This document shows positions 1-64,000 of a DNA stretch of 64,000 bases, piece by piece. The stretch comes from an uncultured Gammaproteobacteria bacterium (lineage in GTDB: Bacteria > Patescibacteriota > Microgenomatia > UBA8517). Made by a program: the position numbers and the translations under genes. The notes under the pieces are model-generated. The model did not search any database, was not told the origin of the DNA, and saw only the letters and a list, made by a program, of their open reading frames with translations. Each line of letters begins with the position of its first letter. The first letter of the stretch is position 1. Location of the stretch: the NCBI GenBank assembly GCA_964645605.1, contig CAZYCE010000002.1:67256-131255 (forward strand), read 5' to 3'.

Positions 1-180
1 ACCTATTACCTTGAGCCCTGTATGGCCTTGCAGGTGCCTTAAGTGAGCTCTGGCGACTCTTCTTTTGATAGGATGAGTCAGCCATTGGGAAATCGGATTG
101 TGTCTTGCAAAAACATCCTCAGGCGGAAGCTTGGGAGTAACCCACCATTTGACGAATTTGTTAATTTTTTTCTGTTGCAT
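1..180 (-). CDS. Possible partial CDS running off the window edge (N-terminal ~60 aa: MQQKKINKFVKWWVTPKLPPEDVFARHNPISQWLTHPIKRRVARAHLRHLQGHTGLKVIG...); function unknown
   Basis: Open minus-strand frame from the ATG at 178-180 to position 1 with no stop. It overlaps the 3' end of ddl by ~20 nt. Too short for the ORF track. No recognisable motif. Confidence 0.25.
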   Translation of the reverse strand, partial: MQQKKINKFVKWWVTPKLPPEDVFARHNPISQWLTHPIKRRVARAHLRHLQGHTGLKVIG

Positions 181-1156
181 ATCTAATAATATCACCAAGT
201 AGACGCGAATATGACATGCCTTTTGCCTTTGCTGCTTTCGGTAAAAGCGACATCGGAGTGAGTCCCGGAATAGTGTTAATCTCCAAGACAACCGGTTCTC
301 TATTATCTTTCAAAATAAAATCAACCCTCCCAAATCCTCGACAACCGACTGTTTGGTAAACTTTAATTGCCAGTTTCTGGACTTTTTCGGTTAGAGCTTT
401 TGAAATTCTGGCAGGAACGATTTCTTCCGACCCGCTTTCGGTATATTTACTTTCATAATCAAAAAAATTTCCCTTCAACGGAATTATCTCCACTAACGGC
501 AATGCGATAGGTTTATCGTTCCCAAGAACCGAACAGGTTAACTCAATCCCCTCTAAATATTCCTCCACCAATACCTTGTGGCTAAACTTGTGTGCAAGTG
601 CCAGTGATTTTTTAAGTTCTTTAGCATTTCTGGCAATCGAAGCTCCGACTGAAGAACCTTGATTATATGGCTTAACAAAGCATGGAAATTTAGTCGAGTT
701 TTTTGGAGTTCGAATCCCCGCACTGTCCATTATTTTTTTAAACATTTCTTTATCCATACCTATAGCAGACGCCAAGACCCCAGCGCCTGTATAAGTAACG
801 CCCGCCAAATCAAGCATCCCTTGAACCGTTCCGTCTTCACCAAATGGTCCATGCATTGCGATAAATACAACATCGACCTTCTTTTCATTTATCGAATTGG
901 CACCAGAGATATTTTGTGTGTTAGACAACACGATTTCCTTAGAAGTGCCTCTCAAACTGAGGATGTTGTCCAAATCTAAAAGTGATTTTTTATCTGTTAA
1001 TTTCCAGGTTAAACCGTCTTTTGAAACAACAACTGGTAAAACTTCATATTTTTTTGAGTCCAAATTTTTAACAACCTCCGAACCAGAAATAATAGACACT
1101 TCATGTTCCGGTGATTTTCCACCCATTAGAACCATTATTCTTAGTTTTCTTTTCAT
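161..1156 (-). CDS. ddl: D-alanine--D-alanine ligase (ATP-grasp)
   Basis: 331 aa. The N-terminus MVLMGGKSPEHEVSIISG and the ATP-grasp core (EEYLEGIELTCSVLGN, GRVDFIL) are typical of Ddl. It sits at the end of the dcw cluster. Confidence 0.9.
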   Translation of the reverse strand: MKRKLRIMVLMGGKSPEHEVSIISGSEVVKNLDSKKYEVLPVVVSKDGLTWKLTDKKSLLDLDNILSLRGTSKEIVLSNTQNISGANSINEKKVDVVFIAMHGPFGEDGTVQGMLDLAGVTYTGAGVLASAIGMDKEMFKKIMDSAGIRTPKNSTKFPCFVKPYNQGSSVGASIARNAKELKKSLALAHKFSHKVLVEEYLEGIELTCSVLGNDKPIALPLVEIIPLKGNFFDYESKYTESGSEEIVPARISKALTEKVQKLAIKVYQTVGCRGFGRVDFILKDNREPVVLEINTIPGLTPMSLLPKAAKAKGMSYSRLLGDIIRYATEKN

Positions 1157-1164
1157 TTATGATT

Positions 1165-2004
1165 TTATTCTGATTGTAGTTCTATTTTTTTTAATTGCCC
1201 TCGAATTTTTCCACCAAGAAACATTTCAGCCACTTTAGTAAATCTTGGTGTTAAATCAGTGACATAAAACACGATACTACCATTTTTCTTTTGAACGTTC
1301 AGTAATTTATTCTCCTCAAGGTATGCGGCAACCTCGCGGGCAACTGATTTACCCGGGTTAATTAGGTTTATTTTTTCTCCTAATTCCTTTTTTATTGTAT
1401 CCTCAATTATTGGATAATGTGTACAACCCATAATCAAAGTGTCGATATTCTGCTCCTTTAATTCCTTCAAATATCTTTTTGCAATTATTTTCAAGGCTGG
1501 GCTTTCAATCTCCCCTTCTTCGATAAAAGGAACAAAAAGCGGACACGCAACACTGAAAACTTTTATTCCGGAGCGTAATTTTGAAATCTTTTCGGGGTAA
1601 GCATGGCTCCCGACGGTTCCGCGTGTACCGATAACTCCAATTCTTTCTCCCTTTTTTACGGCATCTATCGAGGCCGGCTCAATTACTTCAAAAACGGGCG
1701 CTTTTTTAAATTTATTTTTTATGTAACCTGCCGCAACAGCCGAAGATGTGTTGCAGGCAATTACAACAATTTTGACTTTTTTGGTTAACAGAAATTTAGT
1801 ATTATCTATCGAAAATTTTCTGATTGTCGCAGTTCCCCTTGGCCCATAGGGAACTCTGGCCGTATCCCCTAGATACACGATATCTTCATGGGGAAGAATT
1901 TTCATCAATTCCTTGACAACGGTAAGTCCGCCAAGCCCTGAATCAAAAACCCCAATTGGACGGTTATTTAATTTCTGCATTAAGGGTATTATACGACAAT
2001 TCAC
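1165..2004 (-). CDS. murI: Glutamate racemase
   Basis: IGVFDSGLGGLTV, VIACNTSSA and GCTHYP match the two-cysteine racemase motifs. The true start is probably the internal Met at ~1980 (MQKLNN...). Confidence 0.9.
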   Translation of the reverse strand: MNCRIIPLMQKLNNRPIGVFDSGLGGLTVVKELMKILPHEDIVYLGDTARVPYGPRGTATIRKFSIDNTKFLLTKKVKIVVIACNTSSAVAAGYIKNKFKKAPVFEVIEPASIDAVKKGERIGVIGTRGTVGSHAYPEKISKLRSGIKVFSVACPLFVPFIEEGEIESPALKIIAKRYLKELKEQNIDTLIMGCTHYPIIEDTIKKELGEKINLINPGKSVAREVAAYLEENKLLNVQKKNGSIVFYVTDLTPRFTKVAEMFLGGKIRGQLKKIELQSE

Positions 2005-3013
2005 ATATCCGCTTTTGCCCGTCTTCCGTTAATTGTGGACCAAGGGGTAAATATATTATTTTTTGCTTTTTTGTCCATTTAGATCCTTCAAGCTCCAATC
2101 TCACAAATATTTTGTTAATTCTAAGCTTTTCTACGATTTTTGCCGCATTCTTTTTGTGTAAAATAACCGGATAGCCGCGTATGTTCCTTTTATTGCTTTC
2201 TGAAATTAATAATTTTTGAGGAAGTACACTACCCAGCTTTCTTTCATAATAAGATGCTTGCCTCTTTTTTATGTTTCTAATTTTTTTAATATTTATCCGA
2301 ATACTTAGAAATTTTGAGATAAAACCACCTCTTGCCGGAAGTTTGCTATCTCCGATCAAATTGTATCCGCGAACCATCAGCCTTTCTGCAATCTTGCCAA
2401 ATTTGAATGACCAGGCCAAAACCATTAAAAACCAAAGGGTCTTCACTTTTACTGAATAAAAAAATGATTGGTAGAAAGGTGGCGCGGAAAAATCCAAATC
2501 TTCAGTTCTTCCGTAAACATTTGAGCCCTGAAGAGGCAAGACTTTTCTTAAACTATCAATGACGAAATGGTTTTTCTTAATAATCTCAATTTCATTCGGT
2601 TCTATTATTCTATGAACACAATCCTCAACTAAGAACCTATTCCCCGTCGCCTTCTTAAGCCATTCAACATTATTCATTAAATTGGTTTTAATTCCGACCG
2701 GATGAAATATTACAACGACTGCTGGATTAAATTTATTTATCTTGTTTTCAAAATCATCTTTGTCAGCTTTCAGGTTGGGAAGAATTTTATAGTGTGCCAC
2801 CTTATATCCATGTTTTTTGATATTACTTTCCACATCAACGCAATAAAAATCAGGAATTAGGATATAAGAGCCCTTAGCAACATTTCTTTTAATCAGAATA
2901 TCCCACAATGCATCTTCCCAAGAAAGATAGAAAAGCCGCTTTATACCTTTAGTTATTTTATTTTTGCGAAACCGAAAATTTTTCAGACTAAGCACGGGCT
3001 GCGATGTTATCAT
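1964..3013 (-). CDS. Hypothetical protein with a DegT/DnrJ/EryC1-like PLP-dependent aminotransferase fold (tentative)
   Basis: 349 aa. SWEDALWDILIKRNVAKGSYILIPDFYCVDVESNIKKHGYKV resembles the DegT N-terminal pattern (sGTdAL...GDEVIvPsfTf.at..ai..G). FLVEDCVHRI resembles the EDaAha motif. SLRKVL may be the Lys-containing segment. Confidence 0.45.
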   Translation of the reverse strand: MITSQPVLSLKNFRFRKNKITKGIKRLFYLSWEDALWDILIKRNVAKGSYILIPDFYCVDVESNIKKHGYKVAHYKILPNLKADKDDFENKINKFNPAVVVIFHPVGIKTNLMNNVEWLKKATGNRFLVEDCVHRIIEPNEIEIIKKNHFVIDSLRKVLPLQGSNVYGRTEDLDFSAPPFYQSFFYSVKVKTLWFLMVLAWSFKFGKIAERLMVRGYNLIGDSKLPARGGFISKFLSIRINIKKIRNIKKRQASYYERKLGSVLPQKLLISESNKRNIRGYPVILHKKNAAKIVEKLRINKIFVRLELEGSKWTKKQKIIYLPLGPQLTEDGQKRICELSYNTLNAEIK

Positions 3014-3032
3014 AGCTGAGAATTATATACTA

Positions 3033-5354
3033 TCAATGTTTGAGGCTTAATACGGCTTCTTTGAATTTGTTACCGCGATCTTTGTAGTTTTTGAACATAT
3101 CAAAACTGGCTGCGGCCGGAGACAAAATTACCACACCACCGCGTTTGGTTATTTTATGCGCCGCTTCAATAATTTCAATCATTGCGACGTGCCCTAAACT
3201 AATTATATTTTTTCCGGAAATATTACCGCCAATTTTTTCACCCATGTCCCCAATTAAAATTAGATTTTTAACATTCGACTTCCCTCTAATTACTTTTCTT
3301 AATTCTGAATAGTCCAGACCTTTATCACTTCCCCCAAGAATTAACGTTTCATCTTCCGTAAAAGAGTTTATCGCCGCAATTGTCGGTTGAGGTCCTGTGG
3401 CGAATGAATCGTTGTAATATTTGACGCCATCAATTTCAGCAACAAGCTCGAGTCTATGCTCCAAACCTTTGAAACTTCTTACAACATTCAAAATAGTTTT
3501 CTCGTCTACCCCAATTGTCTTGCAGGTTGCAACGGCAGCCGCAATATTTTCCAGATTATGCTCGCCCCGAAGCAGAATCCTCTCTTTATATTTTTTATCA
3601 AGCTTTTCTTTGGAGAAAAATACTACTTTACCGCCGGTGATTTCCGCAAAAGATTTAGGTGTCTCGTATCCCTCATTAATAATCCCGAAGTCTAAATCGG
3701 ATTGATATCGGACTATATTCTTTTTGGCATCTATATACTCTTCCCTGTTTTTATGCCAATCCATATGGTCTTTAGTTATATTTAAAACAACAGAAACGTG
3801 CGGACTTTTTTCCATATCAATTAGTTGGAAAGATGAAAGTTCCAAAACTACCCAAGAATTTTCCGTAAGTTTTGGGAGAATTTCAAGCGAAGGCTTACCG
3901 ATATTGCCACTCAGATAAACATCGCGGTCGTCTGCCTTTAAAATTTCGTAAATTAATGTTGATGTGGTTCCTTTTCCTTTTGTACCCGTAATCCCGATTA
4001 TTTTTCCGGGGCATTCATTAAAAAAAATTTTAATCGCTGACGTAATAACAGTCCCTCCGTTTTTTGCCTCCGTTATCTCCGGTATAAAGGGATAAACCCC
4101 CGGGGATCTGACAATGTAGTCAAAACCGGTAATGCCGTTTTTCAAATAACCGGAACCGCAAACAATTTGTATTTTTGATTTATCAATATTTTCAAAATCC
4201 AATTCGTTCTCCTGTTTTTTGTCAAAAAGAGTAACGCTAGCGTTCCGTTTCAATAAATATTTGATTGCGTCCTTTCCCTCAATGCCCAACCCTAATACTG
4301 CCACCTTCTTACCATCGTATAGCGAGCTTTGCTTATCTGCATGTTTCTCCGTATCAAAATTTATTAATTGGACTTCTCTTTCAAGATTGATTCCGAATTT
4401 TTTCTTAACGTCCTTAATAATCATCTCGGAAAGATCATAAACATCCTTAGCCGTTGCATGCCCCGTTTTATTGATCAGAACGAGGGCGTGTTTTGGAGAA
4501 ACCGCCGCCCCCCCAAGTTCTTTGCCTTTCAACCCCGCGTTTTCAATAAGCCAACCGGCAGAGACTTTGTACTTGTTTTCAAAAGGATAAATTTTAATAT
4601 TGGGGTACTTTTTAATAAGCTCATTCTTTTTATCTAAATTAATGATTGGGTTTTTAAAAAATGATCCAGCGTTGCCAAATTCTCTAGGGTTTTCCAATTT
4701 TTGATTTCTGAGCTTAAGCACACCTTCACGGATTTCTTTCAACGAATCATTTTCTCCGAGGATGTCTTTAAGTGATTCATAAGACATCTTGCTCTTACCG
4801 TTTTTGTTAAGTTTAAACGTAACATTTAATATTAAAAACTTTTGTCGGAAACCAGCTCTTTTAAAAATACTATCTCTGTATTCAAAATGGCAGTTTTCCT
4901 TTTCAAAAGTAACTATCGAGTCGTTAGAAAGATCATACGCTTCGAGTTTATAGAATGTGTCGGCAATTTCCGACCCATATGCACCGATGTTTTGTACAGG
5001 AGAAGCTCCGACCGTTCCCGGTATTCCCGAGAGGCATTCCAATCCCTGCAATCCCTCCTCAACAGAAATCTTAACAAGATCGTCCCATTTCATACCAGCT
5101 TCAGCCGTAATGTATTCTCCATCCACATGGTAAGAATCACCCACGTACTTTATTACCAAACCATTAAAATCTTTATCGCTGGCAACGAAATCACTTCCTC
5201 CACCCAAAATAAATATCGGAAGATTGTTGCTTCGGGCAAATTTGGCTGCCTCCGCCAAATCATCTATGTTTTTTACCTCGATGTAGTATTTTATTTTTCC
5301 ACCAACCCGGAATGTCGTCAGATTTTTAAAATATTTATCTTGTCGAAATTTCAT
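3033..5354 (-). CDS. murB-murD: Fusion protein: UDP-N-acetylenolpyruvoylglucosamine reductase (MurB, N-terminal) joined to UDP-N-acetylmuramoyl-L-alanine--D-glutamate ligase (MurD, C-terminal)
   Basis: 773 aa single frame. aa 1-~335 carry the MurB FAD-binding ILGGGSDF and the C-terminal SAGWLIENAGLKGKELGGAAVSPKHALVLIN. aa ~345-773 carry the MurD Rossmann KKVAVLGLGIEGKDAIKYL, the P-loop GITGTKGKGTT and a Mur-ligase C-terminal domain. Confidence 0.85.
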   Translation of the reverse strand: MKFRQDKYFKNLTTFRVGGKIKYYIEVKNIDDLAEAAKFARSNNLPIFILGGGSDFVASDKDFNGLVIKYVGDSYHVDGEYITAEAGMKWDDLVKISVEEGLQGLECLSGIPGTVGASPVQNIGAYGSEIADTFYKLEAYDLSNDSIVTFEKENCHFEYRDSIFKRAGFRQKFLILNVTFKLNKNGKSKMSYESLKDILGENDSLKEIREGVLKLRNQKLENPREFGNAGSFFKNPIINLDKKNELIKKYPNIKIYPFENKYKVSAGWLIENAGLKGKELGGAAVSPKHALVLINKTGHATAKDVYDLSEMIIKDVKKKFGINLEREVQLINFDTEKHADKQSSLYDGKKVAVLGLGIEGKDAIKYLLKRNASVTLFDKKQENELDFENIDKSKIQIVCGSGYLKNGITGFDYIVRSPGVYPFIPEITEAKNGGTVITSAIKIFFNECPGKIIGITGTKGKGTTSTLIYEILKADDRDVYLSGNIGKPSLEILPKLTENSWVVLELSSFQLIDMEKSPHVSVVLNITKDHMDWHKNREEYIDAKKNIVRYQSDLDFGIINEGYETPKSFAEITGGKVVFFSKEKLDKKYKERILLRGEHNLENIAAAVATCKTIGVDEKTILNVVRSFKGLEHRLELVAEIDGVKYYNDSFATGPQPTIAAINSFTEDETLILGGSDKGLDYSELRKVIRGKSNVKNLILIGDMGEKIGGNISGKNIISLGHVAMIEIIEAAHKITKRGGVVILSPAAASFDMFKNYKDRGNKFKEAVLSLKH

Positions 5355-6550
5355 TTGAGTAATTCAACCGCTTTCCTTGCCCACAAATAACTTTTTCCTG
5401 CACCCATGACAACAATTACCCTATAATTTCTATTTTCTAATTTCAAATTTCTAAACATATTCTCGATGCTGTCAAACGCCTCAATGTTTTTATGTTTGGA
5501 TGCGTCGGCCACTTTTTGGGGAGTGATAGACTTATCGACTTCATCTCGAGCCTGAAAAATCGGACCGATAAACACTTTATCGGCTGCGTCAAAAACCCCA
5601 CTATACATGCGTAAGAGTGCCCCGGTACGTTTATATCCATGGGGTTCGTCAATAACCAAAATTTTTGCTTTTGGATATTTTTCGCGGACTCCCTTAAGGG
5701 TTTCTCTTATAGCCGTAGGATGGTGGGCGTAGTCATCGTAGACCTTAATCTCGTTTTCTCCTGAAATAAGTTCAAGTCTTCTTCCGATTCCGCCAAACGA
5801 TTCTAAGGATTTAACTATTTCGCTCTCACTGATGCCCAATTTTTTCCCTAAGACATAAACCATATTTGCATTCTTTTGGTTAAACTCTCCCATTATCCTC
5901 AAATTGAAATGCCTATGGGGACTATCCTCCGGAGTAATTAAAATCCTTTCCCCCTTTAAATTATTTATAAATTTATCAAACGAGCTTTTGACTTCCTCTT
6001 CGTCTTTGAAAAAGTCGGGGTGATCAAATTCAATATTATTTATAATTGCTATATCCGGATGGTAATGTAAAAAGTTGTTATTAAACTCATCCGCCTCGAC
6101 AACTGCATATTCCCCATTACCAAAACGTGAGTTTCCATTCCATTCGGGAACAAATGCTCCGACAACAATCGTGGGGTTAAACCCCGCATCAATAAGCATT
6201 TTTCCGGCCATTGCAGTGGTGGTGGATTTTCCATGGGTGCCTGCAATACAAATCAATTTTTTGTTTTTGAGAAGAACTGTCCCCAAAAATTCCTGCCAAG
6301 TCATTAGCTTGTTTTGTTTTTTGGCCTCAATAATCTCCGGATTATTACCACTTTGGTAAAGCACTGCAGGGCTTACAACTACCAAATCGGCCTCTGGGAC
6401 ATGAGAGGCGCTGTGTCCCTGAACAATCCCCTTTCTATATGCGGTATTGGCTTCGAGGTCGCAACCGCTAACTTCGTATCCAAATTTTTCCGCTAAATAA
6501 GCTACACCCGAAATGCCGCTTCCTCCGATTCCGACAAAGTGAATATGCAT
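5351..6550 (-). CDS. murC: UDP-N-acetylmuramate--L-alanine ligase
   Basis: 399 aa. HFVGIGGSGISGVA, P-loop GTHGKSTTTAM and DDYAHHP match MurC. It overlaps the murB-murD start by 4 nt. Confidence 0.9.
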   Translation of the reverse strand: MHIHFVGIGGSGISGVAYLAEKFGYEVSGCDLEANTAYRKGIVQGHSASHVPEADLVVVSPAVLYQSGNNPEIIEAKKQNKLMTWQEFLGTVLLKNKKLICIAGTHGKSTTTAMAGKMLIDAGFNPTIVVGAFVPEWNGNSRFGNGEYAVVEADEFNNNFLHYHPDIAIINNIEFDHPDFFKDEEEVKSSFDKFINNLKGERILITPEDSPHRHFNLRIMGEFNQKNANMVYVLGKKLGISESEIVKSLESFGGIGRRLELISGENEIKVYDDYAHHPTAIRETLKGVREKYPKAKILVIDEPHGYKRTGALLRMYSGVFDAADKVFIGPIFQARDEVDKSITPQKVADASKHKNIEAFDSIENMFRNLKLENRNYRVIVVMGAGKSYLWARKAVELLK

Positions 6551-6585
6551 TCTTTATGCTTGTATTATATCAGCATTCACGGCAA

Positions 6586-7062
6586 TCAAACACTTTTAAG
6601 AAGGTTTTTATCGATAATTTCCTGAAGGCTTCCAACAACATATTTAGGCACAACCTTAGTCTCTAAATCCTTATACCTTCCCCGTCTGACCCGGACAACA
6701 AAGAATCCTTTGGCCACTCCTGCCTCAATAACTTCAGGTTTATCATCAATTAATACCACTTTTTTTTCAGATTCATTTACAACGTTCATTTTAGAGAAAC
6801 TTGAAAATATTTGAACTCCGTCTGTAAAAAATTTTTCTATCCCGGTTCCTATTATCTTTTCCATTTGAAATTTCTTATCCCCCTCCGAAAATAAAACCGT
6901 ATCGCCAAAACCTGAAGCGTATTTAATAAACGGGATCGCATCCGGATAAAGAAAGTCTTTGTAGTTTATATGCGCGGGAGAGTCCGATAGATGCTTTACA
7001 AATTCCCCGGTATTAAAAATTGTATGATCGAAGTCAATAAAGATTTTCACTCCCTTTTCCAT
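6586..7062 (-). CDS. Small HAD-superfamily hydrolase (probable phosphatase)
   Basis: 158 aa. Motif I FIDFDHT (DxDxT) and motif IV VLIDDKPEV are present. Confidence 0.7.
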   Translation of the reverse strand: MEKGVKIFIDFDHTIFNTGEFVKHLSDSPAHINYKDFLYPDAIPFIKYASGFGDTVLFSEGDKKFQMEKIIGTGIEKFFTDGVQIFSSFSKMNVVNESEKKVVLIDDKPEVIEAGVAKGFFVVRVRRGRYKDLETKVVPKYVVGSLQEIIDKNLLKSV

Positions 7063-7064
7063 TA

Positions 7065-8303
7065 TTAGTCTTCTACCTTCGACCCCACCCCGTACGAACC
7101 TTTTAGAATTTTGCCGGGAAAAACGACAGATCCTTCTCCAATTATGGTTCCGGGCATTGTAGAAACACGAATACCCACTTTTACCCCGTCGCCCATGAAA
7201 ACTCCAATATTACTTACTCCGGTTTCGACATTTGTTCCTTTAACTTTAGCCGACACCGGAGACCTGTCCAATCTCTTATTTGCAGTTATAAATCCCGCTC
7301 CAACTCTACAATTTTTTCCGATAATGGAGTCCCCGACAAAACCGGAGTGAATATGTGTTCCCTCGCCGATAAGAGAATTTTTGACATCGCAATATCTTTC
7401 AATCTCCGTACCGTTTTCCAGTATTGTTCCCGCGCGGACCTGGCTATATGCACCCACCACTGCATTTTTTCCTATGTAACAAGGCCCTTCAATCAGCGCA
7501 AAATCGTAAATATGGGCACCCTCGCCTATGAATATTCCTTCGCCCTTAAGAATAGCTGTCTTTTCAATGACTGCAGTCGGATCAACACCTTCACCAACCT
7601 CCGATAATATGAAATCTTTAAGTTTCATAAGATCCCAAGGATATTTCAAAGACGGTAAGTTCGAGGAAACACGGACCGAGCCGACTTTTCCGTTTTTGGC
7701 TTCTTTATCTAAAACAAACTCTAAAGAATAATCTGTAACGGGGCTTTCCGCTAGTTTATTAAGAAAATCAAGCGATAGAAGGTAAACTCCGACAAGCCGC
7801 ATGTTTGATGGTTCCTTTCCTGCGTCAGGCTTTTCGACCACGCCCTGCACCTTATCCGCCTGAAGCTCGACAATCCCATATTTAGAGGGAGTATCCGTCT
7901 CTGTTATGCCGACGGTCACAGAGTCCCCTGATTTTTCGTGTGCCTCGATAAAGCTGTCGGCAATAGAATGAAAATTAAATTGATTAGCATTTATCACGAA
8001 AAAATCGTCCTTAATGAGTTCTTTTGCCGATAAAATTGCGTCCCCTTGGCCCAGAGGACTTTCTTCCCTAACAAACTTTACGTCGGAAAAAACGGGGAGT
8101 GATTCACAAATGGTTTTTTCTTTTTCGAAATCCTTCGAACCTAAAACCAATATGATTTCCGAGGGATTAAGCTTTTTCACACTCTCAATGGTTCTTTCCA
8201 GAATTGTTTTACCGGCAATACTGAAAAAGCTCTTATGAATATTGTTGAAAGGGAAAAATCTTGAAGATTCTCCGCCAGCCAATATTACAACCTGATATTT
8301 CAT
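7065..8303 (-). CDS. GlmU-like bifunctional sugar-1-phosphate nucleotidyltransferase / left-handed beta-helix acetyltransferase
   Basis: 412 aa. The N-terminus has VILAGGESSRF (nucleotidyltransferase G-rich loop). The C-terminus has multiple hexapeptide repeats (IGKNAVVG..., IGEGTHIHSGFVGDSIIGKNCRVGAG). This is the GlmU / archaeal-type architecture. Confidence 0.7.
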   Translation of the reverse strand: MKYQVVILAGGESSRFFPFNNIHKSFFSIAGKTILERTIESVKKLNPSEIILVLGSKDFEKEKTICESLPVFSDVKFVREESPLGQGDAILSAKELIKDDFFVINANQFNFHSIADSFIEAHEKSGDSVTVGITETDTPSKYGIVELQADKVQGVVEKPDAGKEPSNMRLVGVYLLSLDFLNKLAESPVTDYSLEFVLDKEAKNGKVGSVRVSSNLPSLKYPWDLMKLKDFILSEVGEGVDPTAVIEKTAILKGEGIFIGEGAHIYDFALIEGPCYIGKNAVVGAYSQVRAGTILENGTEIERYCDVKNSLIGEGTHIHSGFVGDSIIGKNCRVGAGFITANKRLDRSPVSAKVKGTNVETGVSNIGVFMGDGVKVGIRVSTMPGTIIGEGSVVFPGKILKGSYGVGSKVED

Positions 8304-8304
8304 A

Positions 8305-9600
8305 TTATTTGCCCATATATTCTCTCACAATTTCCTGGTCAGACCAAGGAATTTCATGAATTCCGTCTAAATTCATGGATTTTTCATGCCCTTTTCCAAA
8401 TATACCGACGCTATCGCCTTTGCCGGCGTTTTTAAGTGCAATGCCGATTGCCTTTTTTCTGTCCGGCTCTTCTATTACTTTTACTTTTGAATCTTTAGAT
8501 TCCATGCCCGATTTTATCTCGGCAATTATATCTTCTACCTTTTCACTCCTGGGGTCCTCTGCCGTAAGAATCACTTCATCGGCCAATCTTGATGCAATTT
8601 TCCCCATTTTCGGGCGCTTAAAAGGATCTCTTTCACCCGCACATCCGAAAACCGCAATCAGTTTTCCCCGGGTTTTCCCGCGTAAATATTTTAATACGGC
8701 TTCAAGAGACTCGGGAGTATGGGCAAAATCAACAACAATTTTAATACCTTTAGAATTCTTAATTTCTTCAAATCTCCCCTCCGGCATGTTAAAAGACTCC
8801 ATTGTTTTGAGAGCAGATTCTTTATCTATGCCCAAAAATTCCATTGTTTTCAGAGCGATCTCGATATTTAAGTTATTAAATTTACCCGGAAGTATGTCCA
8901 AATCGGTATCAACGGGACCTAATACTTTATACCTACAGGAGTCTATAAAAGACTTTTTTACCCTTTTATATTCTTCAAAGGTCTTGTGATAGTCCAGATG
9001 CTCAGGTGCTATATTAGTCAAAACCCCTATATCAAAAGAGATTCCGGCAATCCTTTTCTGATCAATTCCATGGGAACTAACCTCGATAATGGCGTATTGC
9101 ATTCCTGCGTCGACCATTTCCTTCAAAAACCCGTGAAGAGAGATAGCGTCCGGGGTTGTGACATGGAAGCCTGTATCGATTTCCCTATCTCCGATTTTTG
9201 CGGCATTCGAGGTCACCAAACCGACTTTTTTGCCGAGCCTACTAAGCATGTGGTAAATGATAAAGCAGGTTGTCGTTTTACCCTTCGTGCCGGTTACACC
9301 GATTATTTTAAGCTTTTGTGAAGGATCTCCAAACCAAGCGGAGGCGAGGATCCCAAGCGCCTCACGGGAATCTTGGACTTTGATATAACCAGCATTCTCA
9401 ATTTCAAGCTCTTCTTCACCTACTATTATTTTTGCTCCATTTTTTATTGCCTCTCCAATATATTTGTGACCGTCAGAATGCAGGCCCTTCACGGCAACAA
9501 AAATATAGTTTTCTTTGACTTTGCCGGAGTTCGCTGAAATTCCCGAATATTTGGAGATGTTTTTTTTCAGCTCACTAAGATTTTGGTAAATGCTCTCCAT
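8305..9600 (-). CDS. murE: UDP-N-acetylmuramoyl-L-alanyl-D-glutamate--2,6-diaminopimelate (or L-Lys) ligase
   Basis: 431 aa. P-loop GVTGTKGKTTT, HVTTPD and the Mur-ligase central and C-terminal domains are present. Confidence 0.85.
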   Translation of the reverse strand: MESIYQNLSELKKNISKYSGISANSGKVKENYIFVAVKGLHSDGHKYIGEAIKNGAKIIVGEEELEIENAGYIKVQDSREALGILASAWFGDPSQKLKIIGVTGTKGKTTTCFIIYHMLSRLGKKVGLVTSNAAKIGDREIDTGFHVTTPDAISLHGFLKEMVDAGMQYAIIEVSSHGIDQKRIAGISFDIGVLTNIAPEHLDYHKTFEEYKRVKKSFIDSCRYKVLGPVDTDLDILPGKFNNLNIEIALKTMEFLGIDKESALKTMESFNMPEGRFEEIKNSKGIKIVVDFAHTPESLEAVLKYLRGKTRGKLIAVFGCAGERDPFKRPKMGKIASRLADEVILTAEDPRSEKVEDIIAEIKSGMESKDSKVKVIEEPDRKKAIGIALKNAGKGDSVGIFGKGHEKSMNLDGIHEIPWSDQEIVREYMGK

Positions 9601-10684
9601 AAATCGATTTTACATCAAAATTGATACTAATTAATGTAGCATCGTCTTTAAGTTTCATTCTCGGAATCTTGGTAAAATCAGAGTCCGATTCCAATATTGA
9701 GGCACCCCGCATCAGAGGCGACTCATTTTCCGATGTCTCAAGACTTCCGACAAAATTCCGGACTGCAGTGCCCACGGAAGTGTCCTTTTCCATGTACGGC
9801 AAAATTGCCCCGTCAGAAAACATTAAAATCGAGCAAAGGTCGTCGTTTATAGGTATTGAATCCGTATAAATTAAATTATTACTGATCATTTCCACCATGC
9901 CATTCATAATTCCGCAACCGCCTACTTTGTTAGTTTTCCTATGAAATGATTCGATCAGTTGCCGACGCAATAGCTCCTTTGCTTCCGGGATACTTCTAAA
10001 TTTCGATAAATTAGAATTAAATTTTTCCGACAGTTCCCGGGCATAATCCATGGTTTCTTTATCAAATTTTTCATTCAGGTTTGGGGTAACTATCTTTACT
10101 GCTTTCTTTTGATCAACAACGGCAATAGCACAATCGGCAACTTGCGCAAGCGTAAGTCTTTTTTCCGAAATATCGACAAGTAAAAATGCCGCTGCCATCC
10201 CCGGAACTGAACATGCATCCGAATAGTCGATGCCCGGAACTTGCTTTAGTCTGGTGTGAATCCAGCTGTTCATGGCCATCATTGCGTCTTTTGCGGTCAA
10301 TTCCTGCCTTGTACACAATTCTTGACACTCAAGGCTTCCGGCAAAGTCCATAGAGGCCATATGCGAAATATAAAAAGCGCCGCTAATCCCGACATCGTCA
10401 AGTCCTTCTATTTTCTTTTGACTTGAAGCCCCGTCAAGCACCGCAAACAATGTTCTACCCTTTCCCATGGGAAGCACCGTATAAGAATCTTCATTTTTCT
10501 TTCCTTCAGCACCGGAGCCTAATGTTTCCATGTAGGCCGATCCAAAAGTATATTTCTCCGACTTTATATCGTGTTCCACTCGCGTCATATCTACATACCT
10601 CAGGAACGAGAACATGCGGCTCCGCATGGAAAGATCCCGGAGACTGTCGGTTTCGGAGTGGCTGGTTTTAATTTCTATTTCCAT
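9575..10684 (-). CDS. PP2C-family (PPM) serine/threonine protein phosphatase
   Basis: 369 aa. The PPM motifs are present: NEDS (motif 1), LFAVLDGASS (motif 2, cf. FAVFDGHGG), MFSDGAILPY (DG..D motif) and the C-terminal DDATLISINF (DDiTvivv-like). Confidence 0.65.
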   Translation of the reverse strand: MEIEIKTSHSETDSLRDLSMRSRMFSFLRYVDMTRVEHDIKSEKYTFGSAYMETLGSGAEGKKNEDSYTVLPMGKGRTLFAVLDGASSQKKIEGLDDVGISGAFYISHMASMDFAGSLECQELCTRQELTAKDAMMAMNSWIHTRLKQVPGIDYSDACSVPGMAAAFLLVDISEKRLTLAQVADCAIAVVDQKKAVKIVTPNLNEKFDKETMDYARELSEKFNSNLSKFRSIPEAKELLRRQLIESFHRKTNKVGGCGIMNGMVEMISNNLIYTDSIPINDDLCSILMFSDGAILPYMEKDTSVGTAVRNFVGSLETSENESPLMRGASILESDSDFTKIPRMKLKDDATLISINFDVKSIYGEHLPKS

Positions 10685-10694
10685 GGTTAGAAAA

Positions 10695-11018
10695 CTAGAT
10701 TACCTTTTCTGCTTTCTTCATAGCGTTAAATGGCAAAGGGGCTTTATCGGGATCTCCGATGTATTCAGGAAAACCCGGAGCAGGTACTGCATTAACCAAA
10801 ATTTGTTCTTTGCCTCTGCTAAAGAGGGCCGCGTAGTGAACTCCGTTACCCTCGCTCGCTTCAGGGTAGACTAACACGCTTTTTTCGGCATCAGGAAAAT
10901 TATTGTTCACTTTTTCAATAATTTTAGTAACGGAATTCCGGCAATCGTTTGCTGCCGTCAAAGAGTCATCTTCCTGAAGAAGTTTTCTTACAAAACCGCC
11001 AATGTTCTCTATAGACAT
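10695..11018 (-). CDS. Hypothetical small protein (107 aa)
   Basis: ORF only. No recognisable motifs. It is tightly packed between nagB and the PP2C gene. Confidence 0.4.
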   Translation of the reverse strand: MSIENIGGFVRKLLQEDDSLTAANDCRNSVTKIIEKVNNNFPDAEKSVLVYPEASEGNGVHYAALFSRGKEQILVNAVPAPGFPEYIGDPDKAPLPFNAMKKAEKVI

Positions 11019-11026
11019 TAGATTAG

Positions 11027-11824
11027 TTAATTCAGCCTATCAAGAAGGCTTCCCGCCCCCCGGTCAAGAATAAAGGTAACGGCCGGATGTAGTCTTAAAA
11101 ACGAGGCAGGGGCATCCTCACAAACATCCCCTTCTAAGACCTTTTTCATTCCCGCCGCTTTACCCGAACCTTTAGCTATTAGAATTATTCTCTTTGATTC
11201 CATTATGTCTGCGATTCCCTGTGTTATAGCCAAGTGGGGAACCTTGCTTTCGTCTCCGTCGAAAAATCTGGCATTCGCTTTAATAGTTTCGGAATCGATT
11301 CGAACCAACCTGGTTCTGGAATCAACTTTTGAACCGCGTTCGTTAAAGGCGATATGACAGGTAAGACCCGGTCCTATACCCAAAACGGTTAGATCGGAAG
11401 GCCCTATTTCTTTCAGGACTGATTGGTACCTGACCACTTCATCCTCCGGATCTTCAGCCGAAGAATCGGGAATGTGCCTATGGCTCGCGGGGATGTTGAC
11501 ATGATCAAAAAGATTATCCCGCATAAAACGATAATAGCTCTGTGGATGGTCCTTTGGCAACGGCCAGTATTCGTCGAGATTCTTTGTGATTACCTTGCTC
11601 ATATCCAGTTTTTTTTCGCGGTACGCTTCAATCATCAAACTATATAGGCCCAAAGGGGAGAATCCCGTGGCTAAGGTAAGTACTGCATCGGGTTTTCCGA
11701 GAATGGTATCAGCCATGATATCAAAGGCGTATTTATCAACCTCAGCACCTGAAGGCAACAAAACCACATCGGGCGAGGATACCTGAAGATTTTCTGACAG
11801 CGAACTCAAAAATTCGGATGTCAT
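11027..11824 (-). CDS. nagB: Glucosamine-6-phosphate deaminase / 6-phosphogluconolactonase family (NagB-like)
   Basis: 265 aa. VLTLATGFSP and LGIGPGLTCHIAFNERGS resemble the NagB LGIGPDGHIAFNEP active-site segment. Confidence 0.7.
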   Translation of the reverse strand: MTSEFLSSLSENLQVSSPDVVLLPSGAEVDKYAFDIMADTILGKPDAVLTLATGFSPLGLYSLMIEAYREKKLDMSKVITKNLDEYWPLPKDHPQSYYRFMRDNLFDHVNIPASHRHIPDSSAEDPEDEVVRYQSVLKEIGPSDLTVLGIGPGLTCHIAFNERGSKVDSRTRLVRIDSETIKANARFFDGDESKVPHLAITQGIADIMESKRIILIAKGSGKAAGMKKVLEGDVCEDAPASFLRLHPAVTFILDRGAGSLLDRLN

Positions 11825-11879
11825 ATAGTTATTAACTATCTATATCATTTTACACCCCTTATGCAAGCCGGTTGTCAAT

Positions 11880-13655
11880 TTATTTCACAGTAACGGATTT
11901 TGCTAAATTTCTGGGTTTATCCGGATCTAAGCCTTTTTTTATCGTTAAATAATAGGCAAGAATTTGTGCCGCAACAATTTCCGGAATAATGGAAGCCTCT
12001 CCTGCATCGGCAATGTGTATATAATAATCAAACACCTCATGTGGCTTATAGGAAATACCTATAATATACCCTCCTCTGGCTCTCATTTCCATGGCACCTG
12101 CGAGATTTGCACCGTATGTTTCATCATTGGGTAGAAAGCTAATGCAAGGTGTTCCCTTTTCTACAAGTGCCAGAGGACCGTGTTTTAGCTCGCCTGCCGC
12201 CAAACCTTCAGCGTGAATATATGAAACTTCTTTTATTTTTAGGGCTGTCTCTAAACTTGCCGGATAAGAAAGGCCCCGCCCAATTACGTAAATATGATCC
12301 TTGTTTACGATTTTAGATGCCAAGAGGTCAATTTTTTTCAAAGATTTCGGTGAAAGTACTTCCTTAACTGAGGCTACTGAAGCCATAAGCGCTTTCCTGC
12401 CTTCCTCCACCCCACCATTAAGTGAATTAGCCAAAAGTATAAGATGGGATAGCATCCCCGTCAGAGCTTTGGTGGAAGCAACTGCTCTTTCCTGTCCGGC
12501 ACCAATCAGCATTTTGTAGTCTGAAAGTCTATAAAGTGAAGATCCAGGAACATTGACTAAACCCAATATTTTTGCCCCCTTATCCTTTGCTTTTTTTACG
12601 GACTCGAGGATATCCATGGTCTCGCCCGACTGAGAAATCGCTATCACGAGACTGTCTTTATTTAAAAAATCAAGACTGTACCCAAACTCGCTGCCGATTG
12701 CCCAATTTACATGCCTTTTGGCAATCTTCGAGAAAAGATAGGAACCCGCCAAACAAGCATAAGAAGCCGTCCCGCAACCTACCAAATATGTTCCCCGTGC
12801 ATTTTTAATTATTTTGGCAATTCTTTCCGTCTGAGCGGATGCCGAAATGGCAATGTCTCCCATGATTTGAGGCTGTTCAAAAATTTCTTTGAGCATAAAG
12901 TGTTCATATTTTCCTTTTTTATCCACATCAACCTTCCAATCTAGTTTTTGAATATGCGGAATTATCTTTTTGCCGGTTTTAACATTTAAAATTGTCACTT
13001 TATCGGGTGAAAGAATTGCCATTTCATTGTCTTCAAGAAAATAGATTTCCTTTGTATAGCTAATAAGCGAAGAGGCGTCGCTTGCAAGGAAATTTTCATT
13101 TTTACCGTATCCTATTGCCAGGGGTGATCCGTTTCTGGCGGCTATAATTAAATTTTCCTTTGCGCTTACCGCAATTATGGCATTAAGCCCTTCCATCCGA
13201 TTAAAAGTTTTTCTTACAGACTCAACAAAAGTCCCGGTTTTGGAATAATCCTCAATTAGATGAGAAAGCGTCTCCGTGTCTGTTTCGGAGGTAAACTTAT
13301 GACCATTTGTAAGTAATTCTTTTTTTATACCCTCGTAATTCTCAAAAATTCCATTATGAATAACAGCAACTGTTTTTGTACAATCAAGAAGGGGATGGGC
13401 ATTAGCTTCCGTCACTCCTCCGTGTGTTGCCCAACGCGTATGGCCGAATGATAAATGGCTCTTAGGGAGGTTGTCGACATTGGCATTTCCGATTTTCCCG
13501 ATCCTCTTTTTGACTACAATTTTGCTTTCTTTACCAATGGGGATAACCCCGACTCCCCAGCTATCATACCCACGATATTCAAGGCTTTTCAGACCCTTAA
13601 AAACAATGCTCTGTCCGTTATCTTTGTAGCCGATATATCCGAATATTCCGCACAT
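11880..13655 (-). CDS. glmS: Glutamine--fructose-6-phosphate aminotransferase (isomerizing)
   Basis: 591 aa. The N-terminal MCGIFGY Ntn-amidotransferase domain is followed by two SIS domains and a C-terminal ...VTVK. Confidence 0.95.
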   Translation of the reverse strand: MCGIFGYIGYKDNGQSIVFKGLKSLEYRGYDSWGVGVIPIGKESKIVVKKRIGKIGNANVDNLPKSHLSFGHTRWATHGGVTEANAHPLLDCTKTVAVIHNGIFENYEGIKKELLTNGHKFTSETDTETLSHLIEDYSKTGTFVESVRKTFNRMEGLNAIIAVSAKENLIIAARNGSPLAIGYGKNENFLASDASSLISYTKEIYFLEDNEMAILSPDKVTILNVKTGKKIIPHIQKLDWKVDVDKKGKYEHFMLKEIFEQPQIMGDIAISASAQTERIAKIIKNARGTYLVGCGTASYACLAGSYLFSKIAKRHVNWAIGSEFGYSLDFLNKDSLVIAISQSGETMDILESVKKAKDKGAKILGLVNVPGSSLYRLSDYKMLIGAGQERAVASTKALTGMLSHLILLANSLNGGVEEGRKALMASVASVKEVLSPKSLKKIDLLASKIVNKDHIYVIGRGLSYPASLETALKIKEVSYIHAEGLAAGELKHGPLALVEKGTPCISFLPNDETYGANLAGAMEMRARGGYIIGISYKPHEVFDYYIHIADAGEASIIPEIVAAQILAYYLTIKKGLDPDKPRNLAKSVTVK

Positions 13656-13666
13656 ATTTTGAGTAA

Positions 13667-14683
13667 TTAATCTGCCGAGTTGAGAGAATCCACCACCTTT
13701 AAAATGGCTTTACGGAGTTTATTGGAATCATGCCTGATAATGCTGCGGAAAAGCTTGTCGCCTTTCTCTTTTTTGGGTAGCTTGTCAGACAAAAGATCTG
13801 TCCGAATTATGCGAACATTCGGATTGACTTGACCTATTTTTAAATCATCTTCGATGGGAAAATTATCCATTTCCGCATAAGCTCTTAGGGCAGCTTTGGG
13901 ATAGTTCGTATTATTATTAACCAAAACGTAATCAAAGAGCGTGAGAGGCATGTATTTTTTGAGATCTTCAAAAAAATCAGACAGAGAATAGTAGGGAGTT
14001 TCACTCATGGAATTCATTAGATTGCCGATAAACATAATTTTTCCTTTTGTATTATTGAGTGCTCCGACTACCCCATCCACAACCAAGTCTGCAATCGTGT
14101 TTGTATAAAAACCTCCGGGACCGATAATTATCAGATCGGCATCAAGAATTGCTTTTTCCGCTTCTTTGTTTATTTTTGCTTTTGGCGTCGTTGTCAAATT
14201 TTTAATTCTGCTGCCGGGATATTTGGGAACGTCTATATTATGTTCGCCTATCACCTTTTTACCGTTTTCATACTCCGCAACCAACCTCACATTGTCATAG
14301 CTAATCGGAAAAATATCTCCTCTTACCTGCAATAGACGACATGTTTCCTCTATCCCTTTTTTCTGGGATCCCATTATGTCGGCCATTGCCGCCATAAACA
14401 AATTACCGAAAGTCATTCCGTCTAATCCCTTGCCGCCTTTACTGTATCGATAAGTAAAAAGTTTCCGGAGCACTGTCTTATTTTCGGAAAGTGCCACTAT
14501 CGCTTGCCTAATCCCGGATGTCGGTAAAAGACCAAACTCGTCACGGATTATGCGATTTGATCCTCCGTCATCAACCATTGTCATAAGCATTGTTATGTGT
14601 ACCGGGGCGGAGCTTAAACCGGAAGCAACAACATAAGAGCCTGTTCCTCCCCCGATGATCACAATTTCAGGAATTTTATTCAT
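13667..14683 (-). CDS. YvcK/CofD-family (UPF0052) gluconeogenesis factor-like protein
   Basis: 338 aa. IVIIGGGTGSYVVASGL and DLIIIGPGGFYTN are typical of the YvcK/CofD family. Confidence 0.8.
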   Translation of the reverse strand: MNKIPEIVIIGGGTGSYVVASGLSSAPVHITMLMTMVDDGGSNRIIRDEFGLLPTSGIRQAIVALSENKTVLRKLFTYRYSKGGKGLDGMTFGNLFMAAMADIMGSQKKGIEETCRLLQVRGDIFPISYDNVRLVAEYENGKKVIGEHNIDVPKYPGSRIKNLTTTPKAKINKEAEKAILDADLIIIGPGGFYTNTIADLVVDGVVGALNNTKGKIMFIGNLMNSMSETPYYSLSDFFEDLKKYMPLTLFDYVLVNNNTNYPKAALRAYAEMDNFPIEDDLKIGQVNPNVRIIRTDLLSDKLPKKEKGDKLFRSIIRHDSNKLRKAILKVVDSLNSAD

Positions 14684-15932
14684 TTTTTTCTAAGATTTCG
14701 GCCCCTAGAGATTTTAATCTTTCAGCAATATTTTCATACCCTCTGGCAACTACTTCAACATTTTCTATTTCACTCCGGCCCTCCGCGCAAAGGGCGGCTA
14801 AAATTACCGAGATACCCGCCCTAATATCTTTGCAGAATAGTCTATCACTCATAAGAGGGGTTGCTCCGCTAACTATTACGCGATGAGGGTCGGCTATAAA
14901 TATCTTCGCCCCCATAGAAATTAGGTCGTCAACAAAAAACATTCTCCATTCATACATCCAGTCATGACAGACAACTGTTCCTTCAGTCTGTGTTGCCAAA
15001 ACAATAAAAGGACTCATCAAATCTGTCGGAAAACCCGGCCATGGACGTGTCTGGAACTTTCCCCTGGTGGAAACAAGCTTTGACGGCAAAACCATTAAAG
15101 AATGGTCGGTTTGTTTAAAGTTCACACCCATATACCTCAAATAATTCATAATCATCGGGTAACGCCCGGCGTCAAAATCTTCAATTTCCACTTTTCCTCC
15201 GGTTATGGCTGCGGCAATGGCAAAAGTACCGCCCTCAATATGATCCGGGCAAATTTTATGTTTAACGCCCCTAAGTTTATCTCCTTTGATTCGCAGGACA
15301 TTAGATCCGATTCCATCGATGTGTGCGCCCATTTCTACAAGCATTTCAGCCAAATTGGTTACATGAGGTTCTGTTGCGGCATCCTCAATGGTAATGCCTG
15401 AAGAAAGTGACGAGGCCATCATAAGTCCCATCTCGGTCGCGGTAACTGAAGGCTCATCAAGAAATACATTTACAGGTTTTCGTTTCTTCCAATCAAGGTA
15501 AAATCTGCCGTCTTTACGTCTAATTTCAACGCCCATTCTTTGCATCATGGCGAAATGGGTATCCAAGAGCCTTTCTCCAATTTGATCGCCCCCGGGAGGG
15601 GTAACAATTGTTTTGCCAAACTTGACCAAAAGAGGAGCCGCCAAAACGACCGACGCTCTGAATCTTGAGGCCAAATCGGGATCAGGGTCAAACGAGTTAA
15701 GCCCCCGTGGATCTATGGTAATTTCATGATCACGCTTTTCAACCTTCACTCCGAGACGGGAGATCATATCAAGCATCACTGCCACATCGGAAATATCGGG
15801 CACGTTTGTTAGTACCGTTGGGGAATCTGCCAGAAGCGCTGCCGGGATTAACTTTAAAGCCGAGTTTTTGTTGCCGGACAGTTTGATTGCGCCTTCAAGC
15901 TTGTTTCCGCCCTGCACAATAAATTTCGACAT
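14676..15932 (-). CDS. murA: UDP-N-acetylglucosamine 1-carboxyvinyltransferase, with Asp at the fosfomycin-target position
   Basis: 418 aa. KLSGNKNSALKLIPAALLA is the MurA N-terminus. The active-site loop reads PPGGDQIGERLLD, versus E. coli PGGCAIGARPVD. Confidence 0.9.
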   Translation of the reverse strand: MSKFIVQGGNKLEGAIKLSGNKNSALKLIPAALLADSPTVLTNVPDISDVAVMLDMISRLGVKVEKRDHEITIDPRGLNSFDPDPDLASRFRASVVLAAPLLVKFGKTIVTPPGGDQIGERLLDTHFAMMQRMGVEIRRKDGRFYLDWKKRKPVNVFLDEPSVTATEMGLMMASSLSSGITIEDAATEPHVTNLAEMLVEMGAHIDGIGSNVLRIKGDKLRGVKHKICPDHIEGGTFAIAAAITGGKVEIEDFDAGRYPMIMNYLRYMGVNFKQTDHSLMVLPSKLVSTRGKFQTRPWPGFPTDLMSPFIVLATQTEGTVVCHDWMYEWRMFFVDDLISMGAKIFIADPHRVIVSGATPLMSDRLFCKDIRAGISVILAALCAEGRSEIENVEVVARGYENIAERLKSLGAEILEKNE

Positions 15933-15951
15933 TCTGATAATTGGTATTGTA

Positions 15952-17661
15952 TCACCTATCAGGCGCTATCCCAAAATAGGGGAAAAGATCTTTTGCAATC
16001 AAATACCAGGTTGGAGCCGCTGTTTCCGCTGCCCAGGGGGAAGCTTGAGGCGAGTTTAGAGTAACAAGCATAACAAATTTAGGGTTAACGGCAGGTGCAA
16101 AACCTATAAATGAATGGTTGGTGTTATTTTCATCATAATGCCCTTCAACTGCAATTTGGGCGGTGCCGGTTTTTCCCGCTATAGCATACCCGGGAATCTT
16201 GCACCACTTCGCCTCACCACTATTGGCGGCCTCAACCATCATTTGCGTCATTTCTGAAGCCGCCTTCTGACTGATTATCCTGGTTGGGGCATCCGACTCT
16301 ACTTTTTCTTTCCAGCCTTCGCCATTAACAAAATCCACAACCCTGGGGGTAACAAGGTAGCCTCCATTGGCTATAACAGAAACGGCCCTTATCATCTGTA
16401 TTCCGGTTACGGCAATTCCTTGGCCAAAACTGGCTGTAGCCAGATCTACTTCGTTCCATGTCCCCTTTTGTCTAAGTTTTGAAGGTGTTTCACCTTGCAA
16501 ATCTATACCGGTTTTTTGCCCAAAACCGAATTTGTATAGATAATCGTATAGCCTGTCAGCGCCTAGTTTTTGTCCGACAAATGACATTCCCACATTGTCG
16601 GACTGCACTATCACGTCGGTCATAGATATGTTGGGTGTGTATTTATCATTCCAGGTTTTGATGAAGTATTTATCAAGCTTTAGAGCACTTCCACAAATAT
16701 CACAGGGGGTATCAGGTTTAACAACGCCGGCATCAAGCCCCGAGGCCATAATTACAACTTTAAGAATCGATCCGGGTTCGAAAGTGTCTGTGATAACCGG
16801 GTTTTTAAAAAGCGAGTCCGAATAGGAACTGTAATTTGAGGGATTAAACGAAGGTAAACTGGCCATGGCCAGAATTTTACCCGTCTTAGGATCCATTATG
16901 GTCACGCTCCCGCCTTTTGCCTGATATTTCTCAATTCCTTCGGCAAGCCCTCTTTCCGCTACAATCTGGGCTCTTTTATCGATATTGGTCAGAAGATCTA
17001 CTCCGGAAATTGCCGAAACCTCAGTGGTACCCCCCATAAGCAGAGGTGAGCCCTTTGCGTCCCGTTCTCCGCCAATAAACCCCGATTTTCCGCTTAGGGG
17101 AAGATTGTAGTATCCCTCCAGGCCAAAATAACCTATATCGTTTCCGTCGCTATCTTTACCCACAAAGCCCAATATTTGTGCAGCCGACGAAGCTTCCGGA
17201 TAAAACGAATCCTCCACGGAATCAAACCCGATTCCTTTCAAATCAAGAGCCTCGATGTTTCTTTTGACCCGGTCATCAACTTTCGACCTAAGTAAAACCC
17301 AACTGACGTCTTTCTCCAAAAGAGTACGAATTCTATCTCTTTCCTGAGACAAAGTTGCTTCATCAATTTCTCCATCCACAAGAATAGGAGTTATCTTTTT
17401 TGACATTTCGGAGGCAGATATATCCATTATGCGGGGATTGGCCCAAACGTTCCAGGCAGGTATTCTGGCAACCCAAGGAGTTCCGTCAGAGGCTAAAATA
17501 TTGCCGCGGGGAGCGGAAGTAACGGTTGAGGTGTTGTGTTGATTTTTAGCTTGATCGGCAAGGGATTTTCCTTCGACAACCTGCCAATAAAAAAGCCTTA
17601 CCGCCAGTGCCAAGAAAAGAAGTATAAAAAATACTGAAAGAACTCGTATTCTGGCAAACAT
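15952..17661 (-). CDS. ftsI: Penicillin-binding protein / peptidoglycan D,D-transpeptidase (FtsI/PBP2-like)
   Basis: 569 aa. An N-terminal TM is followed by a PBP dimerisation domain and the transpeptidase motifs SILK (SxxK), SDN and KTGTA. Confidence 0.85.
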   Translation of the reverse strand: MFARIRVLSVFFILLFLALAVRLFYWQVVEGKSLADQAKNQHNTSTVTSAPRGNILASDGTPWVARIPAWNVWANPRIMDISASEMSKKITPILVDGEIDEATLSQERDRIRTLLEKDVSWVLLRSKVDDRVKRNIEALDLKGIGFDSVEDSFYPEASSAAQILGFVGKDSDGNDIGYFGLEGYYNLPLSGKSGFIGGERDAKGSPLLMGGTTEVSAISGVDLLTNIDKRAQIVAERGLAEGIEKYQAKGGSVTIMDPKTGKILAMASLPSFNPSNYSSYSDSLFKNPVITDTFEPGSILKVVIMASGLDAGVVKPDTPCDICGSALKLDKYFIKTWNDKYTPNISMTDVIVQSDNVGMSFVGQKLGADRLYDYLYKFGFGQKTGIDLQGETPSKLRQKGTWNEVDLATASFGQGIAVTGIQMIRAVSVIANGGYLVTPRVVDFVNGEGWKEKVESDAPTRIISQKAASEMTQMMVEAANSGEAKWCKIPGYAIAGKTGTAQIAVEGHYDENNTNHSFIGFAPAVNPKFVMLVTLNSPQASPWAAETAAPTWYLIAKDLFPYFGIAPDR

Positions 17662-17662
17662 A

Positions 17663-17995
17663 TTAAGGAAGTTGGGCTACGGTCTCCTTAGATCCTGAAA
17701 CGTATATCGTATCAGACGGTTCTACGTAACCAAGCTGTACACTTTTTTCTTCAAGATCACTCAAGGACAGTGATTTAACCAGAATATTTTCCAAATTTCT
17801 CTTTTCCGCCTCAAGTTCGCTTTGTTTTTCTCTTAGGCTGGCAACCTCCACCCCTGAACTGGCCGTTTCAACAGTCATAATAACGGATGAGATTGCAAAA
17901 ATTCCTCCAAAACCAAGAAGTACATATTTAATAATACTTCTTTTTTCAGTTTTTATAGTTTTATGTTGTCTTATCAAATTTGTTCTTTTCATCAT
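17663..17995 (-). CDS. ftsL: Cell division protein FtsL-like (single TM plus coiled coil)
   Basis: 110 aa. It has a TM helix (VLLGFGGIFAISSVIM) and then a coiled-coil segment. It sits between rsmH and ftsI. Confidence 0.55.
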   Translation of the reverse strand: MMKRTNLIRQHKTIKTEKRSIIKYVLLGFGGIFAISSVIMTVETASSGVEVASLREKQSELEAEKRNLENILVKSLSLSDLEEKSVQLGYVEPSDTIYVSGSKETVAQLP

Positions 17996-17999
17996 ATTG

Positions 18000-18878
18000 T
18001 TATTTTTCTAAAACCCGCATTTTTGCACTTCTTGCCCTCCTGTTCGCCTCAAGTTCCTCGGGCCCCGCACCAATTGGCTTAAATGTAATCATTTTGGCTC
18101 CCTTTTCTCCCATTTCTCTAAAAAAGTTTTTAACTAATACATCTTCTTTAGAGTGAAAGCTTATTACGACCAGTCTTCCACCCTTTTTAAGAAGTCCGTA
18201 TGCCTTAGGTAAAACCTCTTCTAAGTTGTTAAGTTCGCTATTGACCGCAATCCTGACTGCCAAAAAAGGCAAGGTTGCCTCATTATTGCTGTACCTGCCT
18301 GTCCTCAAACCCTGACTTATCTCTAAAAGATCACCTACATTCTCGATAGGTTTTTCTTCTCTTGAATGAATAACCCGTCCGGTAATCCATTTAGCTGCCC
18401 CGGGATCGAGTGTAATTTCAAAAAGATCCCTCAGTTGATCCTCTCTTAGTACATTTAAAAGATCTGATCCTTTAACCCCTTGGGTTTCCGGGTCCATTCT
18501 CATATCGAGAGGAGCCTCCGAATTTTCAAAAGAAAAACCTCTTTCGGAATCCTTAAGATGTAAATTTGTAACACCGAGGTCGAATAGAATCCCATCAGCC
18601 GGGATCCAGTCATTTTCCTGGGCAATTTTATCTATACTGATAAAATTGGCGTTAACCAGCTTGTAATCTCTGTACTTTTCCTCGCCTAAACGTTCTTCCG
18701 CAATATCAAGCATCTTTGGATCAATCTCAATTCCCAAGACTTTTCCTCCTGCTTTTAATATTTCCAGTGAATGTCCGCCGTTTCCAAGCGTTGCGTCAAT
18801 ATATTTGCCGCCTTTTTCAATGTGCAAAGCTTCAACTACCTCCTGAGCTAGTACCGTCTCGTGATATTTACTTTTCAT
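18000..18878 (-). CDS. rsmH: 16S rRNA (cytosine1402-N4)-methyltransferase
   Basis: 292 aa. HETVLAQEVVEAL, DATLGNGGHS and FHSKEDV are diagnostic of RsmH/MraW. Confidence 0.9.
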   Translation of the reverse strand: MKSKYHETVLAQEVVEALHIEKGGKYIDATLGNGGHSLEILKAGGKVLGIEIDPKMLDIAEERLGEEKYRDYKLVNANFISIDKIAQENDWIPADGILFDLGVTNLHLKDSERGFSFENSEAPLDMRMDPETQGVKGSDLLNVLREDQLRDLFEITLDPGAAKWITGRVIHSREEKPIENVGDLLEISQGLRTGRYSNNEATLPFLAVRIAVNSELNNLEEVLPKAYGLLKKGGRLVVISFHSKEDVLVKNFFREMGEKGAKMITFKPIGAGPEELEANRRARSAKMRVLEK

Positions 18879-19305
18879 TTCTCTTTGCCAGATCTTCTAT
18901 ATATTTGGCTGCTCCCTCGCTTACCTCCTTCTCCCGAGCCTCCCAAATTTCTTTATTCCAAATCTCAACCCTATCTCCAACTCCTAAAAAGTAAACCTGA
19001 GATCCCAATTTCGCATAATCCATGAGTCTGTCCGGAATAACGATTCTTCCTTGTTCGTCCGGAACAACCTCGTAAGATGATGCATAAATGAAATGCTCCG
19101 TCTTTCTTACGGGCTCAATTATCGTTCTTTCTTTACCCGTAACCCTTCCTAAAAGTGTATTTAAAGAGCTTTTAGCCACCAGCACCAAACATTCTTCATA
19201 CCACTGCGACAATACCAATTCTTTTCCAAGATTTTCGCGAAAAACAGAAGGGATGGATATTCTTTTCCCTGAAGTCACACTTACCAAATATGTTCCTAAA
19301 AACAT
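18868..19305 (-). CDS. mraZ: Transcriptional regulator MraZ
   Basis: 145 aa. Tandem MraZ domains (FLGTYLVSVTSGKRISIP ... GRIVIPDRL) are present. It is the first gene of the cluster. Confidence 0.85.
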   Translation of the reverse strand: MFLGTYLVSVTSGKRISIPSVFRENLGKELVLSQWYEECLVLVAKSSLNTLLGRVTGKERTIIEPVRKTEHFIYASSYEVVPDEQGRIVIPDRLMDYAKLGSQVYFLGVGDRVEIWNKEIWEAREKEVSEGAAKYIEDLAKRNEK

Positions 19306-19330
19306 TTTTTTTCATCTGGGCAGATGTGTT

Positions 19331-19440
19331 GAGTAATGGTTACCACCATTTCTCACCATTAATAACCATTTAATATCATTTTCACAGATATGTCAATAGG
19401 TTTTCACTATTTTCACTGAGTTTTCGTGAAGGAAGTAAAT
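19331..19440 (-). promoter_or_regulatory. Putative dcw-cluster promoter region with an MraZ-operator-like array of 10-bp-periodic direct repeats
   Basis: 19341-19380 reads TACCACCATT/TCTCACCATT/AATAACCATT/TAATATCATT. On the minus strand this is AATGGTG-type repeats at 10-bp spacing. Additional TTTTCAC repeats follow at 19379-19430. The region lies directly upstream of mraZ. Confidence 0.45.
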
Positions 19441-20120
19441 TACTCGGAAGCAATCGTGCCTGAGTGTGGTTTGCCGTCAGAGGCAAACACTCCGTAGCCA
19501 TCCTGCCATATGACCGTCGGTACTGTAGGCTCAAGATAAGTCTTCATTGTTATAAAATAGACTCCTTTGGCGACCTTATCCAGCGTATATTTAAAAATAC
19601 CATCAACTGAAGTCAGCTCAGTTACTCCAGTTTGCAGATGAAAATCGGTAGATAGTTTGCCCAGCATTTTACCATTCGCATCCCTAAAGGTAACTGTGAC
19701 GATTCCTTGTTCAACTCCGGCATCATAACGGAATTTTCCCGATGATTCAGAGCCCATAAGAAGTTGTTTTTCTATATCGGACCCTGTCAGTTTTACAGTA
19801 CCCGGAACTCCCTGCTGACCCCCATCGCTCGTGTTGTAAACCAGAAGATAATCCATCGAGGCAGCACCGGGAACATTAATTTTTTCAACCCTAAAATCCA
19901 ACCAGTGGCCCATCGATCCCGTAACCCCCGGGTTGTCGGTTGGAGTAAGAGAAATGGCCGGCCATTGGCTCTCACTAAGGACAGGCACGTTTGAGGCCTC
20001 TTCTGACTCGCTGTCTTGAGTATTTCCCCCTTTTCCTTTTAGGACAATAAATCCAATAATCAGGACTGCAACAACCAGAACCCCTACAATAATTGGCATT
20101 AATTTCTTAAATTTCTTCAT
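19440..20120 (-). CDS. Hypothetical membrane-anchored secreted protein
   Basis: 226 aa. An N-terminal TM (LMPIIVGVLVVAVLIIGFIVL) is followed by a Thr/Gly-rich beta-like domain. Confidence 0.5.
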   Translation of the reverse strand: MKKFKKLMPIIVGVLVVAVLIIGFIVLKGKGGNTQDSESEEASNVPVLSESQWPAISLTPTDNPGVTGSMGHWLDFRVEKINVPGAASMDYLLVYNTSDGGQQGVPGTVKLTGSDIEKQLLMGSESSGKFRYDAGVEQGIVTVTFRDANGKMLGKLSTDFHLQTGVTELTSVDGIFKYTLDKVAKGVYFITMKTYLEPTVPTVIWQDGYGVFASDGKPHSGTIASE

Positions 20121-20188
20121 AATGCTTGCGTTATATCCGGCTAGCCAACTTCAAACTTGTTTATAAAAATAACAGCCAGAATTCGATA

Positions 20189-21469
20189 CTACAGTTTATT
20201 TTGAAAATATTCCGTCAATTTGTCAATGGCAACCCTTTCCTGCTCTGCGCTATCCCTGTCCCGAACCGTAACACTGCCGTCTTCCAGGCTTTGGAAATCA
20301 ACGGTAACACACCAGGGAGTGCCTATTTCATCTTGAGCAAAGTAACGCTTTCCGATATTTCCCCTATCGTCCCAGGCAACATTTAGGCTTTTTTTGAGAT
20401 CTTTGTAAACTTCCCGGGCTTTTTCGACTAGGTCCGGCTTATTGGCCAAAAGAGGAAAGACGGCAACTTTATATGGCGCAAGCTTAGGGTGAAGTTTAAG
20501 GTAAATCCTGTCCCCGTCCTCGGAATAGGAGTCAATCAGGAAGAAAAGCATGGCGCGGTCTACTCCGCCTGAGGCCTCAATTACCCAAGGAGTATATTCT
20601 TCACCCGTCAAATTATCTTTGTATGTCAGGCCGTGGTTTTTAAGGTCAAAATCTCCCCTGTGATGAATTCCCTCAAACTCGCTCCATCCGAAGGGAGCCT
20701 CATATTCAAGATCTGTGGCATAGCGAGCATAATGTGCAAGCTTGTCGGGTTCATGATCGTGGAACCTTAGCTTCTCCGGCCGTATCCCCAGATTTTCATA
20801 CCACTTTCTTCGCGCTTCCTTCCAAAATTCAAAGGCTTCCTTGCTTTCGGCTTCGTCGGGTTTTACAAAATATTCAAGTTCCATCTGTTCAAACTCGCGC
20901 GAACGGAAAGTAAGATTTCCGGGTGTAATTTCATTCCTGAAAGCCTTGCCTATTTGAGCAATTCCGAAGGGAATTTTAATACGTGTTGAATCAACAACGT
21001 TTTCAAAATTAACAAATGCGCCCTGCGTTATCTCACCCCTAAGATAAGATTTTTCCTTGGGTTCGGTTGTTCCCAGAAGCACTTCCGTCATAAGGTTGAA
21101 TGTTTTGGGCTCGGTCCAGATATCCTTCTTATCCCCGTGGGTTTTTACGTGTCCGCGAAGGTCGTCTTCATTATCAGCCCTAAATCTTTTGTGACAAATT
21201 TTACATTCAACAAGAGGATCGGAAAACGCCTTAAGATGGCCCGACTTTTCCCAAACCGACGGATTCATTATTACCGCGGCATCCATTCCGACAATATTTT
21301 CGCTTTCATAAACCATATATTTCCACCATTCTTTTTTGATGTTATTTTTCATCTCGACTCCGGCCGGGCCATAATCCCAAAAACCCTGATATCCCCCGTA
21401 AATTTCACTACCCTGGAAGATAAATCCGCGCCTTTTGGCAAGAGAAGTCACTTTGTCCATTAAGTCCAT
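20189..21469 (-). CDS. glyQS: Glycine--tRNA ligase, dimeric (alpha2, GlyQS-type class II)
   Basis: 426 aa. FQGSEIYGG, FRNEITPG (motif 2), GGVDRAML (motif 3) and a C-terminal anticodon-binding domain are present. Confidence 0.9.
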   Translation of the reverse strand: MDLMDKVTSLAKRRGFIFQGSEIYGGYQGFWDYGPAGVEMKNNIKKEWWKYMVYESENIVGMDAAVIMNPSVWEKSGHLKAFSDPLVECKICHKRFRADNEDDLRGHVKTHGDKKDIWTEPKTFNLMTEVLLGTTEPKEKSYLRGEITQGAFVNFENVVDSTRIKIPFGIAQIGKAFRNEITPGNLTFRSREFEQMELEYFVKPDEAESKEAFEFWKEARRKWYENLGIRPEKLRFHDHEPDKLAHYARYATDLEYEAPFGWSEFEGIHHRGDFDLKNHGLTYKDNLTGEEYTPWVIEASGGVDRAMLFFLIDSYSEDGDRIYLKLHPKLAPYKVAVFPLLANKPDLVEKAREVYKDLKKSLNVAWDDRGNIGKRYFAQDEIGTPWCVTVDFQSLEDGSVTVRDRDSAEQERVAIDKLTEYFQNKL

Positions 21470-21569
21470 GACAACATTATATGATAAACATACTCAAAAA
21501 GGTACCTCTTACGCCCTTACCCGGTTTGCCCTAACGCGGAAATGCAATATATATTAAAATGACAGGGTA

Positions 21570-22619
21570 ATGAAGTTTAAATTCACAAAAAGAAATATTT
21601 TAATCACGGCCGCCTTCCTGATAATCTTCAGTGCAGGCTTCATTGGAGCGTATTTCGGCCTCAAACTTTCAAAAATATTTGTTAAAAACTTTCCTCCGCC
21701 TGCACCCGTCGCAACAGCGGCTCAGGATGGGGTGATTTTCGGTTCCGCACCGGAAACACCAAGCGAAAAAGGAATCTACAATACCGTACTTTTAGGCTAT
21801 GGAGGGGCAGGACATGATGGCGCATACCTCACAGACAGTATTATTGTGGTCCATATCAATACCAACAACAAAACCGCGGCTCTGATCTCCATCCCGAGAG
21901 ATTTGTGGGTTTCCGGCGGACACAAGATAAATGCAGACGCCTCAATTAACGGTTTCCAGAATGTAGGCGGGGTTATTAAAGATGTAACAGGACTCACTAC
22001 CGAATATTTTGCCGCGGTTGATTTTTCGGGGTTTCCCAAGCTGATAGACAATCTCGGAGGGATCACCGTTGATGTTCCTAAAACTTTCGACGATTATTTT
22101 TATCCTATTGCAGGAATGGAAAATAATACTTGCGGCAAAACAGAGGCTGAAATTGCGGCTCTGAAAACGCAATATTCAAATTCCCTGCTTGAAATGCAGT
22201 TTACCTGCAGATATGAGCACCTTCATTTTGACAAGGGACCGACGAATCTTGACGGTGCCACTGCTCTCAAATTTGTCAGATCCCGTCACGGCGATAGCGA
22301 CTTCGGTAGGAGCGAGCGCCAATTTGCAGTTCTTAAGGGAGTTTTGGCAAAACTGGTTAGTCTCCACGCATTTGACAAAACAAGCCAAACGATTGACAGT
22401 CTTGTTGCCATTACAAGAACAAACTTGAACGCTTCACTAATTAAAAGCCTTTTCGAGGTCGTGGGAGATACGGGACAATATAGGATAAACGAAATCCACC
22501 TGACCACGGAAAACCTTTTGAACGAAGGAAAATCGGCAGACGGAGCCTATATACTCTTACCCAAAGCGGGAATGCTTAACTTCACGGATATTAAAAATTA
22601 CATCTCTCAAAACATCTAG
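21570..22619 (+). CDS. LytR-CpsA-Psr (LCP) family cell-wall glycopolymer transferase
   Basis: 349 aa. An N-terminal TM is followed by DSIIVVHIN, ISIPRDLWV and RHGDSDFGRSERQ, which are LCP hallmarks. Confidence 0.8.
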   Translation: MKFKFTKRNILITAAFLIIFSAGFIGAYFGLKLSKIFVKNFPPPAPVATAAQDGVIFGSAPETPSEKGIYNTVLLGYGGAGHDGAYLTDSIIVVHINTNNKTAALISIPRDLWVSGGHKINADASINGFQNVGGVIKDVTGLTTEYFAAVDFSGFPKLIDNLGGITVDVPKTFDDYFYPIAGMENNTCGKTEAEIAALKTQYSNSLLEMQFTCRYEHLHFDKGPTNLDGATALKFVRSRHGDSDFGRSERQFAVLKGVLAKLVSLHAFDKTSQTIDSLVAITRTNLNASLIKSLFEVVGDTGQYRINEIHLTTENLLNEGKSADGAYILLPKAGMLNFTDIKNYISQNI

Positions 22620-23485
22620 TCAGAGAACATATAAACGTCCTGTCTCGTATCACTCACCCCGACAAATTCTCCTTCTCCTTTAAGAATCCGTTCATAAGGA
22701 CGGCAGGAGTGGCAGCCACCCTTTAGACACTTGAAGTGATTGATTTTGCGGGCAAGCTGTATTCTTTTGGCTATTTTATAAACTTTTTCGTAAGATTCCT
22801 GTTCCGTCGGCAAATGTTTACTCACGATCCCGTCATCGCGGTCCAGGTACCAATACGAAGCCCCCGTCACCTTTTTTGATTGGGTATGAGTTGCCACCAA
22901 TAAATATATAGGAAGCTGAAGAGAACCTTCTTTTTCCTCATTTTTTCCGGTTTTGAAATCAATTATCTCAACAGAGTCATTTTTTTCGTTATATTTAAGC
23001 CAGTCAATTTTTCCTGCAAGAATTATTTCGTCTTCCTCGTTTAGCCAATAGTGAGGCAGGTTCATTTTTGATCTGATTTTTATTGCTTTTTCCACTATCG
23101 GTCCGGGATTTTCCTGCAAATTTATAAGCATCTGGACAGCTCTTTCTTTGTACTGCATTTCTTCATCATGATTTTTAAAACCACCTCTTTTGCCCGTAAC
23201 TTTCAACCAAACAGGATCCAATTTTTTAACAAGGGAGATTTTAAGTCTTTCTTCAGCCGGTAAAACCGCCAAAGATTCAATAACTTCATGTACAGCCTGG
23301 CCCAAGGCCATAGGGGGTGTAACTATTGTCATCTTGCGCCCGGTTTTTGGGTTTTTGTAAACGTTCCGTAAGTAGTAGGACCTCGGGCATTTTAAAAAAT
23401 CTGATATCGAAGAATGCGAAACCCAAGTGGCGGAATATTCGTCCATCAGCGCGTAATTAAGTCTCCGGAGCCGGATGCCAAACAT
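22616..23485 (-). CDS. Cas4-like PD-(D/E)xK nuclease with a predicted Fe-S cluster (DUF83/RecB-family), orphan
   Basis: 289 aa. N-terminal CPRSYYL; motif II ILAGKIDWL; motif III VEIIDFKTGK (D-x-K, DYKTG-like); QLPIYLL (QhxxY); C-terminal Cys triad CLKGGCHSC. No CRISPR or cas genes are nearby. Confidence 0.65.
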   Translation of the reverse strand: MFGIRLRRLNYALMDEYSATWVSHSSISDFLKCPRSYYLRNVYKNPKTGRKMTIVTPPMALGQAVHEVIESLAVLPAEERLKISLVKKLDPVWLKVTGKRGGFKNHDEEMQYKERAVQMLINLQENPGPIVEKAIKIRSKMNLPHYWLNEEDEIILAGKIDWLKYNEKNDSVEIIDFKTGKNEEKEGSLQLPIYLLVATHTQSKKVTGASYWYLDRDDGIVSKHLPTEQESYEKVYKIAKRIQLARKINHFKCLKGGCHSCRPYERILKGEGEFVGVSDTRQDVYMFSD

Positions 23486-23913
23486 TGAGAAATCATGCTG
23501 GTTGGAAATTCCGGAAAAGGAGAAACACTATCACAATCAATTATTCCGTTGCCGTCCCAAACCAATGTCCACGTTCCGTTTAATTTTGCCGCAAACCAGA
23601 TTCCTCCATCGCCCGTCTCACCTGCCGTCCCTCTGGCATATTCACCTTGAATCTCAGAAACCGTGATGGTCATTCCGGAGGCTTGTTGTCCGTGTTCCGC
23701 AATCAGTCCTTTTCTCACTGCCTCAATGAGCGCGTCACTTTCCTCCAGGGAGAGTGGTATAACGGTGGCAAGTGGATTTGCAATGGTTGAGCTTTCGGTG
23801 GAAACTACCGAAACACCCTCGGGTTTCGCAAATTTAGGAAAGCCTTTATAGTAAACAGTCGCGCCCAAGAAAACAATAACGGCTGTGACAAGAACGGTGG
23901 CTACGTACTTCAT
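23446..23913 (-). CDS. Hypothetical membrane-anchored secreted protein
   Basis: 155 aa. It has an N-terminal TM. It overlaps the nuclease gene by 40 nt. Confidence 0.45.
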   Translation of the reverse strand: MKYVATVLVTAVIVFLGATVYYKGFPKFAKPEGVSVVSTESSTIANPLATVIPLSLEESDALIEAVRKGLIAEHGQQASGMTITVSEIQGEYARGTAGETGDGGIWFAAKLNGTWTLVWDGNGIIDCDSVSPFPEFPTSMISQCLASGSGDLITR

Positions 23914-23915
23914 TT

Positions 23916-24707
23916 CTATTTATTTTTAGCAGGTTTTTTAAGGAAAAACAATACAACGCCCAGCATACTCAATATGACCCCTGCAATGATCCAAATCTCA
24001 GCAATTTCCCCCAGTATTGGAGGAGCAATAACGGCGGCAAGGGATGTGCCAACATTGGTACTTTCCACAAAGTTATTTGTCAAAAAACGGTTTTCGTAAT
24101 CAATCACAAAAAACAATCCCGTAATAAGAAGTCCCGACAGGATAAATGTTGTCCCCACTCCACCCAAATGTTTACCGGGAGTAATCAATAAATATTTTAG
24201 GCACAAAATCAAAGCCGAAAGAAAGATGGTCAAACCGAAAAGCAACCAGCTCCATAATCCAAACCGGGATACAATTTCCACATCTTCCTGGTTTATTCCC
24301 GAAATATTATATTCCCGTAGAAAATCAAAAAAGTTGGTTTTTACTAAAGAACTACCCATCCCATTTAACTGTAAAGGGGGAACAAATACTTCAAGCTGGG
24401 GGATCTTGCCGTTGGCATAGACTAAAACACTTTGAATATTTTTTTCCAAAAAATCTTTAACATTTAGCGGAGATATTATGTTTGTCAAAATGCTTACGTC
24501 TCTTTCGGTTCCACCTTCGGCCACAACCCTAGATTCAAGTCTGCCGGCTATGACGGTTGAAATTTTAGAATATACCCCGCCTTTTTCCAAAGTGGTTGTC
24601 CAAAACTCGGGAGACAAAAGCTGAAACCTGATATTGATTGACAATACTAATAAAACTAAAATGGGAACTGCAATTACAGTTAAAAGAAATTTGGCTATAA
24701 ATTTCAT
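23916..24707 (-). CDS. Hypothetical integral membrane protein
   Basis: 263 aa. One N-terminal TM and several C-terminal TM helices. Confidence 0.5.
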   Translation of the reverse strand: MKFIAKFLLTVIAVPILVLLVLSINIRFQLLSPEFWTTTLEKGGVYSKISTVIAGRLESRVVAEGGTERDVSILTNIISPLNVKDFLEKNIQSVLVYANGKIPQLEVFVPPLQLNGMGSSLVKTNFFDFLREYNISGINQEDVEIVSRFGLWSWLLFGLTIFLSALILCLKYLLITPGKHLGGVGTTFILSGLLITGLFFVIDYENRFLTNNFVESTNVGTSLAAVIAPPILGEIAEIWIIAGVILSMLGVVLFFLKKPAKNK

Positions 24708-24753
24708 ACGTATTTAGTATACAATGAATGTGCTAAAGAGGAGGTGATAAAAA

Positions 24754-25137
24754 ATGGCAGGATATAAAGGAGATCTGGAAAAAGACACGCTCGCAAACAC
24801 GTTTTTTAGAAATGTTATCTACACAGCTCCCCATTCTCAGTTGGTTTTGATGAGTCTCAAACCGGGTGAGGAAATAGGCATGGAGGTCCATCCTGATAAT
24901 GATCAATTTTTAAGATTTGAGGAGGGTGATTGGATGGCAGAGATTTCAGGAGAAAAGTTTACGGGAGGATCTGGTGAATGTGTAATCGTACCGGCAGGTA
25001 ACTACCACAATATCGTTAACACATCTCAAGAGAAAGAACTTAAGCTTTACACAATCTATTCACCGGCTCACCACCCTGAAGGAACTATTCACAAAACCAA
25101 AGAGGATGCGATGCATGCTGAAGCAGAAGAAAAGTAA
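24754..25137 (+). CDS. Cupin-domain protein
   Basis: 127 aa. A two-His cupin-like core (GMEVHPDND ... GNYHNIVN). Confidence 0.55.
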   Translation: MAGYKGDLEKDTLANTFFRNVIYTAPHSQLVLMSLKPGEEIGMEVHPDNDQFLRFEEGDWMAEISGEKFTGGSGECVIVPAGNYHNIVNTSQEKELKLYTIYSPAHHPEGTIHKTKEDAMHAEAEEK

Positions 25138-25144
25138 ATTGCTA

Positions 25145-25762
25145 TCAAAATAAGCTTTCCTGATTTTCAGAGGGTTGTCTTTGTGGATAAGAGAAATCAA
25201 GAGTTATTCTGCGGGTTTCGTTCCAAAAGTCTTTGTATTCCAGGTATCCGTTTTTCAGTACGAAATCGTATAGGTTTTTCGTAATCGTCACGTCCATTTC
25301 GCAATACTTTTTAAGTTTTGCCAAGCTTTCGGAAGATCCCTCGGCCCAATATTTAATGGCATTTACTCCGCTGTCATTTTTGGTTGACCCCAATGTCGCT
25401 TTGGCCAAAGCGTCAAGGGACATTCTTTTGCCCTCAACCTTTTTAATCTCGGAAAGGATATCAAAATGCCTTAGCCTTGGCCAGTGTTTTGGCAAATACG
25501 GCGAAAGTGCGGGAACGTCAAAGCCGATTGAGTTAAATCCGATTATCCTGTCGGCTTTTTCAAAAAGCTTAAACATTTCCGTGAAATCTTTTTCCCAAAA
25601 ACTTTTCATTTCACCCTGAAGCTCATGAAAGGAATTGTCCAAGGTTCGTGAGTACACGGAGCAAATTGAAACGCCCAGTTTTGCAGGATCGTTTCCGGGT
25701 ACTTCGTCAAAAAATCTTTTGGTTTCAGTGTCGAAAATTACTTCAAAAAACTCCATAGACAA
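25145..25762 (-). CDS. DEDD-family 3'-5' exonuclease (RNase H-like fold)
   Basis: 205 aa. VIFDTETK (Exo I D-x-E), GFNSIGFDVP (Exo II) and YCEMDVTIT (Exo III Y-x3-D). Confidence 0.55.
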   Translation of the reverse strand: MSMEFFEVIFDTETKRFFDEVPGNDPAKLGVSICSVYSRTLDNSFHELQGEMKSFWEKDFTEMFKLFEKADRIIGFNSIGFDVPALSPYLPKHWPRLRHFDILSEIKKVEGKRMSLDALAKATLGSTKNDSGVNAIKYWAEGSSESLAKLKKYCEMDVTITKNLYDFVLKNGYLEYKDFWNETRRITLDFSYPQRQPSENQESLF

Positions 25763-25810
25763 ATTTCATTCTACTCCTAATCTGAAGCTGTTGTTAATAA
25801 GCGTGGAAGA

Positions 25811-26581
25811 TTATTTTCTTCTGAATATAAAACTGAAACCAAAACAAGCAATTGCTACCAGTACCACTATCGGTCCCGACGGGGTGGCAAAATATTTAGC
25901 TATCAAAATCCCAATTGTCGTGGATACTGCACCCAGGGCAATAGCTATGGCCTGAAATTCCTTTATGCTTTTAGAGACATTTTTTGCGGCAACTGCCGGA
26001 ATGATTACCATTGCTCCCGTAAGCAGAGTTCCTAAAAACTTCACACCAAGAGCAACAACAAGTCCTACCAAAAGCAGATAGACCAAATTGACCCTGTCGG
26101 TTTTTATTCCCTGAGATTTTGCCAAATCTTCAGAAACTACACTCAAAAGAAGCTTTTTCGAAATGAGTTTCGTGGCAACAAAAATAACGGCAACACCCGC
26201 AATAACCATCAATCCGTCAAGTGATGTAATTTTATCAATATCCCCAAAAAGAGCCTCCAAAAGTTCCGGTTCCGGAGTTAAAAGAAGTCCCAAAGAAAGT
26301 GCCCCGGTAAAAAATACTCCGACCAGCGCATCCGGATAAACTTCGGTTTTTTTCTCCAAATACCAAATGCCGATTATTGCAACTGCAAGAGCAGTTAATG
26401 CACCAAGCATGGGGTTAATTCCGAAAGAAAGGGCAACCGCAATTCCCGGGAGGGCAACGTGTGAAAGAGCATCTCCAACCAAAGACATTCTTTTCAAAAC
26501 CATAAAGCCCCCAAGGTACCCTGACGCAGCCCCGACAAGAGCCCCGATTGTGATCAAAAAAAATATATTGTCGGTATTCAT
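25811..26581 (-). CDS. ABC-3 family metal (Zn/Mn) transporter permease
   Basis: About 257 aa from the internal Met at 26581 (MNTDNIFFLI...). The ORF itself extends to 26659. There are multiple TM helices. The ZnuB/TroC-like start lies 1 nt after the upstream ATPase stop. Confidence 0.8.
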   Translation of the reverse strand: MNTDNIFFLITIGALVGAASGYLGGFMVLKRMSLVGDALSHVALPGIAVALSFGINPMLGALTALAVAIIGIWYLEKKTEVYPDALVGVFFTGALSLGLLLTPEPELLEALFGDIDKITSLDGLMVIAGVAVIFVATKLISKKLLLSVVSEDLAKSQGIKTDRVNLVYLLLVGLVVALGVKFLGTLLTGAMVIIPAVAAKNVSKSIKEFQAIAIALGAVSTTIGILIAKYFATPSGPIVVLVAIACFGFSFIFRRK

Positions 26582-26582
26582 A

Positions 26583-27311
26583 TTAGTGATGTCCTCCCAG
26601 GTGCTGATGCAGGGAAATATCTTCCCCGTAAAGCTTTTCCAAATTTTCTTTATTAACAACTTCCAGCGGAGGCCCGAAACTTATCTGTTCTTTATTCAGA
26701 CAAAGAACATTGTCGGCATGCTGATAAACTACTTGAAGCTCGTGAGAAATAAAAATAATTGTCAGGTCCTCGTCTTTTTTAAGTTTGTTAATGAGAGAAT
26801 AGACAGTTTCCTCGCCCGCCACGTCAACACCGGCAGTCGGCTCATCGAAAAGAAGAACGTTTGGATCCCCGAGGAGGGCATAGGCAATCATCACCCTTTG
26901 CAATTCACCCCCGGAAAGAACACCCATCGGGGTTTTCAAAACCCTGATATCATTGTGAAGGTGTTTAGCTTCTTCCAAAAAACCCACACATCTCATGGCC
27001 TTAATTATTTTTTCCCTATCTTTTTCTTTAAAATGCATAAACTCTTCGACAGTAAGCGGAAGGTCTTTGCCGATAGCAAGTTTTTGCGGAACGTAGCCTA
27101 TTCGTACATCTTTAGCCCAGGAAACGTCACCGGAATAGGGTATAAGACCCAGGATCGATCTGAAAAGCACCGATTTTCCGGCACCATTTGGGCCGATTAT
27201 TGCAAGCGTTGAGTCCCTTTTAACATCGAAGCTGATATTTTTGATTATTGTATGACCGTCAAATTCAACCGTTAGATTTAAAACTTTTAAAATCGGTTCC
27301 ATCATATTCAT
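26583..27311 (-). CDS. ABC transporter ATP-binding protein (metal uptake, ZnuC-like)
   Basis: 242 aa. Walker A GPNGAGKS, signature LSGGELQR, Walker B LLFDEPTAGVD. The C-terminus is His-rich (HQHLGGHH). Confidence 0.85.
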   Translation of the reverse strand: MNMMEPILKVLNLTVEFDGHTIIKNISFDVKRDSTLAIIGPNGAGKSVLFRSILGLIPYSGDVSWAKDVRIGYVPQKLAIGKDLPLTVEEFMHFKEKDREKIIKAMRCVGFLEEAKHLHNDIRVLKTPMGVLSGGELQRVMIAYALLGDPNVLLFDEPTAGVDVAGEETVYSLINKLKKDEDLTIIFISHELQVVYQHADNVLCLNKEQISFGPPLEVVNKENLEKLYGEDISLHQHLGGHH

Positions 27312-27853
27312 TCTAACATCCTTTTACCCACCCTGATGCTGGTAATTTGCCGCTCCATTACCTCTTCCAATTTCTCATCCGGAAATGACAGCTCTTTATC
27401 TTTCGGCCAAAAACCCAGAATTTTCAAAAGATCCGCAACAAACCTAATCCTTAATTCTTTCAGTTTTTTGCTGGTTTTTAGCTCTTCCATGGAATTTGTA
27501 AGAAGTTCGTATACCTCAGCCGATCCGCTGCCCTCACGGGCAATTTTTGCAGTTACTTCCATAAAATAATAAGCAAGCGATACCTTATTCATTGATTTGC
27601 GGATCCTGCCATAACTGTCAATTGTATCGGCCTCCGTCATTATCCCAATCCCCGACCCGTCTGTCGCCTGAAAGTTAATCTTACTGAAAATTTCCAGGTG
27701 TCCTCTTTTACGGCTTCCCGGGCGTCTTACCCCTTTAGCAATCAGGGAAATTTTGCCTTTATCTTTGGAAAATATATCGATAATCCTATCCGCCTCGCCA
27801 AAATTCCTACGTGCCAAAATAAAACCTTCTGAAGTAAATGAATGAGGGATCAT
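27308..27853 (-). CDS. recO: DNA repair protein RecO
   Basis: 181 aa. EGFILARRNFGEADRIIDIFSKDKGKISLIAKGVRR is the RecO N-terminal OB fold. The protein is a short form. Confidence 0.75.
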   Translation of the reverse strand: MIPHSFTSEGFILARRNFGEADRIIDIFSKDKGKISLIAKGVRRPGSRKRGHLEIFSKINFQATDGSGIGIMTEADTIDSYGRIRKSMNKVSLAYYFMEVTAKIAREGSGSAEVYELLTNSMEELKTSKKLKELRIRFVADLLKILGFWPKDKELSFPDEKLEEVMERQITSIRVGKRMLE

Positions 27854-27890
27854 GGAAGCATTCTACAATCTTTAGTCCATTATCTACAAT

Positions 27891-29885
27891 CTATAATTCA
27901 ATTTTAATTTCCTTGTCGGTTGTTAATTTGAATTCCTCCATGTGTTTGCCAAGATTTATTGTATATAAAAATCCGTCGGTTCCGGGCTGTTTTTGAATAA
28001 GCATTTTATACTGACCGGACACTTTGAACGGAAGTTTATATTTGAAAGTGACTTTCGAAACTCCCTCCGGCCTTAGCTGGAAGTATCCCGCAAATACGGT
28101 CTTGCCCAAGTCCTCATATGGATCGGCTGTTGCATCAAGTCCTTCGGAAGTAATAAGTTCGCTGCCTTTGGGAACGTAAACCCTAACCCATGTCGGAAGG
28201 ACCGAATTAAGCCAACCATCCTGCTTTTCAGGATTTTGGTATGTAATGGTTACGGTTTTTGTAACACTTCCGTCCCCGGCAATTTGAATATCTTGTTCAA
28301 CATTTTCATAGGCGTAAAGGTTGGACTTTCTCCCTCCAAGATTTGCATCGTTTACATGCAGGTAGTCCCCTTCATAAGTCTGATTTATGGTTCCGCCAAG
28401 ACCAAAATCGGCCACGGCTTTTTGAACTTCGTCATCCAAAAGATAGAAAAGTACATGCTTTTCCGATACGGATTTGAATCCTGCTTCCAAAAGACCCGGG
28501 ATTTTTTCTTTCGGCTGTCCCATGGCGTTGGCTAAAATCGAGTTCATTAAAGGTCCTATTATTTTCTTCCTATTATCCGAATTCGGAGGACTTTGAATAA
28601 TTTTTCCGGTTATCGGATCCCATATAACTGGACCTTCAACGTCTGCAAAAGATTCCAGTTCATAAATTACCTGAGGACAATTACATTTAGGCTCTATTGC
28701 CGTACTAAAATTTCCGTACCCGGGAACACCGATTGCACCGATCACATTCAGGATATTTACCAAAAGCTGTGTATCAACGGCTATTACACCGTCAATCTCA
28801 GAAATTCCTGCTTTCTGAGCTGCAGGAATCACCGTCTCCATACTGACGGCAAAGTCGGGAGACCAGTTCATATCCCTAAGTCTCCATTTCTGCGAAAGTA
28901 TGTAAGGACCTTTTATATAGCGAATGATAGGCGCAGGCGCCTGAATTACCGGCTTATAGGCAGCATCGAGTGAGTAAATGTCGTTGCTTGAAACTGCACT
29001 GACTTTCGCTTTATCAACTTTCAATAAAGCATAAGCCGTCATAAAACCGCCCGTGGGGCGAAGTTCCTTATCGTTTTGAAACATAACTAAATAGGTTCTC
29101 GGAGAATCAACCCCCAAAAGATATTGGACCGATTCCAAAAAAGGTTTCCCATTAACCAAAAATACCGATACCTTGCTTATCAAGTCTTCGGCATTTTTAA
29201 GCTGAGACCTGACGGCAATTCCTTTTATCGTTTCCGGATATCGGTCGGGATTTATCTGAGAGACTTCGTCTTGAACAATTTTAATCTTTGCAGATATCCC
29301 GTCTATTTGAGACGCAAGATCCGGAATTGTTTTAACAATAAAATCAATTCTATCCTGAGCAGTCTCTTCGCCGGTTGTAGCCGCCAGTACTGCCGTCCCG
29401 TTTGTGAAACCAAGTAAATCGGAATACGGCTCTATAACCGTAAGTACCAAATTGCCCGCATCAAGCCCGGCTTGTCCGGCCACAACTGCATGGCCTCCGT
29501 CGGCGATATAGGATCCCACAAAAGGAAGGAATTTTTCCCAAGATATTAATTTATAGTTGGAGGCTACTCCATCCAGAGATCTTTTGGTATTTGTAATTTC
29601 CGTTTTTATCTTTCCTAAATCTTGAGTTTTTGCAGCAGCCGAAAGCGCCTCAACGCTATCCACAAGCTTCAGACCTTTTTGATAAATCAAAAAACCGGAA
29701 ACAGCATTATAAAGTAGGAAGACCAGGATAAAACCAAGAACACCCAAAACTATCTTTACCCACGTCTTTTTGGGTTTAACCGGTAATTTTACAGTCTGTG
29801 GATTTTTTTCCTCCGGCATCGGGGATGGACCCGCAACTTTTTCGGTAACATCGATTTTTGGAACAAGAATAGAGGATTCCTCCAT
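27891..29885 (-). CDS. Large membrane-anchored extracellular protein (DUF4012-like, tentative)
   Basis: 664 aa. An N-terminal TM (IVLGVLGFILVFLL) is followed by a long extracytoplasmic domain. It lies adjacent to the initiating glycosyltransferase gene. Confidence 0.5.
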   Translation of the reverse strand: MEESSILVPKIDVTEKVAGPSPMPEEKNPQTVKLPVKPKKTWVKIVLGVLGFILVFLLYNAVSGFLIYQKGLKLVDSVEALSAAAKTQDLGKIKTEITNTKRSLDGVASNYKLISWEKFLPFVGSYIADGGHAVVAGQAGLDAGNLVLTVIEPYSDLLGFTNGTAVLAATTGEETAQDRIDFIVKTIPDLASQIDGISAKIKIVQDEVSQINPDRYPETIKGIAVRSQLKNAEDLISKVSVFLVNGKPFLESVQYLLGVDSPRTYLVMFQNDKELRPTGGFMTAYALLKVDKAKVSAVSSNDIYSLDAAYKPVIQAPAPIIRYIKGPYILSQKWRLRDMNWSPDFAVSMETVIPAAQKAGISEIDGVIAVDTQLLVNILNVIGAIGVPGYGNFSTAIEPKCNCPQVIYELESFADVEGPVIWDPITGKIIQSPPNSDNRKKIIGPLMNSILANAMGQPKEKIPGLLEAGFKSVSEKHVLFYLLDDEVQKAVADFGLGGTINQTYEGDYLHVNDANLGGRKSNLYAYENVEQDIQIAGDGSVTKTVTITYQNPEKQDGWLNSVLPTWVRVYVPKGSELITSEGLDATADPYEDLGKTVFAGYFQLRPEGVSKVTFKYKLPFKVSGQYKMLIQKQPGTDGFLYTINLGKHMEEFKLTTDKEIKIEL

Positions 29886-29904
29886 GGGTTAATAATACTA
29901 TAAA

Positions 29905-30582
29905 TCAGACAGCTCCGACACCACTAATCATAGCAAATGGGGTTTTTATGAGAATAGTCAGATCCATCAATAAAGATTTTTTCTGAGCGTAATTTGCATC
30001 CATTTCGATTCTTTTATCAAAATTTATATTGCTTCTGCCGGATACCTGCCAATATCCTGTTATTCCCGGTTTGACGGTCTGTGTTTGAACAACAAACTTT
30101 TCAGTTCCGGGGTATCTTTTCTGCTGCTCCGTAAGTTCGTCTGCATGATAAGGACGGGGTCCCACCATACTCATATCTCCTTTGAGAACATTGAAAAATT
30201 GAGGAGTCTCGTCTATCGAATATTTGCGGATAAATTTGCCGAATTTTGTAACACGCGGGTCTTCGTGAAGTTTAAAACTTGATCTTTTATACTCGTTATA
30301 TAGTTTTTTAAATCTGGGGTCTTTAGTTAAAAGGTAATCTGCATTGACAGGCATTGAGCGGAATTTATAAAGCCTGAAAACTTTGCCCCCTTTTCCAATT
30401 CTTTTCATATGTTTATTGGTTTTTTCCACAAGAACCGGTCCCGGGGATGTAAATTTAATAATGATTGCCGTCAAAAGCATTATTGGAGAAAAAACAATGA
30501 TAAGTATTATTGCTAAAACAATATCGATCACTCTTTTTGTTATTTCGTATAGCATAATTTCAGAGAAGTTCTGATCTTGCAC
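29905..30582 (-). CDS. Initiating polyprenyl-phosphate phosphoglycosyl transferase (small monotopic PGT, WbaP/PglC-like)
   Basis: 225 aa. KRVIDIVLAIILIIVFSPIMLLTAIIIK (re-entrant helix), SMVGPRP and GITGYWQV are bacterial sugar transferase family motifs. Confidence 0.8.
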   Translation of the reverse strand: MQDQNFSEIMLYEITKRVIDIVLAIILIIVFSPIMLLTAIIIKFTSPGPVLVEKTNKHMKRIGKGGKVFRLYKFRSMPVNADYLLTKDPRFKKLYNEYKRSSFKLHEDPRVTKFGKFIRKYSIDETPQFFNVLKGDMSMVGPRPYHADELTEQQKRYPGTEKFVVQTQTVKPGITGYWQVSGRSNINFDKRIEMDANYAQKKSLLMDLTILIKTPFAMISGVGAV

Positions 30583-31714
30583 CTTCCTTCAGCTTCTCTA
30601 CTACCTTCTTTACGGCCTGTGCGTGGCTTTTGGAACAAACCAAAAGCGCGTCTTTCGTATCGACAATTACAACATTATCAAGCCCGACAACAGCAATCAT
30701 TCTTCCATCGGAATGAACCAAAGTGTCTGTCGTATCAAAGGTCATAACCTCTCCACCCGGTTCATCCCCCGATATAACAACATTGCTTTTATTGTCTTTT
30801 TTAGAATTCGCCCAAACCTCCCGCCAATCACCAATATCCGTCCAGAAAAAGTCCCCCGCAACCACCGCAAAGTTTTTCTCCTTTTCACTTATGGCATAAT
30901 CAACCGAAATCGACGGCATTTTTTGATACTCGGATACTAAAAATTCGGCTTCATCGGATTTACCGATATGTGGTTTTATTTCTTGAAGATTTTTATAAAT
31001 CTCGGGTTGGTGTTTTTTATAAGCATTCAAAAGATCATCTACCCTCCAGACGTATTGCCCTGCATTCCAAAGATATTTTCCCGAAGCTGTATACTTTTTG
31101 GCAAGTTCGATAGGTGGCTTTTCCTCAAACTTTTCAAGTTTATAAAAATCCACATTCCCGGCAACTTTTAACTTATCTCCTTTTTTGATATGTCCCAAAC
31201 CCGTGTGGGGATAGCGGGGTTCAACCCCCATTGCCACGAGTACGTGGTTTTCATAAGCCCACTTTGCAGCTGCCATTATAGTTTCCAAATATCTGGGAAT
31301 CGGCTTAACCAGTCTGTCTGCCGCTTCGGTCATAATAACGGCATCCGGATCTTTTGATTCAATAAAAAGCGCCCCGACTGCGTGGGCCGGGCCCGTCTCA
31401 CGCCTGGCCGGTTCCACAATAATATTTTCTTTGGGAAGAGCCGGAACCTCTCTGACTATCTCACGCTTATAATCTTCCGAGACGGTAATAATAAATATTT
31501 TCTCCATCGGAAGGACCTCAGCAAAGCGCTTAACAGCCACCTGGGTTAAAGTATCGTGATCAAAAAGTTTTAAAAATTGTTTCGGAGTTTTTTGTCTGGA
31601 TCTGGGCCAAAGTCTGGTTCCTCCCCCCCCTGCCAAAATTAATGCATAGAGATGATCTTTGTAATTGCCATTTTCCATTTTTTGCATTTTAGACAAAAAA
31701 TTAAAAACTTTCAC
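30560..31714 (-). CDS. manC: Mannose-1-phosphate guanylyltransferase
   Basis: 384 aa. LILAGGGGTRLWPRSRQKTPKQF is the GMP-type nucleotidyltransferase N-terminus. Confidence 0.75.
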   Translation of the reverse strand: MKVFNFLSKMQKMENGNYKDHLYALILAGGGGTRLWPRSRQKTPKQFLKLFDHDTLTQVAVKRFAEVLPMEKIFIITVSEDYKREIVREVPALPKENIIVEPARRETGPAHAVGALFIESKDPDAVIMTEAADRLVKPIPRYLETIMAAAKWAYENHVLVAMGVEPRYPHTGLGHIKKGDKLKVAGNVDFYKLEKFEEKPPIELAKKYTASGKYLWNAGQYVWRVDDLLNAYKKHQPEIYKNLQEIKPHIGKSDEAEFLVSEYQKMPSISVDYAISEKEKNFAVVAGDFFWTDIGDWREVWANSKKDNKSNVVISGDEPGGEVMTFDTTDTLVHSDGRMIAVVGLDNVVIVDTKDALLVCSKSHAQAVKKVVEKLKEGARSELL

Positions 31715-31724
31715 TGGTTAATAA

Positions 31725-32810
31725 TTAGTGTATCACCTTTTTGGTTAAGTCAAGAAACTCTTTTTTAAACCGGGACTTCGAAAATCTGCGTGCATTATGA
31801 ACAATTACTTCTTTACGGAATTTCATTTTATTGAATTTCAATATGGCGGAACATAAACTTTTAACGTTTTGTCTATCAAAAAATATTCCGGTTTTTCCAT
31901 CTACCACAGTATCTTCCGCTCCACCTTTTCGGTAAGCAATTACGGGAACTCCGTAGCTTTGTGCCTCTACCGCAACGATACCGAAATCTTCCTCTTGGGG
32001 CATTATTAAAGCCTTAGCGCCTGAATAATAAGTCTTCAATTTTTCTTCACTGACTTTTCCCGCAAATTCGATATTTATGCCTGCAATCCTTTTTAATTTT
32101 TCTTCCTCCCTCCCTGTTCCAACAATAATTAACGGAAAACCAAGCTTATTAAAAGCCTTGATGGCCAGATCAACTTTTTTATAACCATAATCCAATCTTG
32201 AAACCAGAAGGAAATACTTCCCTTTTATAGGTTTGGGATTTGTAATTTGGAATTTTTCCATATTTACCGGCGGAAAAATTATTTCCGAATTGCGTTTGTA
32301 ATATTTTTTGATTCGTTTTTGAACCGCTTTCGAAATTGCAATCATTCTGTCCGGATTTTGGGCAGCTTTCCTATCCCAGATTCTCAACAGTTTAACCGCA
32401 GGCCAGCCGGTAATCTTCAGAGGTAGCCATTTAAAATATTCCTTATATCCGCTCCAAAGATAACGAGTTGGGGTAAGACAATAACAAACATGCTTTGTTT
32501 TTCCGAAGGTTTTAATTCCCTTGGCAGATTCGGAAGTAACGGAAATAACCAGATCGTACTTTGAAAAATCGAAACTTCTAAAAACGAACGGCATAAAAAT
32601 CGGTAAAAATTCGTGGTTGGATTTTGTAAAAGGCAACTTTTGCAAAAATGATGTAACAACTGCCGGAAATACTTTTGCCCAAGGGGCACCTTTCGGATCA
32701 TAAACCGATGTGTAAAGCGGGGCTTTAGGAAAAATTTCGTGAAGGGCAAGAAGAACACGTTCAGCTCCTCCCCATTTATTAACTCTGTCGTAGACTATTG
32801 CAACTTGCAT
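31725..32810 (-). CDS. Glycosyltransferase family 4 (GT-B)
   Basis: 361 aa. The C-terminal EEDFGIVAVEAQSYGVPVIA has the E-x7-E motif. Confidence 0.75.
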   Translation of the reverse strand: MQVAIVYDRVNKWGGAERVLLALHEIFPKAPLYTSVYDPKGAPWAKVFPAVVTSFLQKLPFTKSNHEFLPIFMPFVFRSFDFSKYDLVISVTSESAKGIKTFGKTKHVCYCLTPTRYLWSGYKEYFKWLPLKITGWPAVKLLRIWDRKAAQNPDRMIAISKAVQKRIKKYYKRNSEIIFPPVNMEKFQITNPKPIKGKYFLLVSRLDYGYKKVDLAIKAFNKLGFPLIIVGTGREEEKLKRIAGINIEFAGKVSEEKLKTYYSGAKALIMPQEEDFGIVAVEAQSYGVPVIAYRKGGAEDTVVDGKTGIFFDRQNVKSLCSAILKFNKMKFRKEVIVHNARRFSKSRFKKEFLDLTKKVIH

Positions 32811-33900
32811 AAATTTTTAAAGTTTCTTCCGCCATTTTAGCCCAAGAATATTTATTTACAAACTTGGCGGAATTTTGAATTCTTATTTGGCGTTCGGACT
32901 TGTCCAGACTGAGCGCCGTCTCCATCGCTTTTTCTATAGAAAGAGGGTCTATCGGGTCAAAATATAGAGCGTTGTCTTCATATATTTCCTTAAAAACAGG
33001 AATATTTGATGCTAAAAGAAGCGTTCCCGAAGCCATTGCCTCAATCCCGGGAAGCCCGAAGCCCTCCGATAAGGAAGGAAATATAAATCCGACGGAATTT
33101 CTAAAAAGTGTCCCCAATTTGTTGTCGGGTACAAAACCAAGCATTCTGACAAAATTTTCGACCCCAGCCTCCGAAATTAATTTTTCAATTCTCTGAGTAA
33201 AAACATTCCTCGATGATGCAATTGCCAAAAAAACCTTCTGTTCACTTTTTGTGTTCAGTAATTTAATCGCTTTAATTAAATTACTTAGGTTTTTGTGAGG
33301 ATAGGCATTTCCTGTATAAACAAAATAAGGTTTAAGCATTTCAATTGAGGACTCGCTTGTCACTTTTCTATCAAAACCTTCATATGTTACCTTGATTTTA
33401 TCCGGATTAATCTTATATTTTCCCAGTATTTCTTGTCTGACAGTCATTGTGGGTACAATAACGGCAATTGATTTTCTTACGGCATTATCAAAGACCACTC
33501 TATATCCCAATCTTTTAATAAAATATAGAGGTGCCGGAAGAGTCGTTGCGGCAAGCCCCACGCTCTTGTGCATTAACATATCGTGTATCGTTACAACAAA
33601 TTTTCCACGGAAAAAATACGGTACATTGAAGTGGGGAAAATGGGTCAGATCCGGTTTCTCTTTATTAATTATTCTCGGAATTTTTAATTGCTCGGCAAAG
33701 CTGTAATGTCGAAAATCTGCCAGTACTTTTTTCCAATTTCCCGGAAGTGCCAACTCCTGAAAGTACCTTTTCCTTAGAAGAATTACATATTCATTTTTTG
33801 AATCGGTTTTCGAAAGTTCTCCGACAAGGTTAATTATGTATCTTCCAATCCCCGCGTTCTCGAGCCCGTAAAGCCGTGCATCTATTAATATTTTCATCAA
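32779..33900 (-). CDS. Glycosyltransferase family 4 (GT-B)
   Basis: 373 aa. SEGFGLPGIEAMASGTLLL. Confidence 0.75.
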   Translation of the reverse strand: MMKILIDARLYGLENAGIGRYIINLVGELSKTDSKNEYVILLRKRYFQELALPGNWKKVLADFRHYSFAEQLKIPRIINKEKPDLTHFPHFNVPYFFRGKFVVTIHDMLMHKSVGLAATTLPAPLYFIKRLGYRVVFDNAVRKSIAVIVPTMTVRQEILGKYKINPDKIKVTYEGFDRKVTSESSIEMLKPYFVYTGNAYPHKNLSNLIKAIKLLNTKSEQKVFLAIASSRNVFTQRIEKLISEAGVENFVRMLGFVPDNKLGTLFRNSVGFIFPSLSEGFGLPGIEAMASGTLLLASNIPVFKEIYEDNALYFDPIDPLSIEKAMETALSLDKSERQIRIQNSAKFVNKYSWAKMAEETLKIYASCNSLRQS

Positions 33901-34832
33901 TATGAAGAAAGTACCGCAACCCTTATATATCGTAAAATAGTGAACATTTTTATTCCGAATATCACAAAATAATCAAAAATCCTCGGATAGTTATTCCAAA
34001 GATTTTTCCTGAAAAATCTTTCCATTGAGGCAACTCCCGCCAGACGTAGTTTCTTCCTTTGTTGAGGAGAGACTTTATATTTCCATTTTTCAACCTTGCC
34101 CTTGGTGACTCCTTTAAGATGGGTCACCGTAACCTCCGGATAATAAATAATCTTATATCCTGCTTTATGAATTTGGTAACAAAGATCTATATCTTCTCCG
34201 TCAAAAAAATATTTTTCATCAAACCAGCCAACTTTATCCAATATCTTCTTCCATGTTAAAAAGAATGCGCCCTGAATTACTTCTACCTCGTGAGTTTCCC
34301 GTTCGGGTACATCTTCGTACCAATAATTCTTATTGATCCCAAGTGCCAAGTGTTCAAATGCAATTTTGGGTGTGGGAAAACGCCGTCTGACATCTTTATC
34401 CATCTGTCCATTCGGTAAAACCAGCTTACAGGTTAGTGCCCCCACATCGGGATGCTCTTTTAAATATTGCACTGTTTTTGCAAAAACATCTTTATGAACT
34501 ACCGTATCGGGGTTTAAGAAAAGCACCATTTTACCTTCAACCAAACCTTTTGCCCTATTATTTCCCTTAGAAAAACCCTCGTTAGGCCCTTCCGTATATT
34601 TTACCCATGGAAACTTTTTTTTGACCATTTCAGGGCTCCCGTCGGTTGAGGAATTATCTGAAACAATCACCTCAAGGGGTACCTCGTCCATATATTTCTT
34701 AACCGAGTTAAGACAATCTTCCAAAAGTTCTTTTGTGTTGTAGTTAAGAATTATTACCGATAGTTCTGGTTTTTTCATAAAGACCCTCCAGATATTCTCC
34801 CATTTTATACCAGCTAAACTTTTCCTCAACAA
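33897..34832 (-). CDS. Glycosyltransferase family 2 (GT-A)
   Basis: 311 aa. LSVIILNYNTKELL and DNSSTDGS are present, with a DxD-type core. Confidence 0.75.
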   Translation of the reverse strand: MLRKSLAGIKWENIWRVFMKKPELSVIILNYNTKELLEDCLNSVKKYMDEVPLEVIVSDNSSTDGSPEMVKKKFPWVKYTEGPNEGFSKGNNRAKGLVEGKMVLFLNPDTVVHKDVFAKTVQYLKEHPDVGALTCKLVLPNGQMDKDVRRRFPTPKIAFEHLALGINKNYWYEDVPERETHEVEVIQGAFFLTWKKILDKVGWFDEKYFFDGEDIDLCYQIHKAGYKIIYYPEVTVTHLKGVTKGKVEKWKYKVSPQQRKKLRLAGVASMERFFRKNLWNNYPRIFDYFVIFGIKMFTILRYIRVAVLSSY

Positions 34833-35955
34833 GTTTTCTTGCGTTTACGGCAATGTTTTCGGCCAACTTATCGTCACTTAGCACTTTTAGGGTCGCTTCA
34901 GCGATTTCCTCGGGAGTGTTTTTAACAATAATATCTTTGCCGTCGGTTGCCGCAAGTCCTTCGGCTCCAACCGAAGTGGTCACAAGCGGAAGCCCCGCCG
35001 CCATTGCAGCTAAATGCTTCAACCGTGTTCCTCCCGGCCCTCTAAGAGGAGACACAAATACCGATGAGTTGTAATAAGCATTTCTTATACCTTCCTGATC
35101 GTCCTCCTTCAAATCGTCTATTATTATGTCGCCGGATCTGAAAGCCAATATTTCTTCAGGGATATGCTGTCCAACGACCCACATTTTGGCTTTTGGGTTT
35201 TTGGCATGGACTTTCGGAAAAACTTCCCTCAAAAGAAGTTCCGCTGCCTCAACATTTTGAAGCCATTTAAAATTGGCAATAAAGAGAATTCTGGGTGAAT
35301 CGGTTCCCCAGGAAGTTTTCTGCTTGAAAAATGAAAGGTTTACCCCGTTAGGGACAAGGTCTACTTTCAGATCATTCACGAGTTTATGCATTTCCTTTTT
35401 ATCAGATTCCGAAACGGCTACCACCCTGTCGGCCTTTTTCCAAAAGTTTGTTTCCCAGAACTTCAGTTTGGCAACATCAATTGCCAAAAGGGCGCGAAGC
35501 ATGGGATTTTTAGTCCCTTCCATATAATGTTTATAAACCAGATATTCGATGGTTTGCTCAACGAGGAGAATGGGAATTTTTGTCTCGGGAATATGAGGCA
35601 TTACATAAAACGTTTCTGCGTGTATTAGGTCATAATGCTCGCTTGCTACCTCTTCCTGTATGGCTTTTTTCTCTTGTGGGGAAAGGTTTCGTATGACCAA
35701 AAACGGGTACGGTCCAAATCCCGTCAGAAGTATGTTTCTCAAAGTCCATGGGGATTTAGATCTTTTGAACACTTTTACCTTATAACAATACTTTTGCAGC
35801 TCAGGAATGAACTTTCTTTCGGAATCGTCTTTGATAAGAGAGAAAAGAGTTATTTTATGCTTTTTGCTTAAGCCTTTTATCAAATTATAGGAACGAATCT
35901 GTCCTCCGGAAGAATCCGGAAAAGGCAGATAGGGAGTTAGCATCAATATCTTCAT
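34744..35955 (-). CDS. Glycosyltransferase family 4 (GT-B)
   Basis: 403 aa. KILMLTPYLPFPDSSGGQIR and a C-terminal GT-B domain. Confidence 0.75.
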   Translation of the reverse strand: MKILMLTPYLPFPDSSGGQIRSYNLIKGLSKKHKITLFSLIKDDSERKFIPELQKYCYKVKVFKRSKSPWTLRNILLTGFGPYPFLVIRNLSPQEKKAIQEEVASEHYDLIHAETFYVMPHIPETKIPILLVEQTIEYLVYKHYMEGTKNPMLRALLAIDVAKLKFWETNFWKKADRVVAVSESDKKEMHKLVNDLKVDLVPNGVNLSFFKQKTSWGTDSPRILFIANFKWLQNVEAAELLLREVFPKVHAKNPKAKMWVVGQHIPEEILAFRSGDIIIDDLKEDDQEGIRNAYYNSSVFVSPLRGPGGTRLKHLAAMAAGLPLVTTSVGAEGLAATDGKDIIVKNTPEEIAEATLKVLSDDKLAENIAVNARKLVEEKFSWYKMGEYLEGLYEKTRTIGNNS

Positions 35956-36041
35956 CCCGTTAGAAATTCATACGCTATCGAGTGATCGTTTGAACTTTCC
36001 AAATTACTGTTTTTGATAATATTTTTAACGGGATTCATTCT

Positions 36042-37514
36042 TTAATGTACGATAGATTCCTTTAGGTCAATAATTATAAATTTATCTGTTTTTTCTATTG
36101 TTTTAAATCTTGACTCCACCATTTTTGTGTCGGCGCTTCCAAGGTCAACAGAAACATAATATGAGGCGCCTCGAGCAATTATGTTGTCTATTGAATCTTC
36201 CACCGCCGGCCAGCCCCATCTTTTTGTTTGATAAAGAAATGCCGTGTCGCCGTTATAGGGAGCCACAATTAATGCATCTTTTGGTGCAATTTTGTCTATT
36301 TCGGTACCGGCCTGAATGATTTCCGGGTGATTTACATTGTAATTTCCCACTATTTGATTCCAACCGGTGAAGAGCATAACTCCAATACTAATTGCAAGAA
36401 TTGTTCTGGACAAAATTTTATTAAAAATTTTGTTTTCCCATAGGTAGATGCTTCCGGAGGCAAGGGCCAGGGCTAATGCCGGAATAACCAAAATCTGGTA
36501 ATAATCATGCATTACATTGGCATCGGCAACCAGAACCACATAAAAAAGCGCACCTGCCAGAAATGCCTGAATAAACAAATTTTTAGACTTGGTATTTAAA
36601 ACCCCAAAAATAAACGGAATAAGCCCAAGTGAACCCAAAATAAGGTGTCCAAGTCTCTCCCCAAAAATCCAATACCACCATGACGGTTTGAACCTTATAT
36701 GGTTTCCATTAAACGCCCATTTATAAAAGGGGATTCCTTCAGGAAATTGTCCCTCCCACACGCGCCAAAGAAGAAATGGAATAAAAGAAATTGCCAGAAA
36801 AACCAAACTCCAAATTATGACTTTTTTGTTCTTATAAAAACTTTTGATTCCATACTTTTTGATAGCCAAATAGGCTATGGGAAACAAATAAAATCCCATA
36901 TAGGGTTTAATCAAAAGCGCCAAGGCCATAAAGGCGGCCGATATAAAGAAGTGAAGTTTCTTCGCGGATCCATAAAACTCCAAAAAGGCCCAGATTGAAA
37001 TTACGCCAAACATAGCCCCCATTGGGTCAGGCAAAATCGTGCGGGTAAAATAAATATTGAAAGGAATAAAAAGGTAAAAGAAGGCACTCAAAAGACCACC
37101 CCATTTATTCATGAGCTTCTTGCCTATTAGATAAATAAAGAATGCTGAAATTACTGCACAAGATATCGTAATAAGCCTGGCCCATACCTCAAGAGAGAAA
37201 TTGGTAAAAGTCTTGGCCAATATTGCATTGAGGGCATTGTAAAAAGGAAATTCGACCATTCTATAACCCTGTGGATTGGGGATTCCCGTCTGAATGCTTG
37301 AGACGTCATGATATCTGGGCAAAAGAAGGTTAATGCCCTGCTCCAGATACACCCTGCTAACGGAGGCTGTGTCTGCCTGACGCCAGGAATGCCAATCGGC
37401 TATCGGATTATTTATCTTATACAACCGGACCGTAAAGCCTAAAATAAGTATGACTGATAACAAAATATACTCAAAATGTTTACTCTTTATAAAACGTATA
37501 AGTTTAAGTTTCAT
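36042..37514 (-). CDS. GT-C fold polytopic glycosyltransferase (ArnT/PMT_2, GT39/83-like)
   Basis: 490 aa. The N-terminus VRLYKINNPIADWHSWRQADTASVSR is followed by about 11 TM helices. Confidence 0.6.
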   Translation of the reverse strand: MKLKLIRFIKSKHFEYILLSVILILGFTVRLYKINNPIADWHSWRQADTASVSRVYLEQGINLLLPRYHDVSSIQTGIPNPQGYRMVEFPFYNALNAILAKTFTNFSLEVWARLITISCAVISAFFIYLIGKKLMNKWGGLLSAFFYLFIPFNIYFTRTILPDPMGAMFGVISIWAFLEFYGSAKKLHFFISAAFMALALLIKPYMGFYLFPIAYLAIKKYGIKSFYKNKKVIIWSLVFLAISFIPFLLWRVWEGQFPEGIPFYKWAFNGNHIRFKPSWWYWIFGERLGHLILGSLGLIPFIFGVLNTKSKNLFIQAFLAGALFYVVLVADANVMHDYYQILVIPALALALASGSIYLWENKIFNKILSRTILAISIGVMLFTGWNQIVGNYNVNHPEIIQAGTEIDKIAPKDALIVAPYNGDTAFLYQTKRWGWPAVEDSIDNIIARGASYYVSVDLGSADTKMVESRFKTIEKTDKFIIIDLKESIVH

Positions 37515-38928
37515 TTAATCTATTTTTGATCAATACTACGGCACTACCCAGAAACATCCAAAACATTATCGCAAATTTTGACGCTTCAAACAAATCTATT
37601 AATAATGCTGTAGCCAGACTGCCAACTACACCACCAAATATACCAAAAAGCAAGCCTTTTTCCCAATTATCAAATTTATCTTTCGATTTATATGCCTTTG
37701 CGAAAATTTTCCCTATTCTCAAGAAAATCAGCGCAAAGGCCATCGTTCCAAGGATACCGGTTTCTCCAAGCATCCTAAGATAATCATTATCAGTTGCCAA
37801 TCCTATCGACGAATATCCTGTGCCCAGAAGCGGATTTTTCGCAAAAGCTCTTAAGGCTCTGGGCCATTCAACATTATATCTGATTGAAATCGATACATCA
37901 TTCACAATATTTACCGCCGTTGGTTTGGTAGACGTTGGTAAAGATATCGGGGTTGGTGATGAATCTACCCCGAGAATTATGGTCTTACCTTCAGCCTTAA
38001 CAACAAATCCGGGCACAATATATGAGATACCTCCCTTTTCCGAAATATGCTGATACAGGAACTTTATCGCCTGAGTAAACCTGGCATCAAGCCCCGACGA
38101 CATAAACATGCAAACTAAACTAATAAGTACAACTACTATCCAACCCTTAATTTTTTTCAAGAGTAGTAGCGTGATGGTTATTGCCAATAGATAAGTTGCC
38201 TGGGCAGTCCTTGAGACAGAATTTATTAAAAGCCAGAGCCCCATACCTGAAGAAAGTAGTAAAATAAGCTTCAATAATTTGTTCTTAAAGCTGAAAAATA
38301 ATCCCAAGAGTATTGGCATGACCAAAACCATAAAAGCCGAAAGGTCGTAATGTCCTGCAAAGGTAGAATTTATATGCGCTCCGGGGGTCCAGCGAAGCCC
38401 AATCCCTTTAGAATATTCTTCGTTTTGGGTAATTATTACCGGAAAATGATAGTATCGTTGTCCGATTCCATAAGCAAAAACAATTATCACAACAATTACC
38501 AGAACTTTCAGGTAAAATTGCAAATATTCTTTTATTTTTTCCCTGGGAGTCAGAAGATAGACCGCCAAAAACGGAATAATATATTCTATGCGCCTCGCCC
38601 AATGAAGAAAGCCCAGACGTAGCTCAAGGGTCTGCGTCAGGAATGCTCCGGCGATAAGGGAAATAAAAGTGGCGCCAAAAAATATCAGAATTGAGATTAT
38701 TATCTTGTCTTTCAGAATTTTCCTAAAATCTACTAGAAACTTAGGGACAAGAATTATGGCCAAAGCGAGCATCAGTAGGTCCTCAGATCTGATTGCCACA
38801 TAAGTTCCGGGTACTTTTATAAGCGGAAATTTCGGCAAAAGCGGAACAATTATTAGTACCGCCGCAACCAGGTACTTACTAATTTTTTCAGATAGATTTA
38901 AAAGCTTTCGCATAGATTTGTGAAACAT
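37504..38928 (-). CDS. O-antigen ligase / Wzy-like polymerase family membrane protein
   Basis: 474 aa, polytopic. LLINSVSRTAQATYLLAI resembles the Wzy_C/O-antigen ligase loop. Confidence 0.5.
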   Translation of the reverse strand: MFHKSMRKLLNLSEKISKYLVAAVLIIVPLLPKFPLIKVPGTYVAIRSEDLLMLALAIILVPKFLVDFRKILKDKIIISILIFFGATFISLIAGAFLTQTLELRLGFLHWARRIEYIIPFLAVYLLTPREKIKEYLQFYLKVLVIVVIIVFAYGIGQRYYHFPVIITQNEEYSKGIGLRWTPGAHINSTFAGHYDLSAFMVLVMPILLGLFFSFKNKLLKLILLLSSGMGLWLLINSVSRTAQATYLLAITITLLLLKKIKGWIVVVLISLVCMFMSSGLDARFTQAIKFLYQHISEKGGISYIVPGFVVKAEGKTIILGVDSSPTPISLPTSTKPTAVNIVNDVSISIRYNVEWPRALRAFAKNPLLGTGYSSIGLATDNDYLRMLGETGILGTMAFALIFLRIGKIFAKAYKSKDKFDNWEKGLLFGIFGGVVGSLATALLIDLFEASKFAIMFWMFLGSAVVLIKNRLNET

Positions 38929-39814
38929 TGCGCTTACCCACCACTCCCCAAATTGTCATCCTCAAAAAAACTCCTGTTTTAAGAATCGCACGAAGTACGG
39001 GGATTTTCCAACCCGGTTCGTGCTTTTTGTACATCAAAATCAGGTTCTGAAATTCATCGATTGTGGCTTTTTCACTCCCTGCGGTAACTTGTCCGAAATG
39101 AACTATCTTCCACTGCGGCAAATACCATATCTGCCAACCTTTTTTAATAAACCTCGCCGAAAGTTCCACCTCTTCAACATAAAGGAAAAAATCTTCATCA
39201 AAAATCCCCGCCTGGTCTAAAGCTTCTTTGCGCATAAGATAAAATGCACCGGTTACCCAATCTTGCTGATGAGGTTTTTTGAAAAAATTCTCGCCTTTAT
39301 AAACCGGCGAAAGGGAGTGCATAGGATGATACGGCTTGATTAATTTATCAATTCCCGGAATATCATCCAAAAAGCTCATCCAGGCGGCTACTCGCAAAAG
39401 GGTCGGGTAAAAACCCCCGGAACCTTGATATGTGGTTTCATCGGGATTAAGAAGCGCACATCCGGAAACGCCTGCTTTGGGATGCGCATCCATCCAGGCG
39501 ATCATTTCCCTGAGAATCTTGGGGTCGATAAGCTTTGTGTCATCGTTAAGAAGGAGAATATATTTGCCTTTGGCGATCTTTAAACCCATATTGTTGTTCT
39601 CGCCGAATCCTCCATTTTCCTCACGTCTCAAAACTTTTACTTGAGGGTACTTTTCCTTCACTAAAGCACCGATTTTATCAATTGATGCATTGTCAATTAA
39701 AATAATTTCACTCGTCAGCCCTTTTAAGGCCGGAGTAAGGGTTGTCAGACAATCAAACAGATAGTCTTTTTTTGAAGATACTATAATTACCGAAAGATCG
39801 GTGTGTTTATCCAT
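38888..39814 (-). CDS. Glycosyltransferase family 2 (GT-A)
   Basis: 308 aa. LSVIIVSSKKDYL and LLLNDDTKL (DxD). Confidence 0.75.
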   Translation of the reverse strand: MDKHTDLSVIIVSSKKDYLFDCLTTLTPALKGLTSEIILIDNASIDKIGALVKEKYPQVKVLRREENGGFGENNNMGLKIAKGKYILLLNDDTKLIDPKILREMIAWMDAHPKAGVSGCALLNPDETTYQGSGGFYPTLLRVAAWMSFLDDIPGIDKLIKPYHPMHSLSPVYKGENFFKKPHQQDWVTGAFYLMRKEALDQAGIFDEDFFLYVEEVELSARFIKKGWQIWYLPQWKIVHFGQVTAGSEKATIDEFQNLILMYKKHEPGWKIPVLRAILKTGVFLRMTIWGVVGKRNVSQIYAKAFKSI

Positions 39815-40352
39815 TTTTCTTTTTGAAAGTTTCTATATACTCACGAAATACAACGGCTGTCATAGTCATTGTAACCAAAAATATTACCTCCCTGACCCAA
39901 ATATTGCTCGGTACAAGGCGGATTATAATTTTTTGTTTCCAGGGTTTTCCGTCCACAAGAAATATTGGTTTATCCTCAAAACTGGGGGGTTCAAACCCAT
40001 TAATAAACATACTTTCTCTGAAAGGATGGGCATATTCCTGTAAAAAAGTACTGCCGGTTTGGTCCCTAATGATGGTCTGGGCATTTTCAGGCGGATAATT
40101 AAATAGAGATGTCGGAATTTTTAAGCCCAAAAAAGATGAGTGATCAAATTGACGCCCGTACCAATCCAGAACCTCCTGTCTCGTATAGTTTGTAAAATAT
40201 CCACGTCTTAGGGGAGATTCAAGGTCTGCCGGTTCCTGCGATTGTATGGAATCCGGAGGGGGCATAGGAAAGCTGTAATCCGGCAAGGCCAAATAAAAAA
40301 CTCCTGCGATACAGAAAAGTACGAAGAAAGCTGTTATAAATTTTTTAAACAT
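39807..40352 (-). CDS. Hypothetical membrane-anchored protein
   Basis: 181 aa with an N-terminal TM. Confidence 0.45.
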   Translation of the reverse strand: MFKKFITAFFVLFCIAGVFYLALPDYSFPMPPPDSIQSQEPADLESPLRRGYFTNYTRQEVLDWYGRQFDHSSFLGLKIPTSLFNYPPENAQTIIRDQTGSTFLQEYAHPFRESMFINGFEPPSFEDKPIFLVDGKPWKQKIIIRLVPSNIWVREVIFLVTMTMTAVVFREYIETFKKKNG

Positions 40353-40370
40353 GAGATATCAACAAATGAG

Positions 40371-40994
40371 TTATTGGAAAAGCCTTGCGCGCCCCAACTT
40401 ATAATCAGGATTTTTATTCTTCCGCTCTCCGATCTTTTCCGCGGGTATTCCTCCGACAATCGTGAATTCAGGCACGTTCTTTACAACAACTGCCCCGGCC
40501 GCAACGACTGCCCCTTTACCGATTTTCACTCCCGGAAGAATAATGGCTCTGGGACCGATAAAAACGTAGTCTCCGATCTCAACGGGTTCGGTTCTGGCGG
40601 AAAATTCTTCACTTTCAAGGTCGTGTTCTGAATTATAAATCATTACAGAGGAGGCAATATCCACATGATTACCAATTTTAAGGGGAGCCCGCCCGTCCAA
40701 AAAAGCGTGATCGCCAACTATCGTGTCCTGCCCGATGGAAATACCTGACGGGTCAAAAAAATTAGCCCACATATGAACAGTTGACCCTTTCCCGATTTTC
40801 ATACCGGCAAGTCTGTAGATGAATTTACGAAAGAAGTGGCACGGAACATGGGAAACCCAACGCAAGACCATGAGTTCAAAATCCAAAATAATGTTGCCTA
40901 TCCTATTTAGAATTTTAGATAACGCCTCTTGGTTTGATAATTTTTTGCCTGTTTTATCTGTAAACATCGTTAAATTACAAATCACAAATTTCAA
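40371..40994 (-). CDS. Hexapeptide-repeat (LbH) sugar O-acetyltransferase
   Basis: 207 aa. Tandem hexapeptide repeats (IGDYVFIGPRAIILPGVKIGKGAVVAAGAVV). Confidence 0.75.
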   Translation of the reverse strand: MKFVICNLTMFTDKTGKKLSNQEALSKILNRIGNIILDFELMVLRWVSHVPCHFFRKFIYRLAGMKIGKGSTVHMWANFFDPSGISIGQDTIVGDHAFLDGRAPLKIGNHVDIASSVMIYNSEHDLESEEFSARTEPVEIGDYVFIGPRAIILPGVKIGKGAVVAAGAVVVKNVPEFTIVGGIPAEKIGERKNKNPDYKLGRARLFQ

Positions 40995-41023
40995 GTTCTA
41001 AACAAGCACCAATCAACAATAAA

Positions 41024-42205
41024 CTATTTGTATTTTTGTTTATTGCTTGTAATTAAATTCTTGGAATTTGTCACTACTTTTAAGGTTTCTCTTGCAGTTT
41101 TCTCCCAGGAAAACTTTTTGGCCTGCGATAAACCTTCCATAACCATTCTATTATACTTCTCCTTCGGGGCTAATAGCACCTTTTTCATGCCTGTGGCCAT
41201 ACTATCTATGTCTTTCGGGTCAACGAGTACTCCCGCCGTTCCGACTACCTCAGGTAAACTGCCCACGTTTGAGGCAACTACGGGTACCCCCGAGGCCATC
41301 GCATTTAGGACATCGAGTCCAAAACCTTCCCAAAAAGACGGAAGCACAAAAACTTTTGCACCCGCAATAAGGCCAGGTTTGTCTTCCTCAGGTATGAAAT
41401 CCGTAAAAATAACATCATCTGTCAAACCTAAACTTTTAACTTTCTCAAAAATAGTCTCGTACATCCAACCTTTCTTTCCTGCTATAACAAGTTTTAAATT
41501 GCTAATTTGTTTATTGGTTCTTGGAATTTGTAATTTCAGTGCATGAAACGCACTGATTAATCCTTCAATATTTTTACTGGGCTTGAGCGTACCTAAATAC
41601 AAGACATAGTCATGAACTATGGAGTACCGGGACCCCACACGTCGCACATCTTTCTTGGAAATGCTTAAATTAAACTTAGCACTATCGTAAGCAAGTGGAG
41701 TAACGTAAATTTTGCCTTTTGCAAAGGGATAATGTCGTACAATGTCGTCTTTTGTACTATTTGATATAGCAAAGACTGCCTTTGATACAAAAATACTCAT
41801 AGCAGTCCATACTTTTAACTGCCAGAAGTCCTTTTTTCGAAATTGTCCCGAGAATTTGAGGTATCCAAGGTCCATAATTGAACATATTCTCGGTATCGGA
41901 ACCATTGGAGGAACGTAATGACTCGGAGAAAAGAAAACGTCGCATACTTTTTTGTTCTTTAAAAGGTACGGCACAAGTTTCGTCAAAATCCAGGCACCGG
42001 ATCCTCCAATCACAACATACCTAAAATACGGGGTTTCCTTCGGCATATCCCCTCTTGGTTCATTTTTGAGAAATACTATAAGTCTATGCTCATTTTTCCA
42101 TTCGTCTTGTAGTTTCCACATCCCCCAGAGCAATTCGAAGGCATAGGTGTTTACTCCTACCCTCTTTTCTATGTTAGCTTCGTTCCCGTCTATACCGACA
42201 ATCAT
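41024..42205 (-). CDS. Glycosyltransferase family 4 (GT-B)
   Basis: 393 aa. FWEGFGLDVLNAMASGVPVVAS. Confidence 0.75.
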   Translation of the reverse strand: MIVGIDGNEANIEKRVGVNTYAFELLWGMWKLQDEWKNEHRLIVFLKNEPRGDMPKETPYFRYVVIGGSGAWILTKLVPYLLKNKKVCDVFFSPSHYVPPMVPIPRICSIMDLGYLKFSGQFRKKDFWQLKVWTAMSIFVSKAVFAISNSTKDDIVRHYPFAKGKIYVTPLAYDSAKFNLSISKKDVRRVGSRYSIVHDYVLYLGTLKPSKNIEGLISAFHALKLQIPRTNKQISNLKLVIAGKKGWMYETIFEKVKSLGLTDDVIFTDFIPEEDKPGLIAGAKVFVLPSFWEGFGLDVLNAMASGVPVVASNVGSLPEVVGTAGVLVDPKDIDSMATGMKKVLLAPKEKYNRMVMEGLSQAKKFSWEKTARETLKVVTNSKNLITSNKQKYK

Positions 42206-43275
42206 TTTTGTGCTTCTTTATATACTTTAAGTGTTTCTTCGGCTGTTTTTTCCCAGGAAAAATTCTTTACACGCAAACTCCCTTTATCGGTAAGTCCCTT
42301 TCCTCCACGCACAACCCGGGCAATACCTTCAGCAATTGAGTCCACAGATTCCGGGTCAACAAGCTCGGCAGCATTCCCGGCAACTTCAGGCATTGAACCT
42401 ACATTTGACGTAATCACAGGAACTCCGCAGGCAAACCCGTCGAGTATTGGAATTCCGTAGCCCTCGTAAAGCGAGGCAAATATCAAACCTTTGGAACCGC
42501 TTAAAAGTGCCGCCAAATCTTCCGGTGGGATATGACCAAGCAGCCTGACGTTTCTTTCGGGTTCAATCTTAATATTTGAGGGCCTCCCGGCAATTATCAA
42601 TTTAAGCTCCTTCCCTGCCGTGGCAAGATGAAAAGCTTTAATTATCCTCTCAGTATTTTTCAAGGGCGTCACACCAATTGAAATAAAATAGTCCCCTCCC
42701 ACCTGATATTTCTTTTTAACCTCCGCAATTTTTTCCTCACCGACCCTCTCCATTGACGGAGCTTCCGGAATTACCCGAATGATATTTTCCGAGAAACCCA
42801 TACCAACAAGGTCATTTTTGGTTGAGGTTGAAGGGACTATTATTCTTCTTGATTCCTTCATTACCCAATAAAGTTTCCTTTTATGGACAGCTAAAACTTT
42901 GGGGTGAACAAGCTTGGGAAATTTCAGAGGATAAAGATCGTGTACTGTCGTAACTTTGAAGGCGCTGCTTGGCGGCTCAGCCCAATCTGAAGTATGAAGA
43001 ACATCGGCATTCCCGATCAGCTTTTCAATTGGTAATATGTGTAGTCTGTTCCAAATGATATCTGCCGCCATGGGCGGAATAGGAAATACCCGGGTACCCG
43101 GAAACGTCTCCAGTATCTCTCCTCGCCTCCTGAAAGCCCCGCCAAAGAGCCTAAATTCATTTTCCTTATCGATAGACAGGAGAGAAGCAACGAGGTTTTT
43201 GGTATAGCTTGAAACACCCGTCCCGTAAACAATTTGACTAATGTCGATAGCAATTTTCATTTGGCGTACTTCCAA
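42202..43275 (-). CDS. Glycosyltransferase family 4 (GT-B)
   Basis: 357 aa. LYEGYGIPILDGFACGVPVITS. Confidence 0.75.
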   Translation of the reverse strand: MEVRQMKIAIDISQIVYGTGVSSYTKNLVASLLSIDKENEFRLFGGAFRRRGEILETFPGTRVFPIPPMAADIIWNRLHILPIEKLIGNADVLHTSDWAEPPSSAFKVTTVHDLYPLKFPKLVHPKVLAVHKRKLYWVMKESRRIIVPSTSTKNDLVGMGFSENIIRVIPEAPSMERVGEEKIAEVKKKYQVGGDYFISIGVTPLKNTERIIKAFHLATAGKELKLIIAGRPSNIKIEPERNVRLLGHIPPEDLAALLSGSKGLIFASLYEGYGIPILDGFACGVPVITSNVGSMPEVAGNAAELVDPESVDSIAEGIARVVRGGKGLTDKGSLRVKNFSWEKTAEETLKVYKEAQK

Positions 43276-44603
43276 AACTCAACCCCGTTTAGGTTCAGTT
43301 CCTGAACCTTATTATATCCCAAATTCTCGATCTTAACCCTGGCAGAGTCTGCGGGATCAAAAACATTCCAAACGTATCTTGATAACCAGATATTTTGGCT
43401 TCCCACGTCGAAATTTTTGTAATAAACAATTCGGTCCCCCTTGCCATAATAAATAAGGGCCTCATATTGGGAACTTGACGGGAAAACGATAGGGTCGCTT
43501 CCTACCGCCCCGGTGATTCCCCTCCAGTTTTCCCTTTGAAATCTAGGATTAAGAAGATAATACCCCGAGGAAAGAACGTTTATAACAACGGCGACGGCAA
43601 GCACCGCGCCGAACTTGACCCCCCGAAGTCCTGAAATTCCTTTTGCCGCAAGAATATAGAGCGCGGGCAGACAAAATATAAATCTAAAGTAGTGGAGAAC
43701 CGGAATTTTTATGCTGATGGTTATTCCCAAAAGTATCGGTATTACCAACCATCCCCACACCACCTTGCAAGGTCGATCTTTACAAGGTCGTCGCAGTATA
43801 CTTAGTCCCAGAAGCGCAAGATAAAAGAGAGTCGTGCCTCCTGCCACAAATGCATAAATTAATTTATTATCAAAACTAATCCTTCCAAGGATAAATTTAA
43901 CCGGAATAAGTCCTAAATTTTTCCAAGACAGAACTCCTAAGATCCTTCCCCAATTTGTCCCCGTTACCGCAACACCCGATCCGATTTGTTCCAAAAATGT
44001 GGGTGTCCAGAGGGCAAAGACTCCTATTAACGGAACCGTGCTTAATAAAACTTTCTTCAGATCTTTCCCGGCAAAGATTATAAATACCGGTACAACCAAA
44101 AGAGCCGTATAATCCGTCATTCCGAGGATTGCCAGACAAATTGAAAAAGGAATCCATTTACGTTCCAAAAATAAATAGAACAGGATGCTCACCAAAAATG
44201 CCGCAAGCGAATACATTCTCGCTTCCTGCGAATAATAGATCAAAAGCCCGGAGGAGGCAGCAAGAGCCGAGGCAATCACAGCTACCTTTCTATCAAAAAA
44301 TTTTTTGGCAATAAGATAAATGAAATAGATTGTCGCAACTCCAAAAATTACCGAAGGAATTCTTAGAGCTATTTCAGAAGATCCGAAAATACCAACCCAG
44401 CCTTTCATTAAAAGGTAATAAAAAGGTGGGTGAAAGTCGGCCGGCAAAAATTTAGTAAATATATCAGTCAAGGGCATTTTGGCCGCAAGCGCGGTTGTAG
44501 CCTCATCAAGCCAAATAGATTGATTTAAAGAAATTAGTCTCAGAACTAGGCCCAGTATCACCACTACCCAAATGAAATATTTGCTTTTAATGAATCTATG
44601 CAT
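43257..44603 (-). CDS. GT-C fold polytopic glycosyltransferase (PMT_2/ArnT-like)
   Basis: 448 aa. LRLISLNQSIWLDEATTALAA is the PMT_2-type N-terminus. There are about 11 TM helices. Confidence 0.55.
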   Translation of the reverse strand: MHRFIKSKYFIWVVVILGLVLRLISLNQSIWLDEATTALAAKMPLTDIFTKFLPADFHPPFYYLLMKGWVGIFGSSEIALRIPSVIFGVATIYFIYLIAKKFFDRKVAVIASALAASSGLLIYYSQEARMYSLAAFLVSILFYLFLERKWIPFSICLAILGMTDYTALLVVPVFIIFAGKDLKKVLLSTVPLIGVFALWTPTFLEQIGSGVAVTGTNWGRILGVLSWKNLGLIPVKFILGRISFDNKLIYAFVAGGTTLFYLALLGLSILRRPCKDRPCKVVWGWLVIPILLGITISIKIPVLHYFRFIFCLPALYILAAKGISGLRGVKFGAVLAVAVVINVLSSGYYLLNPRFQRENWRGITGAVGSDPIVFPSSSQYEALIYYGKGDRIVYYKNFDVGSQNIWLSRYVWNVFDPADSARVKIENLGYNKVQELNLNGVEFWKYAK

Positions 44604-44609
44604 CGAGGT

Positions 44610-45449
44610 TTATTTTGCTCCCTTTCCCGAATACATATACTGCAGTATTCCGATAAATACGCCGAAGTCGTAGACAATTTTAAAAATTAAAAATCTCAAC
44701 TCTTTATTAATTACTCCTTTTAAAAGTCCTGCGACGATTGAAAAAGGAATAAGCACCCTAAAAATTGCAATAAAATCTCCGATTATTCCCAATTTATATT
44801 TCCTTTTCCCCACCCACCGGGCGTGCTTATAAATTTCAGCTAGAGATGAAGGATTTTTGTGATAAAAAACGGCACAGGGAGCGACGACAGCATCGTAGCC
44901 CAGCTTCCTACCGAGAGACCAGTCATCATTATATCCTCCCGGGGTAAACCCTCCCACTCTATCAAACTCGCTTTTTAAGATCGCTCTAAAAACAGGTTGG
45001 TAGTCAGGATAATTTTTAGGATGCCTTCTTTCTTTTTCCCAGCCTTCATTTATATTCCAGCATCTAGCCCAAACATTTTTCCAATTGGAAACAATTTCTT
45101 CCTTGCTAAATGTACCCTTGGCCCTACCCGAAATAATTGGGGAGACCAGCTTGCCAAGAAACTCTTTGTCAAAAGCCATATCAGCATCCACAAAGACTAG
45201 TATGCTACCCTTGGCACTTTTGGCTCCTAAATTTCTTGCTGCCCCGGCACCTTTATGTTTTTGCTCAAGAAATCGAAAATTGGGTATTGTTGATTGTAAA
45301 TTCCGCAAAATTTCCAAGGTTTTGTCTGTACTCCCGTCATCAACAACTATAATTTCAAAGTCGTCATATATCTGGAAGCCCAGGGATTCAATGGCATCCG
45401 GAAGAACCTTTTCTTCATTGTAAGTCGGAATAATTATTGATAATTTCAT
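44610..45449 (-). CDS. Glycosyltransferase family 2 (GT-A)
   Basis: 279 aa. LSIIIPTYNEEKVL, VVDDGSTDKT and DAD. Confidence 0.75.
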   Translation of the reverse strand: MKLSIIIPTYNEEKVLPDAIESLGFQIYDDFEIIVVDDGSTDKTLEILRNLQSTIPNFRFLEQKHKGAGAARNLGAKSAKGSILVFVDADMAFDKEFLGKLVSPIISGRAKGTFSKEEIVSNWKNVWARCWNINEGWEKERRHPKNYPDYQPVFRAILKSEFDRVGGFTPGGYNDDWSLGRKLGYDAVVAPCAVFYHKNPSSLAEIYKHARWVGKRKYKLGIIGDFIAIFRVLIPFSIVAGLLKGVINKELRFLIFKIVYDFGVFIGILQYMYSGKGAK

Positions 45450-46780
45450 TTAGTTAATTTATACAAACCGTAGCCCGTACCTATATCAGACAACAAACTA
45501 ATCTTATATGGCCCTCCCGCATTTATTTCCCAAACATCGGATTTTTCAAAATTATATCCTTTTTGGGATAATACATATAATGCGGGAGTTTTATCATACT
45601 CAATTTCCCCTAATGGCTTACTGCCGTATTTAAACTGCACATAATATCTAAGAACATAGGCTCTTTTATCAAAATCCAGGACCTCTGCCACATTAAAATC
45701 ACCCTTAGCATCGCTTGCAATAATCTGTGAGGCATAGGAAATGTCAGCTGTTGTCAATCCCGTAGGCATTCCGGTTGGATGCTTAAAAGAAACTTTGGAG
45801 GAAGTGAGATTTAAGAATAAATAAATTGCAACAAGTGCTATGGATAAATATTTATTGAATTTGAAAACTTTTGAAAGCAAATATCCAGCTCCTAGTGCCA
45901 CAATGGGCCAAAACGGAAGCAAATAGTAATAACTAAACGCGGCATCGCTCGTTCCTTTAATTGTATCTAGCATATATTGCCATAAGGCGGTGAAATTATA
46001 GAAATTGTGTCTGATGTCAAAAAGGATCATCGGTAAATTGCCGATAACAAGACCGGCGGCAAAAAGCGTCGTATCTGCAAATTTTTTCTTGCTTTTCCAA
46101 ATTCCCAAAATAAAAACAACGGGGATAATTAAAACATAAAGAATCTGAAAACTGACACCCAAGCCGCTTAGAAGTCCCAAAATAAATATATTTTTATAAT
46201 CAGGCTTCCTATTTTGAACCACCAAGAAATAAAAAGTAAGAATTCCCACAAGGGGAAGAAGATTGTAATTCCAGATAAATAAAGAATGGTAAATCATCAT
46301 GTTGTTAAACAAAAACAAGATTACTGAAAAAACGGCTACTCTCCCATCAAATAATTTTCTTGCAACCCAATAAATTACAAACCCGGTAAATACATTCAAA
46401 ATAGCAAAAAAGGCAGTAATAGGTACCGGATCGTAATTTGTAACCAGGAGAAGAGGAACAAGTAAATAATTAAACACAGCGCCTGAAAAGATTTTATGGC
46501 CGTTACTGGCTACTCTGAAATATTCCTGTCCGAGAAGTGAAGGCTTGTCTTTAATATAATTGGCAGAAGTTACAAGGCTTCTCGCCTGTTCTGACCAAAA
46601 AGTAATCCTATTGGGAAAGTTATAAAACCTGACAGCAAAAGCCAAGACAAAAATTACCAGGATGAGCAAGCCTTCTTTATTTAATAATTTCTTTAAAAAG
46701 GTCTTCATACTTCTTTGCAATACTGTCCCAGGAAAATTTTTCGGCCTGAGTTCTTGGGGTATTCCTCCACTTTTTACCAA
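45446..46780 (-). CDS. Polytopic membrane protein, GT-C-like (ArnT-like, tentative)
   Basis: 444 aa. Multiple TM helices and a C-terminal soluble domain. The start is probably the internal Met at ~46708. Confidence 0.5.
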   Translation of the reverse strand: MVKSGGIPQELRPKNFPGTVLQRSMKTFLKKLLNKEGLLILVIFVLAFAVRFYNFPNRITFWSEQARSLVTSANYIKDKPSLLGQEYFRVASNGHKIFSGAVFNYLLVPLLLVTNYDPVPITAFFAILNVFTGFVIYWVARKLFDGRVAVFSVILFLFNNMMIYHSLFIWNYNLLPLVGILTFYFLVVQNRKPDYKNIFILGLLSGLGVSFQILYVLIIPVVFILGIWKSKKKFADTTLFAAGLVIGNLPMILFDIRHNFYNFTALWQYMLDTIKGTSDAAFSYYYLLPFWPIVALGAGYLLSKVFKFNKYLSIALVAIYLFLNLTSSKVSFKHPTGMPTGLTTADISYASQIIASDAKGDFNVAEVLDFDKRAYVLRYYVQFKYGSKPLGEIEYDKTPALYVLSQKGYNFEKSDVWEINAGGPYKISLLSDIGTGYGLYKLTK

Positions 46781-47615
46781 GAGCGAATTTTATGGCTTTG
46801 GCGAAAGCGCCTGTATCTGTCGGGTCGATTAGTATTCCGGCATCCCCAACAATTTCGCGTCTTACAGGATCGTCTGTCGCAATAACAGGCAGATTTGTGG
46901 CCATTGCCTCAACCAAAACGTTTCCAAATGATTCAGAGGGTCCGGAGGGAAGCGTAAAAACATCTGCTGCCCGGTAGACTTCAGGCATTTTTTCAAAAGG
47001 AACAGACATTAATTTAAATCTTTCTTTTCCCAATACCTTTTCGCCATACCCTTGAAGCTTTTCTTTCAATTCTCCGCCACCGCCAACCATCAATAAAGAA
47101 GCCTCGGGAATCTCAGCAACAGCTTTAATAGACAAATACATCCTTTTTTGCGCAGTGAAGGCTCCTACGCAAAGTATAACAGGCTTTTTTAACCCTGTTT
47201 TATAGGCATTTCCTCCGGGTTTAAATTTGTCCAAATCCACACCGTTCGGAATGTAAATGACTTTAACATGAGGGTTAACGCTTTTTGCCCAATTCATAGC
47301 CTTTTTCGAAAGTGCAATAAAGGCGTCGGGGAAGCTGTAAAGATTTACCCTATCATCCCAACCCATTCCCGATTGACCCGAAACTATCATCTTGGCACCC
47401 GTAAGCCAGGAAATAATTCTCACCAAAACCACCTGGAACCTGCCATTTGTGGGAATAATAATATCGTATTTTTTCTTTAAAAGATTTAAATAATTTACTT
47501 CGGAGATGGTATCAACCCGATGATTCTTGGAAAGCCTTTTACCAAGCTCAAAAACAAAAGTTTCTGCTCCCCTAAAAACTTTATTCTGGTATTTATTCAA
47601 AATTGCTATACGCAT
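46677..47615 (-). CDS. Glycosyltransferase family 4 (GT-B)
   Basis: 312 aa. SESFGNVLVEAMATNLPVIA. Confidence 0.75.
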   Translation of the reverse strand: MRIAILNKYQNKVFRGAETFVFELGKRLSKNHRVDTISEVNYLNLLKKKYDIIIPTNGRFQVVLVRIISWLTGAKMIVSGQSGMGWDDRVNLYSFPDAFIALSKKAMNWAKSVNPHVKVIYIPNGVDLDKFKPGGNAYKTGLKKPVILCVGAFTAQKRMYLSIKAVAEIPEASLLMVGGGGELKEKLQGYGEKVLGKERFKLMSVPFEKMPEVYRAADVFTLPSGPSESFGNVLVEAMATNLPVIATDDPVRREIVGDAGILIDPTDTGAFAKAIKFALGKKWRNTPRTQAEKFSWDSIAKKYEDLFKEIIK

Positions 47616-49029
47616 ATTGTTTACGGGTTAAGATTACCACACCGTCCACTTTTTGGCCGGTTGTATAGTTAGCCATAACATAATTATAAATTTTTTCGGG
47701 AATGTATGAGGATAGACCGAAATTTGTATAAGGCTTAAAAACAATCAATTTAGGAGGGTTTTCCTGTAAATCCGCAATCATCTTTTCCTGAATGCCCGGT
47801 ATTTCCATATACCAGGAAAGTTGAGGAATCCAAGGGTCCGTCGAAGGAAGTGTGTTTGTAAGGGCGTAGATATTGTCCCACCAGTTCATTACAAATATCG
47901 GGTCCCCGGAGGATGTGTTGTATTTTACATAATCGGCGACCTCGACGACATCTTTCTCATAGAACCTTGTCCCTTCATTGAAATTTCGGATAAAGAAGCT
48001 CCCAAGAATATATAGGTTTCCCAGAATATAAATTGGGATAAAAATTTTAATAAAAAGATTTCTTTTATCTTTAAAGGACTCGATGCCAAGTGCCGTAGCA
48101 ATTGCCAAATAGGGAATCGCCGGCTGAAAATGAAAATATTCAAATCGGGGGTAAGCCCCAAGAGCGCCAGCTATGGCCCAAACCAACAGATTAATATTTT
48201 TCTTGCCGGTTTTTAAAATCAAAGGAATAAAAATCAGAAACGGAAAGACAGCAACACAGAGGGCTTTCAAATCGGGAAGTTGAATCTGTCCTTGAGCTTT
48301 GGGAAGGATAAAAACTCCGAATTTTACGGCCCAGTTCCAAAAATCCGGGAATATCTTCAAAACCTCAAGAATAACTACAAAGGGTACGGCGATCACAAAA
48401 ATTCCAGCTGCAAATTTTAGAATTTTCTTAACCGCCAATCTGTAATGCATTACCTTTTTGTTAAGATAGTGTCTTTGCAAATTAATTATCATCTCAAATA
48501 AAATTGGTATAAGTAACCAGACGGCAGTTTGTTTGGAGATAAAAGCGAGAGCCCAGAAAATACCGGTCCATAGCCAATTTTTGCAGGTGACAAAGTAGAA
48601 TGAGCAAAAGGCTAGAAGACCCATGTAAAGATCAAACCATAAGCCGTTTCCGTCGAAGAACAGCATCCAAACTGCAAAAAAGATAGTCGCCAAAAACGCT
48701 GATTTTTGGTTCCAAATTTTCCTGACAACCCCAAACACCAACCCGTCGGTAAAAAGTATCAAAATCCAGGTAAAAATCTTGAGCTGAAGTATGCCGGTTC
48801 CAAAAACTTTGTAGAACAGGCTCAAGTCAAAAAGCATCAGGGGGGTATGGGCTACGGCGATATCTCTGTAGGGCAGCCATCCTTTTGTAATTAGATACGG
48901 CCAAAGGGTCATTTCCGGCCAAGCGGTAAACTTCAGAACAATAAGAAGTACTAAATGAATTACCGAAATCCCAATTAAAAAAAGGTAGTCTTTACGTTTC
49001 ATCTTTAGTATCCAGCCCTTCCCCACCAA
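47593..49029 (-). CDS. Polytopic membrane protein, GT-C-like (tentative)
   Basis: 478 aa, about 12 TM helices. No soluble catalytic domain is recognisable. Confidence 0.45.
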   Translation of the reverse strand: MVGKGWILKMKRKDYLFLIGISVIHLVLLIVLKFTAWPEMTLWPYLITKGWLPYRDIAVAHTPLMLFDLSLFYKVFGTGILQLKIFTWILILFTDGLVFGVVRKIWNQKSAFLATIFFAVWMLFFDGNGLWFDLYMGLLAFCSFYFVTCKNWLWTGIFWALAFISKQTAVWLLIPILFEMIINLQRHYLNKKVMHYRLAVKKILKFAAGIFVIAVPFVVILEVLKIFPDFWNWAVKFGVFILPKAQGQIQLPDLKALCVAVFPFLIFIPLILKTGKKNINLLVWAIAGALGAYPRFEYFHFQPAIPYLAIATALGIESFKDKRNLFIKIFIPIYILGNLYILGSFFIRNFNEGTRFYEKDVVEVADYVKYNTSSGDPIFVMNWWDNIYALTNTLPSTDPWIPQLSWYMEIPGIQEKMIADLQENPPKLIVFKPYTNFGLSSYIPEKIYNYVMANYTTGQKVDGVVILTRKQYAYSNFE

Positions 49030-49841
49030 ATTCTGCGTTTCAGTTTCCTAAGGGGAGTTTCGAGGCTCGATCTAAACTTTAATTTAAAATCCATTGTCCT
49101 CCATGGGCTTTTGATAAATTCGGGTCTACTTCTGAAAAACACCTCCGGATAGTAAAAATCTTTTGGAAAAGGTTCACCTATTTCGTGCTTTAGTTTTTTG
49201 CCGCGTTTAATTACCTCCGCGTCCTTCCCCTCCCCCGCCCTTGGCAAAAAAGTTGTATGAAGGTAAGGAGCATCAACAAAGCCGACTTTGGACCCCCTAT
49301 CCTGGATCATCCGATTGTCCCCATCCACCCAGCCCCAAACACCGTGAGCGCCCTCTGAGTGCAGTCCCAGGATTTTCCTATTTACTGCCCTGAGATTATA
49401 GTGCCCGGTACGTCCGGCAAGTTTATATCTTCCTGCTTTTTCTTCCTGTCTATGAAAAACATCACCTACAGGATTTATTGTCGGGACAACAATTGATTCC
49501 AATTCATTTCCTTTCTCCCTTATCAGATCGGTAATCTTTTTGATGGACTCTTCCCACCAAACCTCATCCGCATCGACCACGATAAACCAATCGGAGATTG
49601 TCGCATCGAGCATTTCCTGACGGGCCCTGGTAAACGTTTCGGAGGTAACCTCACCATACTGTCTAAATTCAATTTTGTCAGGATACTTTTTTCTAAGTTC
49701 TTCAATAATTTCTAGCGTCCCATCGGTACTCCCCGTATCCCAAAGGAGAAGTTTATCAACATGGTTGACGACACTCGACACAGCATACCAAAGCCAGAGT
49801 GCTTCGTTTTTTACAAGAGTATGAGCAACAATAGAATTCAT
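49005..49841 (-). CDS. GT-A fold glycosyltransferase (GT2-like, DxD)
   Basis: 278 aa. LWDTGSTDGT and VVDADEVWW. Confidence 0.6.
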   Translation of the reverse strand: MNSIVAHTLVKNEALWLWYAVSSVVNHVDKLLLWDTGSTDGTLEIIEELRKKYPDKIEFRQYGEVTSETFTRARQEMLDATISDWFIVVDADEVWWEESIKKITDLIREKGNELESIVVPTINPVGDVFHRQEEKAGRYKLAGRTGHYNLRAVNRKILGLHSEGAHGVWGWVDGDNRMIQDRGSKVGFVDAPYLHTTFLPRAGEGKDAEVIKRGKKLKHEIGEPFPKDFYYPEVFFRSRPEFIKSPWRTMDFKLKFRSSLETPLRKLKRRIWWGRAGY

Positions 49842-49936
49842 AAAGCAAATTACTAATTTAAAATTCCTAATTACTAATAAAATCCCAATTAATAAATTTA
49901 AAAAATTCGAATTTTATTTAAATTTTAAATTCAAAA

Positions 49937-51223
49937 TTAACCATTTTTATGTCCCCAATAATGCTTAATCACAATCGTCCATGTATAAATGACGAGGATT
50001 GTATTCGTTACTCCTAAAGTTATTGTCGGTCCAAAAACTCCAAATTTCGGAATCAGTAAAAAATTAAGAAGGAATATCGCCGCAACCTGAAAAAAAGAAA
50101 ATGCTCCTATGTAAACAGTCTTTTTCATTGAATAGATAATTGCCGAAACACTTGGCGCTGTAAATAAAAACGGAATTTGTGCTGCAGCAAGTGCCCGGAA
50201 AACAGGAACCGAATCGATATATTTGTCTCCGAACAGGGTAAGAATAAACGGTTTGGCAATTATTATCCATAAAACTACTCCAGCAGCAATCGGAAGAATT
50301 GCCAGGAGGGATTTTAGAATATATTTTTTCTCTGCTTCTTTATTTCCGAATGAGGCAAGACGAGGTGCCAAAACTGCGGAAAAGCTTCCGGAAAGAATTA
50401 TTATAAAAGAAGCCAGACGGGAGGGAATTGAATAGAGACCGGTGGCAAGGGCCCCTGCCATTGTTGCCAGCATCTGGACATCAAGCCTTCCTGAAACTGA
50501 AGAGATAATCCTATTGACCCCAATCCAACCTGAATATTTCAGTAAATTTCTGTATTCGTTCCTTTGAGGTCTTGAGTGGAGAAAATCGCCCTTAACAAAA
50601 AACGCAATCAAGGCAATCTCTACTACAAAACCTGCTCCGAATGCCCAAAAGGCTTTGGACATAGTTAAACCTCCGATTAAATAAAATCCGAGAGCAAAAA
50701 GAAATCTTGCCAGATAAAATGCGTTATCGATTACCGTTGAATGAAGAAATTTCTTCTTTGCCTGCAAAATATAAGGGAAAAACATATCGGGGAAAAGAAA
50801 GATCGGAATAACCGCCGCCCAGAGAGCAATTTTGGGGTCATTTGACGCCAAAAAAGTCTTTGAAACAAAAGGCGCAAATACGGCAACTATTGCGGATATT
50901 GCCAAAACTATAAAAAGTCTTATCAGAAATGATGCTTTTGTGTACTCGTTGGCTTTCTCGTGTTCCCCGCGAGCTGTGTGGCTGGAGACAAAATTTACAG
51001 CACCTGTGGAGATACCAATGTCAGCAAGTGAGGAAAGAATAACTACAAAGTTCAGAACAGCGGAGAAAATTCCGAATTCGGAGATACTCATCGAACGGGC
51101 TGCAAAGAGTGTGAAGAGAAATCCCCAAAAGGAAGAGCCCAGGTTCCCAGCAAAAAGAATAAAAGTATCTTTGGCCGTGGCCGTAAAAAGCATGCCTTTG
51201 ACCATATCGTAATACTTCCGCAT
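49937..51223 (-). CDS. wzx: Wzx-type polysaccharide flippase (MOP superfamily)
   Basis: 428 aa, about 12 TM helices, with the typical Wzx N-terminal pattern. Confidence 0.7.
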   Translation of the reverse strand: MRKYYDMVKGMLFTATAKDTFILFAGNLGSSFWGFLFTLFAARSMSISEFGIFSAVLNFVVILSSLADIGISTGAVNFVSSHTARGEHEKANEYTKASFLIRLFIVLAISAIVAVFAPFVSKTFLASNDPKIALWAAVIPIFLFPDMFFPYILQAKKKFLHSTVIDNAFYLARFLFALGFYLIGGLTMSKAFWAFGAGFVVEIALIAFFVKGDFLHSRPQRNEYRNLLKYSGWIGVNRIISSVSGRLDVQMLATMAGALATGLYSIPSRLASFIIILSGSFSAVLAPRLASFGNKEAEKKYILKSLLAILPIAAGVVLWIIIAKPFILTLFGDKYIDSVPVFRALAAAQIPFLFTAPSVSAIIYSMKKTVYIGAFSFFQVAAIFLLNFLLIPKFGVFGPTITLGVTNTILVIYTWTIVIKHYWGHKNG

Positions 51224-51276
51224 TCTACAATTATAGATGATTAATCCCTAATGGTTAATGGTGGTAAAATTAATGT

Positions 51277-51987
51277 ATGAAAATACGCGATTTTGTCTTA
51301 TCTCTTCCCTCCATAATTATAAGTGCGATTTTTCTTTACCTCTATTATTTGGAGTCGTTTAATTACGACAATTTCGTATTTACGACTTTCCACTTTAATT
51401 TAGCACGTTTCTCGTTTATTCCCGGAGTCTTCTGGGCAAGCTGGGCAGTCTACTTTTTGGCAAGAAAGAAAGTAAAACAGGAAATTATAGTTTTGGCTGT
51501 CATTTTTTGCCTTGTCTCAATTCCTTCCGGTGTTCGGTCTTTGGGGATCGTATCTGCAAGGACGGTTCTTACATTTAGGGGAAAGGGTCGTATTGTCCAA
51601 AAATCTATGGAGAAAATGTACGGAAACGACTATAAATTTATGAATTTCGTTAAATCATATTTGCCGGAAAACAAAAATATTGTTCTTATTCTTCCGCCGA
51701 ACACACTCCCATGGAGACACACCGGAAATCCCCAAATTATGAATAGCTATCTTTATCCTGTTACAACCACCAACAGCACACAAAGCGCATCTCCCTATGT
51801 GCTAATTTCGTCTGAAGAAGACGGTGCCGGCTACCACCTTTGGCCGGATTATAAAATACGGACAGAGAAAATTGTTATTTTTAACTGGAATAATAATGAA
51901 CCAACAATAATTGAAAATGCGGATTGGGATCCTAAGGAATGGGAGGATAAAAAACCTTGGGGTTTAATCATAAAAAACAATGAATAA
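51277..51987 (+). CDS. Hypothetical membrane-anchored protein
   Basis: 236 aa. Two N-terminal TM helices and a soluble C-terminal domain. Plus strand. Confidence 0.45.
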   Translation: MKIRDFVLSLPSIIISAIFLYLYYLESFNYDNFVFTTFHFNLARFSFIPGVFWASWAVYFLARKKVKQEIIVLAVIFCLVSIPSGVRSLGIVSARTVLTFRGKGRIVQKSMEKMYGNDYKFMNFVKSYLPENKNIVLILPPNTLPWRHTGNPQIMNSYLYPVTTTNSTQSASPYVLISSEEDGAGYHLWPDYKIRTEKIVIFNWNNNEPTIIENADWDPKEWEDKKPWGLIIKNNE

Positions 51988-53188
51988 TTTAATCGGAGGC
52001 GTTGCACTTTTGTCTCTAGCCGTTCCCGGCTTTTTTATTAATTCGATTATTTTGAAAAAAGAAAGAGCTATCGAATCTTTGGCTCTTTCCTGGCTCACGG
52101 GAAGTGCCGCCTTTACTCTAATTCTTTACTTCTTAAATAGTTTTTTGAAAATACCCCTAAACCTCGCATCCTCCACATCAGTTTTTATAATTCTTACTCT
52201 CGTATTATTTATCATCGCCCGTAAAAACATTGCATTTCCTAAAGTTGAATTTAAAAACAACAAGCTTCTTGTCGGCATTCCGGTAGTTATCGCGGTCTTA
52301 ATGTTTGCCACATCATTTTTCTATCCAGTTATGGATTGGGACGCAATAACACTTTTTGATTTCAGGGCAAGAATATTGGTTAGAGAGGGCTTTCTTACCA
52401 ACGAGATAATAGAAATGCTTTACGGAGGTTACCCAATGTATACGTCCCTTCTTCACTTCTGGACATATATAACAGGGCTTTCCTCACCAATGCCTATCTA
52501 CCCGATTTTTACAATTTCACTTTTTGTCGGAATTTATTTTGCTTTGAAAAAAATATTAACTAAAAACATTTCGCTTTTGATTGCCTCTGCCTGCATTCTC
52601 ACTCCGAGAATCTTTGAGAATTCTTTTATCGCCTACACGAACCTTCCCTACACTGTCTTTGTTACACTTGGAGCTTTGTATATATATCTTTTCGTTAGAG
52701 ACAAAAATTACAGAAGTCTGATTATCGGAATTGCTTTTTCTTTAACAACATTTTGGGTACGCTCGTTTCCTTTTGCCTTAATAAATTTTGCACTTATCTT
52801 TTTAGCGGCACCATACGTCAAAAGATATTCAAAATATTTGGCCGTTGGTTCAATAATTTTATTAATTGCAAGCTATTTTCTCCCTTTCACCCGCGAGGTG
52901 GCAGACTACCTAAAATGGGCAGTGTTTGAATATTATTTCCCCTACTGGATAATTTTTATCGGTATCTTTATATATAAATTGATTAGGAATTCGAAAGACT
53001 GGTTCTGGGCGCTAACTTACATTGGCTACGCATTCGTTACACTCGTTGGTACTTACATTATTGGTAAAACCTGGCCGGGATATTACAAGGCTATTCCCGA
53101 CGCGGTCCAACGGATGACAATGTTTATAAATATCGCAGTGGTGTTATTTGCATCTACTCTCATTAATCCTTCTTCACAAAAAGAATAG
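51980..53188 (+). CDS. Polytopic membrane protein, GT-C-like (tentative)
   Basis: 402 aa, about 11 TM helices. Plus strand. Overlaps the previous gene by 8 nt. Confidence 0.45.
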   Translation: MNNLIGGVALLSLAVPGFFINSIILKKERAIESLALSWLTGSAAFTLILYFLNSFLKIPLNLASSTSVFIILTLVLFIIARKNIAFPKVEFKNNKLLVGIPVVIAVLMFATSFFYPVMDWDAITLFDFRARILVREGFLTNEIIEMLYGGYPMYTSLLHFWTYITGLSSPMPIYPIFTISLFVGIYFALKKILTKNISLLIASACILTPRIFENSFIAYTNLPYTVFVTLGALYIYLFVRDKNYRSLIIGIAFSLTTFWVRSFPFALINFALIFLAAPYVKRYSKYLAVGSIILLIASYFLPFTREVADYLKWAVFEYYFPYWIIFIGIFIYKLIRNSKDWFWALTYIGYAFVTLVGTYIIGKTWPGYYKAIPDAVQRMTMFINIAVVLFASTLINPSSQKE

Positions 53189-53214
53189 CTGAAGCGCCAA
53201 TAAGTTCATTATCG

Positions 53215-54525
53215 TCACTCAATTATATTAAGACCCTTCAGATCATAATACCCGGCAACGCATGAAGCTACCCATCCGTTATTATCCGAAAAATTATCCA
53301 GCCCCCCAACGGATTTAATATTGTGAATAGTCGGTAAATTTTTAACTTCTTCATCCCAAGATATGGCGTAGTTTTTAACTTCCGTTCTGACTTTACTCCA
53401 ATCTTTCCAAACCGAAACACCCACTAGGCTGGAGAAAACAATATTTAATATTATGAATATCCAAGATATTTTTGAGAGAAACTTTTTATTTAATAAATTG
53501 TTTAAAAGAGTCACTAAACAGACTGAGAAAATAAAGAAACAATACAATATCAAGCTGGTTATTATAAAAAGAGTTCTTTCCGGAGGGATAATGCTCATCG
53601 AATAGTAGCCCGATCCCATTACCGCCATCGTAACAGATACCGAAGCCAGCGCCGTTATCAGCATTATATATATTATTTTCTTGGATCTAACAATAAATTT
53701 TCGAGAGAATAAATATGTTGCGGTCAAAATAACAACAAGAGAAGACAAAAAAGTCTTGATTGACAAAAATCTCAATAGATACCATTTTGTTGCCAGGATG
53801 GTAGATTTCATAACAAACAATAAACTTTCCGGTTTTGTTACAGAGAGACCCCTTGCAGCATTACCGGGGGCAAGTAACATGATTATCAGTGAGATTGTAA
53901 TTCCGGCGATTCCTGCAACAGCAATTTTCATCTTTTCTTTTTTGTCTTTCGGATTGATGACTAAAACTATTCCCAATACAAAAATCAAAAAGACCAATGC
54001 GGCGACGGCAAACGATTCGGAAAATCCTCCGGCAACGAACATAAAAAGAAATGGAATGATTACTCCCCTCTTTTCTTTTTTGGAAACTAAACGAACGAGA
54101 AATAAATTTAAAAATATAAAGGGAATTGTGTAATTAAGTGACCCCGTCTGCCAATAAAACGACTGAATGATATTTGGTGCATTTATTAAAGTGAGTATTA
54201 CAAAAAGTGATGCAAAAATAACATTTGAAAAGAAAAGTGGAATGGTAGTTAGGACCAAACCGGCTAACAAAAGTATCGGAAGAACTCTTATGACCCATGG
54301 CCCAATGAGTTCAAAAAAATCAAGGAAAGCGATATAAGAATACCGGCCCGTCCAAGTTTTCCACCAACCAATTTGTGCACCAAAATAACCATTGTCTCGC
54401 AAAAATGTCGCTGAGCAAAAATCGTCCACCCAATAACGAACGTATGGAACAGTTGTAACAATATAATATAGTCCCATACCAATCAGAATAATGTATGGCA
54501 AATAAATAAGAAGTTTTTTAATCAT
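53215..54525 (-). CDS. Polytopic membrane protein, GT-C-like (tentative)
   Basis: 436 aa. Multiple TM helices and a C-terminal soluble tail. Confidence 0.45.
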   Translation of the reverse strand: MIKKLLIYLPYIILIGMGLYYIVTTVPYVRYWVDDFCSATFLRDNGYFGAQIGWWKTWTGRYSYIAFLDFFELIGPWVIRVLPILLLAGLVLTTIPLFFSNVIFASLFVILTLINAPNIIQSFYWQTGSLNYTIPFIFLNLFLVRLVSKKEKRGVIIPFLFMFVAGGFSESFAVAALVFLIFVLGIVLVINPKDKKEKMKIAVAGIAGITISLIIMLLAPGNAARGLSVTKPESLLFVMKSTILATKWYLLRFLSIKTFLSSLVVILTATYLFSRKFIVRSKKIIYIMLITALASVSVTMAVMGSGYYSMSIIPPERTLFIITSLILYCFFIFSVCLVTLLNNLLNKKFLSKISWIFIILNIVFSSLVGVSVWKDWSKVRTEVKNYAISWDEEVKNLPTIHNIKSVGGLDNFSDNNGWVASCVAGYYDLKGLNIIE

Positions 54526-56095
54526 TCTTTATTAGGAGTATTGCACCGGCATCCTGTTTCTCGTAATTATCGGCCGAACTGACCTTATACATTCCTTTCA
54601 ATGTGTATTCTCTTGCGATCTCGCCGCATCCTTCGCATGTCCATTTTTTGGAATCGGTAGGATTTTCAAAAATCATTCTCCAACTATCCCCCATATAATA
54701 ATTGGCGTCATCTATCAAATAACTTGTAAGATAAATTGCATCAAAAGGAATTTTGCCTGTTGCAGGATCTAACAACTGTTTCGGTTCCAACGGAAACCAC
54801 ACGGTTTTTCTTTCTCCGTACCAGCTTCCCCAAGTATCAAGATTGGTAATAACAACCTGGCCAGAATCCGTGTTCTCTTTCAGAATCCTGCTTAGTTCAG
54901 CATATACAGGGGGCTTGCCCGTATTGTGTATCTTTGCTTCAAACCTCGAGTCAAGCATGAATATACCTATTGTTTGACCAACGCCGAATAATAGAATTAT
55001 GAATAATGAATTAAGAATTATGCAGGCCTGTTTTGAAATTGAAAATTTTGATTTTGATAATTGATTGGTAATTGGTAATTGAAAATTGGTTATTAGTTCC
55101 ACGATTGTCCCCACCGCAATTATGTAAACAAATGGAATTACCGGATGAATATAACGGTAGAACGGAATACTGGCCGCCGTTACAATAAGTGTCACAACGA
55201 TCATGAACATGCTCGCCCATTTAAAAGCATGCCGTTCCGAAGCCTTTGGCGAAGGACGGAATAATCCAATGATAAACAAAGCTAAGAAATATGGGTTAAT
55301 GATTTGCGGAAGTGCTTTGTAAAAATTGTAGAGATTGTAAAAGATATTTTTCAGTGTTGGTACTATTCCCCCACCGGCAACAACTGCCGCTCCTCTTAAG
55401 GCATCTGATGCCGTAGAACTTTGGTTGAAAGACGATCCTATTCCCCTACCGATGATGGAATACAAAAAGTATTTTCCGGAAAGAGGCCTCAATACAAAAT
55501 AATCAATCAAAACTCCAAAAAACAAAATACAAATAAAGGAAATTACGGCTTTTTTAGGCTTAAAGTTTACAAGAAGCCAGAAAAGAATTATCCCCGCAAT
55601 ATAAATAAATGCCTGAGGACGGGTAAAATACATCAGAACCAAAAACAAAACTGTTACCGCATTCGTCCATTTTTTCTTGAGGGACGCAAAATAAAGTCCG
55701 GCAACTATTTCAAAAATAAATGGTGACTCGGAAGCACCGTTTGTAGCATAGTGAATAATGTCATAGCTTGCCCCAACTGCCAACGTCGACAAAGCTCCAA
55801 CCAATTTGCTATTAAATATTTTCTTTCCAAGAAGGTAGACAAAAACTAATGTCAGAATGAAATAGAAAAACGACGTAGCAATTACTGCAAAATCAGTAAC
55901 TCCAAAAATCTTAAAAAACGCAGCAATTGACACCGGCATTACAGGTGGTGTCCAAAGAGCAGAAAAGATAGCACTTTTAATTAATTCAAAAATATTTGAT
56001 GACCAAAATGAAAAATTGCTTCCAAATCCTAACCCATTAATTAAATTCCTGGCAAAATCCGCAAATTTGGCTGCATCAGAAAGGTCAAGATACAT
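54518..56095 (-). CDS. GT-C fold polytopic glycosyltransferase (ArnT/PMT_2-like)
   Basis: 525 aa. LDLSDAAKFADFARNLINGLGF is the ArnT-family N-terminus. About 11 TM helices and a C-terminal periplasmic-type domain. Confidence 0.5.
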   Translation of the reverse strand: MYLDLSDAAKFADFARNLINGLGFGSNFSFWSSNIFELIKSAIFSALWTPPVMPVSIAAFFKIFGVTDFAVIATSFFYFILTLVFVYLLGKKIFNSKLVGALSTLAVGASYDIIHYATNGASESPFIFEIVAGLYFASLKKKWTNAVTVLFLVLMYFTRPQAFIYIAGIILFWLLVNFKPKKAVISFICILFFGVLIDYFVLRPLSGKYFLYSIIGRGIGSSFNQSSTASDALRGAAVVAGGGIVPTLKNIFYNLYNFYKALPQIINPYFLALFIIGLFRPSPKASERHAFKWASMFMIVVTLIVTAASIPFYRYIHPVIPFVYIIAVGTIVELITNFQLPITNQLSKSKFSISKQACIILNSLFIILLFGVGQTIGIFMLDSRFEAKIHNTGKPPVYAELSRILKENTDSGQVVITNLDTWGSWYGERKTVWFPLEPKQLLDPATGKIPFDAIYLTSYLIDDANYYMGDSWRMIFENPTDSKKWTCEGCGEIAREYTLKGMYKVSSADNYEKQDAGAILLIKND

Positions 56096-56118
56096 AGATA
56101 GATTCTATCACCAACGTT

Positions 56119-57498
56119 TCACTTTTTGATTTTCTGTATTAAAAACAAAAATTTTCCCCTTTTAGAAAGAGGGATACTTCTAACATATTTAAACTTGACT
56201 TTTGTATCGGCTAATTTAAGAAACTTCTCATTAATTTCAAGTTTATCTTTTAGACCAAATAGCCTATCTGGAATTATTTTTATAATCACGATGCCTTTTT
56301 CTGACTGAATTATTTGCCATTTTTTGATGTTTCTAAAAGCTTTATAATGTTGACCAAAAACTAAGGCGGTTAAGGGTGTCTTGTCGCCACTTGAACCATA
56401 TATGTAATCTTGTGTTCTCCCTTGCAGTTCCCTCAGACAAACAACTCCGTTCTTTAGTCCTCCGTAAACTGCAATGTCACCGGTTCTATATCTAATAAAT
56501 GGCATAGCATAATTATAAAAGCCTGTTACCACAATCTCTCCTGCTGAACCCTTTTTAACATGCTTGCCCTTCTCATCCAGAATTTCAGTGAAACCATAAA
56601 ATGGTGAGCATAGATATTTGGTAGAATTTTTTAGGGTATAAGCAAAAACACAAGCTTCAGTATGGCCATATTGAAAAAATATATTTGTATCTAAAACTCT
56701 TGCTATTTTCTTAATTTGCCAATCAAAAGCCTGCTCAGATGTTAAAATTACACCTTTAATTTTGAATGAGATTTTGGCCTTCATAGAGTCGACATATCGT
56801 ACAAAATCGTAAATGGTTGATGGATACCCACGTATTAAACTTGGACATACTTTCAAAAAATCGGCTAAATACTGTGACTTGTTTTTATTTTTAAAATATA
56901 GAGATGAATATGTTTTTTTACCGAATGGTAAGTTGTGTTTATTACTTATCCAAAAAATATTTCTATTTCGCAGTTTAGAAGGAACAGAGCTACCGCTAAA
57001 AGAAATAAAAGAATCTCCTTTTCTATAACCAATATATTTGGCATAATATTCCTGATGAATATCATCTATTATCCCCACTTTGGGAGATAAAAAAAGTCGC
57101 AGTGGTTCGCCTGTGCTCCCACCTGTATATCCCTCATAGTATTCCCACGGCCTCAGACTTTTGGTTATTAATTCATCTTCATGTTTTCTAATTATTGTTT
57201 TATCAAGTATGGGAATACTATCAAAATTACTTAAATTATTTAAGTCAAGATTCACTTTTTGGAAAATTCTTTTATAGTATTCGTTATTTTTATACGCAAA
57301 ACGACAAAGATTAATTAATTTCTTTTTTTGAAAAGATTCAATACGCACTCTGATATCCTTGCCATTCTCAATGTCCTTAAGCCCCCTTTTAATTTTTAAT
57401 ATCTCTCTTTTGTAAAAAAATCTTAATCCTAACTTTGTAAAACATATCACATCTAACAGAGAATTTTGTTTCAAAAAATCTATAAATCTTCTATTCAT
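56119..57498 (-). CDS. PaaK/CapK-like adenylate-forming enzyme (phenylacetate-CoA ligase family, COG1541-like)
   Basis: 459 aa. YTGGSTGEPLR (AMP-binding motif I), YGHTEA and YRTGD (motif II-like). Confidence 0.65.
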   Translation of the reverse strand: MNRRFIDFLKQNSLLDVICFTKLGLRFFYKREILKIKRGLKDIENGKDIRVRIESFQKKKLINLCRFAYKNNEYYKRIFQKVNLDLNNLSNFDSIPILDKTIIRKHEDELITKSLRPWEYYEGYTGGSTGEPLRLFLSPKVGIIDDIHQEYYAKYIGYRKGDSFISFSGSSVPSKLRNRNIFWISNKHNLPFGKKTYSSLYFKNKNKSQYLADFLKVCPSLIRGYPSTIYDFVRYVDSMKAKISFKIKGVILTSEQAFDWQIKKIARVLDTNIFFQYGHTEACVFAYTLKNSTKYLCSPFYGFTEILDEKGKHVKKGSAGEIVVTGFYNYAMPFIRYRTGDIAVYGGLKNGVVCLRELQGRTQDYIYGSSGDKTPLTALVFGQHYKAFRNIKKWQIIQSEKGIVIIKIIPDRLFGLKDKLEINEKFLKLADTKVKFKYVRSIPLSKRGKFLFLIQKIKK

Positions 57499-57541
57499 TC
57501 CTTACAAAAAATATCCCTTACTGATATTGGCATATAAATAC

Positions 57542-58768
57542 TTATTGCTCTAATTCCATATTAAAATATTTAAGATATATCTTAACAGTATTATCTATTT
57601 TATATTTGAAATTGTGTTTAGATGCTTTTTCATTAAGCAAGTTGCAAATACAATTAATACATTTTTGATTAGAAGAACCCTCCTCTAATAGATGGTTTCT
57701 ATTAATTTCCGCAGAACCCGTATTGTTGAATGCTAAAACAGTCAAGCCACACGCCAGTGCCTCCAGATTTGCCATGCTTGCATTTTCCATAGCAGAAGTC
57801 ATAAAAAACAAATTGGAAGCACTATAATATTTAGCTAAATTCTCAGGATTTTTTTGATAAGGACGATAAAGAATATTTTTATCTTGTATCTCTTTGTTTG
57901 TTCTACCCAAACAAACAAATAATAAATCCTTGTTATTGCGCAATGAATTGGACACTCTCTTAAATATTTCGAATCTTTTTTTTCTGTCATGTTTATTACC
58001 GCTATAGATACCCAAAATTATTTTTTTGTCTAACGGCAAATTTAGACTTTTTCTTGCAAGTTTTTTGTCTGTCGGGTGAAATATTTTCGTGTCAACACCA
58101 TTTTGAATAACACCCATTTTCTTGTCACCAAAGATATTAGTACTTTCCGCAACACCTTTGAGCCATTTGGAAGGTGAAATAATTCTAAAATTGCTTTCTT
58201 TATAAATATCATGTTTACGTGTCCATAAATATTTCGAGTTATTCCAAAGCATTGGTTGATAGTGATAAATTCCCGAAGTAAAGTGCTTACCATGATTAAA
58301 GTGCTTACATTCAAAACAAAAGCCACAATGAGATGTCATTGACCACATGTCGTGTAGGGTCCAAACAACCGGCTTCCGCTTTGTTACTTCAATTAGCGTA
58401 GATAGTTTAAAATAATGACCATGCAAATTGTGGATGTGAACAATATCCGCCCCCTTAAACCACGGATGATTAATAATTTCGTGTGAGGCTCCAAAATCAA
58501 TATCATTTGAAAAAATAAAAGCTCTCAAGTGCCTGAGGTAGCGCAGAACATTATTCCCGAAAATATTTCGGATGAATTCTGAAAATATGCTTGCTGAGAT
58601 TACATCGACATCCGACGATTTTGTATATTTATAACCAACCAGATATCTAACCTGGTTCCCTTCTTTTCTAATTTTATTTCCCAATTGCCAAGCTAAATTT
58701 GCTGCCCCACCTATTGCGTCAGTTGTATTTATAATTAATATTTTCATAATATTATTTTTTTGCAACAA
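57542..58768 (-). CDS. Glycosyltransferase family 4-like (GT-B)
   Basis: 408 aa. MENASMANLEALACGLTVLAF (E-x7-E). Confidence 0.6.
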   Translation of the reverse strand: MLQKNNIMKILIINTTDAIGGAANLAWQLGNKIRKEGNQVRYLVGYKYTKSSDVDVISASIFSEFIRNIFGNNVLRYLRHLRAFIFSNDIDFGASHEIINHPWFKGADIVHIHNLHGHYFKLSTLIEVTKRKPVVWTLHDMWSMTSHCGFCFECKHFNHGKHFTSGIYHYQPMLWNNSKYLWTRKHDIYKESNFRIISPSKWLKGVAESTNIFGDKKMGVIQNGVDTKIFHPTDKKLARKSLNLPLDKKIILGIYSGNKHDRKKRFEIFKRVSNSLRNNKDLLFVCLGRTNKEIQDKNILYRPYQKNPENLAKYYSASNLFFMTSAMENASMANLEALACGLTVLAFNNTGSAEINRNHLLEEGSSNQKCINCICNLLNEKASKHNFKYKIDNTVKIYLKYFNMELEQ

Positions 58769-59492
58769 TGAAGATATGCGTTGAGATCAACCTATTACGA
58801 ATACCAATTTTGGCTAGTAGTAGACCTACAAAATTTAACCCATATGTAAGAATTCTCAAAAATGGAGACCTTTCAGAAATAGATTCTAGCCAAACCAGTT
58901 TGCCACTTACATAAAATACTTTATACGATTCGGGTTTTAACGACCCCACAATTTTTTTCAAACTTTGGATGTTCATAGAATTTAGATTATGAGTCTTAAT
59001 ATTATCTGGATCAAACAAAATTTGGTATGCTCCATTTAAACCCAAAAAATTTGGCAATCCGATTATCATGCTTCCACCCTGAGAAACCAGTTGCCAATGT
59101 TTATTGATTACATCATTTGTATCGTTAAAATGCTCAATAAAACCCAGAGAAAAAACAAGATCGTATTTTTTAGATGTTTTATATTTAAAAAAGTCAGTTT
59201 CGGAAATATCTATATTGCCACAAGGCAAACCATTTACTTCAACATTTTTACCAATAATCCCCCGATCTACCACAAAATCAAGAATTGTCGATTTGTAACC
59301 AAAATATTTACTAAAATAGATGGCATAGTTCCCAGGAAAACCTCCAATTTCAATCATGTTTTTGTAATTTTTATTTTTTAGATACTTTTCAAAAATATTG
59401 TTAAAGCTAAAAATTCTTGAAATTTTTTGTACATGCGGCTTGCTACTCCAATATTTTTTCCAAAAAGCGATGTCTGTAAGTTCTTTGTTCAT
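58752..59492 (-). CDS. Class I SAM-dependent methyltransferase
   Basis: 246 aa. MIEIGGFPGNY (motif I) and DLVFSLGFIEHF (motif II/III). Confidence 0.65.
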   Translation of the reverse strand: MNKELTDIAFWKKYWSSKPHVQKISRIFSFNNIFEKYLKNKNYKNMIEIGGFPGNYAIYFSKYFGYKSTILDFVVDRGIIGKNVEVNGLPCGNIDISETDFFKYKTSKKYDLVFSLGFIEHFNDTNDVINKHWQLVSQGGSMIIGLPNFLGLNGAYQILFDPDNIKTHNLNSMNIQSLKKIVGSLKPESYKVFYVSGKLVWLESISERSPFLRILTYGLNFVGLLLAKIGIRNRLISTHIFIVAKK

Positions 59493-60388
59493 TATAAATT
59501 TCCAAACATGGATTTCGCTAACAAGGATAATACTACAAACGGATTCATGTATACATTTCTCTCCGTAACCAAATCAGCCTTTTTATTTTCAACTATGTTG
59601 TTCGGATGTTTCAATGGAAAATTTATTTTTTCAGTTTTCATCCCCATTGTTCTTATCTTAAAAAAAGTATGAGTCGCCTGTTTCCCGTACCCGGTATTTG
59701 AAACAAGATTTACTTTCGGAATGATGGTCAATTTTTGATTTTTAAACGCAGTATATGACCAAATGTATGCCCAGGAATTAATTTCACCTTGATAAACCAA
59801 TTTAAATATTTGTTTCCAATACATTACTGAAAATATATTTTGAAAATAATTTTGGAAACTCTTATCTTTACTAATAACGAGCCAGTCTTTCATTGAGTCG
59901 TCATATAACTTCCAACCTCTCCTCCATGTTGCCCATCCCCAAGAATGTACATATTTTGAAAAATAGTAACTTTCTTTAATTTTTGTCTTTCCAAATTGAA
60001 AATTATTTCCGGAAATAGATATTATTTCATCACTATCTTTATACTTTTCAAGAAGTTCGTCGCAAAACTTGAAAAAAGATTCATCGATTGTCAAATCATC
60101 CTCCAGAATGATGGCTCTATCAACACTCTTAAACACCCAATCGAGCCCATTTACCATATTTCTTCTTAAACCATTATTTATTTTAGAATACCTTTTATGT
60201 ATCGTACAATTCCAGTCTATTTTTTCAACTTCGTTCCTGGCCTGTCTACATTTGCCGAAATCCGTATCATCTTTTGGTCCATCAGCAATAACATAAATAG
60301 TTTTAGGTTTAATATTCCGTAGAACATCAATAATTTTTTTCGTCAGGTATGACCTATTATAAATAATTAAAACAATTGGGGCTTTCAT
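59492..60388 (-). CDS. Putative GT-A fold glycosyltransferase (DxD-like ILEDDL)
   Basis: 298 aa. IVLIIYNRSYL, ILEDDL and HSWGWATWRRGW. Confidence 0.45.
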   Translation of the reverse strand: MKAPIVLIIYNRSYLTKKIIDVLRNIKPKTIYVIADGPKDDTDFGKCRQARNEVEKIDWNCTIHKRYSKINNGLRRNMVNGLDWVFKSVDRAIILEDDLTIDESFFKFCDELLEKYKDSDEIISISGNNFQFGKTKIKESYYFSKYVHSWGWATWRRGWKLYDDSMKDWLVISKDKSFQNYFQNIFSVMYWKQIFKLVYQGEINSWAYIWSYTAFKNQKLTIIPKVNLVSNTGYGKQATHTFFKIRTMGMKTEKINFPLKHPNNIVENKKADLVTERNVYMNPFVVLSLLAKSMFGNL

Positions 60389-60417
60389 TTGGTTATTACG
60401 CTATCCAAAATTATCTT

Positions 60418-61806
60418 TTAATATTTTATTCCACCTGATAACTTTCTATAAAAATTAAAAATTACCAAAAAGGTCGATATCAGAACCAATACTTTCCAGA
60501 ATATACTAAACTTATCCAGAGATCCACCTAGGGCTGAAAAATCTGTATAGGATGATATTAATCTGTAAAATATTGTTCCACCAAAAAATATTAATAAATA
60601 AAACAAACAAAACAATAACAACAAAGACACTTCCTTTCCCATTTTTAATTTTGTTAAATATAGAAAAACACATATAAAAAGAATTGGTATCAGCATATCT
60701 AATATCACAGAGTTAAAAACCATTACAAAGGAGTCTGATATTGTTTTTAGACTAAAATTATATAAATAGGCAGACAGTTTGGTCACAAAACTAAACTGAG
60801 ATATGCGCAACTTATCAAATTCAAAACTATAATAGGATAAATATTTTCCGGATGCATATCCCACAAAATAGTTAGAGGTTAAAAATATAAGAAGACCAAC
60901 CAAATAACGTTTTTTAAATAACAATCTCTTAACCAGCAGATAAATTATTAAGAACACAAGTGCAGCCATCCATATGGGTTCATTTCGGGTAAATCTGCTA
61001 AAGACGAAAAACAAGCTACCCAAAACCAGGTAATTTATTTTTTCCCTAGATAACCATTTAACTAAATAAAGAGTGCCTAAAACCAAAAAGGTTGACTGAA
61101 TTAAATTTGATGATACACGTACTGACCAATCGTAAAATAACGGATAAAAAGAAATCAGAAATGCTAAAGCTAAGCCAACTTTTTTATTCGTTAAATTTTT
61201 AGCAAATGCGTAAACCCCAAAAATCAGAGATAAAAATATCAAAGTATAAATGAATTTGGGGTTGGTACTTCCAGCAACATATAAAATTGAATGCATGAGA
61301 GAAGTCAAAAGAGGATAAGAAATGTCATAAAAGGACCGGGCGGAAAAAAATATACTTTGGGCGGTAACAATTAATTTTGCTCTATAGTCATACATCTGGA
61401 CAGCGTCCCACATCCAGATGGGCCAATATAAATTTCTAATAATAGAGGTCAGCAAGAAAAATCCTATGCCACCAACAGAAACCTTCTCAAATAAGTCTAA
61501 ATTTTTAAAAAATTTGATGGGGAAAAAATCATGTAATGAATATTTGTTCTTTAATATAATTTTATTGACCAGAATCAAAATTAAATTCCCCGTTACCAAG
61601 AAAATAAAAACGTTTTGAAAATTAAATTTATAACCGATAAAGCCAAGAAGAAAAAGCCCAAAAGTTGTGAGTCCAATTCCCAACATAAAACCTGAGGATA
61701 ATTCTTCCGCTAATCCAGACTTAATTCTAAACAATTTAAAAAAATTAATTCCCGAAAACAGAATCATTAAAAGAAACAATGTTTGTTTTAAAATATTTAA
61801 TATCAT
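60418..61806 (-). CDS. Polytopic membrane protein (GT-C or O-antigen-polymerase-like, tentative)
   Basis: 462 aa, about 12 TM helices. Very AT-rich. Confidence 0.45.
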   Translation of the reverse strand: MILNILKQTLFLLMILFSGINFFKLFRIKSGLAEELSSGFMLGIGLTTFGLFLLGFIGYKFNFQNVFIFLVTGNLILILVNKIILKNKYSLHDFFPIKFFKNLDLFEKVSVGGIGFFLLTSIIRNLYWPIWMWDAVQMYDYRAKLIVTAQSIFFSARSFYDISYPLLTSLMHSILYVAGSTNPKFIYTLIFLSLIFGVYAFAKNLTNKKVGLALAFLISFYPLFYDWSVRVSSNLIQSTFLVLGTLYLVKWLSREKINYLVLGSLFFVFSRFTRNEPIWMAALVFLIIYLLVKRLLFKKRYLVGLLIFLTSNYFVGYASGKYLSYYSFEFDKLRISQFSFVTKLSAYLYNFSLKTISDSFVMVFNSVILDMLIPILFICVFLYLTKLKMGKEVSLLLLFCLFYLLIFFGGTIFYRLISSYTDFSALGGSLDKFSIFWKVLVLISTFLVIFNFYRKLSGGIKY

Positions 61807-62816
61807 TTTTTTATTTCAATAATTCCCCACACATTTTTCCCTCTAAAATCATCGGGGTTGTAATTGCCATAGAAAACATTTTGCACATAAGTTCCATTGT
61901 CTTGTTGAATGAGATAGACAATCTTATCTGATTTTACGGGAAAATCCGGCCAAATGTAATTTACTTGAGAAGGGCCATCATATATCGGGTGCAAATATCC
62001 TTTGGCAAGAACTATGTATTCATAGTTGTCGTTGTCCATTTCGGAACCGTAATTTATAAGTGTTCTGTCAGTCAAGAAATACCTGAAATATTCAATTCTG
62101 CCGTCAACACTATGCGGTGCAATATCTACAGGAAGTAAAATTGAGTTCCCGGAATTGGTATTATCCCCAATCAGTGAAATGTATCTATATAGAAGTCCCC
62201 ACTTAATCGTCATCTTTTCCTGATATGAATAATTAAGATGGGTAAAAATAAATATCATATCTGACGCTGCATCACTGAATGTTATATAAAATTTGCTACC
62301 TACGAAAACCAATATTAGAACTGCGGCTACACTTACAGGAAGTATATTTTTCTTATTTTTAATTCCATATATGTCTTTTGCGGTTTTAATTATAGTTTCT
62401 GGCCTAACCATCTGTATCAAAAGAAGAAAAAAACTTAAGAGAACTAAATTAAAAAAAATCCTGGGCTGAATATGAAAGGTTACAAAGGAATAATTGGAGT
62501 ATTTTGCCGAATTTAAAAAAAACATAACAAAATAGAAAGCAGTAATTGGAATAAAAAATACAGTGTTGAGTCTCAAAAGCAACTTTTCTAAAACGGTGGG
62601 TTTGTAATTTTTATTTTCTATCCTAAGGAAAAGGATTAAAAATGCCGAAAAGATAGAAACAGCTAGGAAAAAACCGGTTGGCAGGAAAATATGCTTACTC
62701 AAAAATCCGGAATATTTATATGACTCTATCAAAAGGAAAAATCCAGAAACACTAATCAGATACGGAAAGATAGTCTTATTTAAGGTTAGTATTTTTCTAA
62801 AAAATTTATTTTTCAC
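61803..62816 (-). CDS. Membrane protein with C-terminal extracytoplasmic domain (hypothetical)
   Basis: 337 aa. About 6 TM helices followed by a soluble domain. Overlaps its neighbours by 4 nt at each end. Confidence 0.4.
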   Translation of the reverse strand: MKNKFFRKILTLNKTIFPYLISVSGFFLLIESYKYSGFLSKHIFLPTGFFLAVSIFSAFLILFLRIENKNYKPTVLEKLLLRLNTVFFIPITAFYFVMFFLNSAKYSNYSFVTFHIQPRIFFNLVLLSFFLLLIQMVRPETIIKTAKDIYGIKNKKNILPVSVAAVLILVFVGSKFYITFSDAASDMIFIFTHLNYSYQEKMTIKWGLLYRYISLIGDNTNSGNSILLPVDIAPHSVDGRIEYFRYFLTDRTLINYGSEMDNDNYEYIVLAKGYLHPIYDGPSQVNYIWPDFPVKSDKIVYLIQQDNGTYVQNVFYGNYNPDDFRGKNVWGIIEIKK

Positions 62817-64000
62817 TTAGTAATTTCATTAGTTGGATAGAAACCAGCTTTGATGTTCCCATATTGAATCATTTTAAATCCTGATAGATATGGTGTACAA
62901 GGTAATTGTGAGTTTCCACAACGATCACCATTTACTGGAGTCCAAACATAAAAGGACTGATCCGGATAATTAATGATAAACGGCTTTACTAAAGTACTTT
63001 CTTCTTTTTGAACAGTAAACAACTCCGGTTCTTTCTTCAAATCCACGGCATTTAGAAGGTAGCCGGATATTGTAAATATAAATAATAAAACAATTAGATT
63101 TTTGAAATGAGCATATTTAAGGAAATCAGTTAAGAATGGTGGCAAAATTAATGAAATAACAACATAAATATATATACCCATAAACCTAAAATCCGGAGCC
63201 GTTATAAATGTGTATAAAAGGGATGCCAAATTCATAAATATTAAAAAGTCGATCTTTTTAATATTATTTATTACATTTTGATTCTCTTTAAATTTATACC
63301 TAGAAAAAAAATAGGCAAACGTCAGTGGGATTACGCTAAATAAATAATATAAATTAGGCTTATTATTATTGAACCAATTTATAAACCAACCCCAAAAACC
63401 AACATTTAAAGAACTTAGATATTTTGGACCCGGTAATCTTGCCCAAGCCTTAACAACATCATTAAAATTTCTGGCGATTTCTATCGGCACTTGCCACTGA
63501 AAATGAACACCAAGAATTGGCAATGGAAAAAAGGGCCAGCCAGATAAAATTAGGTTACGGAGTATGAAACCAAGAAAGAACGCCAAGGTAAATAGTAAAA
63601 ATATTATATTTTTCTTTGATGATAAAAGTATACTTTTTAACTCAATTATAACAAACAAAAAAAATAAAATTAAACCTACAAAATAAGAATATTTCGTTGT
63701 AGCAGCCATGGCAAATAATGGAACCGCCAATATTAAATTTTCCTTATCTAAAAGTAGAGTATAGAAAGCAGATACCAAGACAAAGATCGTCAATCCAAAA
63801 TCGGTTGAAAGAGAATTAATCTGACCAACAAACATAGACATAACTAAAAGAGAAAAAAGTCCAAATATACGAATTAGGTTATTTTTATTTTTACTAAACA
63901 AGAATGTAATTATCTGAAAAGCAAAAACTACAAATAAAAGAGAATTCACTACATGAGTGGAAGCATTTGTAAAAACACCATGACCCATAATCGCCGCCAA
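62813..64000 (-). CDS. Membrane protein with C-terminal extracytoplasmic domain (hypothetical). The 5' end is truncated by the window edge
   Basis: More than 395 aa. Multiple TM helices then a soluble C-terminal domain. Its architecture resembles the downstream paralog at 61803-62816. Confidence 0.4.
   Translation of the reverse strand: MAAIMGHGVFTNASTHVVNSLLFVVFAFQIITFLFSKNKNNLIRIFGLFSLLVMSMFVGQINSLSTDFGLTIFVLVSAFYTLLLDKENLILAVPLFAMAATTKYSYFVGLILFFLFVIIELKSILLSSKKNIIFLLFTLAFFLGFILRNLILSGWPFFPLPILGVHFQWQVPIEIARNFNDVVKAWARLPGPKYLSSLNVGFWGWFINWFNNNKPNLYYLFSVIPLTFAYFFSRYKFKENQNVINNIKKIDFLIFMNLASLLYTFITAPDFRFMGIYIYVVISLILPPFLTDFLKYAHFKNLIVLLFIFTISGYLLNAVDLKKEPELFTVQKEESTLVKPFIINYPDQSFYVWTPVNGDRCGNSQLPCTPYLSGFKMIQYGNIKAGFYPTNEITK

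What the first reader, a model, noticed from the sequence alone, without database searches (positions are those of the whole stretch)
3033..5354. In-frame MurB-MurD fusion ORF
A single 773-aa frame carries a complete MurB (FAD-binding GGGSD; C-terminal SAGWLIENAGLKGKELGGAAVSPKHALVLIN) joined by a short linker (~aa 335-345, nt ~4320-4350) to a complete MurD (Rossmann VAVLGLGIEGKD; P-loop GITGTKGKGTT). MurB and MurD catalyse non-consecutive steps, with MurC between them, and murC follows immediately with a 4-nt overlap. Known Mur fusions such as MurC-Ddl and MurE-MurF join other pairs, so this pairing is, to my knowledge, unusual. It may reflect a compact PG-precursor assembly line.
Basis: seen in the sequence. 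Interest (0 to 1): 0.7.

Follow-up and report, generated by a model that had tools for sequence, protein, structure and literature searches.

The report
Real MurB–MurD fusion enzyme gene
One gene in this uncultured Patescibacteria-type genome encodes two complete cell-wall precursor enzymes (MurB and MurD) as a single protein; this pairing is absent from the one published fusion survey I could read, recurs in relatives, and follows from their unusual murC-murB-murD gene order.

Summary
Window 3033..5354 (minus strand) is one 773-aa ORF. It carries a full-length type-I MurB (aa 1-333), a 15-aa linker (aa 334-348) and a full-length MurD (aa 349-773). Both halves score above the NCBIfam equivalog cut-offs and keep every catalytic residue I mapped against E. 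coli.

The junction is not an assembler error. A second assembler reproduced it exactly. A second sequencing run reads through the position where unfused relatives have the murB stop codon.

The pairing follows from gene order. In this Woesebacteria/Microgenomates-like clade the genes run murC-murB-murD. Relatives show every state: all separate, MurC-MurB, MurB-MurD, and MurC-MurB-MurD triple fusions.

The window's fusion looks young. Its nearest MurD relatives are standalone, and the linker replaces the stop codon, spacer and MurD leader of those relatives. The model gives two confident folds joined by a disordered linker, with no confident overall domain arrangement (pTM 0.58). Co-expression or co-localisation, or a near-neutral fusion, therefore fits better than substrate channelling.

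MurB-MurD is missing from the main published survey of Mur chimeras and from the text searches I ran. It is a new combination within a known phenomenon. Interest is moderate.

The parts
3033..5354 (-). murB-murD fusion ORF, 773 aa plus stop
   Evidence: 100% identical to the NCBI protein P0001.
4356..5354 (-). MurB module (aa 1-333), type I UDP-N-acetylenolpyruvoylglucosamine reductase. FAD_binding_4 lies at 4908-5291 and MurB_C at 4362-4736.
   Evidence: Alignment to E. coli MurB 1mbb maps R160, Y192, K219, S231, N235 and E327 onto E. coli R159, Y190, K217, S229, N233 and E325. Foldseek TM-score normalised to the target is 0.89-0.90 against solved MurB structures.
4311..4355 (-). 15-aa linker DTEKHADKQSSLYDG (aa 334-348), private to this lineage
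   Evidence: Alignment of 47 fused homologues. pLDDT below 50 at aa 335-343. It occupies the position of the stop codon, spacer and MurD leader of unfused relatives. No hairpin is predicted here.
3033..4310 (-). MurD module (aa 349-773), UDP-MurNAc-L-Ala:D-Glu ligase. MurD-like_N lies at 4044-4310, Mur_ligase_M at 3570-3992 and Mur_ligase_C at 3114-3458.
   Evidence: Mapping to E. coli MurD gives K461, T463, N484, E505, H530, K544, N600, N603, R634, D649, T653, K678, S750 and Y757. Foldseek TM-score normalised to the target is 0.71-0.75 against solved MurD structures.
5351..5354 (-). ATGA overlap: the murC stop codon TGA shares bases with the fusion's ATG start
   Evidence: Sequence shown.
5351..6550 (-). 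murC, 399 aa, directly upstream. It catalyses the step between MurB and MurD.
   Evidence: The TIGR01082 score is 322 bits, just under the 335 cut-off, with all three Mur ligase domains present.
1964..3013 (-). Conserved 349-aa gene directly downstream: a very divergent DegT-like fold-type-I PLP enzyme of unknown substrate
   Evidence: no sequence-level family or solved-structure match. Searches give the alignment, model and fold match. Syntenic after murD in L081, L082, L085 and L088.
161..2004 (-). murI (1165-2004) and ddl (161-1156), downstream members of the same gene string
6586..9600 (-). Upstream members: murE (8305-9600), an NTP-transferase/hexapeptide GlmU-like gene (7065-8303), and a 158-aa ORF with no family (6586-7062)
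11027..18878 (-). Further upstream cell-wall genes: mraW (18000-18878), ftsI-type PBP (15952-17661), murA-like EPSP_synthase-family gene (14676-15932), CofD/YvcK-like gene (13667-14683), a 591-aa ORF I read as glmS from its translation alone, with no family search run (11880-13655), and a glucosamine-6-P isomerase-family gene (11027-11824)

Best explanation
This is a genuine gene fusion that encodes one polypeptide with two independent, catalytically competent enzymes. The N-terminal half is a type-I MurB, which reduces UDP-GlcNAc-enolpyruvate to UDP-MurNAc using FAD and NADPH. The C-terminal half is MurD, which adds D-Glu to UDP-MurNAc-L-Ala using ATP. A roughly 15-residue flexible tether joins them.

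The fusion arose recently in this lineage of a Patescibacteria (Microgenomates/Woesebacteria-like) organism. The murB stop codon was lost, and the former spacer plus MurD leader was read through in frame. This was possible only because the clade's cell-wall cluster places the genes in the order murC-murB-murD.

MurC performs the intervening step. It is made from the same message and is translationally coupled through an ATGA overlap.

The inferred consequence is fixed 1:1 co-production and co-localisation of MurB and MurD, and with MurC a three-step module. Direct channelling between the two fused active sites is not expected, because their reactions are not consecutive. The fusion may be close to neutral.

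What is shown: the ORF, both families, the catalytic residues, the reproducibility of the junction, and the recurrence in relatives. What is inferred: the mutational origin, expression as one protein, both activities, and the benefit.
For: Architecture and full-length equivalog scores above cut-off come. The MurB catalytic residues are present. The MurD P-loop Lys, the Lys that is carbamylated in E. coli, the Mg and ATP ligands and the D-Glu-binding residues are present, and all but the Ser415 equivalent (99%) are invariant in 120 homologues. The AF2 model has mean pLDDT 87.9, and only the linker falls below 50. Each half superposes on solved MurB or MurD structures, and no solved chain covers both halves.

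Junction reproducibility:
- Logan contig L086 (run SRR13007709) is 100% identical to window 7764..4280. It spans murC, MurB, the whole linker and 10 aa of MurD in frame.
- L087 (run SRR12983700) has 1 mismatch in 2936 nt and reads through ...NFDTEKH, where unfused relatives have their stop.
- The one suspicious same-strand ORF overlap elsewhere in the window that I checked (25811-27311) is two different genes, not a split one.

Recurrence:
- The best 120 hits comprise 51 MurB-MurD, 15 MurC-MurB-MurD and 54 standalone MurD.
- The exact P0002 fusion was found on contigs from two runs, with the same gene neighbourhood.
- 13 GTDB species representatives with the murC-murB-murD string show three of the states. 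L001 and L002 have MurB-MurD fused. L005, L009 and L015 have MurC-MurB fused. Eight have all three genes separate.

Origin: unfused relatives end MurB at ...NF(D/N)*, followed by a 14-37 nt spacer and a 7-8 aa MurD leader. The window's linker has about the same length. In a bootstrapped NJ tree of the MurD part, the window groups with standalone MurDs in 92 of 100 replicates, and the fused proteins of its clade are never monophyletic.
Against: There are no expression or protein data. Only one lineage carries this exact linker: nothing closer than 68% identity was found, and the linker pattern is absent from JGI metagenomes.

Logan contigs from both runs end at or next to the linker. This could reflect strain heterogeneity there. 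It could equally reflect a 30-mer in the conserved MurD N-terminus that is shared with a co-occurring relative.

A pTM of 0.58 and a disordered linker give no support for a defined MurB/MurD interface. The nearest relatives manage without the fusion, so any benefit is small or conditional.
Confidence: 0.82

Rival explanations
1. The fused reading frame is real in the DNA, but the cell makes two proteins. This would happen by internal initiation near the MurD start (for example at the in-frame GTG of V351) or by cleavage in the disordered linker. The fusion would then be functionally equivalent to two separate genes.
For: The linker is predicted to be disordered. The genome hardly uses Shine-Dalgarno sites: 5 of 51 starts have one, against a 16% background, so initiation signals cannot be read from the sequence. 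The nearest relatives make separate proteins.
Against: There is no in-frame ATG in or near the linker. In the large, almost always fused clade MurB runs straight into MurD with no linker, so single polypeptides of this pair are clearly viable and maintained.
Confidence: 0.1
2. The fusion is an artefact or a minority allele. A 1-nt indel or consensus error in the linker hides a murB stop and a separate murD start.
For: The linker contains an out-of-frame ATG in the sequence GGAGAAACATGCAG, at about the place where relatives start murD. Contigs of two independent Logan assemblies break at or beside the linker.
Against: A second assembler gives the identical 45-nt linker in frame, and a second run gives identical sequence past the ancestral stop position. 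The murB frame has no stop anywhere upstream of a hypothetical indel. The conserved Y-x-x-K-K leader motif is in the fusion frame. The GGAG has no meaning in a genome without Shine-Dalgarno usage. The one suspicious ORF overlap I checked (25811-27311) is two distinct genes, not a split one.
Confidence: 0.04
3. One half is a decaying or repurposed copy (a pseudo-enzyme or scaffold), and another gene elsewhere in the genome does the real work.
For: Only about 72 kb of the genome could be inspected. E. coli K319 is F651 here, and T36/R37 are K379/K380.
Against: Those substitutions occur in all (F651), 94% (K380) or 46% (K379) of the 120 homologues, standalone MurDs included, so they are not peculiar to this fusion. 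Every catalytic residue I checked in both halves is kept. Both halves pass equivalog cut-offs. No paralogue lies in the window.
Confidence: 0.03

Closest known systems
MurB/C (MurC-MurB) fusion enzyme of Verrucomicrobium spinosum (PMC4803751). It is listed as the MurC-MurB chimera type, 11% of Mur chimeras, in PMC10214165.
   Same: It is a natural single polypeptide joining MurB to an ATP-dependent Mur ligase. It arose from neighbouring genes. The same MurC-MurB type also occurs in this window's relatives (L005, L009, L015, P0250).
   Different: There the partner is MurC, which catalyses the step that consumes MurB's product. Here the partner is MurD, two steps downstream, and MurB is N-terminal to the ligase.
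MurE-MurF chimera of Bordetella pertussis (PMC6420597; crystal structure in PMC10214165)
   Same: It is a bifunctional Mur fusion in which both halves are independently active. Linker-less and linker-containing forms exist, as they do for MurB-MurD.
   Different: It joins two paralogous ligases that catalyse consecutive steps, and a hydrophobic patch gives a rigid head-to-tail interface. Here two unrelated folds catalyse non-consecutive steps and are joined by a disordered tether.
MurC-Ddl, MurG-MurC and MurD-FtsW chimeras (PMC10214165)
   Same: These are fusions of enzymes that do not catalyse consecutive steps. The authors interpret them as serving stability, stoichiometry or complex assembly rather than channelling.
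   Different: The partners and the phyla differ (Chlamydiae, Firmicutes, Actinobacteria, Proteobacteria). That survey excluded sequences from unidentified species, which would remove MAG-only lineages such as this one.
MurC-MurB-MurD triple fusions of Woesebacteria/Patescibacteria MAGs. These are known from databases only, for example MCX6704465.1 = P0014.
   Same: The MurB-MurD junction is of the same kind and the gene string is the same. Identity over the shared part is 56-61%.
   Different: MurC is also fused, at the N-terminus, and the MurB-MurD junction has no linker. In the window murC is a separate, overlapping gene.
Standalone E. coli MurB (1mbb) and MurD (1uag and others)
   Same: Each half keeps the fold and the catalytic residues of these enzymes.
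   Different: In E. coli they are separate proteins encoded far apart. There murD lies between mraY and ftsW.

Membership tests
MurB (UDP-N-acetylenolpyruvoylglucosamine reductase), type I | Full-length match to a curated equivalog model, above its cut-off | tested here: met
   NF000755 scores 343 bits against a cut-off of 277 and covers profile 3-340 of 343. TIGR00179 scores 232 bits against 144.5.
MurB (UDP-N-acetylenolpyruvoylglucosamine reductase), type I | FAD-binding domain plus the MurB C-terminal substrate domain | tested here: met
   PF01565 at aa 22-149 and PF02873 at aa 207-331. Foldseek TM-score normalised to the target is 0.89-0.90 against 4jay, 3i99 and 1mbb.
MurB (UDP-N-acetylenolpyruvoylglucosamine reductase), type I | Catalytic Arg159/Ser229/Glu325, plus the type-I Tyr190 loop, Lys217 and Asn233 (E. 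coli numbering, from my knowledge of the MurB literature) | tested here: met
   R160, S231, E327, Y192, K219 and N235 align to these residues in 1mbb. R160, S231, E327 and N235 are invariant in 47 fused homologues.
MurB (UDP-N-acetylenolpyruvoylglucosamine reductase), type I | NADPH-dependent reductase activity | not testable with these tools
   This needs an enzyme assay or complementation.
MurD (UDP-MurNAc-L-Ala:D-Glu ligase) | Full-length match to the equivalog model, above its cut-off and better than the MurC, MurE and MurF models | tested here: met
   TIGR01087 scores 365 bits against a cut-off of 212 and covers profile 1-439 of 441. The murC, murE and murF models score 66-82 bits, well below their cut-offs.
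MurD (UDP-MurNAc-L-Ala:D-Glu ligase) | Three-domain Mur ligase build with the MurD-type N-domain | tested here: met
   PF21799, PF08245 and PF02875. Foldseek TM-score normalised to the target is 0.71-0.75 against 3lk7, 7ti7 and 8dp2.
MurD (UDP-MurNAc-L-Ala:D-Glu ligase) | P-loop Lys115, Glu157, His183, carbamylated Lys198, Asn268/Asn271, Arg302, Asp317, and the D-Glu site Thr321, Lys348, Ser415, Phe422 (E. coli numbering) | tested here: met
   K461, E505, H530, K544, N600/N603, R634, D649, T653, K678, S750 and Y757. Three positions differ: K319 is F651 (in all 120 homologues), R37 is K380 (94%) and T36 is K379 (46%).
MurD (UDP-MurNAc-L-Ala:D-Glu ligase) | ATP-dependent D-Glu-adding activity | not testable with these tools
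   This needs an enzyme assay or complementation.
Natural Mur chimeras (fused mur genes) | Two complete Mur enzymes in one uninterrupted reading frame | tested here: met
Natural Mur chimeras (fused mur genes) | The junction is not an assembly artefact | tested here: met
   A second assembler gives the identical junction (L086). A second run reads through the ancestral stop position (L087). Reads themselves were not inspected.
Natural Mur chimeras (fused mur genes) | The same architecture is kept in other genomes | tested here: met
   51 MurB-MurD and 15 MurC-MurB-MurD clusters among the best 120 hits. L001 and L002 among GTDB representatives. P0002 in two runs.
Natural Mur chimeras (fused mur genes) | Produced as one polypeptide with both activities | not testable with these tools
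   No proteomic or biochemical data are available.
Substrate-channelling bifunctional enzyme | The fused enzymes catalyse consecutive reactions, or there is a defined interface or tunnel between the active sites | tested here: not met
   The MurC step lies between the two (established pathway). The linker is disordered and pTM is 0.58.

The most novel reading that the evidence does not exclude
The MurB-MurD fusions, and the MurC-MurB-MurD triple fusions of sister lineages, are covalent snapshots of a physical MurC/MurB/MurD complex. In that complex UDP-MurNAc and UDP-MurNAc-L-Ala would be handed over without release. In the window's organism MurC, made by translational coupling, would dock onto the tethered MurB-MurD pair. 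These small-genome bacteria would then offer a natural, tractable three-step Mur metabolon and direct evidence for the long-proposed cytoplasmic Mur complex.
Probability: 0.15. Interest if true: 0.65.

Novelty: new variant of a known kind. Interest (0 to 1): 0.38.

Why it matters
Fused mur genes are the main genomic argument for a cytoplasmic multi-enzyme Mur complex. That idea is old, and it matters for antibiotic design because a complex could shield active sites from inhibitors.

This clade adds a pairing (MurB-MurD) and a three-enzyme chain (MurC-MurB-MurD) that the published survey did not list. It also shows fused and unfused states switching repeatedly among close relatives. That makes it a natural experiment on whether such fusions are selected or nearly neutral.

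The triple fusions would be good targets for structural work on three consecutive steps. There is also an annotation point: these proteins are currently named only 'MurD' in NCBI records, so automated pathway reconstructions may wrongly report murB as missing from these genomes.

Tried and rejected
1. Relic ribosome-binding site. I considered GGAG followed by an out-of-frame ATG in the linker as a relic murD start or a sign of a frameshift. I dropped the Shine-Dalgarno part because only 5 of 51 gene starts in the window have such a motif, against a 16% background. The ATG may still be a relic, but that cannot be shown.

2. Exact look-up of the fusion protein in the contig index found nothing. 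I reached the junction instead through the neighbouring genes.

3. A back-translated linker pattern gave no match in JGI metagenomes. No independent lineage shares this linker.

4. The GTDB scan picked MurD C-terminal patterns, so most of the 80 loci were plain murD from Clostridia and others. Only 14 spanned both halves, and 13 of these could be scored. Several of those bins carry plainly wrong organism labels ('Gammaproteobacteria', 'Methanosarcinales').

5. The search of 50%-identity representatives gave only two full-length MurB-MurD representatives, P0022 and P0241. The family is therefore narrow, and that search did not widen its taxonomic range.

6. No rRNA, tRNA or Rfam family lies in the window. 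The organism is placed only by the names of relatives.

7. Overlapping same-strand ORFs at 25811-27311 were checked as a possible frameshift indicator. They are two different genes, an ABC ATPase and an ABC permease.

8. Supplementary files of PMC10214165 are not held. I could not check whether minor chimera types there include MurB-MurD.

9. Five text searches found no paper describing the pair.
Full report
**Observation.**
Window 3033..5354 holds one ATG-started ORF of 773 codons on the minus strand.

- Pfam finds FAD_binding_4 (aa 22-149) and MurB_C (207-331). These are followed by MurD-like_N (349-437), Mur_ligase_M (455-595) and Mur_ligase_C (633-747).
- NCBIfam equivalog models match end to end and above their curated cut-offs. 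MurB NF000755 scores 343 bits against 277 and covers profile 3-340 of 343. MurD TIGR01087 scores 365 bits against 212 and covers profile 1-439 of 441. The MurC, MurE and MurF models score far below their cut-offs on the ligase half.
The linker is DTEKHADKQSSLYDG, aa 334-348, window 4311-4355.
- murC (5351..6550) overlaps by ATGA. Because the genes are on the minus strand, murC lies upstream.
- At this base composition an open frame of this length has a chance probability of about 1e-23.

**Are both halves functional?**
Alignment to E. coli MurB (1mbb) places R160, S231 and E327 on the catalytic R159, S229 and E325. It places Y192, K219 and N235 on the type-I substrate-binding Y190, K217 and N233.

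I took E. coli murD from NC_000913.3 and added it to an alignment of 120 MurD parts. This maps the following residues onto their E. coli equivalents, all of them invariant or, for S750, 99% conserved in the 120 homologues:

- K461 and T463 onto the P-loop.
- N484, E505 and H530.
- K544 onto K198, which is carbamylated in E. coli.
- N600, N603, R634 and D649.
- T653, K678, S750 and Y757 onto the D-Glu site.

The departures are K319 to F651 and T36/R37 to K379/K380. They occur in all, 46% and 94% of the 120 homologues respectively, standalone MurDs included, so they are not peculiar to this fusion.

An AlphaFold2 model built on 47 fused homologues has mean pLDDT 87.9. Only aa 335-343 fall below 50, and pTM is 0.58. 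This means two confident folds with no confident overall domain arrangement.

Foldseek and phmmer against the PDB match each half to solved MurB structures (TM 0.89-0.90) or MurD structures (TM 0.71-0.75). No solved chain covers both halves.

**Is the junction real?**
The identical protein is on record only from the NCBI assembly. I therefore looked up the neighbouring genes.

- Logan contig L086 (run SRR13007709) is 100% identical to window 7764..4280. It carries murC, MurB, the whole linker and the first 10 residues of MurD in one frame.
- L085, from the same run, matches window 4309..1. It overlaps L086 by 30 nt. I read that as k minus 1 for an assembler k of 31, which I assume rather than know. 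On that reading it is a graph branch point, not a gap.
- L087, from a different run (SRR12983700), has 1 mismatch in 2936 nt. It matches 7276..4341 and reads ...NFDTEKH, past the place where unfused relatives stop.
- The one suspicious same-strand ORF overlap in the window that I checked is two distinct genes, not a split one.
- Both runs break near the linker. A conserved 30-mer at the MurD N-terminus shared with a co-occurring relative would explain the first break. Strain heterogeneity cannot be excluded without reads.

**Relatives.**
The best 120 database hits comprise 51 MurB-MurD proteins, 15 MurC-MurB-MurD triple fusions and 54 standalone MurDs. The domain order of the triple fusions was confirmed with NCBIfam. 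Source names are Woesebacteria and 'Patescibacteria group'.

Most MurB-MurD proteins have no linker...EVQxIGF runs straight into xKKVAILGYG. The window has 15 extra residues, and P0002-P0005 have 6-9.

At 50% identity clustering only two full-length MurB-MurD representatives appear among the best 150. The family is well populated but phylogenetically narrow.

Among GTDB species representatives, 13 loci carry the murC-murB-murD string:

| State | Loci |
|---|---|
| MurB-MurD fused | 2 |
| MurC-MurB fused | 3 |
| all three separate | 8 |

An NJ tree of the MurD part shows one large clade that is almost entirely fused. The window sits in another clade that is mostly standalone, with scattered fusions.

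In 100 bootstrap replicates the fused members of that second clade are never monophyletic. The window groups with standalone MurDs in 92 replicates. P0002 does so in all 100, and its MurD part is 84% identical to the standalone P0091.

Some fusions (P0056, P0059, P0063, P0064) have a MurB half only 34-37% identical to the window's. P0056, the one I scanned, matches a different MurB model best, while their MurD halves are 58-62% identical. Fused and unfused states have therefore switched several times.

**Origin.**
In the closest unfused relatives MurB ends ...NF(D/N)*. A spacer of 14-37 nt follows, and MurD then starts with a 7-8 residue leader such as MNNYKDKKVAV (L089, L081, L004, L088).

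The window's linker has about the combined length of stop codon, spacer and leader. It keeps the Y-x-x-K-K motif of the leader in frame. Loss of the stop codon with the frame preserved is the simplest route.

By my arithmetic, roughly one random stop loss in eight would give an open in-frame read-through of this length. That fits the observed recurrence.

**Context.**
The gene sits in a complete division and cell-wall cluster, all on the minus strand. The order is:

1. mraW, ftsI, a murA-like gene, a CofD/YvcK-like gene, a 591-aa ORF I read as glmS from its translation only, and a glucosamine-6-P isomerase-like gene.
2. Two unrelated genes.
3. murE, a GlmU-like gene and a 158-aa ORF.
4. murC, murB-murD, a 349-aa gene, murI and ddl.

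Beyond the window's left end the cluster continues with murF, mraY, ftsW, murG, a 223-aa gene, ftsA and ftsZ (L085).

In E. coli murD lies between mraY and ftsW. Here it has moved next to murB, which is what makes this fusion possible.

**Mechanism.**
MurB and MurD do not catalyse consecutive steps, the tether is disordered, and no interface is predicted. Direct channelling between the fused sites is therefore not supported.

The best-supported reading has three parts:

- The protein is bifunctional, with two independent catalytic modules.
- MurB and MurD are made at a fixed 1:1 ratio.
- They are kept together with the translationally coupled MurC.

Because the nearest relatives are unfused, the fusion may be nearly neutral in this lineage. 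The linker-less and triple fusions of the sister clade are long maintained and more likely to be under selection.

**Literature.**
The survey of natural Mur chimeras (PMC10214165) lists MurE-MurF, MurC-Ddl, MurC-MurB, MurG-MurC, MurD-FtsW and MraY-MurG. It excluded sequences from unidentified species. PMC6420597 and PMC4803751 mention no MurB-MurD pair.

Five full-text searches found no description of it. JGI's automatic product names do combine the enzyme names, so the architecture is visible in databases but not discussed.

**Verdict.**
This is a real, correctly read MurB-MurD fusion. It is a new combination within the known class of Mur chimeras, and the clade's gene order explains it. It is of moderate interest, mainly because relatives extend it to a three-step MurC-MurB-MurD chain and because fused and unfused states alternate among close relatives.

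Noticed in passing
window 1964-3013 (-): A 349-aa gene lies directly after murB-murD and has no Pfam, NCBIfam or PDB sequence hit. Its AF2 model is very confident (pLDDT 94.8, pTM 0.92). The model resembles nucleotide-sugar aminotransferases of the DegT/ArnB/PseC type only distantly (TM ~0.55-0.65, 12-15% identity). D131, S154 and K157 ('DSLRK') are invariant in 48 homologues and look like a PLP site. The gene is always found after murD in relatives (L081, L082, L085, L088). Its substrate is unknown. It may be an undescribed step or modification in cell-wall precursor synthesis in Patescibacteria.
   Followed up: partly
L088 2953-2978, L089 1096-1121, L009 ~8073-8104 (the murB-murD spacer of unfused relatives): A perfect palindrome or hairpin sits at, or a few bases after, the murB stop codon. 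L088 has 13+13 nt (TTAACGATGCATT|AATGCATCGTTAA). L089 has 12+12 nt with a 2-nt loop. L009 has 15+15 nt of a different sequence. RNA folding z-scores are -4.1, -4.4 and -5.4. The element is weak in L081 and L004 and absent from the window's linker (z -0.25). It may be an intercistronic stem-loop or an operator that the fusion has removed.
   Followed up: partly
relatives: P0249, P0242, L088 1-683, L005/L009/L015: Other fusions occur in the same gene neighbourhoods: MurI-MurD (glutamate racemase joined to the D-Glu ligase, 718 aa), a Mur ligase joined to MurD (912 aa), MurE joined to an NTP-transferase (673 aa), and MurC-MurB. The first and third combinations, like MurB-MurD, are not among the types listed in PMC10214165.
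   Followed up: no
whole window, 51 minus-strand gene starts: Shine-Dalgarno-like motifs precede only 5 of 51 start codons, below the 16% background. Translation initiation in this genome therefore appears not to rely on Shine-Dalgarno pairing.
   Followed up: partly
window 56000-64000: G+C falls from about 0.40 to about 0.30 over the last 8 kb, which contains a run of minus-strand ORFs. This may be an acquired island or a different gene class. Its content was not examined.
   Followed up: no
window 9575-11018 (-): A PP2C-like phosphatase gene (369 aa) and a 107-aa ORF with no family sit between the glucosamine-6-P isomerase-like gene and murE, inside the cell-wall gene string.
   Followed up: no
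window 27891-39814 (-): A surface-polysaccharide type cluster lies here: a DUF4012 protein, a mannose-1-P guanylyltransferase-like gene, four glycosyltransferases, a PMT_2-family membrane glycosyltransferase and a Wzy/O-antigen-ligase-like gene.
   Followed up: no
L001, L002, L004, L006, L007, L011, L013 (GTDB representatives): Several MAGs that carry this clearly Patescibacteria-type gene string are titled 'uncultured Gammaproteobacteria' or 'Methanosarcinales archaeon' in their records. These are probably mislabelled bins.
   Followed up: no

Follow-up and report, generated by a model that had tools for sequence, protein, structure and literature searches.

CPR bacteria have minimal genomes with few recognized regulators, and the presence of a PP2C-type phosphatase gene inside the cell-wall gene cluster of such a bacterium raises the question of what this protein acts on and which pathway it serves. 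The gene lies in a 64,000-nt stretch of DNA (hereafter, the window), for which a first-pass annotation had proposed that a phosphatase linked to Mur ligases and a transpeptidase exerts phospho-regulation on peptidoglycan synthesis. Here we address this question through domain, sequence and structure searches on the window and through comparison with related loci.

Organization of the locus

The genes from mraZ to ddl form a single, tightly packed array on the minus strand, with intergenic gaps of -41 to +55 nt (Table 1). Co-transcription of this array is plausible; scans for consensus promoters and terminators returned counts equal to those of shuffles, with no excess. As annotated in the first pass, the start of MurE overlaps the stop of the gene encoding the 369-aa phosphatase by 26 nt (9575-9600). 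Conserved homologs were identified both for the 369-aa protein (43 close homologs among 5.8 billion proteins) and for the product of the adjoining small ORF, a 107-aa protein (51 homologs), and the two ORFs are therefore real genes rather than chance reading frames.

The window GlmS presents 76-80% identity with its orthologs in related loci. The YvcK/GlmR-family protein matches the BH3568 structure (phmmer E=4e-48) and retains intact the D38-D39 pair that is needed for GlmR uridyltransferase activity (PMC13046274). The GlmU-like protein scores 279.7 bits on the NCBIfam Arch_glmU model, slightly below its cut-off of 292.1, and the 158-aa HAD-like gene that follows it is kept in this position in three related loci (L007, L008 and L051).

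Table 1. Genes surrounding the PP2C-type gene, with their positions in the window and the basis of their assignment.
Feature	Position	Strand	Description and basis
HAD-like protein	6586..7062	-	158 aa, N-terminal DxDxT motif; weak NIF (E=0.023), HAD TIGR02253 (E=5e-4)
GlmU-like, archaeal-type bifunctional sugar-1-phosphate nucleotidylyltransferase/acetyltransferase	7065..8303	-	Pfam NTP_transferase + Hexapep/LbH
MurE	8305..9600	-	Orthologs with Mur_ligase domains; homologs align from residue 1
PP2C-type gene	9575..10684	-	369 aa, ATG start; ORF list
Small orphan ORF	10695..11018	-	107 aa, ATG start; ORF list
NagB, glucosamine-6-phosphate deaminase	11027..11824	-	TIGR00502 equivalog 239.9 bits (cut-off 236.9); Pfam Glucosamine_iso E=1e-19
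GlmS, glutamine--fructose-6-phosphate aminotransferase	11880..13655	-	591 aa; orthologs in related loci are GATase_6/7 + SIS
YvcK/GlmR-family (CofD-related) protein	13667..14683	-	Pfam CofD E=7.6e-67; TIGR01826 YvcK 239 bits (cut-off 196)

The 369-aa protein is a remodeled PPM/PP2C-family metallophosphatase

Sequence searches with the 369-aa protein, including those using the family profile, identified no PDB chain, and its identity was hence established through Pfam and fold searches. The protein matches Pfam PF13672 (PP2C_2) with 38.5 bits (gathering cut-off 24) over residues 60-296, corresponding to profile positions 8-177 of 209, and most of its homologs carry a precomputed PF13672 assignment. 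Its AF2 model (pLDDT 92.8, pTM 0.91) generated 142 Foldseek matches against the PDB at E<=1e-3, including PPM1A, PPM1K, Stp1 and tPphA, and the top 50 are all PP2C/PPM proteins with a probability of 1.00. TM-scores reach 0.70 when normalized by target and range from 0.38 to 0.49 when normalized by query, the low values in the latter being due to the extra elements in the 369-aa protein.

Four metal-binding Asp residues in motifs 1, 2, 8 and 11 define the PPM/PP2C family (PMC12088040), and all four are present here as D66 (NED), D84 (DG), D291 (SDG) and D347/D348 (DDAT). The residues N64-E65-D66, D84-G85, D184, D291-G292 and D347-D348 are invariant across 30 homologs and 15 more distant ones, and D184 aligns with the GDSR-type third-metal Asp of B. 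subtilis PrpC (hhalign probability 91%). Together, these results demonstrate that the 369-aa protein is a PPM/PP2C-family metallophosphatase and, judging by its sequence and predicted structure, apparently a catalytically competent, Mn2+/Mg2+-dependent one. The original PPM/PP2C-like call is thus upheld by a PP2C_2 match above cut-off and by exclusively PP2C fold matches; the peptides it was drawn from (NEDS, LFAVLDGASS, FSDGAIL and DDATLISI) all occur in the translation, and the metal-binding Asp residues on which it was made to depend are intact in the alignment.

Beyond this conserved core (about residues 38-356), the protein departs from known PP2Cs in several respects. In the AF2 model, an N-terminal helical extension (residues 9-37) precedes the core, an insert of ~13 residues follows the DG motif and a helical hairpin (residues 205-250) takes the usual site of the flap. 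PP2Cs typically, though not by definition, carry a phosphate-binding Arg three positions ahead of the NED of motif 1. As judged by eye from the motif register, the family consensus at this position is Gly (G-K-L-N-E-D), and the residue beside it is mostly K or R, with Q or I in some members. Since this Arg is not conserved, by the same by-eye register, and the flap is replaced, substrate recognition should differ from that of known protein phosphatases. The family also presents its own set of invariant polar residues, comprising H108, N252, N261, D334, R342, K344 and position 87, in the DGA-S/T motif, which is S or T in 45 of 45 aligned members. Compared with the PF13672 PP2Cs of groups IV/V (PMC12088040), the subfamily shares the four Asp, the motif-5 Asp and the "DD" (D347-D348) of motif 11, but it has DGA(S/T) where the canonical motif is DGxGG, N-x-P-x-G-x-G-x-x-N-G in place of the R/S-A-L-G region, and the signature D-P-[DE]...R-x-K-x-x-DDAT.

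The wider subfamily comprises about 650 representative clusters, is centered on Woesebacteria/Microgenomates and is almost confined to CPR bacteria, in line with the lineage first assumed for this DNA. A scan of viral_contigs for distant relatives returned nothing, and the relatives of greater length (among them P0061 with 851 aa, P0089 and P0127) contain PP2C_2 only, with no informative extra domain.

The phosphatase is linked to UDP-GlcNAc supply rather than to Mur ligases

To delineate the conserved context of the phosphatase, we analyzed gene linkage across 27 dereplicated lineages. Its most conserved neighbor is the GlmU-like gene, located co-directionally and at most 1.4 kb downstream in 10 of the 27 lineages, with a gap of only 4-55 nt in six of these. 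YvcK/GlmR is found within 5 kb of the phosphatase in 10/27 lineages, one lineage presents the gene order GlmS-PP2C-GlmU-x-YvcK, and in two loci (L003 and L017) the phosphatase lies exactly between GlmS and GlmU, with gaps of 35 and 4 nt. Linked members are present in both core subclades of the NJ tree, and the adjacency to the GlmU-like gene is kept at 36-42% protein identity in spite of reshuffled surroundings, in which YvcK has moved and flipped, GlmS has moved and MurE has been inserted. MurE lies between the phosphatase and GlmU only in the sub-lineage of the window itself. The proposed linkage to Mur ligases and a transpeptidase is therefore not borne out: the conserved neighbors are instead archaeal-type GlmU, YvcK/GlmR, GlmS and NagB, and the phosphatase is a conserved accessory component of this UDP-GlcNAc supply module.

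Conservation of the phosphatase within the module is looser than that of the pathway genes. At 45% identity to its close syntenic relatives, it has diverged further than any other gene of the operon; the corresponding values for GlmS, MurA, YvcK, MurE and GlmU are 67-83%. It is missing from the same slot in a sister lineage (L053 and L054) that retains the pathway genes, and in several lineages it is found in unrelated contexts (amino-acid kinase, ABC transporters, IS66). An Exo_endo_phos protein was considered as its displacer in L053/L054; this is unsupported, being found only there, and an unrelated gene of the same EEP type co-occurs with a PP2C in L056.

No kinase or switching partner accompanies the phosphatase

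Cognate bacterial PP2Cs are usually adjacent to their kinase. Pfam scans of about 60 ORFs of the window revealed no Pkinase, FHA, STAS, HATPase_c or anti-sigma domain, so the statement that the window encodes no kinase or STAS/anti-sigma partner holds. A tblastn search with the PknB kinase domain identified no Hanks kinase in the window or in 61 related loci, and about 570 kb of related loci yielded no kinase homolog. Kinase, FHA and STAS are likewise absent from all 27 dereplicated related loci, and neither a Hanks or HATPase-type kinase nor FHA or STAS adjoins any core-family member. A cognate Hanks-kinase/PP2C pair in cis, of the Stk/Stp, PrkC/PrpC or PknB/PstP kind, was rejected on the lack of an adjacent kinase and on the score of the 369-aa protein against the Stp1/IreP equivalog NF033484 (13.1 bits, cut-off 230). 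A partner-switching PP2C of the RsbU/RsbP/SpoIIE type was discarded as well, with no STAS or HATPase_c in the window and a 107-aa neighbor that is not a STAS protein.

Candidate roles of the phosphatase

Phospho-regulation is the most likely role of the 369-aa protein, although we infer its activity, its protein substrate and its regulatory function alike. In the form that we tentatively prefer, at slightly less than even confidence, it would be an accessory protein phosphatase of the UDP-GlcNAc module that tunes hexosamine flux. The PP2C would remove a regulatory phosphate from a protein of the module, with the GlmU-like enzyme as the foremost candidate, followed by GlmR, and dephosphorylation would set the flux at the branch point Fru-6-P <-> GlcN-6-P -> UDP-GlcNAc. 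The operon holds both the forward (GlmS) and the reverse (NagB) enzyme, which would create a need for such control, and the opposing kinase would not be encoded in cis. Of the original proposal, an intact PP2C with no kinase in cis stands; its target pathway shifts from peptidoglycan synthesis to UDP-GlcNAc supply, and a hexose-phosphate substrate is also possible.

Both candidate targets have precedents. In B. subtilis, PrkC phosphorylates GlmR at T304 and the PP2C PrpC reverses this (PMC13046274), and the acetyltransferase activity of M. tuberculosis GlmU is described as modulated by PknB (Parikh et al. 2009, as cited in PMC13046274). The locus resembles PrpC/PrkC on GlmR (YvcK) in Bacillus subtilis and PrkA on YvcK in Listeria in tying a PP2C to YvcK/GlmR and in its link to the control of GlmS and UDP-GlcNAc supply. 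It differs from PrpC/PrkC in lacking a PASTA/Hanks kinase in cis, in the placement of the gene inside a hexosamine operon and in the 369-aa length of the protein, with its N-terminal extension, post-DG insert and replaced flap. The likeness to PstP/PknB on M. tuberculosis GlmU resides in GlmU being the target there and the GlmU-like gene the top neighbor here, but the window protein is an archaeal-type NTP_transferase+LbH enzyme and not a bacterial GlmU with a C-terminal tail bearing a phospho-site. For GlmR, the C-terminal region that harbors T304 in the B. subtilis protein is not alignable with the window YvcK. Further evidence against a protein-phosphatase role comes from the lack of kinase, FHA or STAS beside core members, from the 13 bits on the Stp1/IreP model, from the replaced flap and the non-conserved motif-1 Arg (in the by-eye register) and from the finding that two of six sampled distant relatives lie beside hexose-1-phosphate enzymes unrelated to GlmU, for which a shared metabolite is a simpler explanation than a shared phosphoprotein.

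These distant contexts make a sugar-phosphate substrate a serious rival, if on balance a rather unlikely one. Under this alternative, the protein would be a PP2C-fold small-molecule phosphohydrolase acting on an amino-sugar-pathway metabolite (GlcN-6-P, GlcNAc-6-P or a hexose-1-P). Such an activity could act as a safety valve when sugar phosphates accumulate, or provide the phosphatase step of a 6-P -> free sugar -> 1-P bypass; HAD phosphatases such as NagD and MupP, of amino-sugar/recycling operons, would be its functional analogs. One distant relative (L055) adjoins GalK and a GalT that matches the GalT equivalog, another (L059) adjoins GalK and an NDP-sugar NUDIX protein, and the neighbors GlmU-like, GalT/GalK and NUDIX have only a metabolite class in common. 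The lack of a kinase in cis at every core locus, the loss of the canonical motif-1 Arg (in the by-eye register) and the many family-specific invariant polar residues, which suggest a defined pocket, are all consistent with this alternative. However, no enzyme with the PP2C fold is known to act physiologically on a small molecule, only two of the six distant relatives have a sugar-related context, one distant relative follows a HATPase_c protein, and the GlmU-like gene is already flanked by phosphatase-like genes (the 158-aa HAD-like protein, a Cof-type HAD and an IMPase). Moreover, hydrolyzing pathway intermediates within a biosynthetic operon would be wasteful. A broader version, which we regard as improbable, holds that the subfamily as a whole is not made up of protein phosphatases and would constitute the first PP2C-fold sugar-phosphate enzyme, acting on hexose 6-/1-phosphates and, in its strongest form, replacing GlmM to feed GlcN-1-P to the archaeal-type GlmU. 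Such a role would explain why members are found beside GlmU-like, GalT/GalK and NDP-sugar NUDIX genes and never beside a kinase.

Bacteria typically have one or two broad-specificity PP2Cs (PMC12088040), and the 369-aa protein might accordingly be a housekeeping Ser/Thr phosphatase of general function in these small genomes, placed in the cell-wall cluster by inherited synteny with no functional tie to the genes around it. The unrelated contexts seen in several lineages fit this view, but an adjacency to the GlmU-like gene that outlasts reshuffling at 36-42% identity is hard to explain without selection, and we consider a housekeeping role decidedly improbable.

Taken by itself, a non-orthologous replacement of GlmM is very improbable. 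The binuclear metal centre and the S/T at position 87 (Gly in canonical PP2Cs) would convert GlcN-6-P to GlcN-1-P, by analogy with the metal-dependent mutases of the alkaline-phosphatase superfamily; the protein matches PP2C_2 only, with no PGM_PMM domains I-IV, and is not a GlmM homolog, so that it could be a mutase by analogy alone. The exact GlmS-to-GlmU slot in L003/L017, the absence of a PGM_PMM domain from the window (Pfam), the lack of a GlmM homolog in related loci totaling about 572 kb (rechecked on an extended locus set), the S or T at position 87 of all aligned members and the GalK/GalT/cupin-PGI cluster of the L055 relative, where the missing step is likewise phosphoglucomutase, all point in this direction. 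However, the fast evolution of the gene, its loss in L053/L054 and its unlinking in several lineages do not fit an essential pathway enzyme, and PP2C chemistry relies on direct attack by a metal-bound water, without a phospho-enzyme intermediate. In other bacteria glmM commonly lies outside glmUS operons. The window lacks MurF, MraY and MurG as well, which leaves the absence of GlmM from the cluster with little meaning, and its ManC gene implies that a phosphohexomutase is encoded elsewhere in the genome.

The 107-aa protein is coupled to NagB

The 107-aa protein has no Pfam or NCBIfam match and belongs to a family of 51 members, all of about 100-116 aa, in which C26, H61, N76, V78, P84 and G88 are invariant across 28 diverse members. 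In its AF2 model (pLDDT 85), three helices at the N-terminus lead into a beta-meander. Cys26 opens helix 26-40, His61 lies where strand 62-68 begins and Asn76 closes strand 71-76. Foldseek returned only sub-threshold matches for this model (best E=0.33, probability <=0.41), mostly to papain-/transglutaminase-like proteins: a Josephin-type clippase, SseI, vasohibin, USP5 and Ssp1 amidase. The predicted topology, in which the Cys begins a helix and the His and Asn lie on successive beta-strands after it, resembles that of papain-/transglutaminase-fold thiol enzymes, but the protein is smaller than their known members and has no significant sequence or structure match to them. On the basis of residue conservation and the predicted model, it is probably a minimal thiol (Cys26-His61-Asn76) enzyme.

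The gene encoding this protein is kept beside NagB in L053/L054, where the phosphatase has been lost, and it is thus not an obligate partner of the PP2C; it is genetically coupled to NagB instead. Structure prediction had been suggested as a means to detect a STAS or FHA fold in this protein. Neither fold was found: the topology lacks the beta-alpha alternation of STAS, no STAS or FHA protein appears among the Foldseek matches and, again, the gene persists without the phosphatase.

Implications

Our literature searches found no account of a PP2C in CPR glmS/glmU operons, and the subfamily described here is uncharacterized. The retention of a PP2C within a UDP-GlcNAc operon suggests that CPR bacteria control the Fru-6-P/GlcN-6-P/UDP-GlcNAc node post-translationally; in Firmicutes and Actinobacteria, GlmU and GlmR are known to be controlled in this way. 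Should the substrate instead prove to be a sugar phosphate, PP2C-fold chemistry would extend beyond phosphoproteins and a gap in the pathway might be filled. A further candidate, a minimal Cys-His-Asn enzyme with a link to NagB, is provided by the 107-aa family.

A PP2C phosphatase with an intact catalytic centre in a cell-wall gene array

ORF translation confirmed both reading frames that the first-pass annotation had placed inside the cell-wall operon, together with a 26-nt overlap between the end of the PP2C gene and the murE start at 9600. Both belong to one dense minus-strand array (intergenic gaps of -41 to +55 nt) ordered mraZ - rsmH - (110-aa ORF) - PBP transpeptidase - murA - yvcK/glmR (CofD-related) - glmS - nagB - orf107 - PP2C - murE - archaeal-type glmU - 158-aa HAD-like - murC - murB::murD fusion - 349-aa unknown - murI - ddl. 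Scans of the array for consensus promoters and terminators gave no excess over shuffled sequences, and its co-transcription is therefore only plausible.

Features of the window discussed in the text
Feature	Coordinates	Strand	Basis
349-aa ORF between murB::murD and murI	1964-3013	(-)	
murB::murD fusion, 773 aa	3033-5354	(-)	
Capless HAD (DxDxT), 158 aa	6586-7062	(-)	
PP2C, 369 aa	9575-10684	(-)	ORF translation
orf107, 107 aa	10695-11018	(-)	ORF translation
glmS and nagB	11027-13655	(-)	
Cell-surface glycan cluster	29905-62816		

MurB (N-terminal) and MurD (C-terminal), fused here, are separate adjoining genes in the related loci L008/L021 (5907-6917, 6947-8131), and L001/L009 carry another fusion, of MurC to MurB (823 aa). 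The 349-aa ORF within the Mur operon matched no Pfam or NCBIfam model. Elsewhere, a glycan cluster of more than 30 kb encodes about seven PMT_2-type (dolichyl-phosphate-mannose-type) membrane glycosyltransferases, many GT2/GT4 enzymes, ManC, a Wzy-like protein and a flippase; GC content drops from about 0.40 to about 0.30 over 56-64 kb, a segment that on this basis may have been laterally acquired.

The 369-aa protein scores 38.5 bits against Pfam PP2C_2 (gathering cut-off 24) and just 13 bits against the Stp1/IreP equivalog model (cut-off 230), and neither its single sequence nor a 30-member family profile detected any PDB chain. Its AF2 model is confident (pLDDT 92.8, pTM 0.91), and Foldseek matched it exclusively to PP2C/PPM structures (PPM1A, PPM1K, PPM1B, Stp1, S. 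agalactiae STP and tPphA; probability 1.00, target-normalised TM up to 0.70). N64-E65-D66, D84-G85, D184, D291-G292 and D347-D348 are invariant among 30 homologues, and these motif residues stay invariant after addition of relatives of 22-27% identity. In motif terms they represent the four defining Asp (motifs 1, 2, 8 and 11) and the Asp, acquired later, that binds a third metal; motif 11 has the 'DD' form reported for PF13672 groups IV/V (PMC12088040). An hhalign comparison against a B. subtilis PrpC sequence gave a probability of 91% and paired PGMAA/GMGTT, VAD184/GDSR and SD291G/SDG. The first-pass annotation had made its assignment depend on the metal-binding Asp residues; as all are present, the protein is a PP2C whose catalytic centre is intact.

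The surroundings of this centre, however, differ from known PP2Cs. The protein has an extra N-terminal helical extension (residues 9-37), reads DGA-S/T-S-Q-K... in place of DGxGG, with an insert of about 13 residues right behind the DG motif, and carries a 45-residue helical hairpin (205-250) at the usual flap position. In the family, N252-x-x-x-G256-x-G258-x-x-N261-G262 replaces the usual R/S-A-L-G region and an invariant D334...R342-x-K344 directly precedes DDAT, while the canonical motif-1 phosphate-binding Arg, as judged by motif register, appears to be absent.

Conserved linkage to UDP-GlcNAc synthesis

Window proteins were mapped onto 61 related loci, in which dereplication of the PP2Cs at 85% identity left 27 lineages. 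In 10 of the 27, a co-directional archaeal-type GlmU gene lies at most 1.4 kb downstream of the PP2C, with a gap of just 4-55 nt in six of them; the window's own sub-lineage has murE inserted between the two. GlmU-like lies 4-8 kb away in three further lineages, YvcK/GlmR within 5 kb in 10/27, and one lineage shows the compact order GlmS-PP2C-GlmU-x-YvcK (gaps of 35 and 4 nt). The PP2C is unlinked in about five lineages with long flanks, where an amino-acid kinase, ABC transporters and IS66 are among the neighbours. Since a rough NJ tree places linked members in both major core subclades, the linkage appears to be ancestral and to have been lost several times. Cof-type HAD, IMPase-family protein, ATP-citrate-lyase-like genes, acetyl-CoA synthetase, YdjC and polysaccharide deacetylases also recur, and belong to amino-sugar or acetyl-CoA supply. 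These counts place the conserved association with UDP-GlcNAc synthesis, and not, as had been proposed, with the Mur ligases and transpeptidase.

Several hexosamine clusters embed ATP-citrate-lyase-like genes (ATP-grasp_2/Citrate_bind, CoA-ligase, Citrate_synt) or acetyl-CoA synthetase (L001:11064-13751, L011:10956-, L012:6446-8296, L010:6038-7987), which suggests that acetyl-CoA for the GlmU acetyltransferase is supplied from within the cluster. GlmU-like is in every case accompanied by a second phosphatase-like gene: the capless HAD in the window's lineage, an opposite-strand Cof-type HAD-IIB in five others (L025:2081-2935 and homologues) and an IMPase/FBPase-family gene in L012. Immediately upstream of GlmU-like in L011 (17749-18702), a 317-aa gene with a weak EcKL/APH-type kinase match (E=0.002) could encode an anomeric sugar kinase that forms a pair with the uridylyltransferase, as AmgK does with MurU.

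Regulatory and metabolic readings

In B. subtilis, PrkC phosphorylates GlmR (YvcK) at T304 and PrpC resets it; GlmR stimulates GlmS and also acts as an accessory uridyltransferase that depends on D38-D39 (PMC13046274). In M. tuberculosis, PknB modulates the acetyltransferase of GlmU (PMC13046274). Both conserved PP2C neighbours are thus documented Hanks-kinase/PP2C targets in other bacteria. The window YvcK homologue scores above the cut-off of the NCBIfam YvcK model and, like B. subtilis GlmR, keeps D38-D39. Furthermore, GlmS adjoins an equivalog-level NagB (TIGR00502, 239.9 bits; cut-off 236.9) in the same operon, which implies either post-translational control or NagB running in the biosynthetic direction; as the two enzymes catalyse opposite reactions, post-translational control at the hexosamine node would make sense.

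Against closely syntenic relatives, the PP2C is the most diverged operon gene (45% identity, versus GlmS 79%, MurA 83%, YvcK 78%, MurE 75% and GlmU 67%), and it is missing from its slot in L053/L054, where NagB-orf107-MurE persist; both features mark it as accessory, not a core pathway enzyme. In this PP2C-less sister lineage, whose orf107 is 61% identical, a 263-aa Exo_endo_phos protein overlaps the murE end beside an inverted GlmU-like gene (L053:7594-8385, L054:3081-3872), which could reflect the exchange of one phosphoesterase for another or be coincidental.

The targets known elsewhere, the opposition of GlmS and NagB and this accessory character lead us to favour, tentatively, a protein phosphatase that would remove phosphate from GlmU-like or GlmR and thereby tune it, against a kinase that would be encoded elsewhere in the genome. 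Two things weaken this reading most: no core locus carries a kinase, FHA or STAS gene in cis, and the substrate-binding elements are remodelled. As first noted, the window has no Ser/Thr kinase or STAS/anti-sigma partner: Pfam scans of about 60 ORFs over the whole 64 kb returned no Pkinase, FHA, STAS or HATPase-type anti-sigma kinase, and no PGM_PMM (GlmM) domain. Likewise, searches with GlmM and Hanks-kinase query sequences found no homologue in about 572 kb of locus DNA, with the extended locus set rechecked.

The genes around six distant relatives deepen this doubt. Two of these, full-length proteins matching the family profile at E of about 1e-34 to 1e-40, sit beside enzymes making or using hexose-1-phosphates: P0081, 6 nt upstream of an equivalog-level GalT, also has GalK and a weak cupin-PGI in its vicinity (L055:4943-8346), and P0092 is preceded by GalK and followed after 53 nt by an NDP-sugar NUDIX (L059:599-6038). 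A GH18 chitinase and an MFS transporter occur close to P0091, P0192 is directly behind a HATPase_c protein, and two were uninformative. Action on a small-molecule substrate, although unlikely, is kept alive because hexose-1-phosphates are all that GlmU-like, GalT, GalK and the NDP-sugar hydrolase share. Purely inherited synteny is improbable, as it hardly accounts for an adjacency retained at 36-42% identity amid reshuffled surrounding order. The extreme metabolic version, a PP2C-fold replacement for GlmM, draws on the GlmS-X-GlmU gene order and S/T at position 87, but is highly improbable: the PP2C evolves fast, is lost in L053 and is unlinked in some lineages, and PP2C chemistry also speaks against it.

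A putative thiol enzyme beside NagB

The 107-aa protein matched nothing in Pfam or NCBIfam. Its family comprises 51 proteins, all of about 100-116 aa, with only six positions invariant among 28 diverse members (C26, H61, N76, V78, P84 and G88). In the AF2 model (pLDDT 85), Cys26 opens helix 26-40, His61 lies just before strand 62-68 and Asn76 closes strand 71-76, a predicted arrangement in which order and spacing are those of a papain-type Cys-His-Asn triad. This topology fits neither STAS nor FHA, the folds for which the first-pass annotation had proposed a check. Foldseek with the model gave no significant match (best E=0.33); the weak ones were mostly papain- or transglutaminase-like thiol enzymes (Josephin-type clippase, SseI, vasohibins, USP5, Ssp1 amidase). 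The gene lies 8 nt downstream of NagB, also where the PP2C is missing (L053/L054). With moderate to low confidence, we regard it as a putative minimal thiol hydrolase or transferase working with NagB.

Distribution of the PP2C family

Close PP2C homologues are rare (43 among 5.8 billion clustered proteins), with named sources in Woesebacteria, Roizmanbacteria, Pacebacteria and other CPR bins. Against 1.84 billion representatives, the family profile found 58 proteins at E<=1e-30, 221 at E<=1e-10 and 650 at E<=1e-3, including a second tier of full-length relatives (317-339 aa) with the same signature, some in Saccharibacteria and an acidobacterial bin and some auto-named 'PrpC'. Five loci with the CPR-type operon (L007, L012, L014, L015, L017) come from MAG records titled 'uncultured Gammaproteobacteria/Pseudomonadales bacterium'; judging by gene content and by similarity to Woesebacteria loci, these labels appear to be wrong. 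Our literature search yielded no account of a PP2C within hexosamine operons of CPR bacteria. The protein belongs to a known superfamily, but its subfamily is uncharacterised and structurally remodelled, and the conserved linkage of this subfamily to UDP-GlcNAc synthesis includes no kinase.

Follow-up and report, generated by a model that had tools for sequence, protein, structure and literature searches.

A precedent for the locus analysed here is provided by the lactococcal and streptococcal Rha-CWPS loci, in which a conserved backbone is joined by a side-chain region that varies, and which also have GT-C enzymes and a flippase of the Wzx type (PMC9574508); such variable side-chain regions are a feature of known loci (PMC9574508, PMC9746298). 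Initiation by a phosphoglycosyltransferase (PGT) yields a pyrophosphate-linked intermediate of the kind on which LCP proteins usually act (PMC9574508). CPR and Gram-positive bacteria are enriched in DUF4012 (PMC6744442), and the Bifidobacterium longum EPS locus also pairs a PGT with a DUF4012 protein (PMC5412050). A literature keyword search, with partly narrow term pairs, found no description of a comparable CPR locus, in agreement with an earlier note on this DNA that nothing comparable is well characterised in these bacteria. The window, which is the whole stretch of 64,000 nucleotides analysed, comes from a member of Candidatus Woesebacteria (Microgenomates, CPR), and the CPR-like host proposed in that note is therefore correct.

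Positions 29905-64000 contain 31 ORFs (Table 1): 29 minus-strand genes and the two plus-strand genes g21 and g22. Gaps between neighbours range from -104 to +95 nt, leaving no room for additional genes, and the description of the genes as contiguous and almost all co-directional holds. The cluster also runs past the window edge, as proposed, since g31 is cut by it. Complete chromosomes of relatives measure 0.90-1.08 Mb, so that 34 kb corresponds to ~3-4% of a genome. Pfam assigned one Bac_transf, one ManC-like, seven GT4 (six had been counted before), four GT2, and Hexapep, Wzx and Wzy_C proteins, together with six PMT_2 proteins above cut-off and one GtrC-like protein (DUF6056 / GT_STM0557_N); with g22 the GT-C-like proteins reach the predicted minimum of eight, and the membrane proteins g21, g30 and g31 lie outside this count. 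The four or five GT2/GT-A transferases expected are four GT2 enzymes and the weakly GT25-like g28. It is close to certain that the region encodes glycan biosynthesis. None of the cluster's proteins reached an NCBIfam equivalog cut-off. The Wzx/Wzy tool kit had been called complete; Wzx and a Wzy_C protein are present, but neither a Wzz/PCP-type chain-length regulator nor a GtrA-type flippase was found in the window by Pfam.

Table 1. Genes of the cluster and its flank. Positions are those of the window; fractions give the relatives, or metagenome loci where stated, that carry the gene.
Gene	Assignment	Position	Strand	Evidence
LCP	LCP (LytR-CpsA-Psr) protein, candidate ligase	21570..22619	+	Pfam LytR_cpsA_psr 2.7e-34
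DUF4012	Membrane-anchored exoprotein, always paired with PGT	27891..29885	-	directly adjoins cluster
g1	Small initiating PGT (PglC/WbaP C-terminal type)	29905..30582	-	Bac_transf 7e-61, full profile; 52/54
g2	ManC-like sugar-1-phosphate nucleotidyltransferase	30560..31714	-	NTP_transferase 1.2e-31; ManC_GMP_beta-helix 2.5e-17
g3	GT4 glycosyltransferase	31725..32810	-	Glycos_transf_1 2.9e-28; 51/54
g4	GT4 glycosyltransferase	32779..33900	-	Glycos_transf_1 1e-27; 49/54
g5	GT2 glycosyltransferase, one predicted C-terminal TM helix	33897..34832	-	Glyco_tranf_2_3 6e-21; 50/54
g6	GT4 glycosyltransferase	34744..35955	-	Glyco_trans_1_4 2.5e-20; 53/54
g7	GT-C fold glycosyltransferase next to Wzy_C gene, pairing conserved	36042..37514	-	PMT_2 3.7e-14; 52/54
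g8	Wzy_C-domain protein (polymerase, or ligase/O-oligosaccharyltransferase)	37504..38928	-	Wzy_C 1e-10, above cut-off; 47/54
g9	GT2 glycosyltransferase	38888..39814	-	Glycos_transf_2 7.9e-19
g10	Conserved 181-aa protein, two TM helices and outside loop	39807..40352	-	orthologues adjoin LbH gene in relatives
g11	WcaF-like hexapeptide acetyltransferase	40371..40994	-	Hexapep 1.3e-14; NCBIfam WcaF family 2e-29, below cut-off
g12	GT4	41024..42205	-	Glycos_transf_1 2.4e-37
g13	GT4	42202..43275	-	Glycos_transf_1 4.5e-23; 23/29 metagenome loci
g14	GT-C (PMT_2), WLDE motif after TM1	43257..44603	-	PMT_2 2.2e-12; 19/29 metagenome loci
g15	GT2, two predicted C-terminal TM helices	44610..45449	-	Glycos_transf_2 1.4e-34; 27/29 metagenome loci
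g16	GT-C (PMT_2), presence varies among relatives	45446..46780	-	PMT_2 1.1e-6; 14/29 metagenome loci
g17	GT4	46677..47615	-	Glycos_transf_1 1.1e-25; 29/29 metagenome loci
g18	GT-C (PMT_2)	47593..49029	-	PMT_2 2.8e-10; 28/29 metagenome loci
g19	GT2	49005..49841	-	Glycos_transf_2 8.8e-14; 26/29 metagenome loci
g20	Wzx (MOP) flippase, opens Wzx-to-PGT block	49937..51223	-	Polysacc_synt 6.7e-24
g21	Small membrane protein, opens inverted two-gene cassette	51277..51987	+	paralogue of g30, BLASTP 5.6e-6
g22	10-TM protein, GT-C-like, DWDA..DFRAR motif	51980..53188	+	paralogue of g29, BLASTP 1.4e-17
g23	GtrC-like GT-C (DUF6056 / GT_STM0557_N), variable slot	53215..54525	-	PF19528 3.2e-21; 8/36
g24	GT-C (PMT_2), conserved outpost of core, distal to Wzx	54518..56095	-	PMT_2 2.7e-7; 33/36
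g25	CapK/PaaK-like adenylate-forming enzyme, opens low-GC block	56119..57498	-	NCBIfam DVU_1553 family 4e-28, below cut-off
g26	GT4, low-GC block	57542..58768	-	Glyco_transf_4 1.5e-13; Glycos_transf_1 2.2e-12
g27	Probable SAM methyltransferase, low-GC block	58752..59492	-	Methyltransf_23 3.8e-5, below cut-off
g28	GT-A-like, ILEDDL motif, low-GC block	59492..60388	-	GT25 E 0.0034, below cut-off
g29	GT-C (PMT_2), low-GC block	60418..61806	-	PMT_2 4.8e-8
g30	5-TM membrane protein, paired with g29, paralogue of g21	61803..62816	-	
g31	Polytopic LIC_10190-family membrane protein, truncated at window edge	62813..64000	-	NCBIfam NF047510 9.4e-32

Comparison with relatives divides the cluster into two parts, a conserved core and a strain-specific add-on, rather than one serotype-like unit. 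The core of ~26 kb (g1-g20 and g24) keeps its order in ~50 species genomes and ~30 metagenome contigs, including Blackburnbacteria and Shapirobacteria; g1-g7 occur in the same order in 49-53 of the 54 species genomes with enough flank to be counted, at 35-50% identity in these two groups. Variation is confined to the interval from Wzx to g24 and to the low-GC block beyond g24; serotype-like variability had been expected of the locus and is found in these two places, but not in the core. Wzx itself has 508 homologues at E <= 1e-10, with identities of 67-100% among the 120 matches listed. In more than 100 relatives its identity is 67-91%, a level of conservation not usually seen at variable O-antigen or capsule loci. 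Within the core, the g2 position is held in relatives by two deep classes of protein, one locus (L081) has a methyltransferase in place of g18, and g10 has no Pfam match even at E 10.

The reading that we prefer, and to which we give about an even chance, is that the product is a lineage-wide peptidoglycan-anchored glycopolymer with strain-specific decorations; its substrates, order of steps, acceptor and anchoring are what we infer, and enzyme family or fold, conservation pattern and gene linkage are what we observe. The first part (g1-g20 and g24, with DUF4012 beside it) would make a glycan common to Microgenomates. The small PGT would place a sugar-phosphate onto polyprenyl phosphate, the cytoplasmic GT4 and GT2 enzymes would extend the chain, the ManC-like enzyme providing GDP-mannose and the WcaF-like enzyme adding O-acetyl groups, and Wzx would flip the lipid-linked unit across the membrane, where the Wzy_C protein may polymerise or transfer it. 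Four to five conserved GT-Cs (g7, g14, g18, g24 and sometimes g16) could then add more sugars on the outer face. Their donors would be polyprenyl-phosphate sugars, the probable product of a GT2 with a membrane anchor, for example g15. This enzyme is a candidate polyprenyl-phosphate sugar synthase by inference, as its PDB profile matches are generic and its sequence does not tell a lipid-phosphate sugar synthase from a generic GT2. The finished chain would most likely be fixed to peptidoglycan by LCP-type transfer, for which the LCP protein encoded nearby is a candidate enzyme and DUF4012 a possible one. The second part (g21-g23 and g25-g31) would supply the strain-specific decorations; besides additional GT-C cassettes it encodes a GT4, a methyltransferase, an adenylating enzyme resembling CapK and a GT-A-like enzyme.

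Wzy_C domains occur in polymerases, WaaL ligases and O-oligosaccharyltransferases alike. Since g8 (~12 predicted TM helices) is known by this domain alone, polymerisation by g8 is an assumption, and the cluster could instead serve protein O-glycosylation of an S-layer, pilin or other exoprotein, with g8 as a PglL/WsaB-type enzyme transferring glycan en bloc to Ser/Thr/Tyr and the PMT_2 proteins O-mannosylating secreted proteins, and not a polymer, from polyprenyl-phosphate mannose. In line with this, g7 also matches Pfam PMT (PF02366; 28.6 bits, cut-off 22.7) and its homologues are named GT39 by NCBI, g14 carries the WLDE motif, and a ManC-like enzyme lies within the cluster. The AF2 model of g7 (pLDDT 82, pTM 0.85), however, is much closer to ArnT and oligosaccharyltransferases than to Pmt4 or Pmt1/2 (E 1e-7 against 1e-3 to 2e-2). 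Foldseek matched it to GT-C enzymes only, with AglB, ArnT, STT3 and PglB at E 4e-8 to 6e-7 (ArnT at TM 0.65/0.60, E 1e-7) and ALG12 and AftA also among the matches, and Asp40 and Asp48 are invariant in 50 orthologues in the first outside loop, just after TM1. The other GT-C paralogues have similar acidic motifs behind TM1, and hhalign identifies g24 as a homologue of g7 (Prob 85%, E 6e-6). Pfam revealed no target protein gene in the part of the conserved unit that it covered, the unit shows a tight and conserved linkage to peptidoglycan and division genes, and at least six paralogous GT-Cs are more typical of polymer building, as in mycobacterial arabinogalactan and LAM. We consider protein O-glycosylation possible but unlikely.

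The linkage is seen in the flanks: RecO lies just beyond DUF4012 in 53/53 related genomes, mraZ/mraW within 10 kb in 40/53, the core is usually near mraZ/ftsI division genes, and mur/fts/glmSU genes fill the upstream half of the window. DUF4012 itself shows a weak LCP-like fold signal, a lead only. The earlier note had both DUF4012 and LCP flanking the cluster; DUF4012 is adjacent, but the LCP gene, on the other strand, is separated from the cluster by 7.3 kb and eight unrelated genes, and it lies within 10 kb of DUF4012 in only 23/53 related genomes. It is therefore only loosely linked to the cluster and outside the conserved unit, as would be compatible with a product that has no peptidoglycan link, either a lipoglycan anchored in the membrane (LM/LAM-like or LTA-like) or a free capsule or exopolysaccharide. 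Multiple GT-C enzymes make lipomannan and LAM on a lipid anchor in Actinobacteria, and PimE, Emb and Aft structures are among the g7 fold matches. The B. longum DUF4012 protein belongs to an EPS/CPS locus (PMC5412050). Nevertheless, we regard such a product as rather improbable, as Pfam recognised no PimA/PimB-type or LtaS/YpfP-type anchor-forming enzyme, initiation by a PGT points to the pyrophosphate-linked intermediate typical of LCP transfer (PMC9574508), and the core adjoins dcw/mur genes.

At 56.1 kb the GC content drops sharply from 0.40 to 0.31 (g25, 0.31), and the low-GC block (g25-g31, 56.1-64 kb) continues past the window edge. Among 36 relatives, g25 and g27 are found in none and g26 in one, and g28-g31 occur only as cassettes 25-50% identical. 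In relatives, Fic and NYN genes lie at the block boundary. These data could indicate at least two functionally separate loci side by side, g25-g31 being a laterally acquired module with an acceptor other than the core glycan. This we find doubtful, since the genes are co-directional, g25 and g24 are 23 nt apart with no convincing terminator, relatives always have glycan-modifying genes at this position, and the pattern is that of the variable side-chain regions of known loci (PMC9574508, PMC9746298). The gene content distal to Wzx differs even among relatives whose Wzx is 69-89% identical. The CapK/PaaK-like call for g25, below the Pfam cut-off, is supported by PDB PaaK (4.9e-10) and a precomputed CapK_C match as well as by NCBIfam, and the methyltransferase proposed before keeps its Methyltransf_23 match for g27, but only below cut-off. 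g31 matches NF047510 at 110 bits (cut-off 100) and is not significantly similar to g7 or Wzy in profile comparisons, and g21 has no Pfam match. Homologues of g28 occur in 9/36 relatives (identity 31-50%); in L081 and L084 they follow g30- and g29-like genes, so that the order g30-g29-g28 recurs.

Logan contigs (SRR13007709) are 100% identical to the window over 17891-39885, 46119-57841 and 58033-61138, the first two from one contig of 49,080 bp, which would span ~8762-57841 if colinear throughout. Chimeric joining of unrelated contigs, the mis-assembled concatenation once feared, has a negligible probability: the last 2.9 kb (61139-64000) are in one assembly only and the Logan break lies close to the GC step, but the identical stretches take in that step, the 191-nt break (57842-58032) falls inside an intact two-domain GT4 ORF, g29, g30 and g31 overlap one another by 4 nt, and the core order recurs in dozens of other genomes.

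The 34-kb region at 29905-64000 of this Candidatus Woesebacteria contig, whose genes are numbered g1 to g31 from the phosphoglycosyltransferase (PGT) gene to the window edge, consists of a ~26-kb lineage-wide core (g1-g20 and g24), a variable slot between the Wzx gene and g24, and a tail of low GC content that extends over 7.9 kb or more. Its 31 ORFs range from 181 to 525 aa, with the final one truncated at the window edge; 29 of them lie on the minus strand, and adjacent ones either overlap or are separated by 95 nt at most. A role of the region in glycan biosynthesis is close to certain. The g1 protein, read directly, includes IDETPQ...MSMVGPRP. The earlier note, which had described a Wzx/Wzy-type surface-glycan cluster, counted six GT4 transferases, and Pfam upholds the family but finds seven; the adenylating enzyme and the methyltransferase that it named both fall below Pfam cut-offs, with g25 supported by other searches, and its count of at least eight GT-C-like proteins is upheld by six PMT_2 proteins, g23 and g22. 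The g22 protein has no Pfam match but is a BLAST paralogue of g29 (1.4e-17), and g21 is a paralogue of g30 (BLAST 5.6e-6), so that a two-gene cassette is present twice, with one copy inverted. A relaxed Pfam search (E <= 10) of g10, g21, g22, g30 and g31 gave nothing further. NCBIfam names for the GTs and GT-Cs were set aside as below cut-off throughout, the family name of g31 excepted, and since no cluster protein reached an NCBIfam equivalog cut-off, no sugar specificity can be assigned. A sigma-70-like site closely precedes the Wzx start, within the 53-nt gap between the divergent genes; such sites are no commoner in the region than in shuffled sequence, and neither the promoter scan nor the terminator scan exceeded chance level.

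Features of the window and of the glycan locus, with their supporting matches
Feature	Position	Strand	Assignment and support
Peptidoglycan and division block	first 20 kb		murI, putative MurB-Mur ligase fusion, further Mur ligases, glmU, glmS, murA, ftsI, mraW, mraZ
773-aa ORF	3033-5354	-	FAD_binding_4, MurB_C and full Mur ligase (MurD-like N, Mur_ligase_M and C)
PP2C phosphatase gene	9575-10684	-	
CofD/YvcK-family gene	13667-14683	-	
x19440	19440-20120	-	226-aa protein, one N-terminal TM helix, faint Ig-like (Big_1) match
LCP gene	21570-22619	+	LytR_cpsA_psr 2.7e-34
Genes between LCP and cluster			include PD-(D/E)XK nuclease, cupin, RNase H-like protein, ABC-3 transporter pair, RecO
DUF4012	27891-29885	-	directly abuts PGT
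g1	29905-30582		Bac_transf phosphoglycosyltransferase, PglC-type; Pfam 7e-61, profile positions 1-178 of 179
g2	30560-31714		ManC-like nucleotidyltransferase; Pfam
g3, g4, g6, g12, g13, g17, g26			GT4; Pfam
g5, g9, g15, g19	g15 44610-45449		GT2; Pfam
g7, g14, g16, g18, g24, g29	g7 36042-37514		PMT_2 (GT-C), above Pfam cut-off
g8	37504-38928		Wzy_C protein; Pfam 1e-10, above cut-off
g11			hexapeptide acetyltransferase; Pfam
g20	49937-51223		Wzx, MOP-family flippase; Polysacc_synt 6.7e-24, Polysacc_synt_3 9e-13; ~11 TM helices
Sigma-70-like site	51230-51258	-	TTAACC, 17 nt, TATAAT
Cassette g21/g22	51277-53188	+	small membrane protein and GT-C-like protein
g23			DUF6056 (GT_STM0557_N in newer Pfam naming), GtrC-like
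g25			adenylating enzyme, below Pfam cut-offs; NCBIfam 4e-28, PDB PaaK 4.9e-10, precomputed CapK_C
g27			methyltransferase, below Pfam cut-offs
g28			weak GT-A-like protein; Pfam E 0.0034, below cut-off
Cassette g30/g29	60418-62816	-	small membrane protein and GT-C-like protein
g31			'LIC_10190 family membrane protein', above NCBIfam cut-off

Sequence searches of solved structures with g14 and with profiles of 50 g7 orthologues and 43 g8 orthologues returned nothing, and fold comparison was thus needed for g7. An AlphaFold2 model of g7 from 42 sequences (mean pLDDT 82, pTM 0.85) had GT-C enzymes as its significant Foldseek matches, with AglB at 3.9e-8 and ArnT at ~1e-7 and the best mutual TM-scores (0.65/0.60), together with STT3, PglB, ALG12 (TM 0.62/0.63), DPY19, AftA, EmbC, Pmt4 and PimE. 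GT-C enzymes carry catalytic acidic residues just after the first transmembrane helix; immediately after this helix in g7, the residues D40, W41, H42, R45, Q46, D48 and T49 are invariant in 50 orthologues. Acidic motifs, located by eye from hydropathy plots, also follow the first helix in g14 (WLDE), g16 (WSEQ), g18 (YRD) and g23 (WVDD), stand at the N-terminus of g24 (SDAAKFAD) and follow about four helices in g29 (WDAVQMYDYRA) and g22 (DWDAITLFDFRA). In a profile comparison, g24 proved homologous to g7 (Prob 85%, E 6e-6, 312 columns). The fold of g7, the acidic motifs and the g24-g7 homology speak against the alternative that the membrane proteins are unrelated transporters. The GT-C paralogues of the cluster are mutually 25-31% identical, which rules out recent duplication as the source of the array and indicates that it is old, with no recent amplification.

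Among the 31 cluster proteins and DUF4012, Pfam matched no Wzz or CpsC/D-type chain-length regulator; as substitutes, g10, with its loop and two TM helices, and the hairpins in the DUF4012 model are only speculative. A GtrA-type flippase (PF04138) likewise had no Pfam match in the cluster, and the short intergenic gaps leave no space for a missed gene. The single Wzx could take this role, or the gene for a flippase may lie elsewhere, as that for CflA does in L. lactis (PMC9574508). The g15 protein combines a GT2 domain with two predicted C-terminal TM helices, the GtrB/ArnC/DPMS-type architecture, and lies beside GT-C genes in 27 of 29 relatives; against DPMS, GtrB and ArnC, single-sequence and profile searches of the PDB scored no better than for generic GT2 and covered only the first ~105 residues. 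We infer that g15 is a candidate polyprenyl-phosphate sugar synthase.

A query with the DUF4012 protein of the window gave 77 loci from species-representative genomes (best match 75-76% identical), nearly all of the informatively named ones being Candidatus Woesebacteria, Microgenomates or Patescibacteria. Across these loci the gene order is near-invariant: LbH - g10 - GT2 - Wzy_C - GT-C - GT4 - GT2 - GT4 - GT4 - ManC-like - PGT - DUF4012 - RecO ... aaRS - x19440 - MraZ - MraW - FtsL - FtsI. The same core order is found in Blackburnbacteria (L062, L078) and Shapirobacteria (L073) at 35-50% protein identity. In the 54 genomes whose flanks reach 9 kb or more, g1-g7 each occur in 49-53 and g8 in 47, and DUF4012 adjoins the PGT in 52; RecO stands just beyond DUF4012 in 53/53, with mraZ or mraW at most 10 kb away in 40/53. 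More than 100 proteins related to Wzx are 67-91% identical to it, and the neighbourhoods of three Wzx relatives and of 80 metagenome loci retrieved by a Wzx profile were compared. From Wzx towards the PGT, the order g19-g18-g17-(g16)-g15-g14-g13-g12-g11 is retained; of 29 metagenome loci, all 29 contain g17, 28 contain g18, 27 g15, 26 g19 and 14 g16. Occasional changes occur, such as a methyltransferase in place of g18 (L081) or an inserted asparagine synthase (L082). Distal to Wzx, g24 is the sole conserved gene (33/36 loci, median 51% identity). At the ManC-like position, compared between the window and L003-L079, the proteins of 35 loci share 45% identity or more with that of the window and those of 30 loci share 27-42%, nearly all along the full length; by sequence, the position holds two deeply divergent classes across Microgenomates, and the activated sugar may therefore differ between lineages though the transferases are conserved.

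The LCP transferase gene, which had been described as a flank of the cluster, does not hold that place, as it lies 7.3 kb away on the opposite strand behind eight unrelated genes, and no more than 23 of 53 related genomes have LCP within 10 kb. No tRNA gene was found within the window. CPR and Gram-positive bacteria show an enrichment of DUF4012 (PMC6744442). In the EPS/CPS locus of Bifidobacterium longum 105-A, as in the window, the priming glycosyltransferase gene adjoins DUF4012 at the locus head; unlike in the window, DUF4012 there lies between that gene and wzz, and a GT-C gene array is not reported (PMC5412050). An AF2 model of DUF4012 (pLDDT 75, pTM 0.73) comprises a disordered cytoplasmic tail, one membrane helix continuing into long helical hairpins (41-256), an alpha/beta domain (about 260-500) and a C-terminal beta-sandwich. 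The beta-sandwich resembles the N-terminal domain of M1 aminopeptidases. The alpha/beta domain has weak LCP-like fold matches (Foldseek 3pe5 and 3owq at E 0.02-0.03, none at E <= 1e-3), and Pfam gives DUF4012 alone, with no LytR_cpsA_psr signature. An hhalign comparison of 63 DUF4012 with 22 LCP orthologues gave Prob 0.16% and E 0.36 over a single 24-column stretch, DGVIAVDTQLLVNILNVIGAIGVP of DUF4012 against the LCP consensus NYFVSVDFxGFxKxIDxLGGIxV. With the profile comparison negative and the structure signals weak, we do not claim DUF4012 as an LCP homologue, and the LCP-like domain suggested by the model is a lead rather than a finding. DUF4012 is a candidate for a missing component of polysaccharide assembly or attachment.

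We propose that the locus directs the Wzx-dependent assembly of a polyprenyl-pyrophosphate-linked glycan. The PGT would initiate the glycan and the GT4 and GT2 enzymes would elongate it in the cytoplasm, after which it would be acetylated and flipped across the membrane; the Wzy_C protein would then polymerise or transfer it, four to five conserved GT-C enzymes would finish it outside the membrane, and the finished glycan would be attached to peptidoglycan by an LCP-type reaction. We consider the chances about evenly balanced that the product is such a peptidoglycan-anchored polymer. The Wzy_C domain is common to polymerases, ligases and O-oligosaccharyltransferases, and the g8 match does not tell them apart; g7 matches PF02366 (PMT) at 28.6 bits against a cut-off of 22.7, its PMT_2 match being stronger, and its model matches Pmt4 and Pmt1/2 much more weakly than ArnT or the OSTs. 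A protein O-glycosylation system seems to us unlikely. Less likely still is a lipoglycan or free capsule. Wzx/Wzy capsule and O-antigen loci likewise contain a PGT, GTs, Wzx, Wzy_C, an acetyltransferase and a low-GC variable segment, and in the S. pneumoniae cps locus Cps2A is the LCP protein and Cps2E the PGT; the window locus, unlike these, has no CpsC/D or Wzz and has many GT-C enzymes, and whereas capsule and O-antigen loci are hypervariable, it is mostly conserved across the superphylum, Wzx included.

In the proposed assembly line, the variable tail would contribute strain-specific substituents. Of the distal genes, g23 is found in 8 of 36 loci, g26 in one and g25 and g27 in none, and g28-g31 have only cassette-like counterparts in relatives, 25-50% identical, with the g30-g29-g28 order recurring in L081 and L084 at 32-39% identity. 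Serotype-like variability, which had been expected on comparing synteny across relatives, is thus seen in the Wzx-g24 slot and the low-GC tail and is absent from the core. The base composition agrees with this split: GC is 0.41 upstream, 0.40 in the core, 0.37 in g21-g24 and 0.31 in g25-g31 (range 0.29-0.32, GC3 0.25-0.31), with a sharp step at 56.1 kb, exactly at the g25 start. The low-GC block (56119-64000) has no meaningful flanking repeats, and its composition suggests lateral acquisition or fast turnover. That the tail is a functionally separate module appears quite improbable; the genes that relatives carry in place of the distal ones are always glycan-related and include other PMT_2 and GtrC-like proteins, GT2, GT4, methyltransferases, an epimerase and an Acyl_transf_3 protein.

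Genes with a Fic or NYN domain stand directly beside Wzx, at the border of conserved and variable parts, in three related loci (L081 9324-9917, L082 9042-9998, L083 8124-9176), and in the window the inverted g21-g22 cassette occupies this position. In six further loci (L097, L105, L112, L117, L124, L144) a g31-like protein of the LIC_10190 family lies just upstream of an oppositely oriented GT2 that is 31-39% identical to g15, which hints that this family cooperates with a lipid-phosphate sugar synthase; any such partner of g31 would sit past the window edge. The hhalign profile comparisons of g31 itself with GT-C and Wzy were not significant, and it is therefore placed in neither class.

By analogy, the closest described logic is that of the rhamnose-rich wall polysaccharides of the lactococcal and streptococcal cwps/rgp loci, including the Wps dual-chain pathway and three- and four-component glycosylation systems. 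Like the window locus as read here, these specify a monoderm wall polymer and have a conserved part and a variable side-chain part; a Wzx-type flippase (WpsG) moves the lipid-linked unit across the membrane, GT2 genes neighbour GT-C genes, the gene for the LCP ligase stands apart from the cluster, and the GT-Cs, active outside the membrane, polymerise (WpsI) or transfer (WpsJ) lipid-linked glycans (PMC9574508, PMC10821137, PMC9746298, PMC8035078). Unlike them, the window locus has no rml genes, rhamnosyltransferase genes, ABC transporter or GtrA, uses a PglC-type PGT for initiation in place of GacI/J-type C55-P-GlcNAc synthesis, has far more GT-C paralogues (five conserved, at least eight in total), is paired with DUF4012 and is linked to dcw genes; the likeness that we claim is one of architecture, not of sequence-level orthology. 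Its many GT-C paralogues and its conservation throughout the lineage make the locus appear more like the mycobacterial and corynebacterial arabinogalactan (AG) and LM/LAM machinery (AftA-D, EmbA-C, PimE, Mpt enzymes; Lcp1), also a lineage-wide, essential-looking wall glycan locus with many GT-C paralogues using polyprenyl-phosphate sugars, and AftA, Emb, AftB, AftD and PimE structures are among the g7 fold matches. Unlike in that machinery, however, the best g7 fold matches are ArnT, AglB and STT3 rather than Emb/Aft, no DPA (UbiA/DprE) or Ppm1-type genes were recognised in the window locus, Wzx and Wzy_C are present, and the host is a ~1-Mb CPR bacterium. Arabinogalactan export uses an ABC-type transporter. 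With no rhamnan, ABC-transporter or DPA genes and no demonstrated orthology, the locus is a member of neither group. The gtrABC cassettes of Salmonella and Shigella phages share with it the GtrC-like GT_STM0557_N family of g23 and the recurrence, in the variable zone, of small mobile-looking cassettes of a membrane protein and a GT-C; unlike them, the locus has no GtrA (PF04138) and no clear GtrB orthologue, and its cassettes are chromosomal with no visible prophage context.

Logan contigs of run SRR13007709 match the window at 17891-39885, 46119-57841 and 58033-61138 with 100% identity and without gaps, an agreement that checks the assembler and not the sample, as these are maybe the same reads as those of the source genome. 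The first two stretches come from a single 49,080-bp contig, which would cover ~8762-57841 if colinear throughout, the comparison covering those two stretches of it. The unbridged 191 nt (57842-58032) fall within the intact two-domain GT4 gene g26. Second-assembly support ends at 61138, and 61139-64000, where g29, g30 and g31 overlap one another by 4 nt, rests on one assembly. A mis-assembly or chimeric join, of which we saw no sign, was rejected given the identity over the compared stretches. Exact-protein look-ups for g30 and P0001, made to see beyond the window edge, gave no record.

Complete chromosomes among the relatives measure 0.90-1.08 Mb, so that the 34-kb locus takes up ~3-4% of the genome. 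Given this share of a ~1-Mb genome with few spare genes, and an ordered core across three lineages (Woesebacteria, Blackburnbacteria, Shapirobacteria) beside division genes, the product would be a major and probably indispensable envelope glycan. Large glycan loci are common, all the enzyme classes are already known and the architecture resembles Gram-positive wall-polysaccharide loci, so the locus is not categorically new. What stands out is the core conserved across Microgenomates beside division genes, at least eight GT-C paralogues in a ~1-Mb genome, and the DUF4012-PGT pairing; a keyword search of the literature, partly with narrow term pairs, found no comparable CPR locus described. To our knowledge, the chemistry of CPR envelopes is little described apart from peptidoglycan, pili and S-layers. 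The core genes are usable as markers and offer candidates for heterologous reconstitution; the tail may determine surface diversity at strain level. We give low credence to a further-reaching reading, in which the core and DUF4012 would specify a defining Microgenomates secondary wall polymer, built by GT-Cs on the outer face and genetically coupled to division and peptidoglycan genes, with DUF4012 as a hitherto unrecognised, highly divergent LCP-type transferase that attaches the polymer and the tail setting strain surface identity. If true, the polymer would be built largely outside the membrane by five conserved GT-Cs, as is mycobacterial arabinogalactan. CPR/Patescibacteria are believed to live on the surface of other cells, to which they attach, and the surface identity set by the tail would matter, for example, to host attachment or phage recognition in such episymbionts.

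Within the peptidoglycan gene block, the 773-aa ORF appears from its domains to be a MurB-Mur ligase fusion. The CofD/YvcK-family and PP2C phosphatase genes lie among murA, glmS and Mur ligase genes and may encode regulators of wall-precursor supply, and the 226-aa protein x19440 keeps its position between an aminoacyl-tRNA synthetase and mraZ in most related loci.
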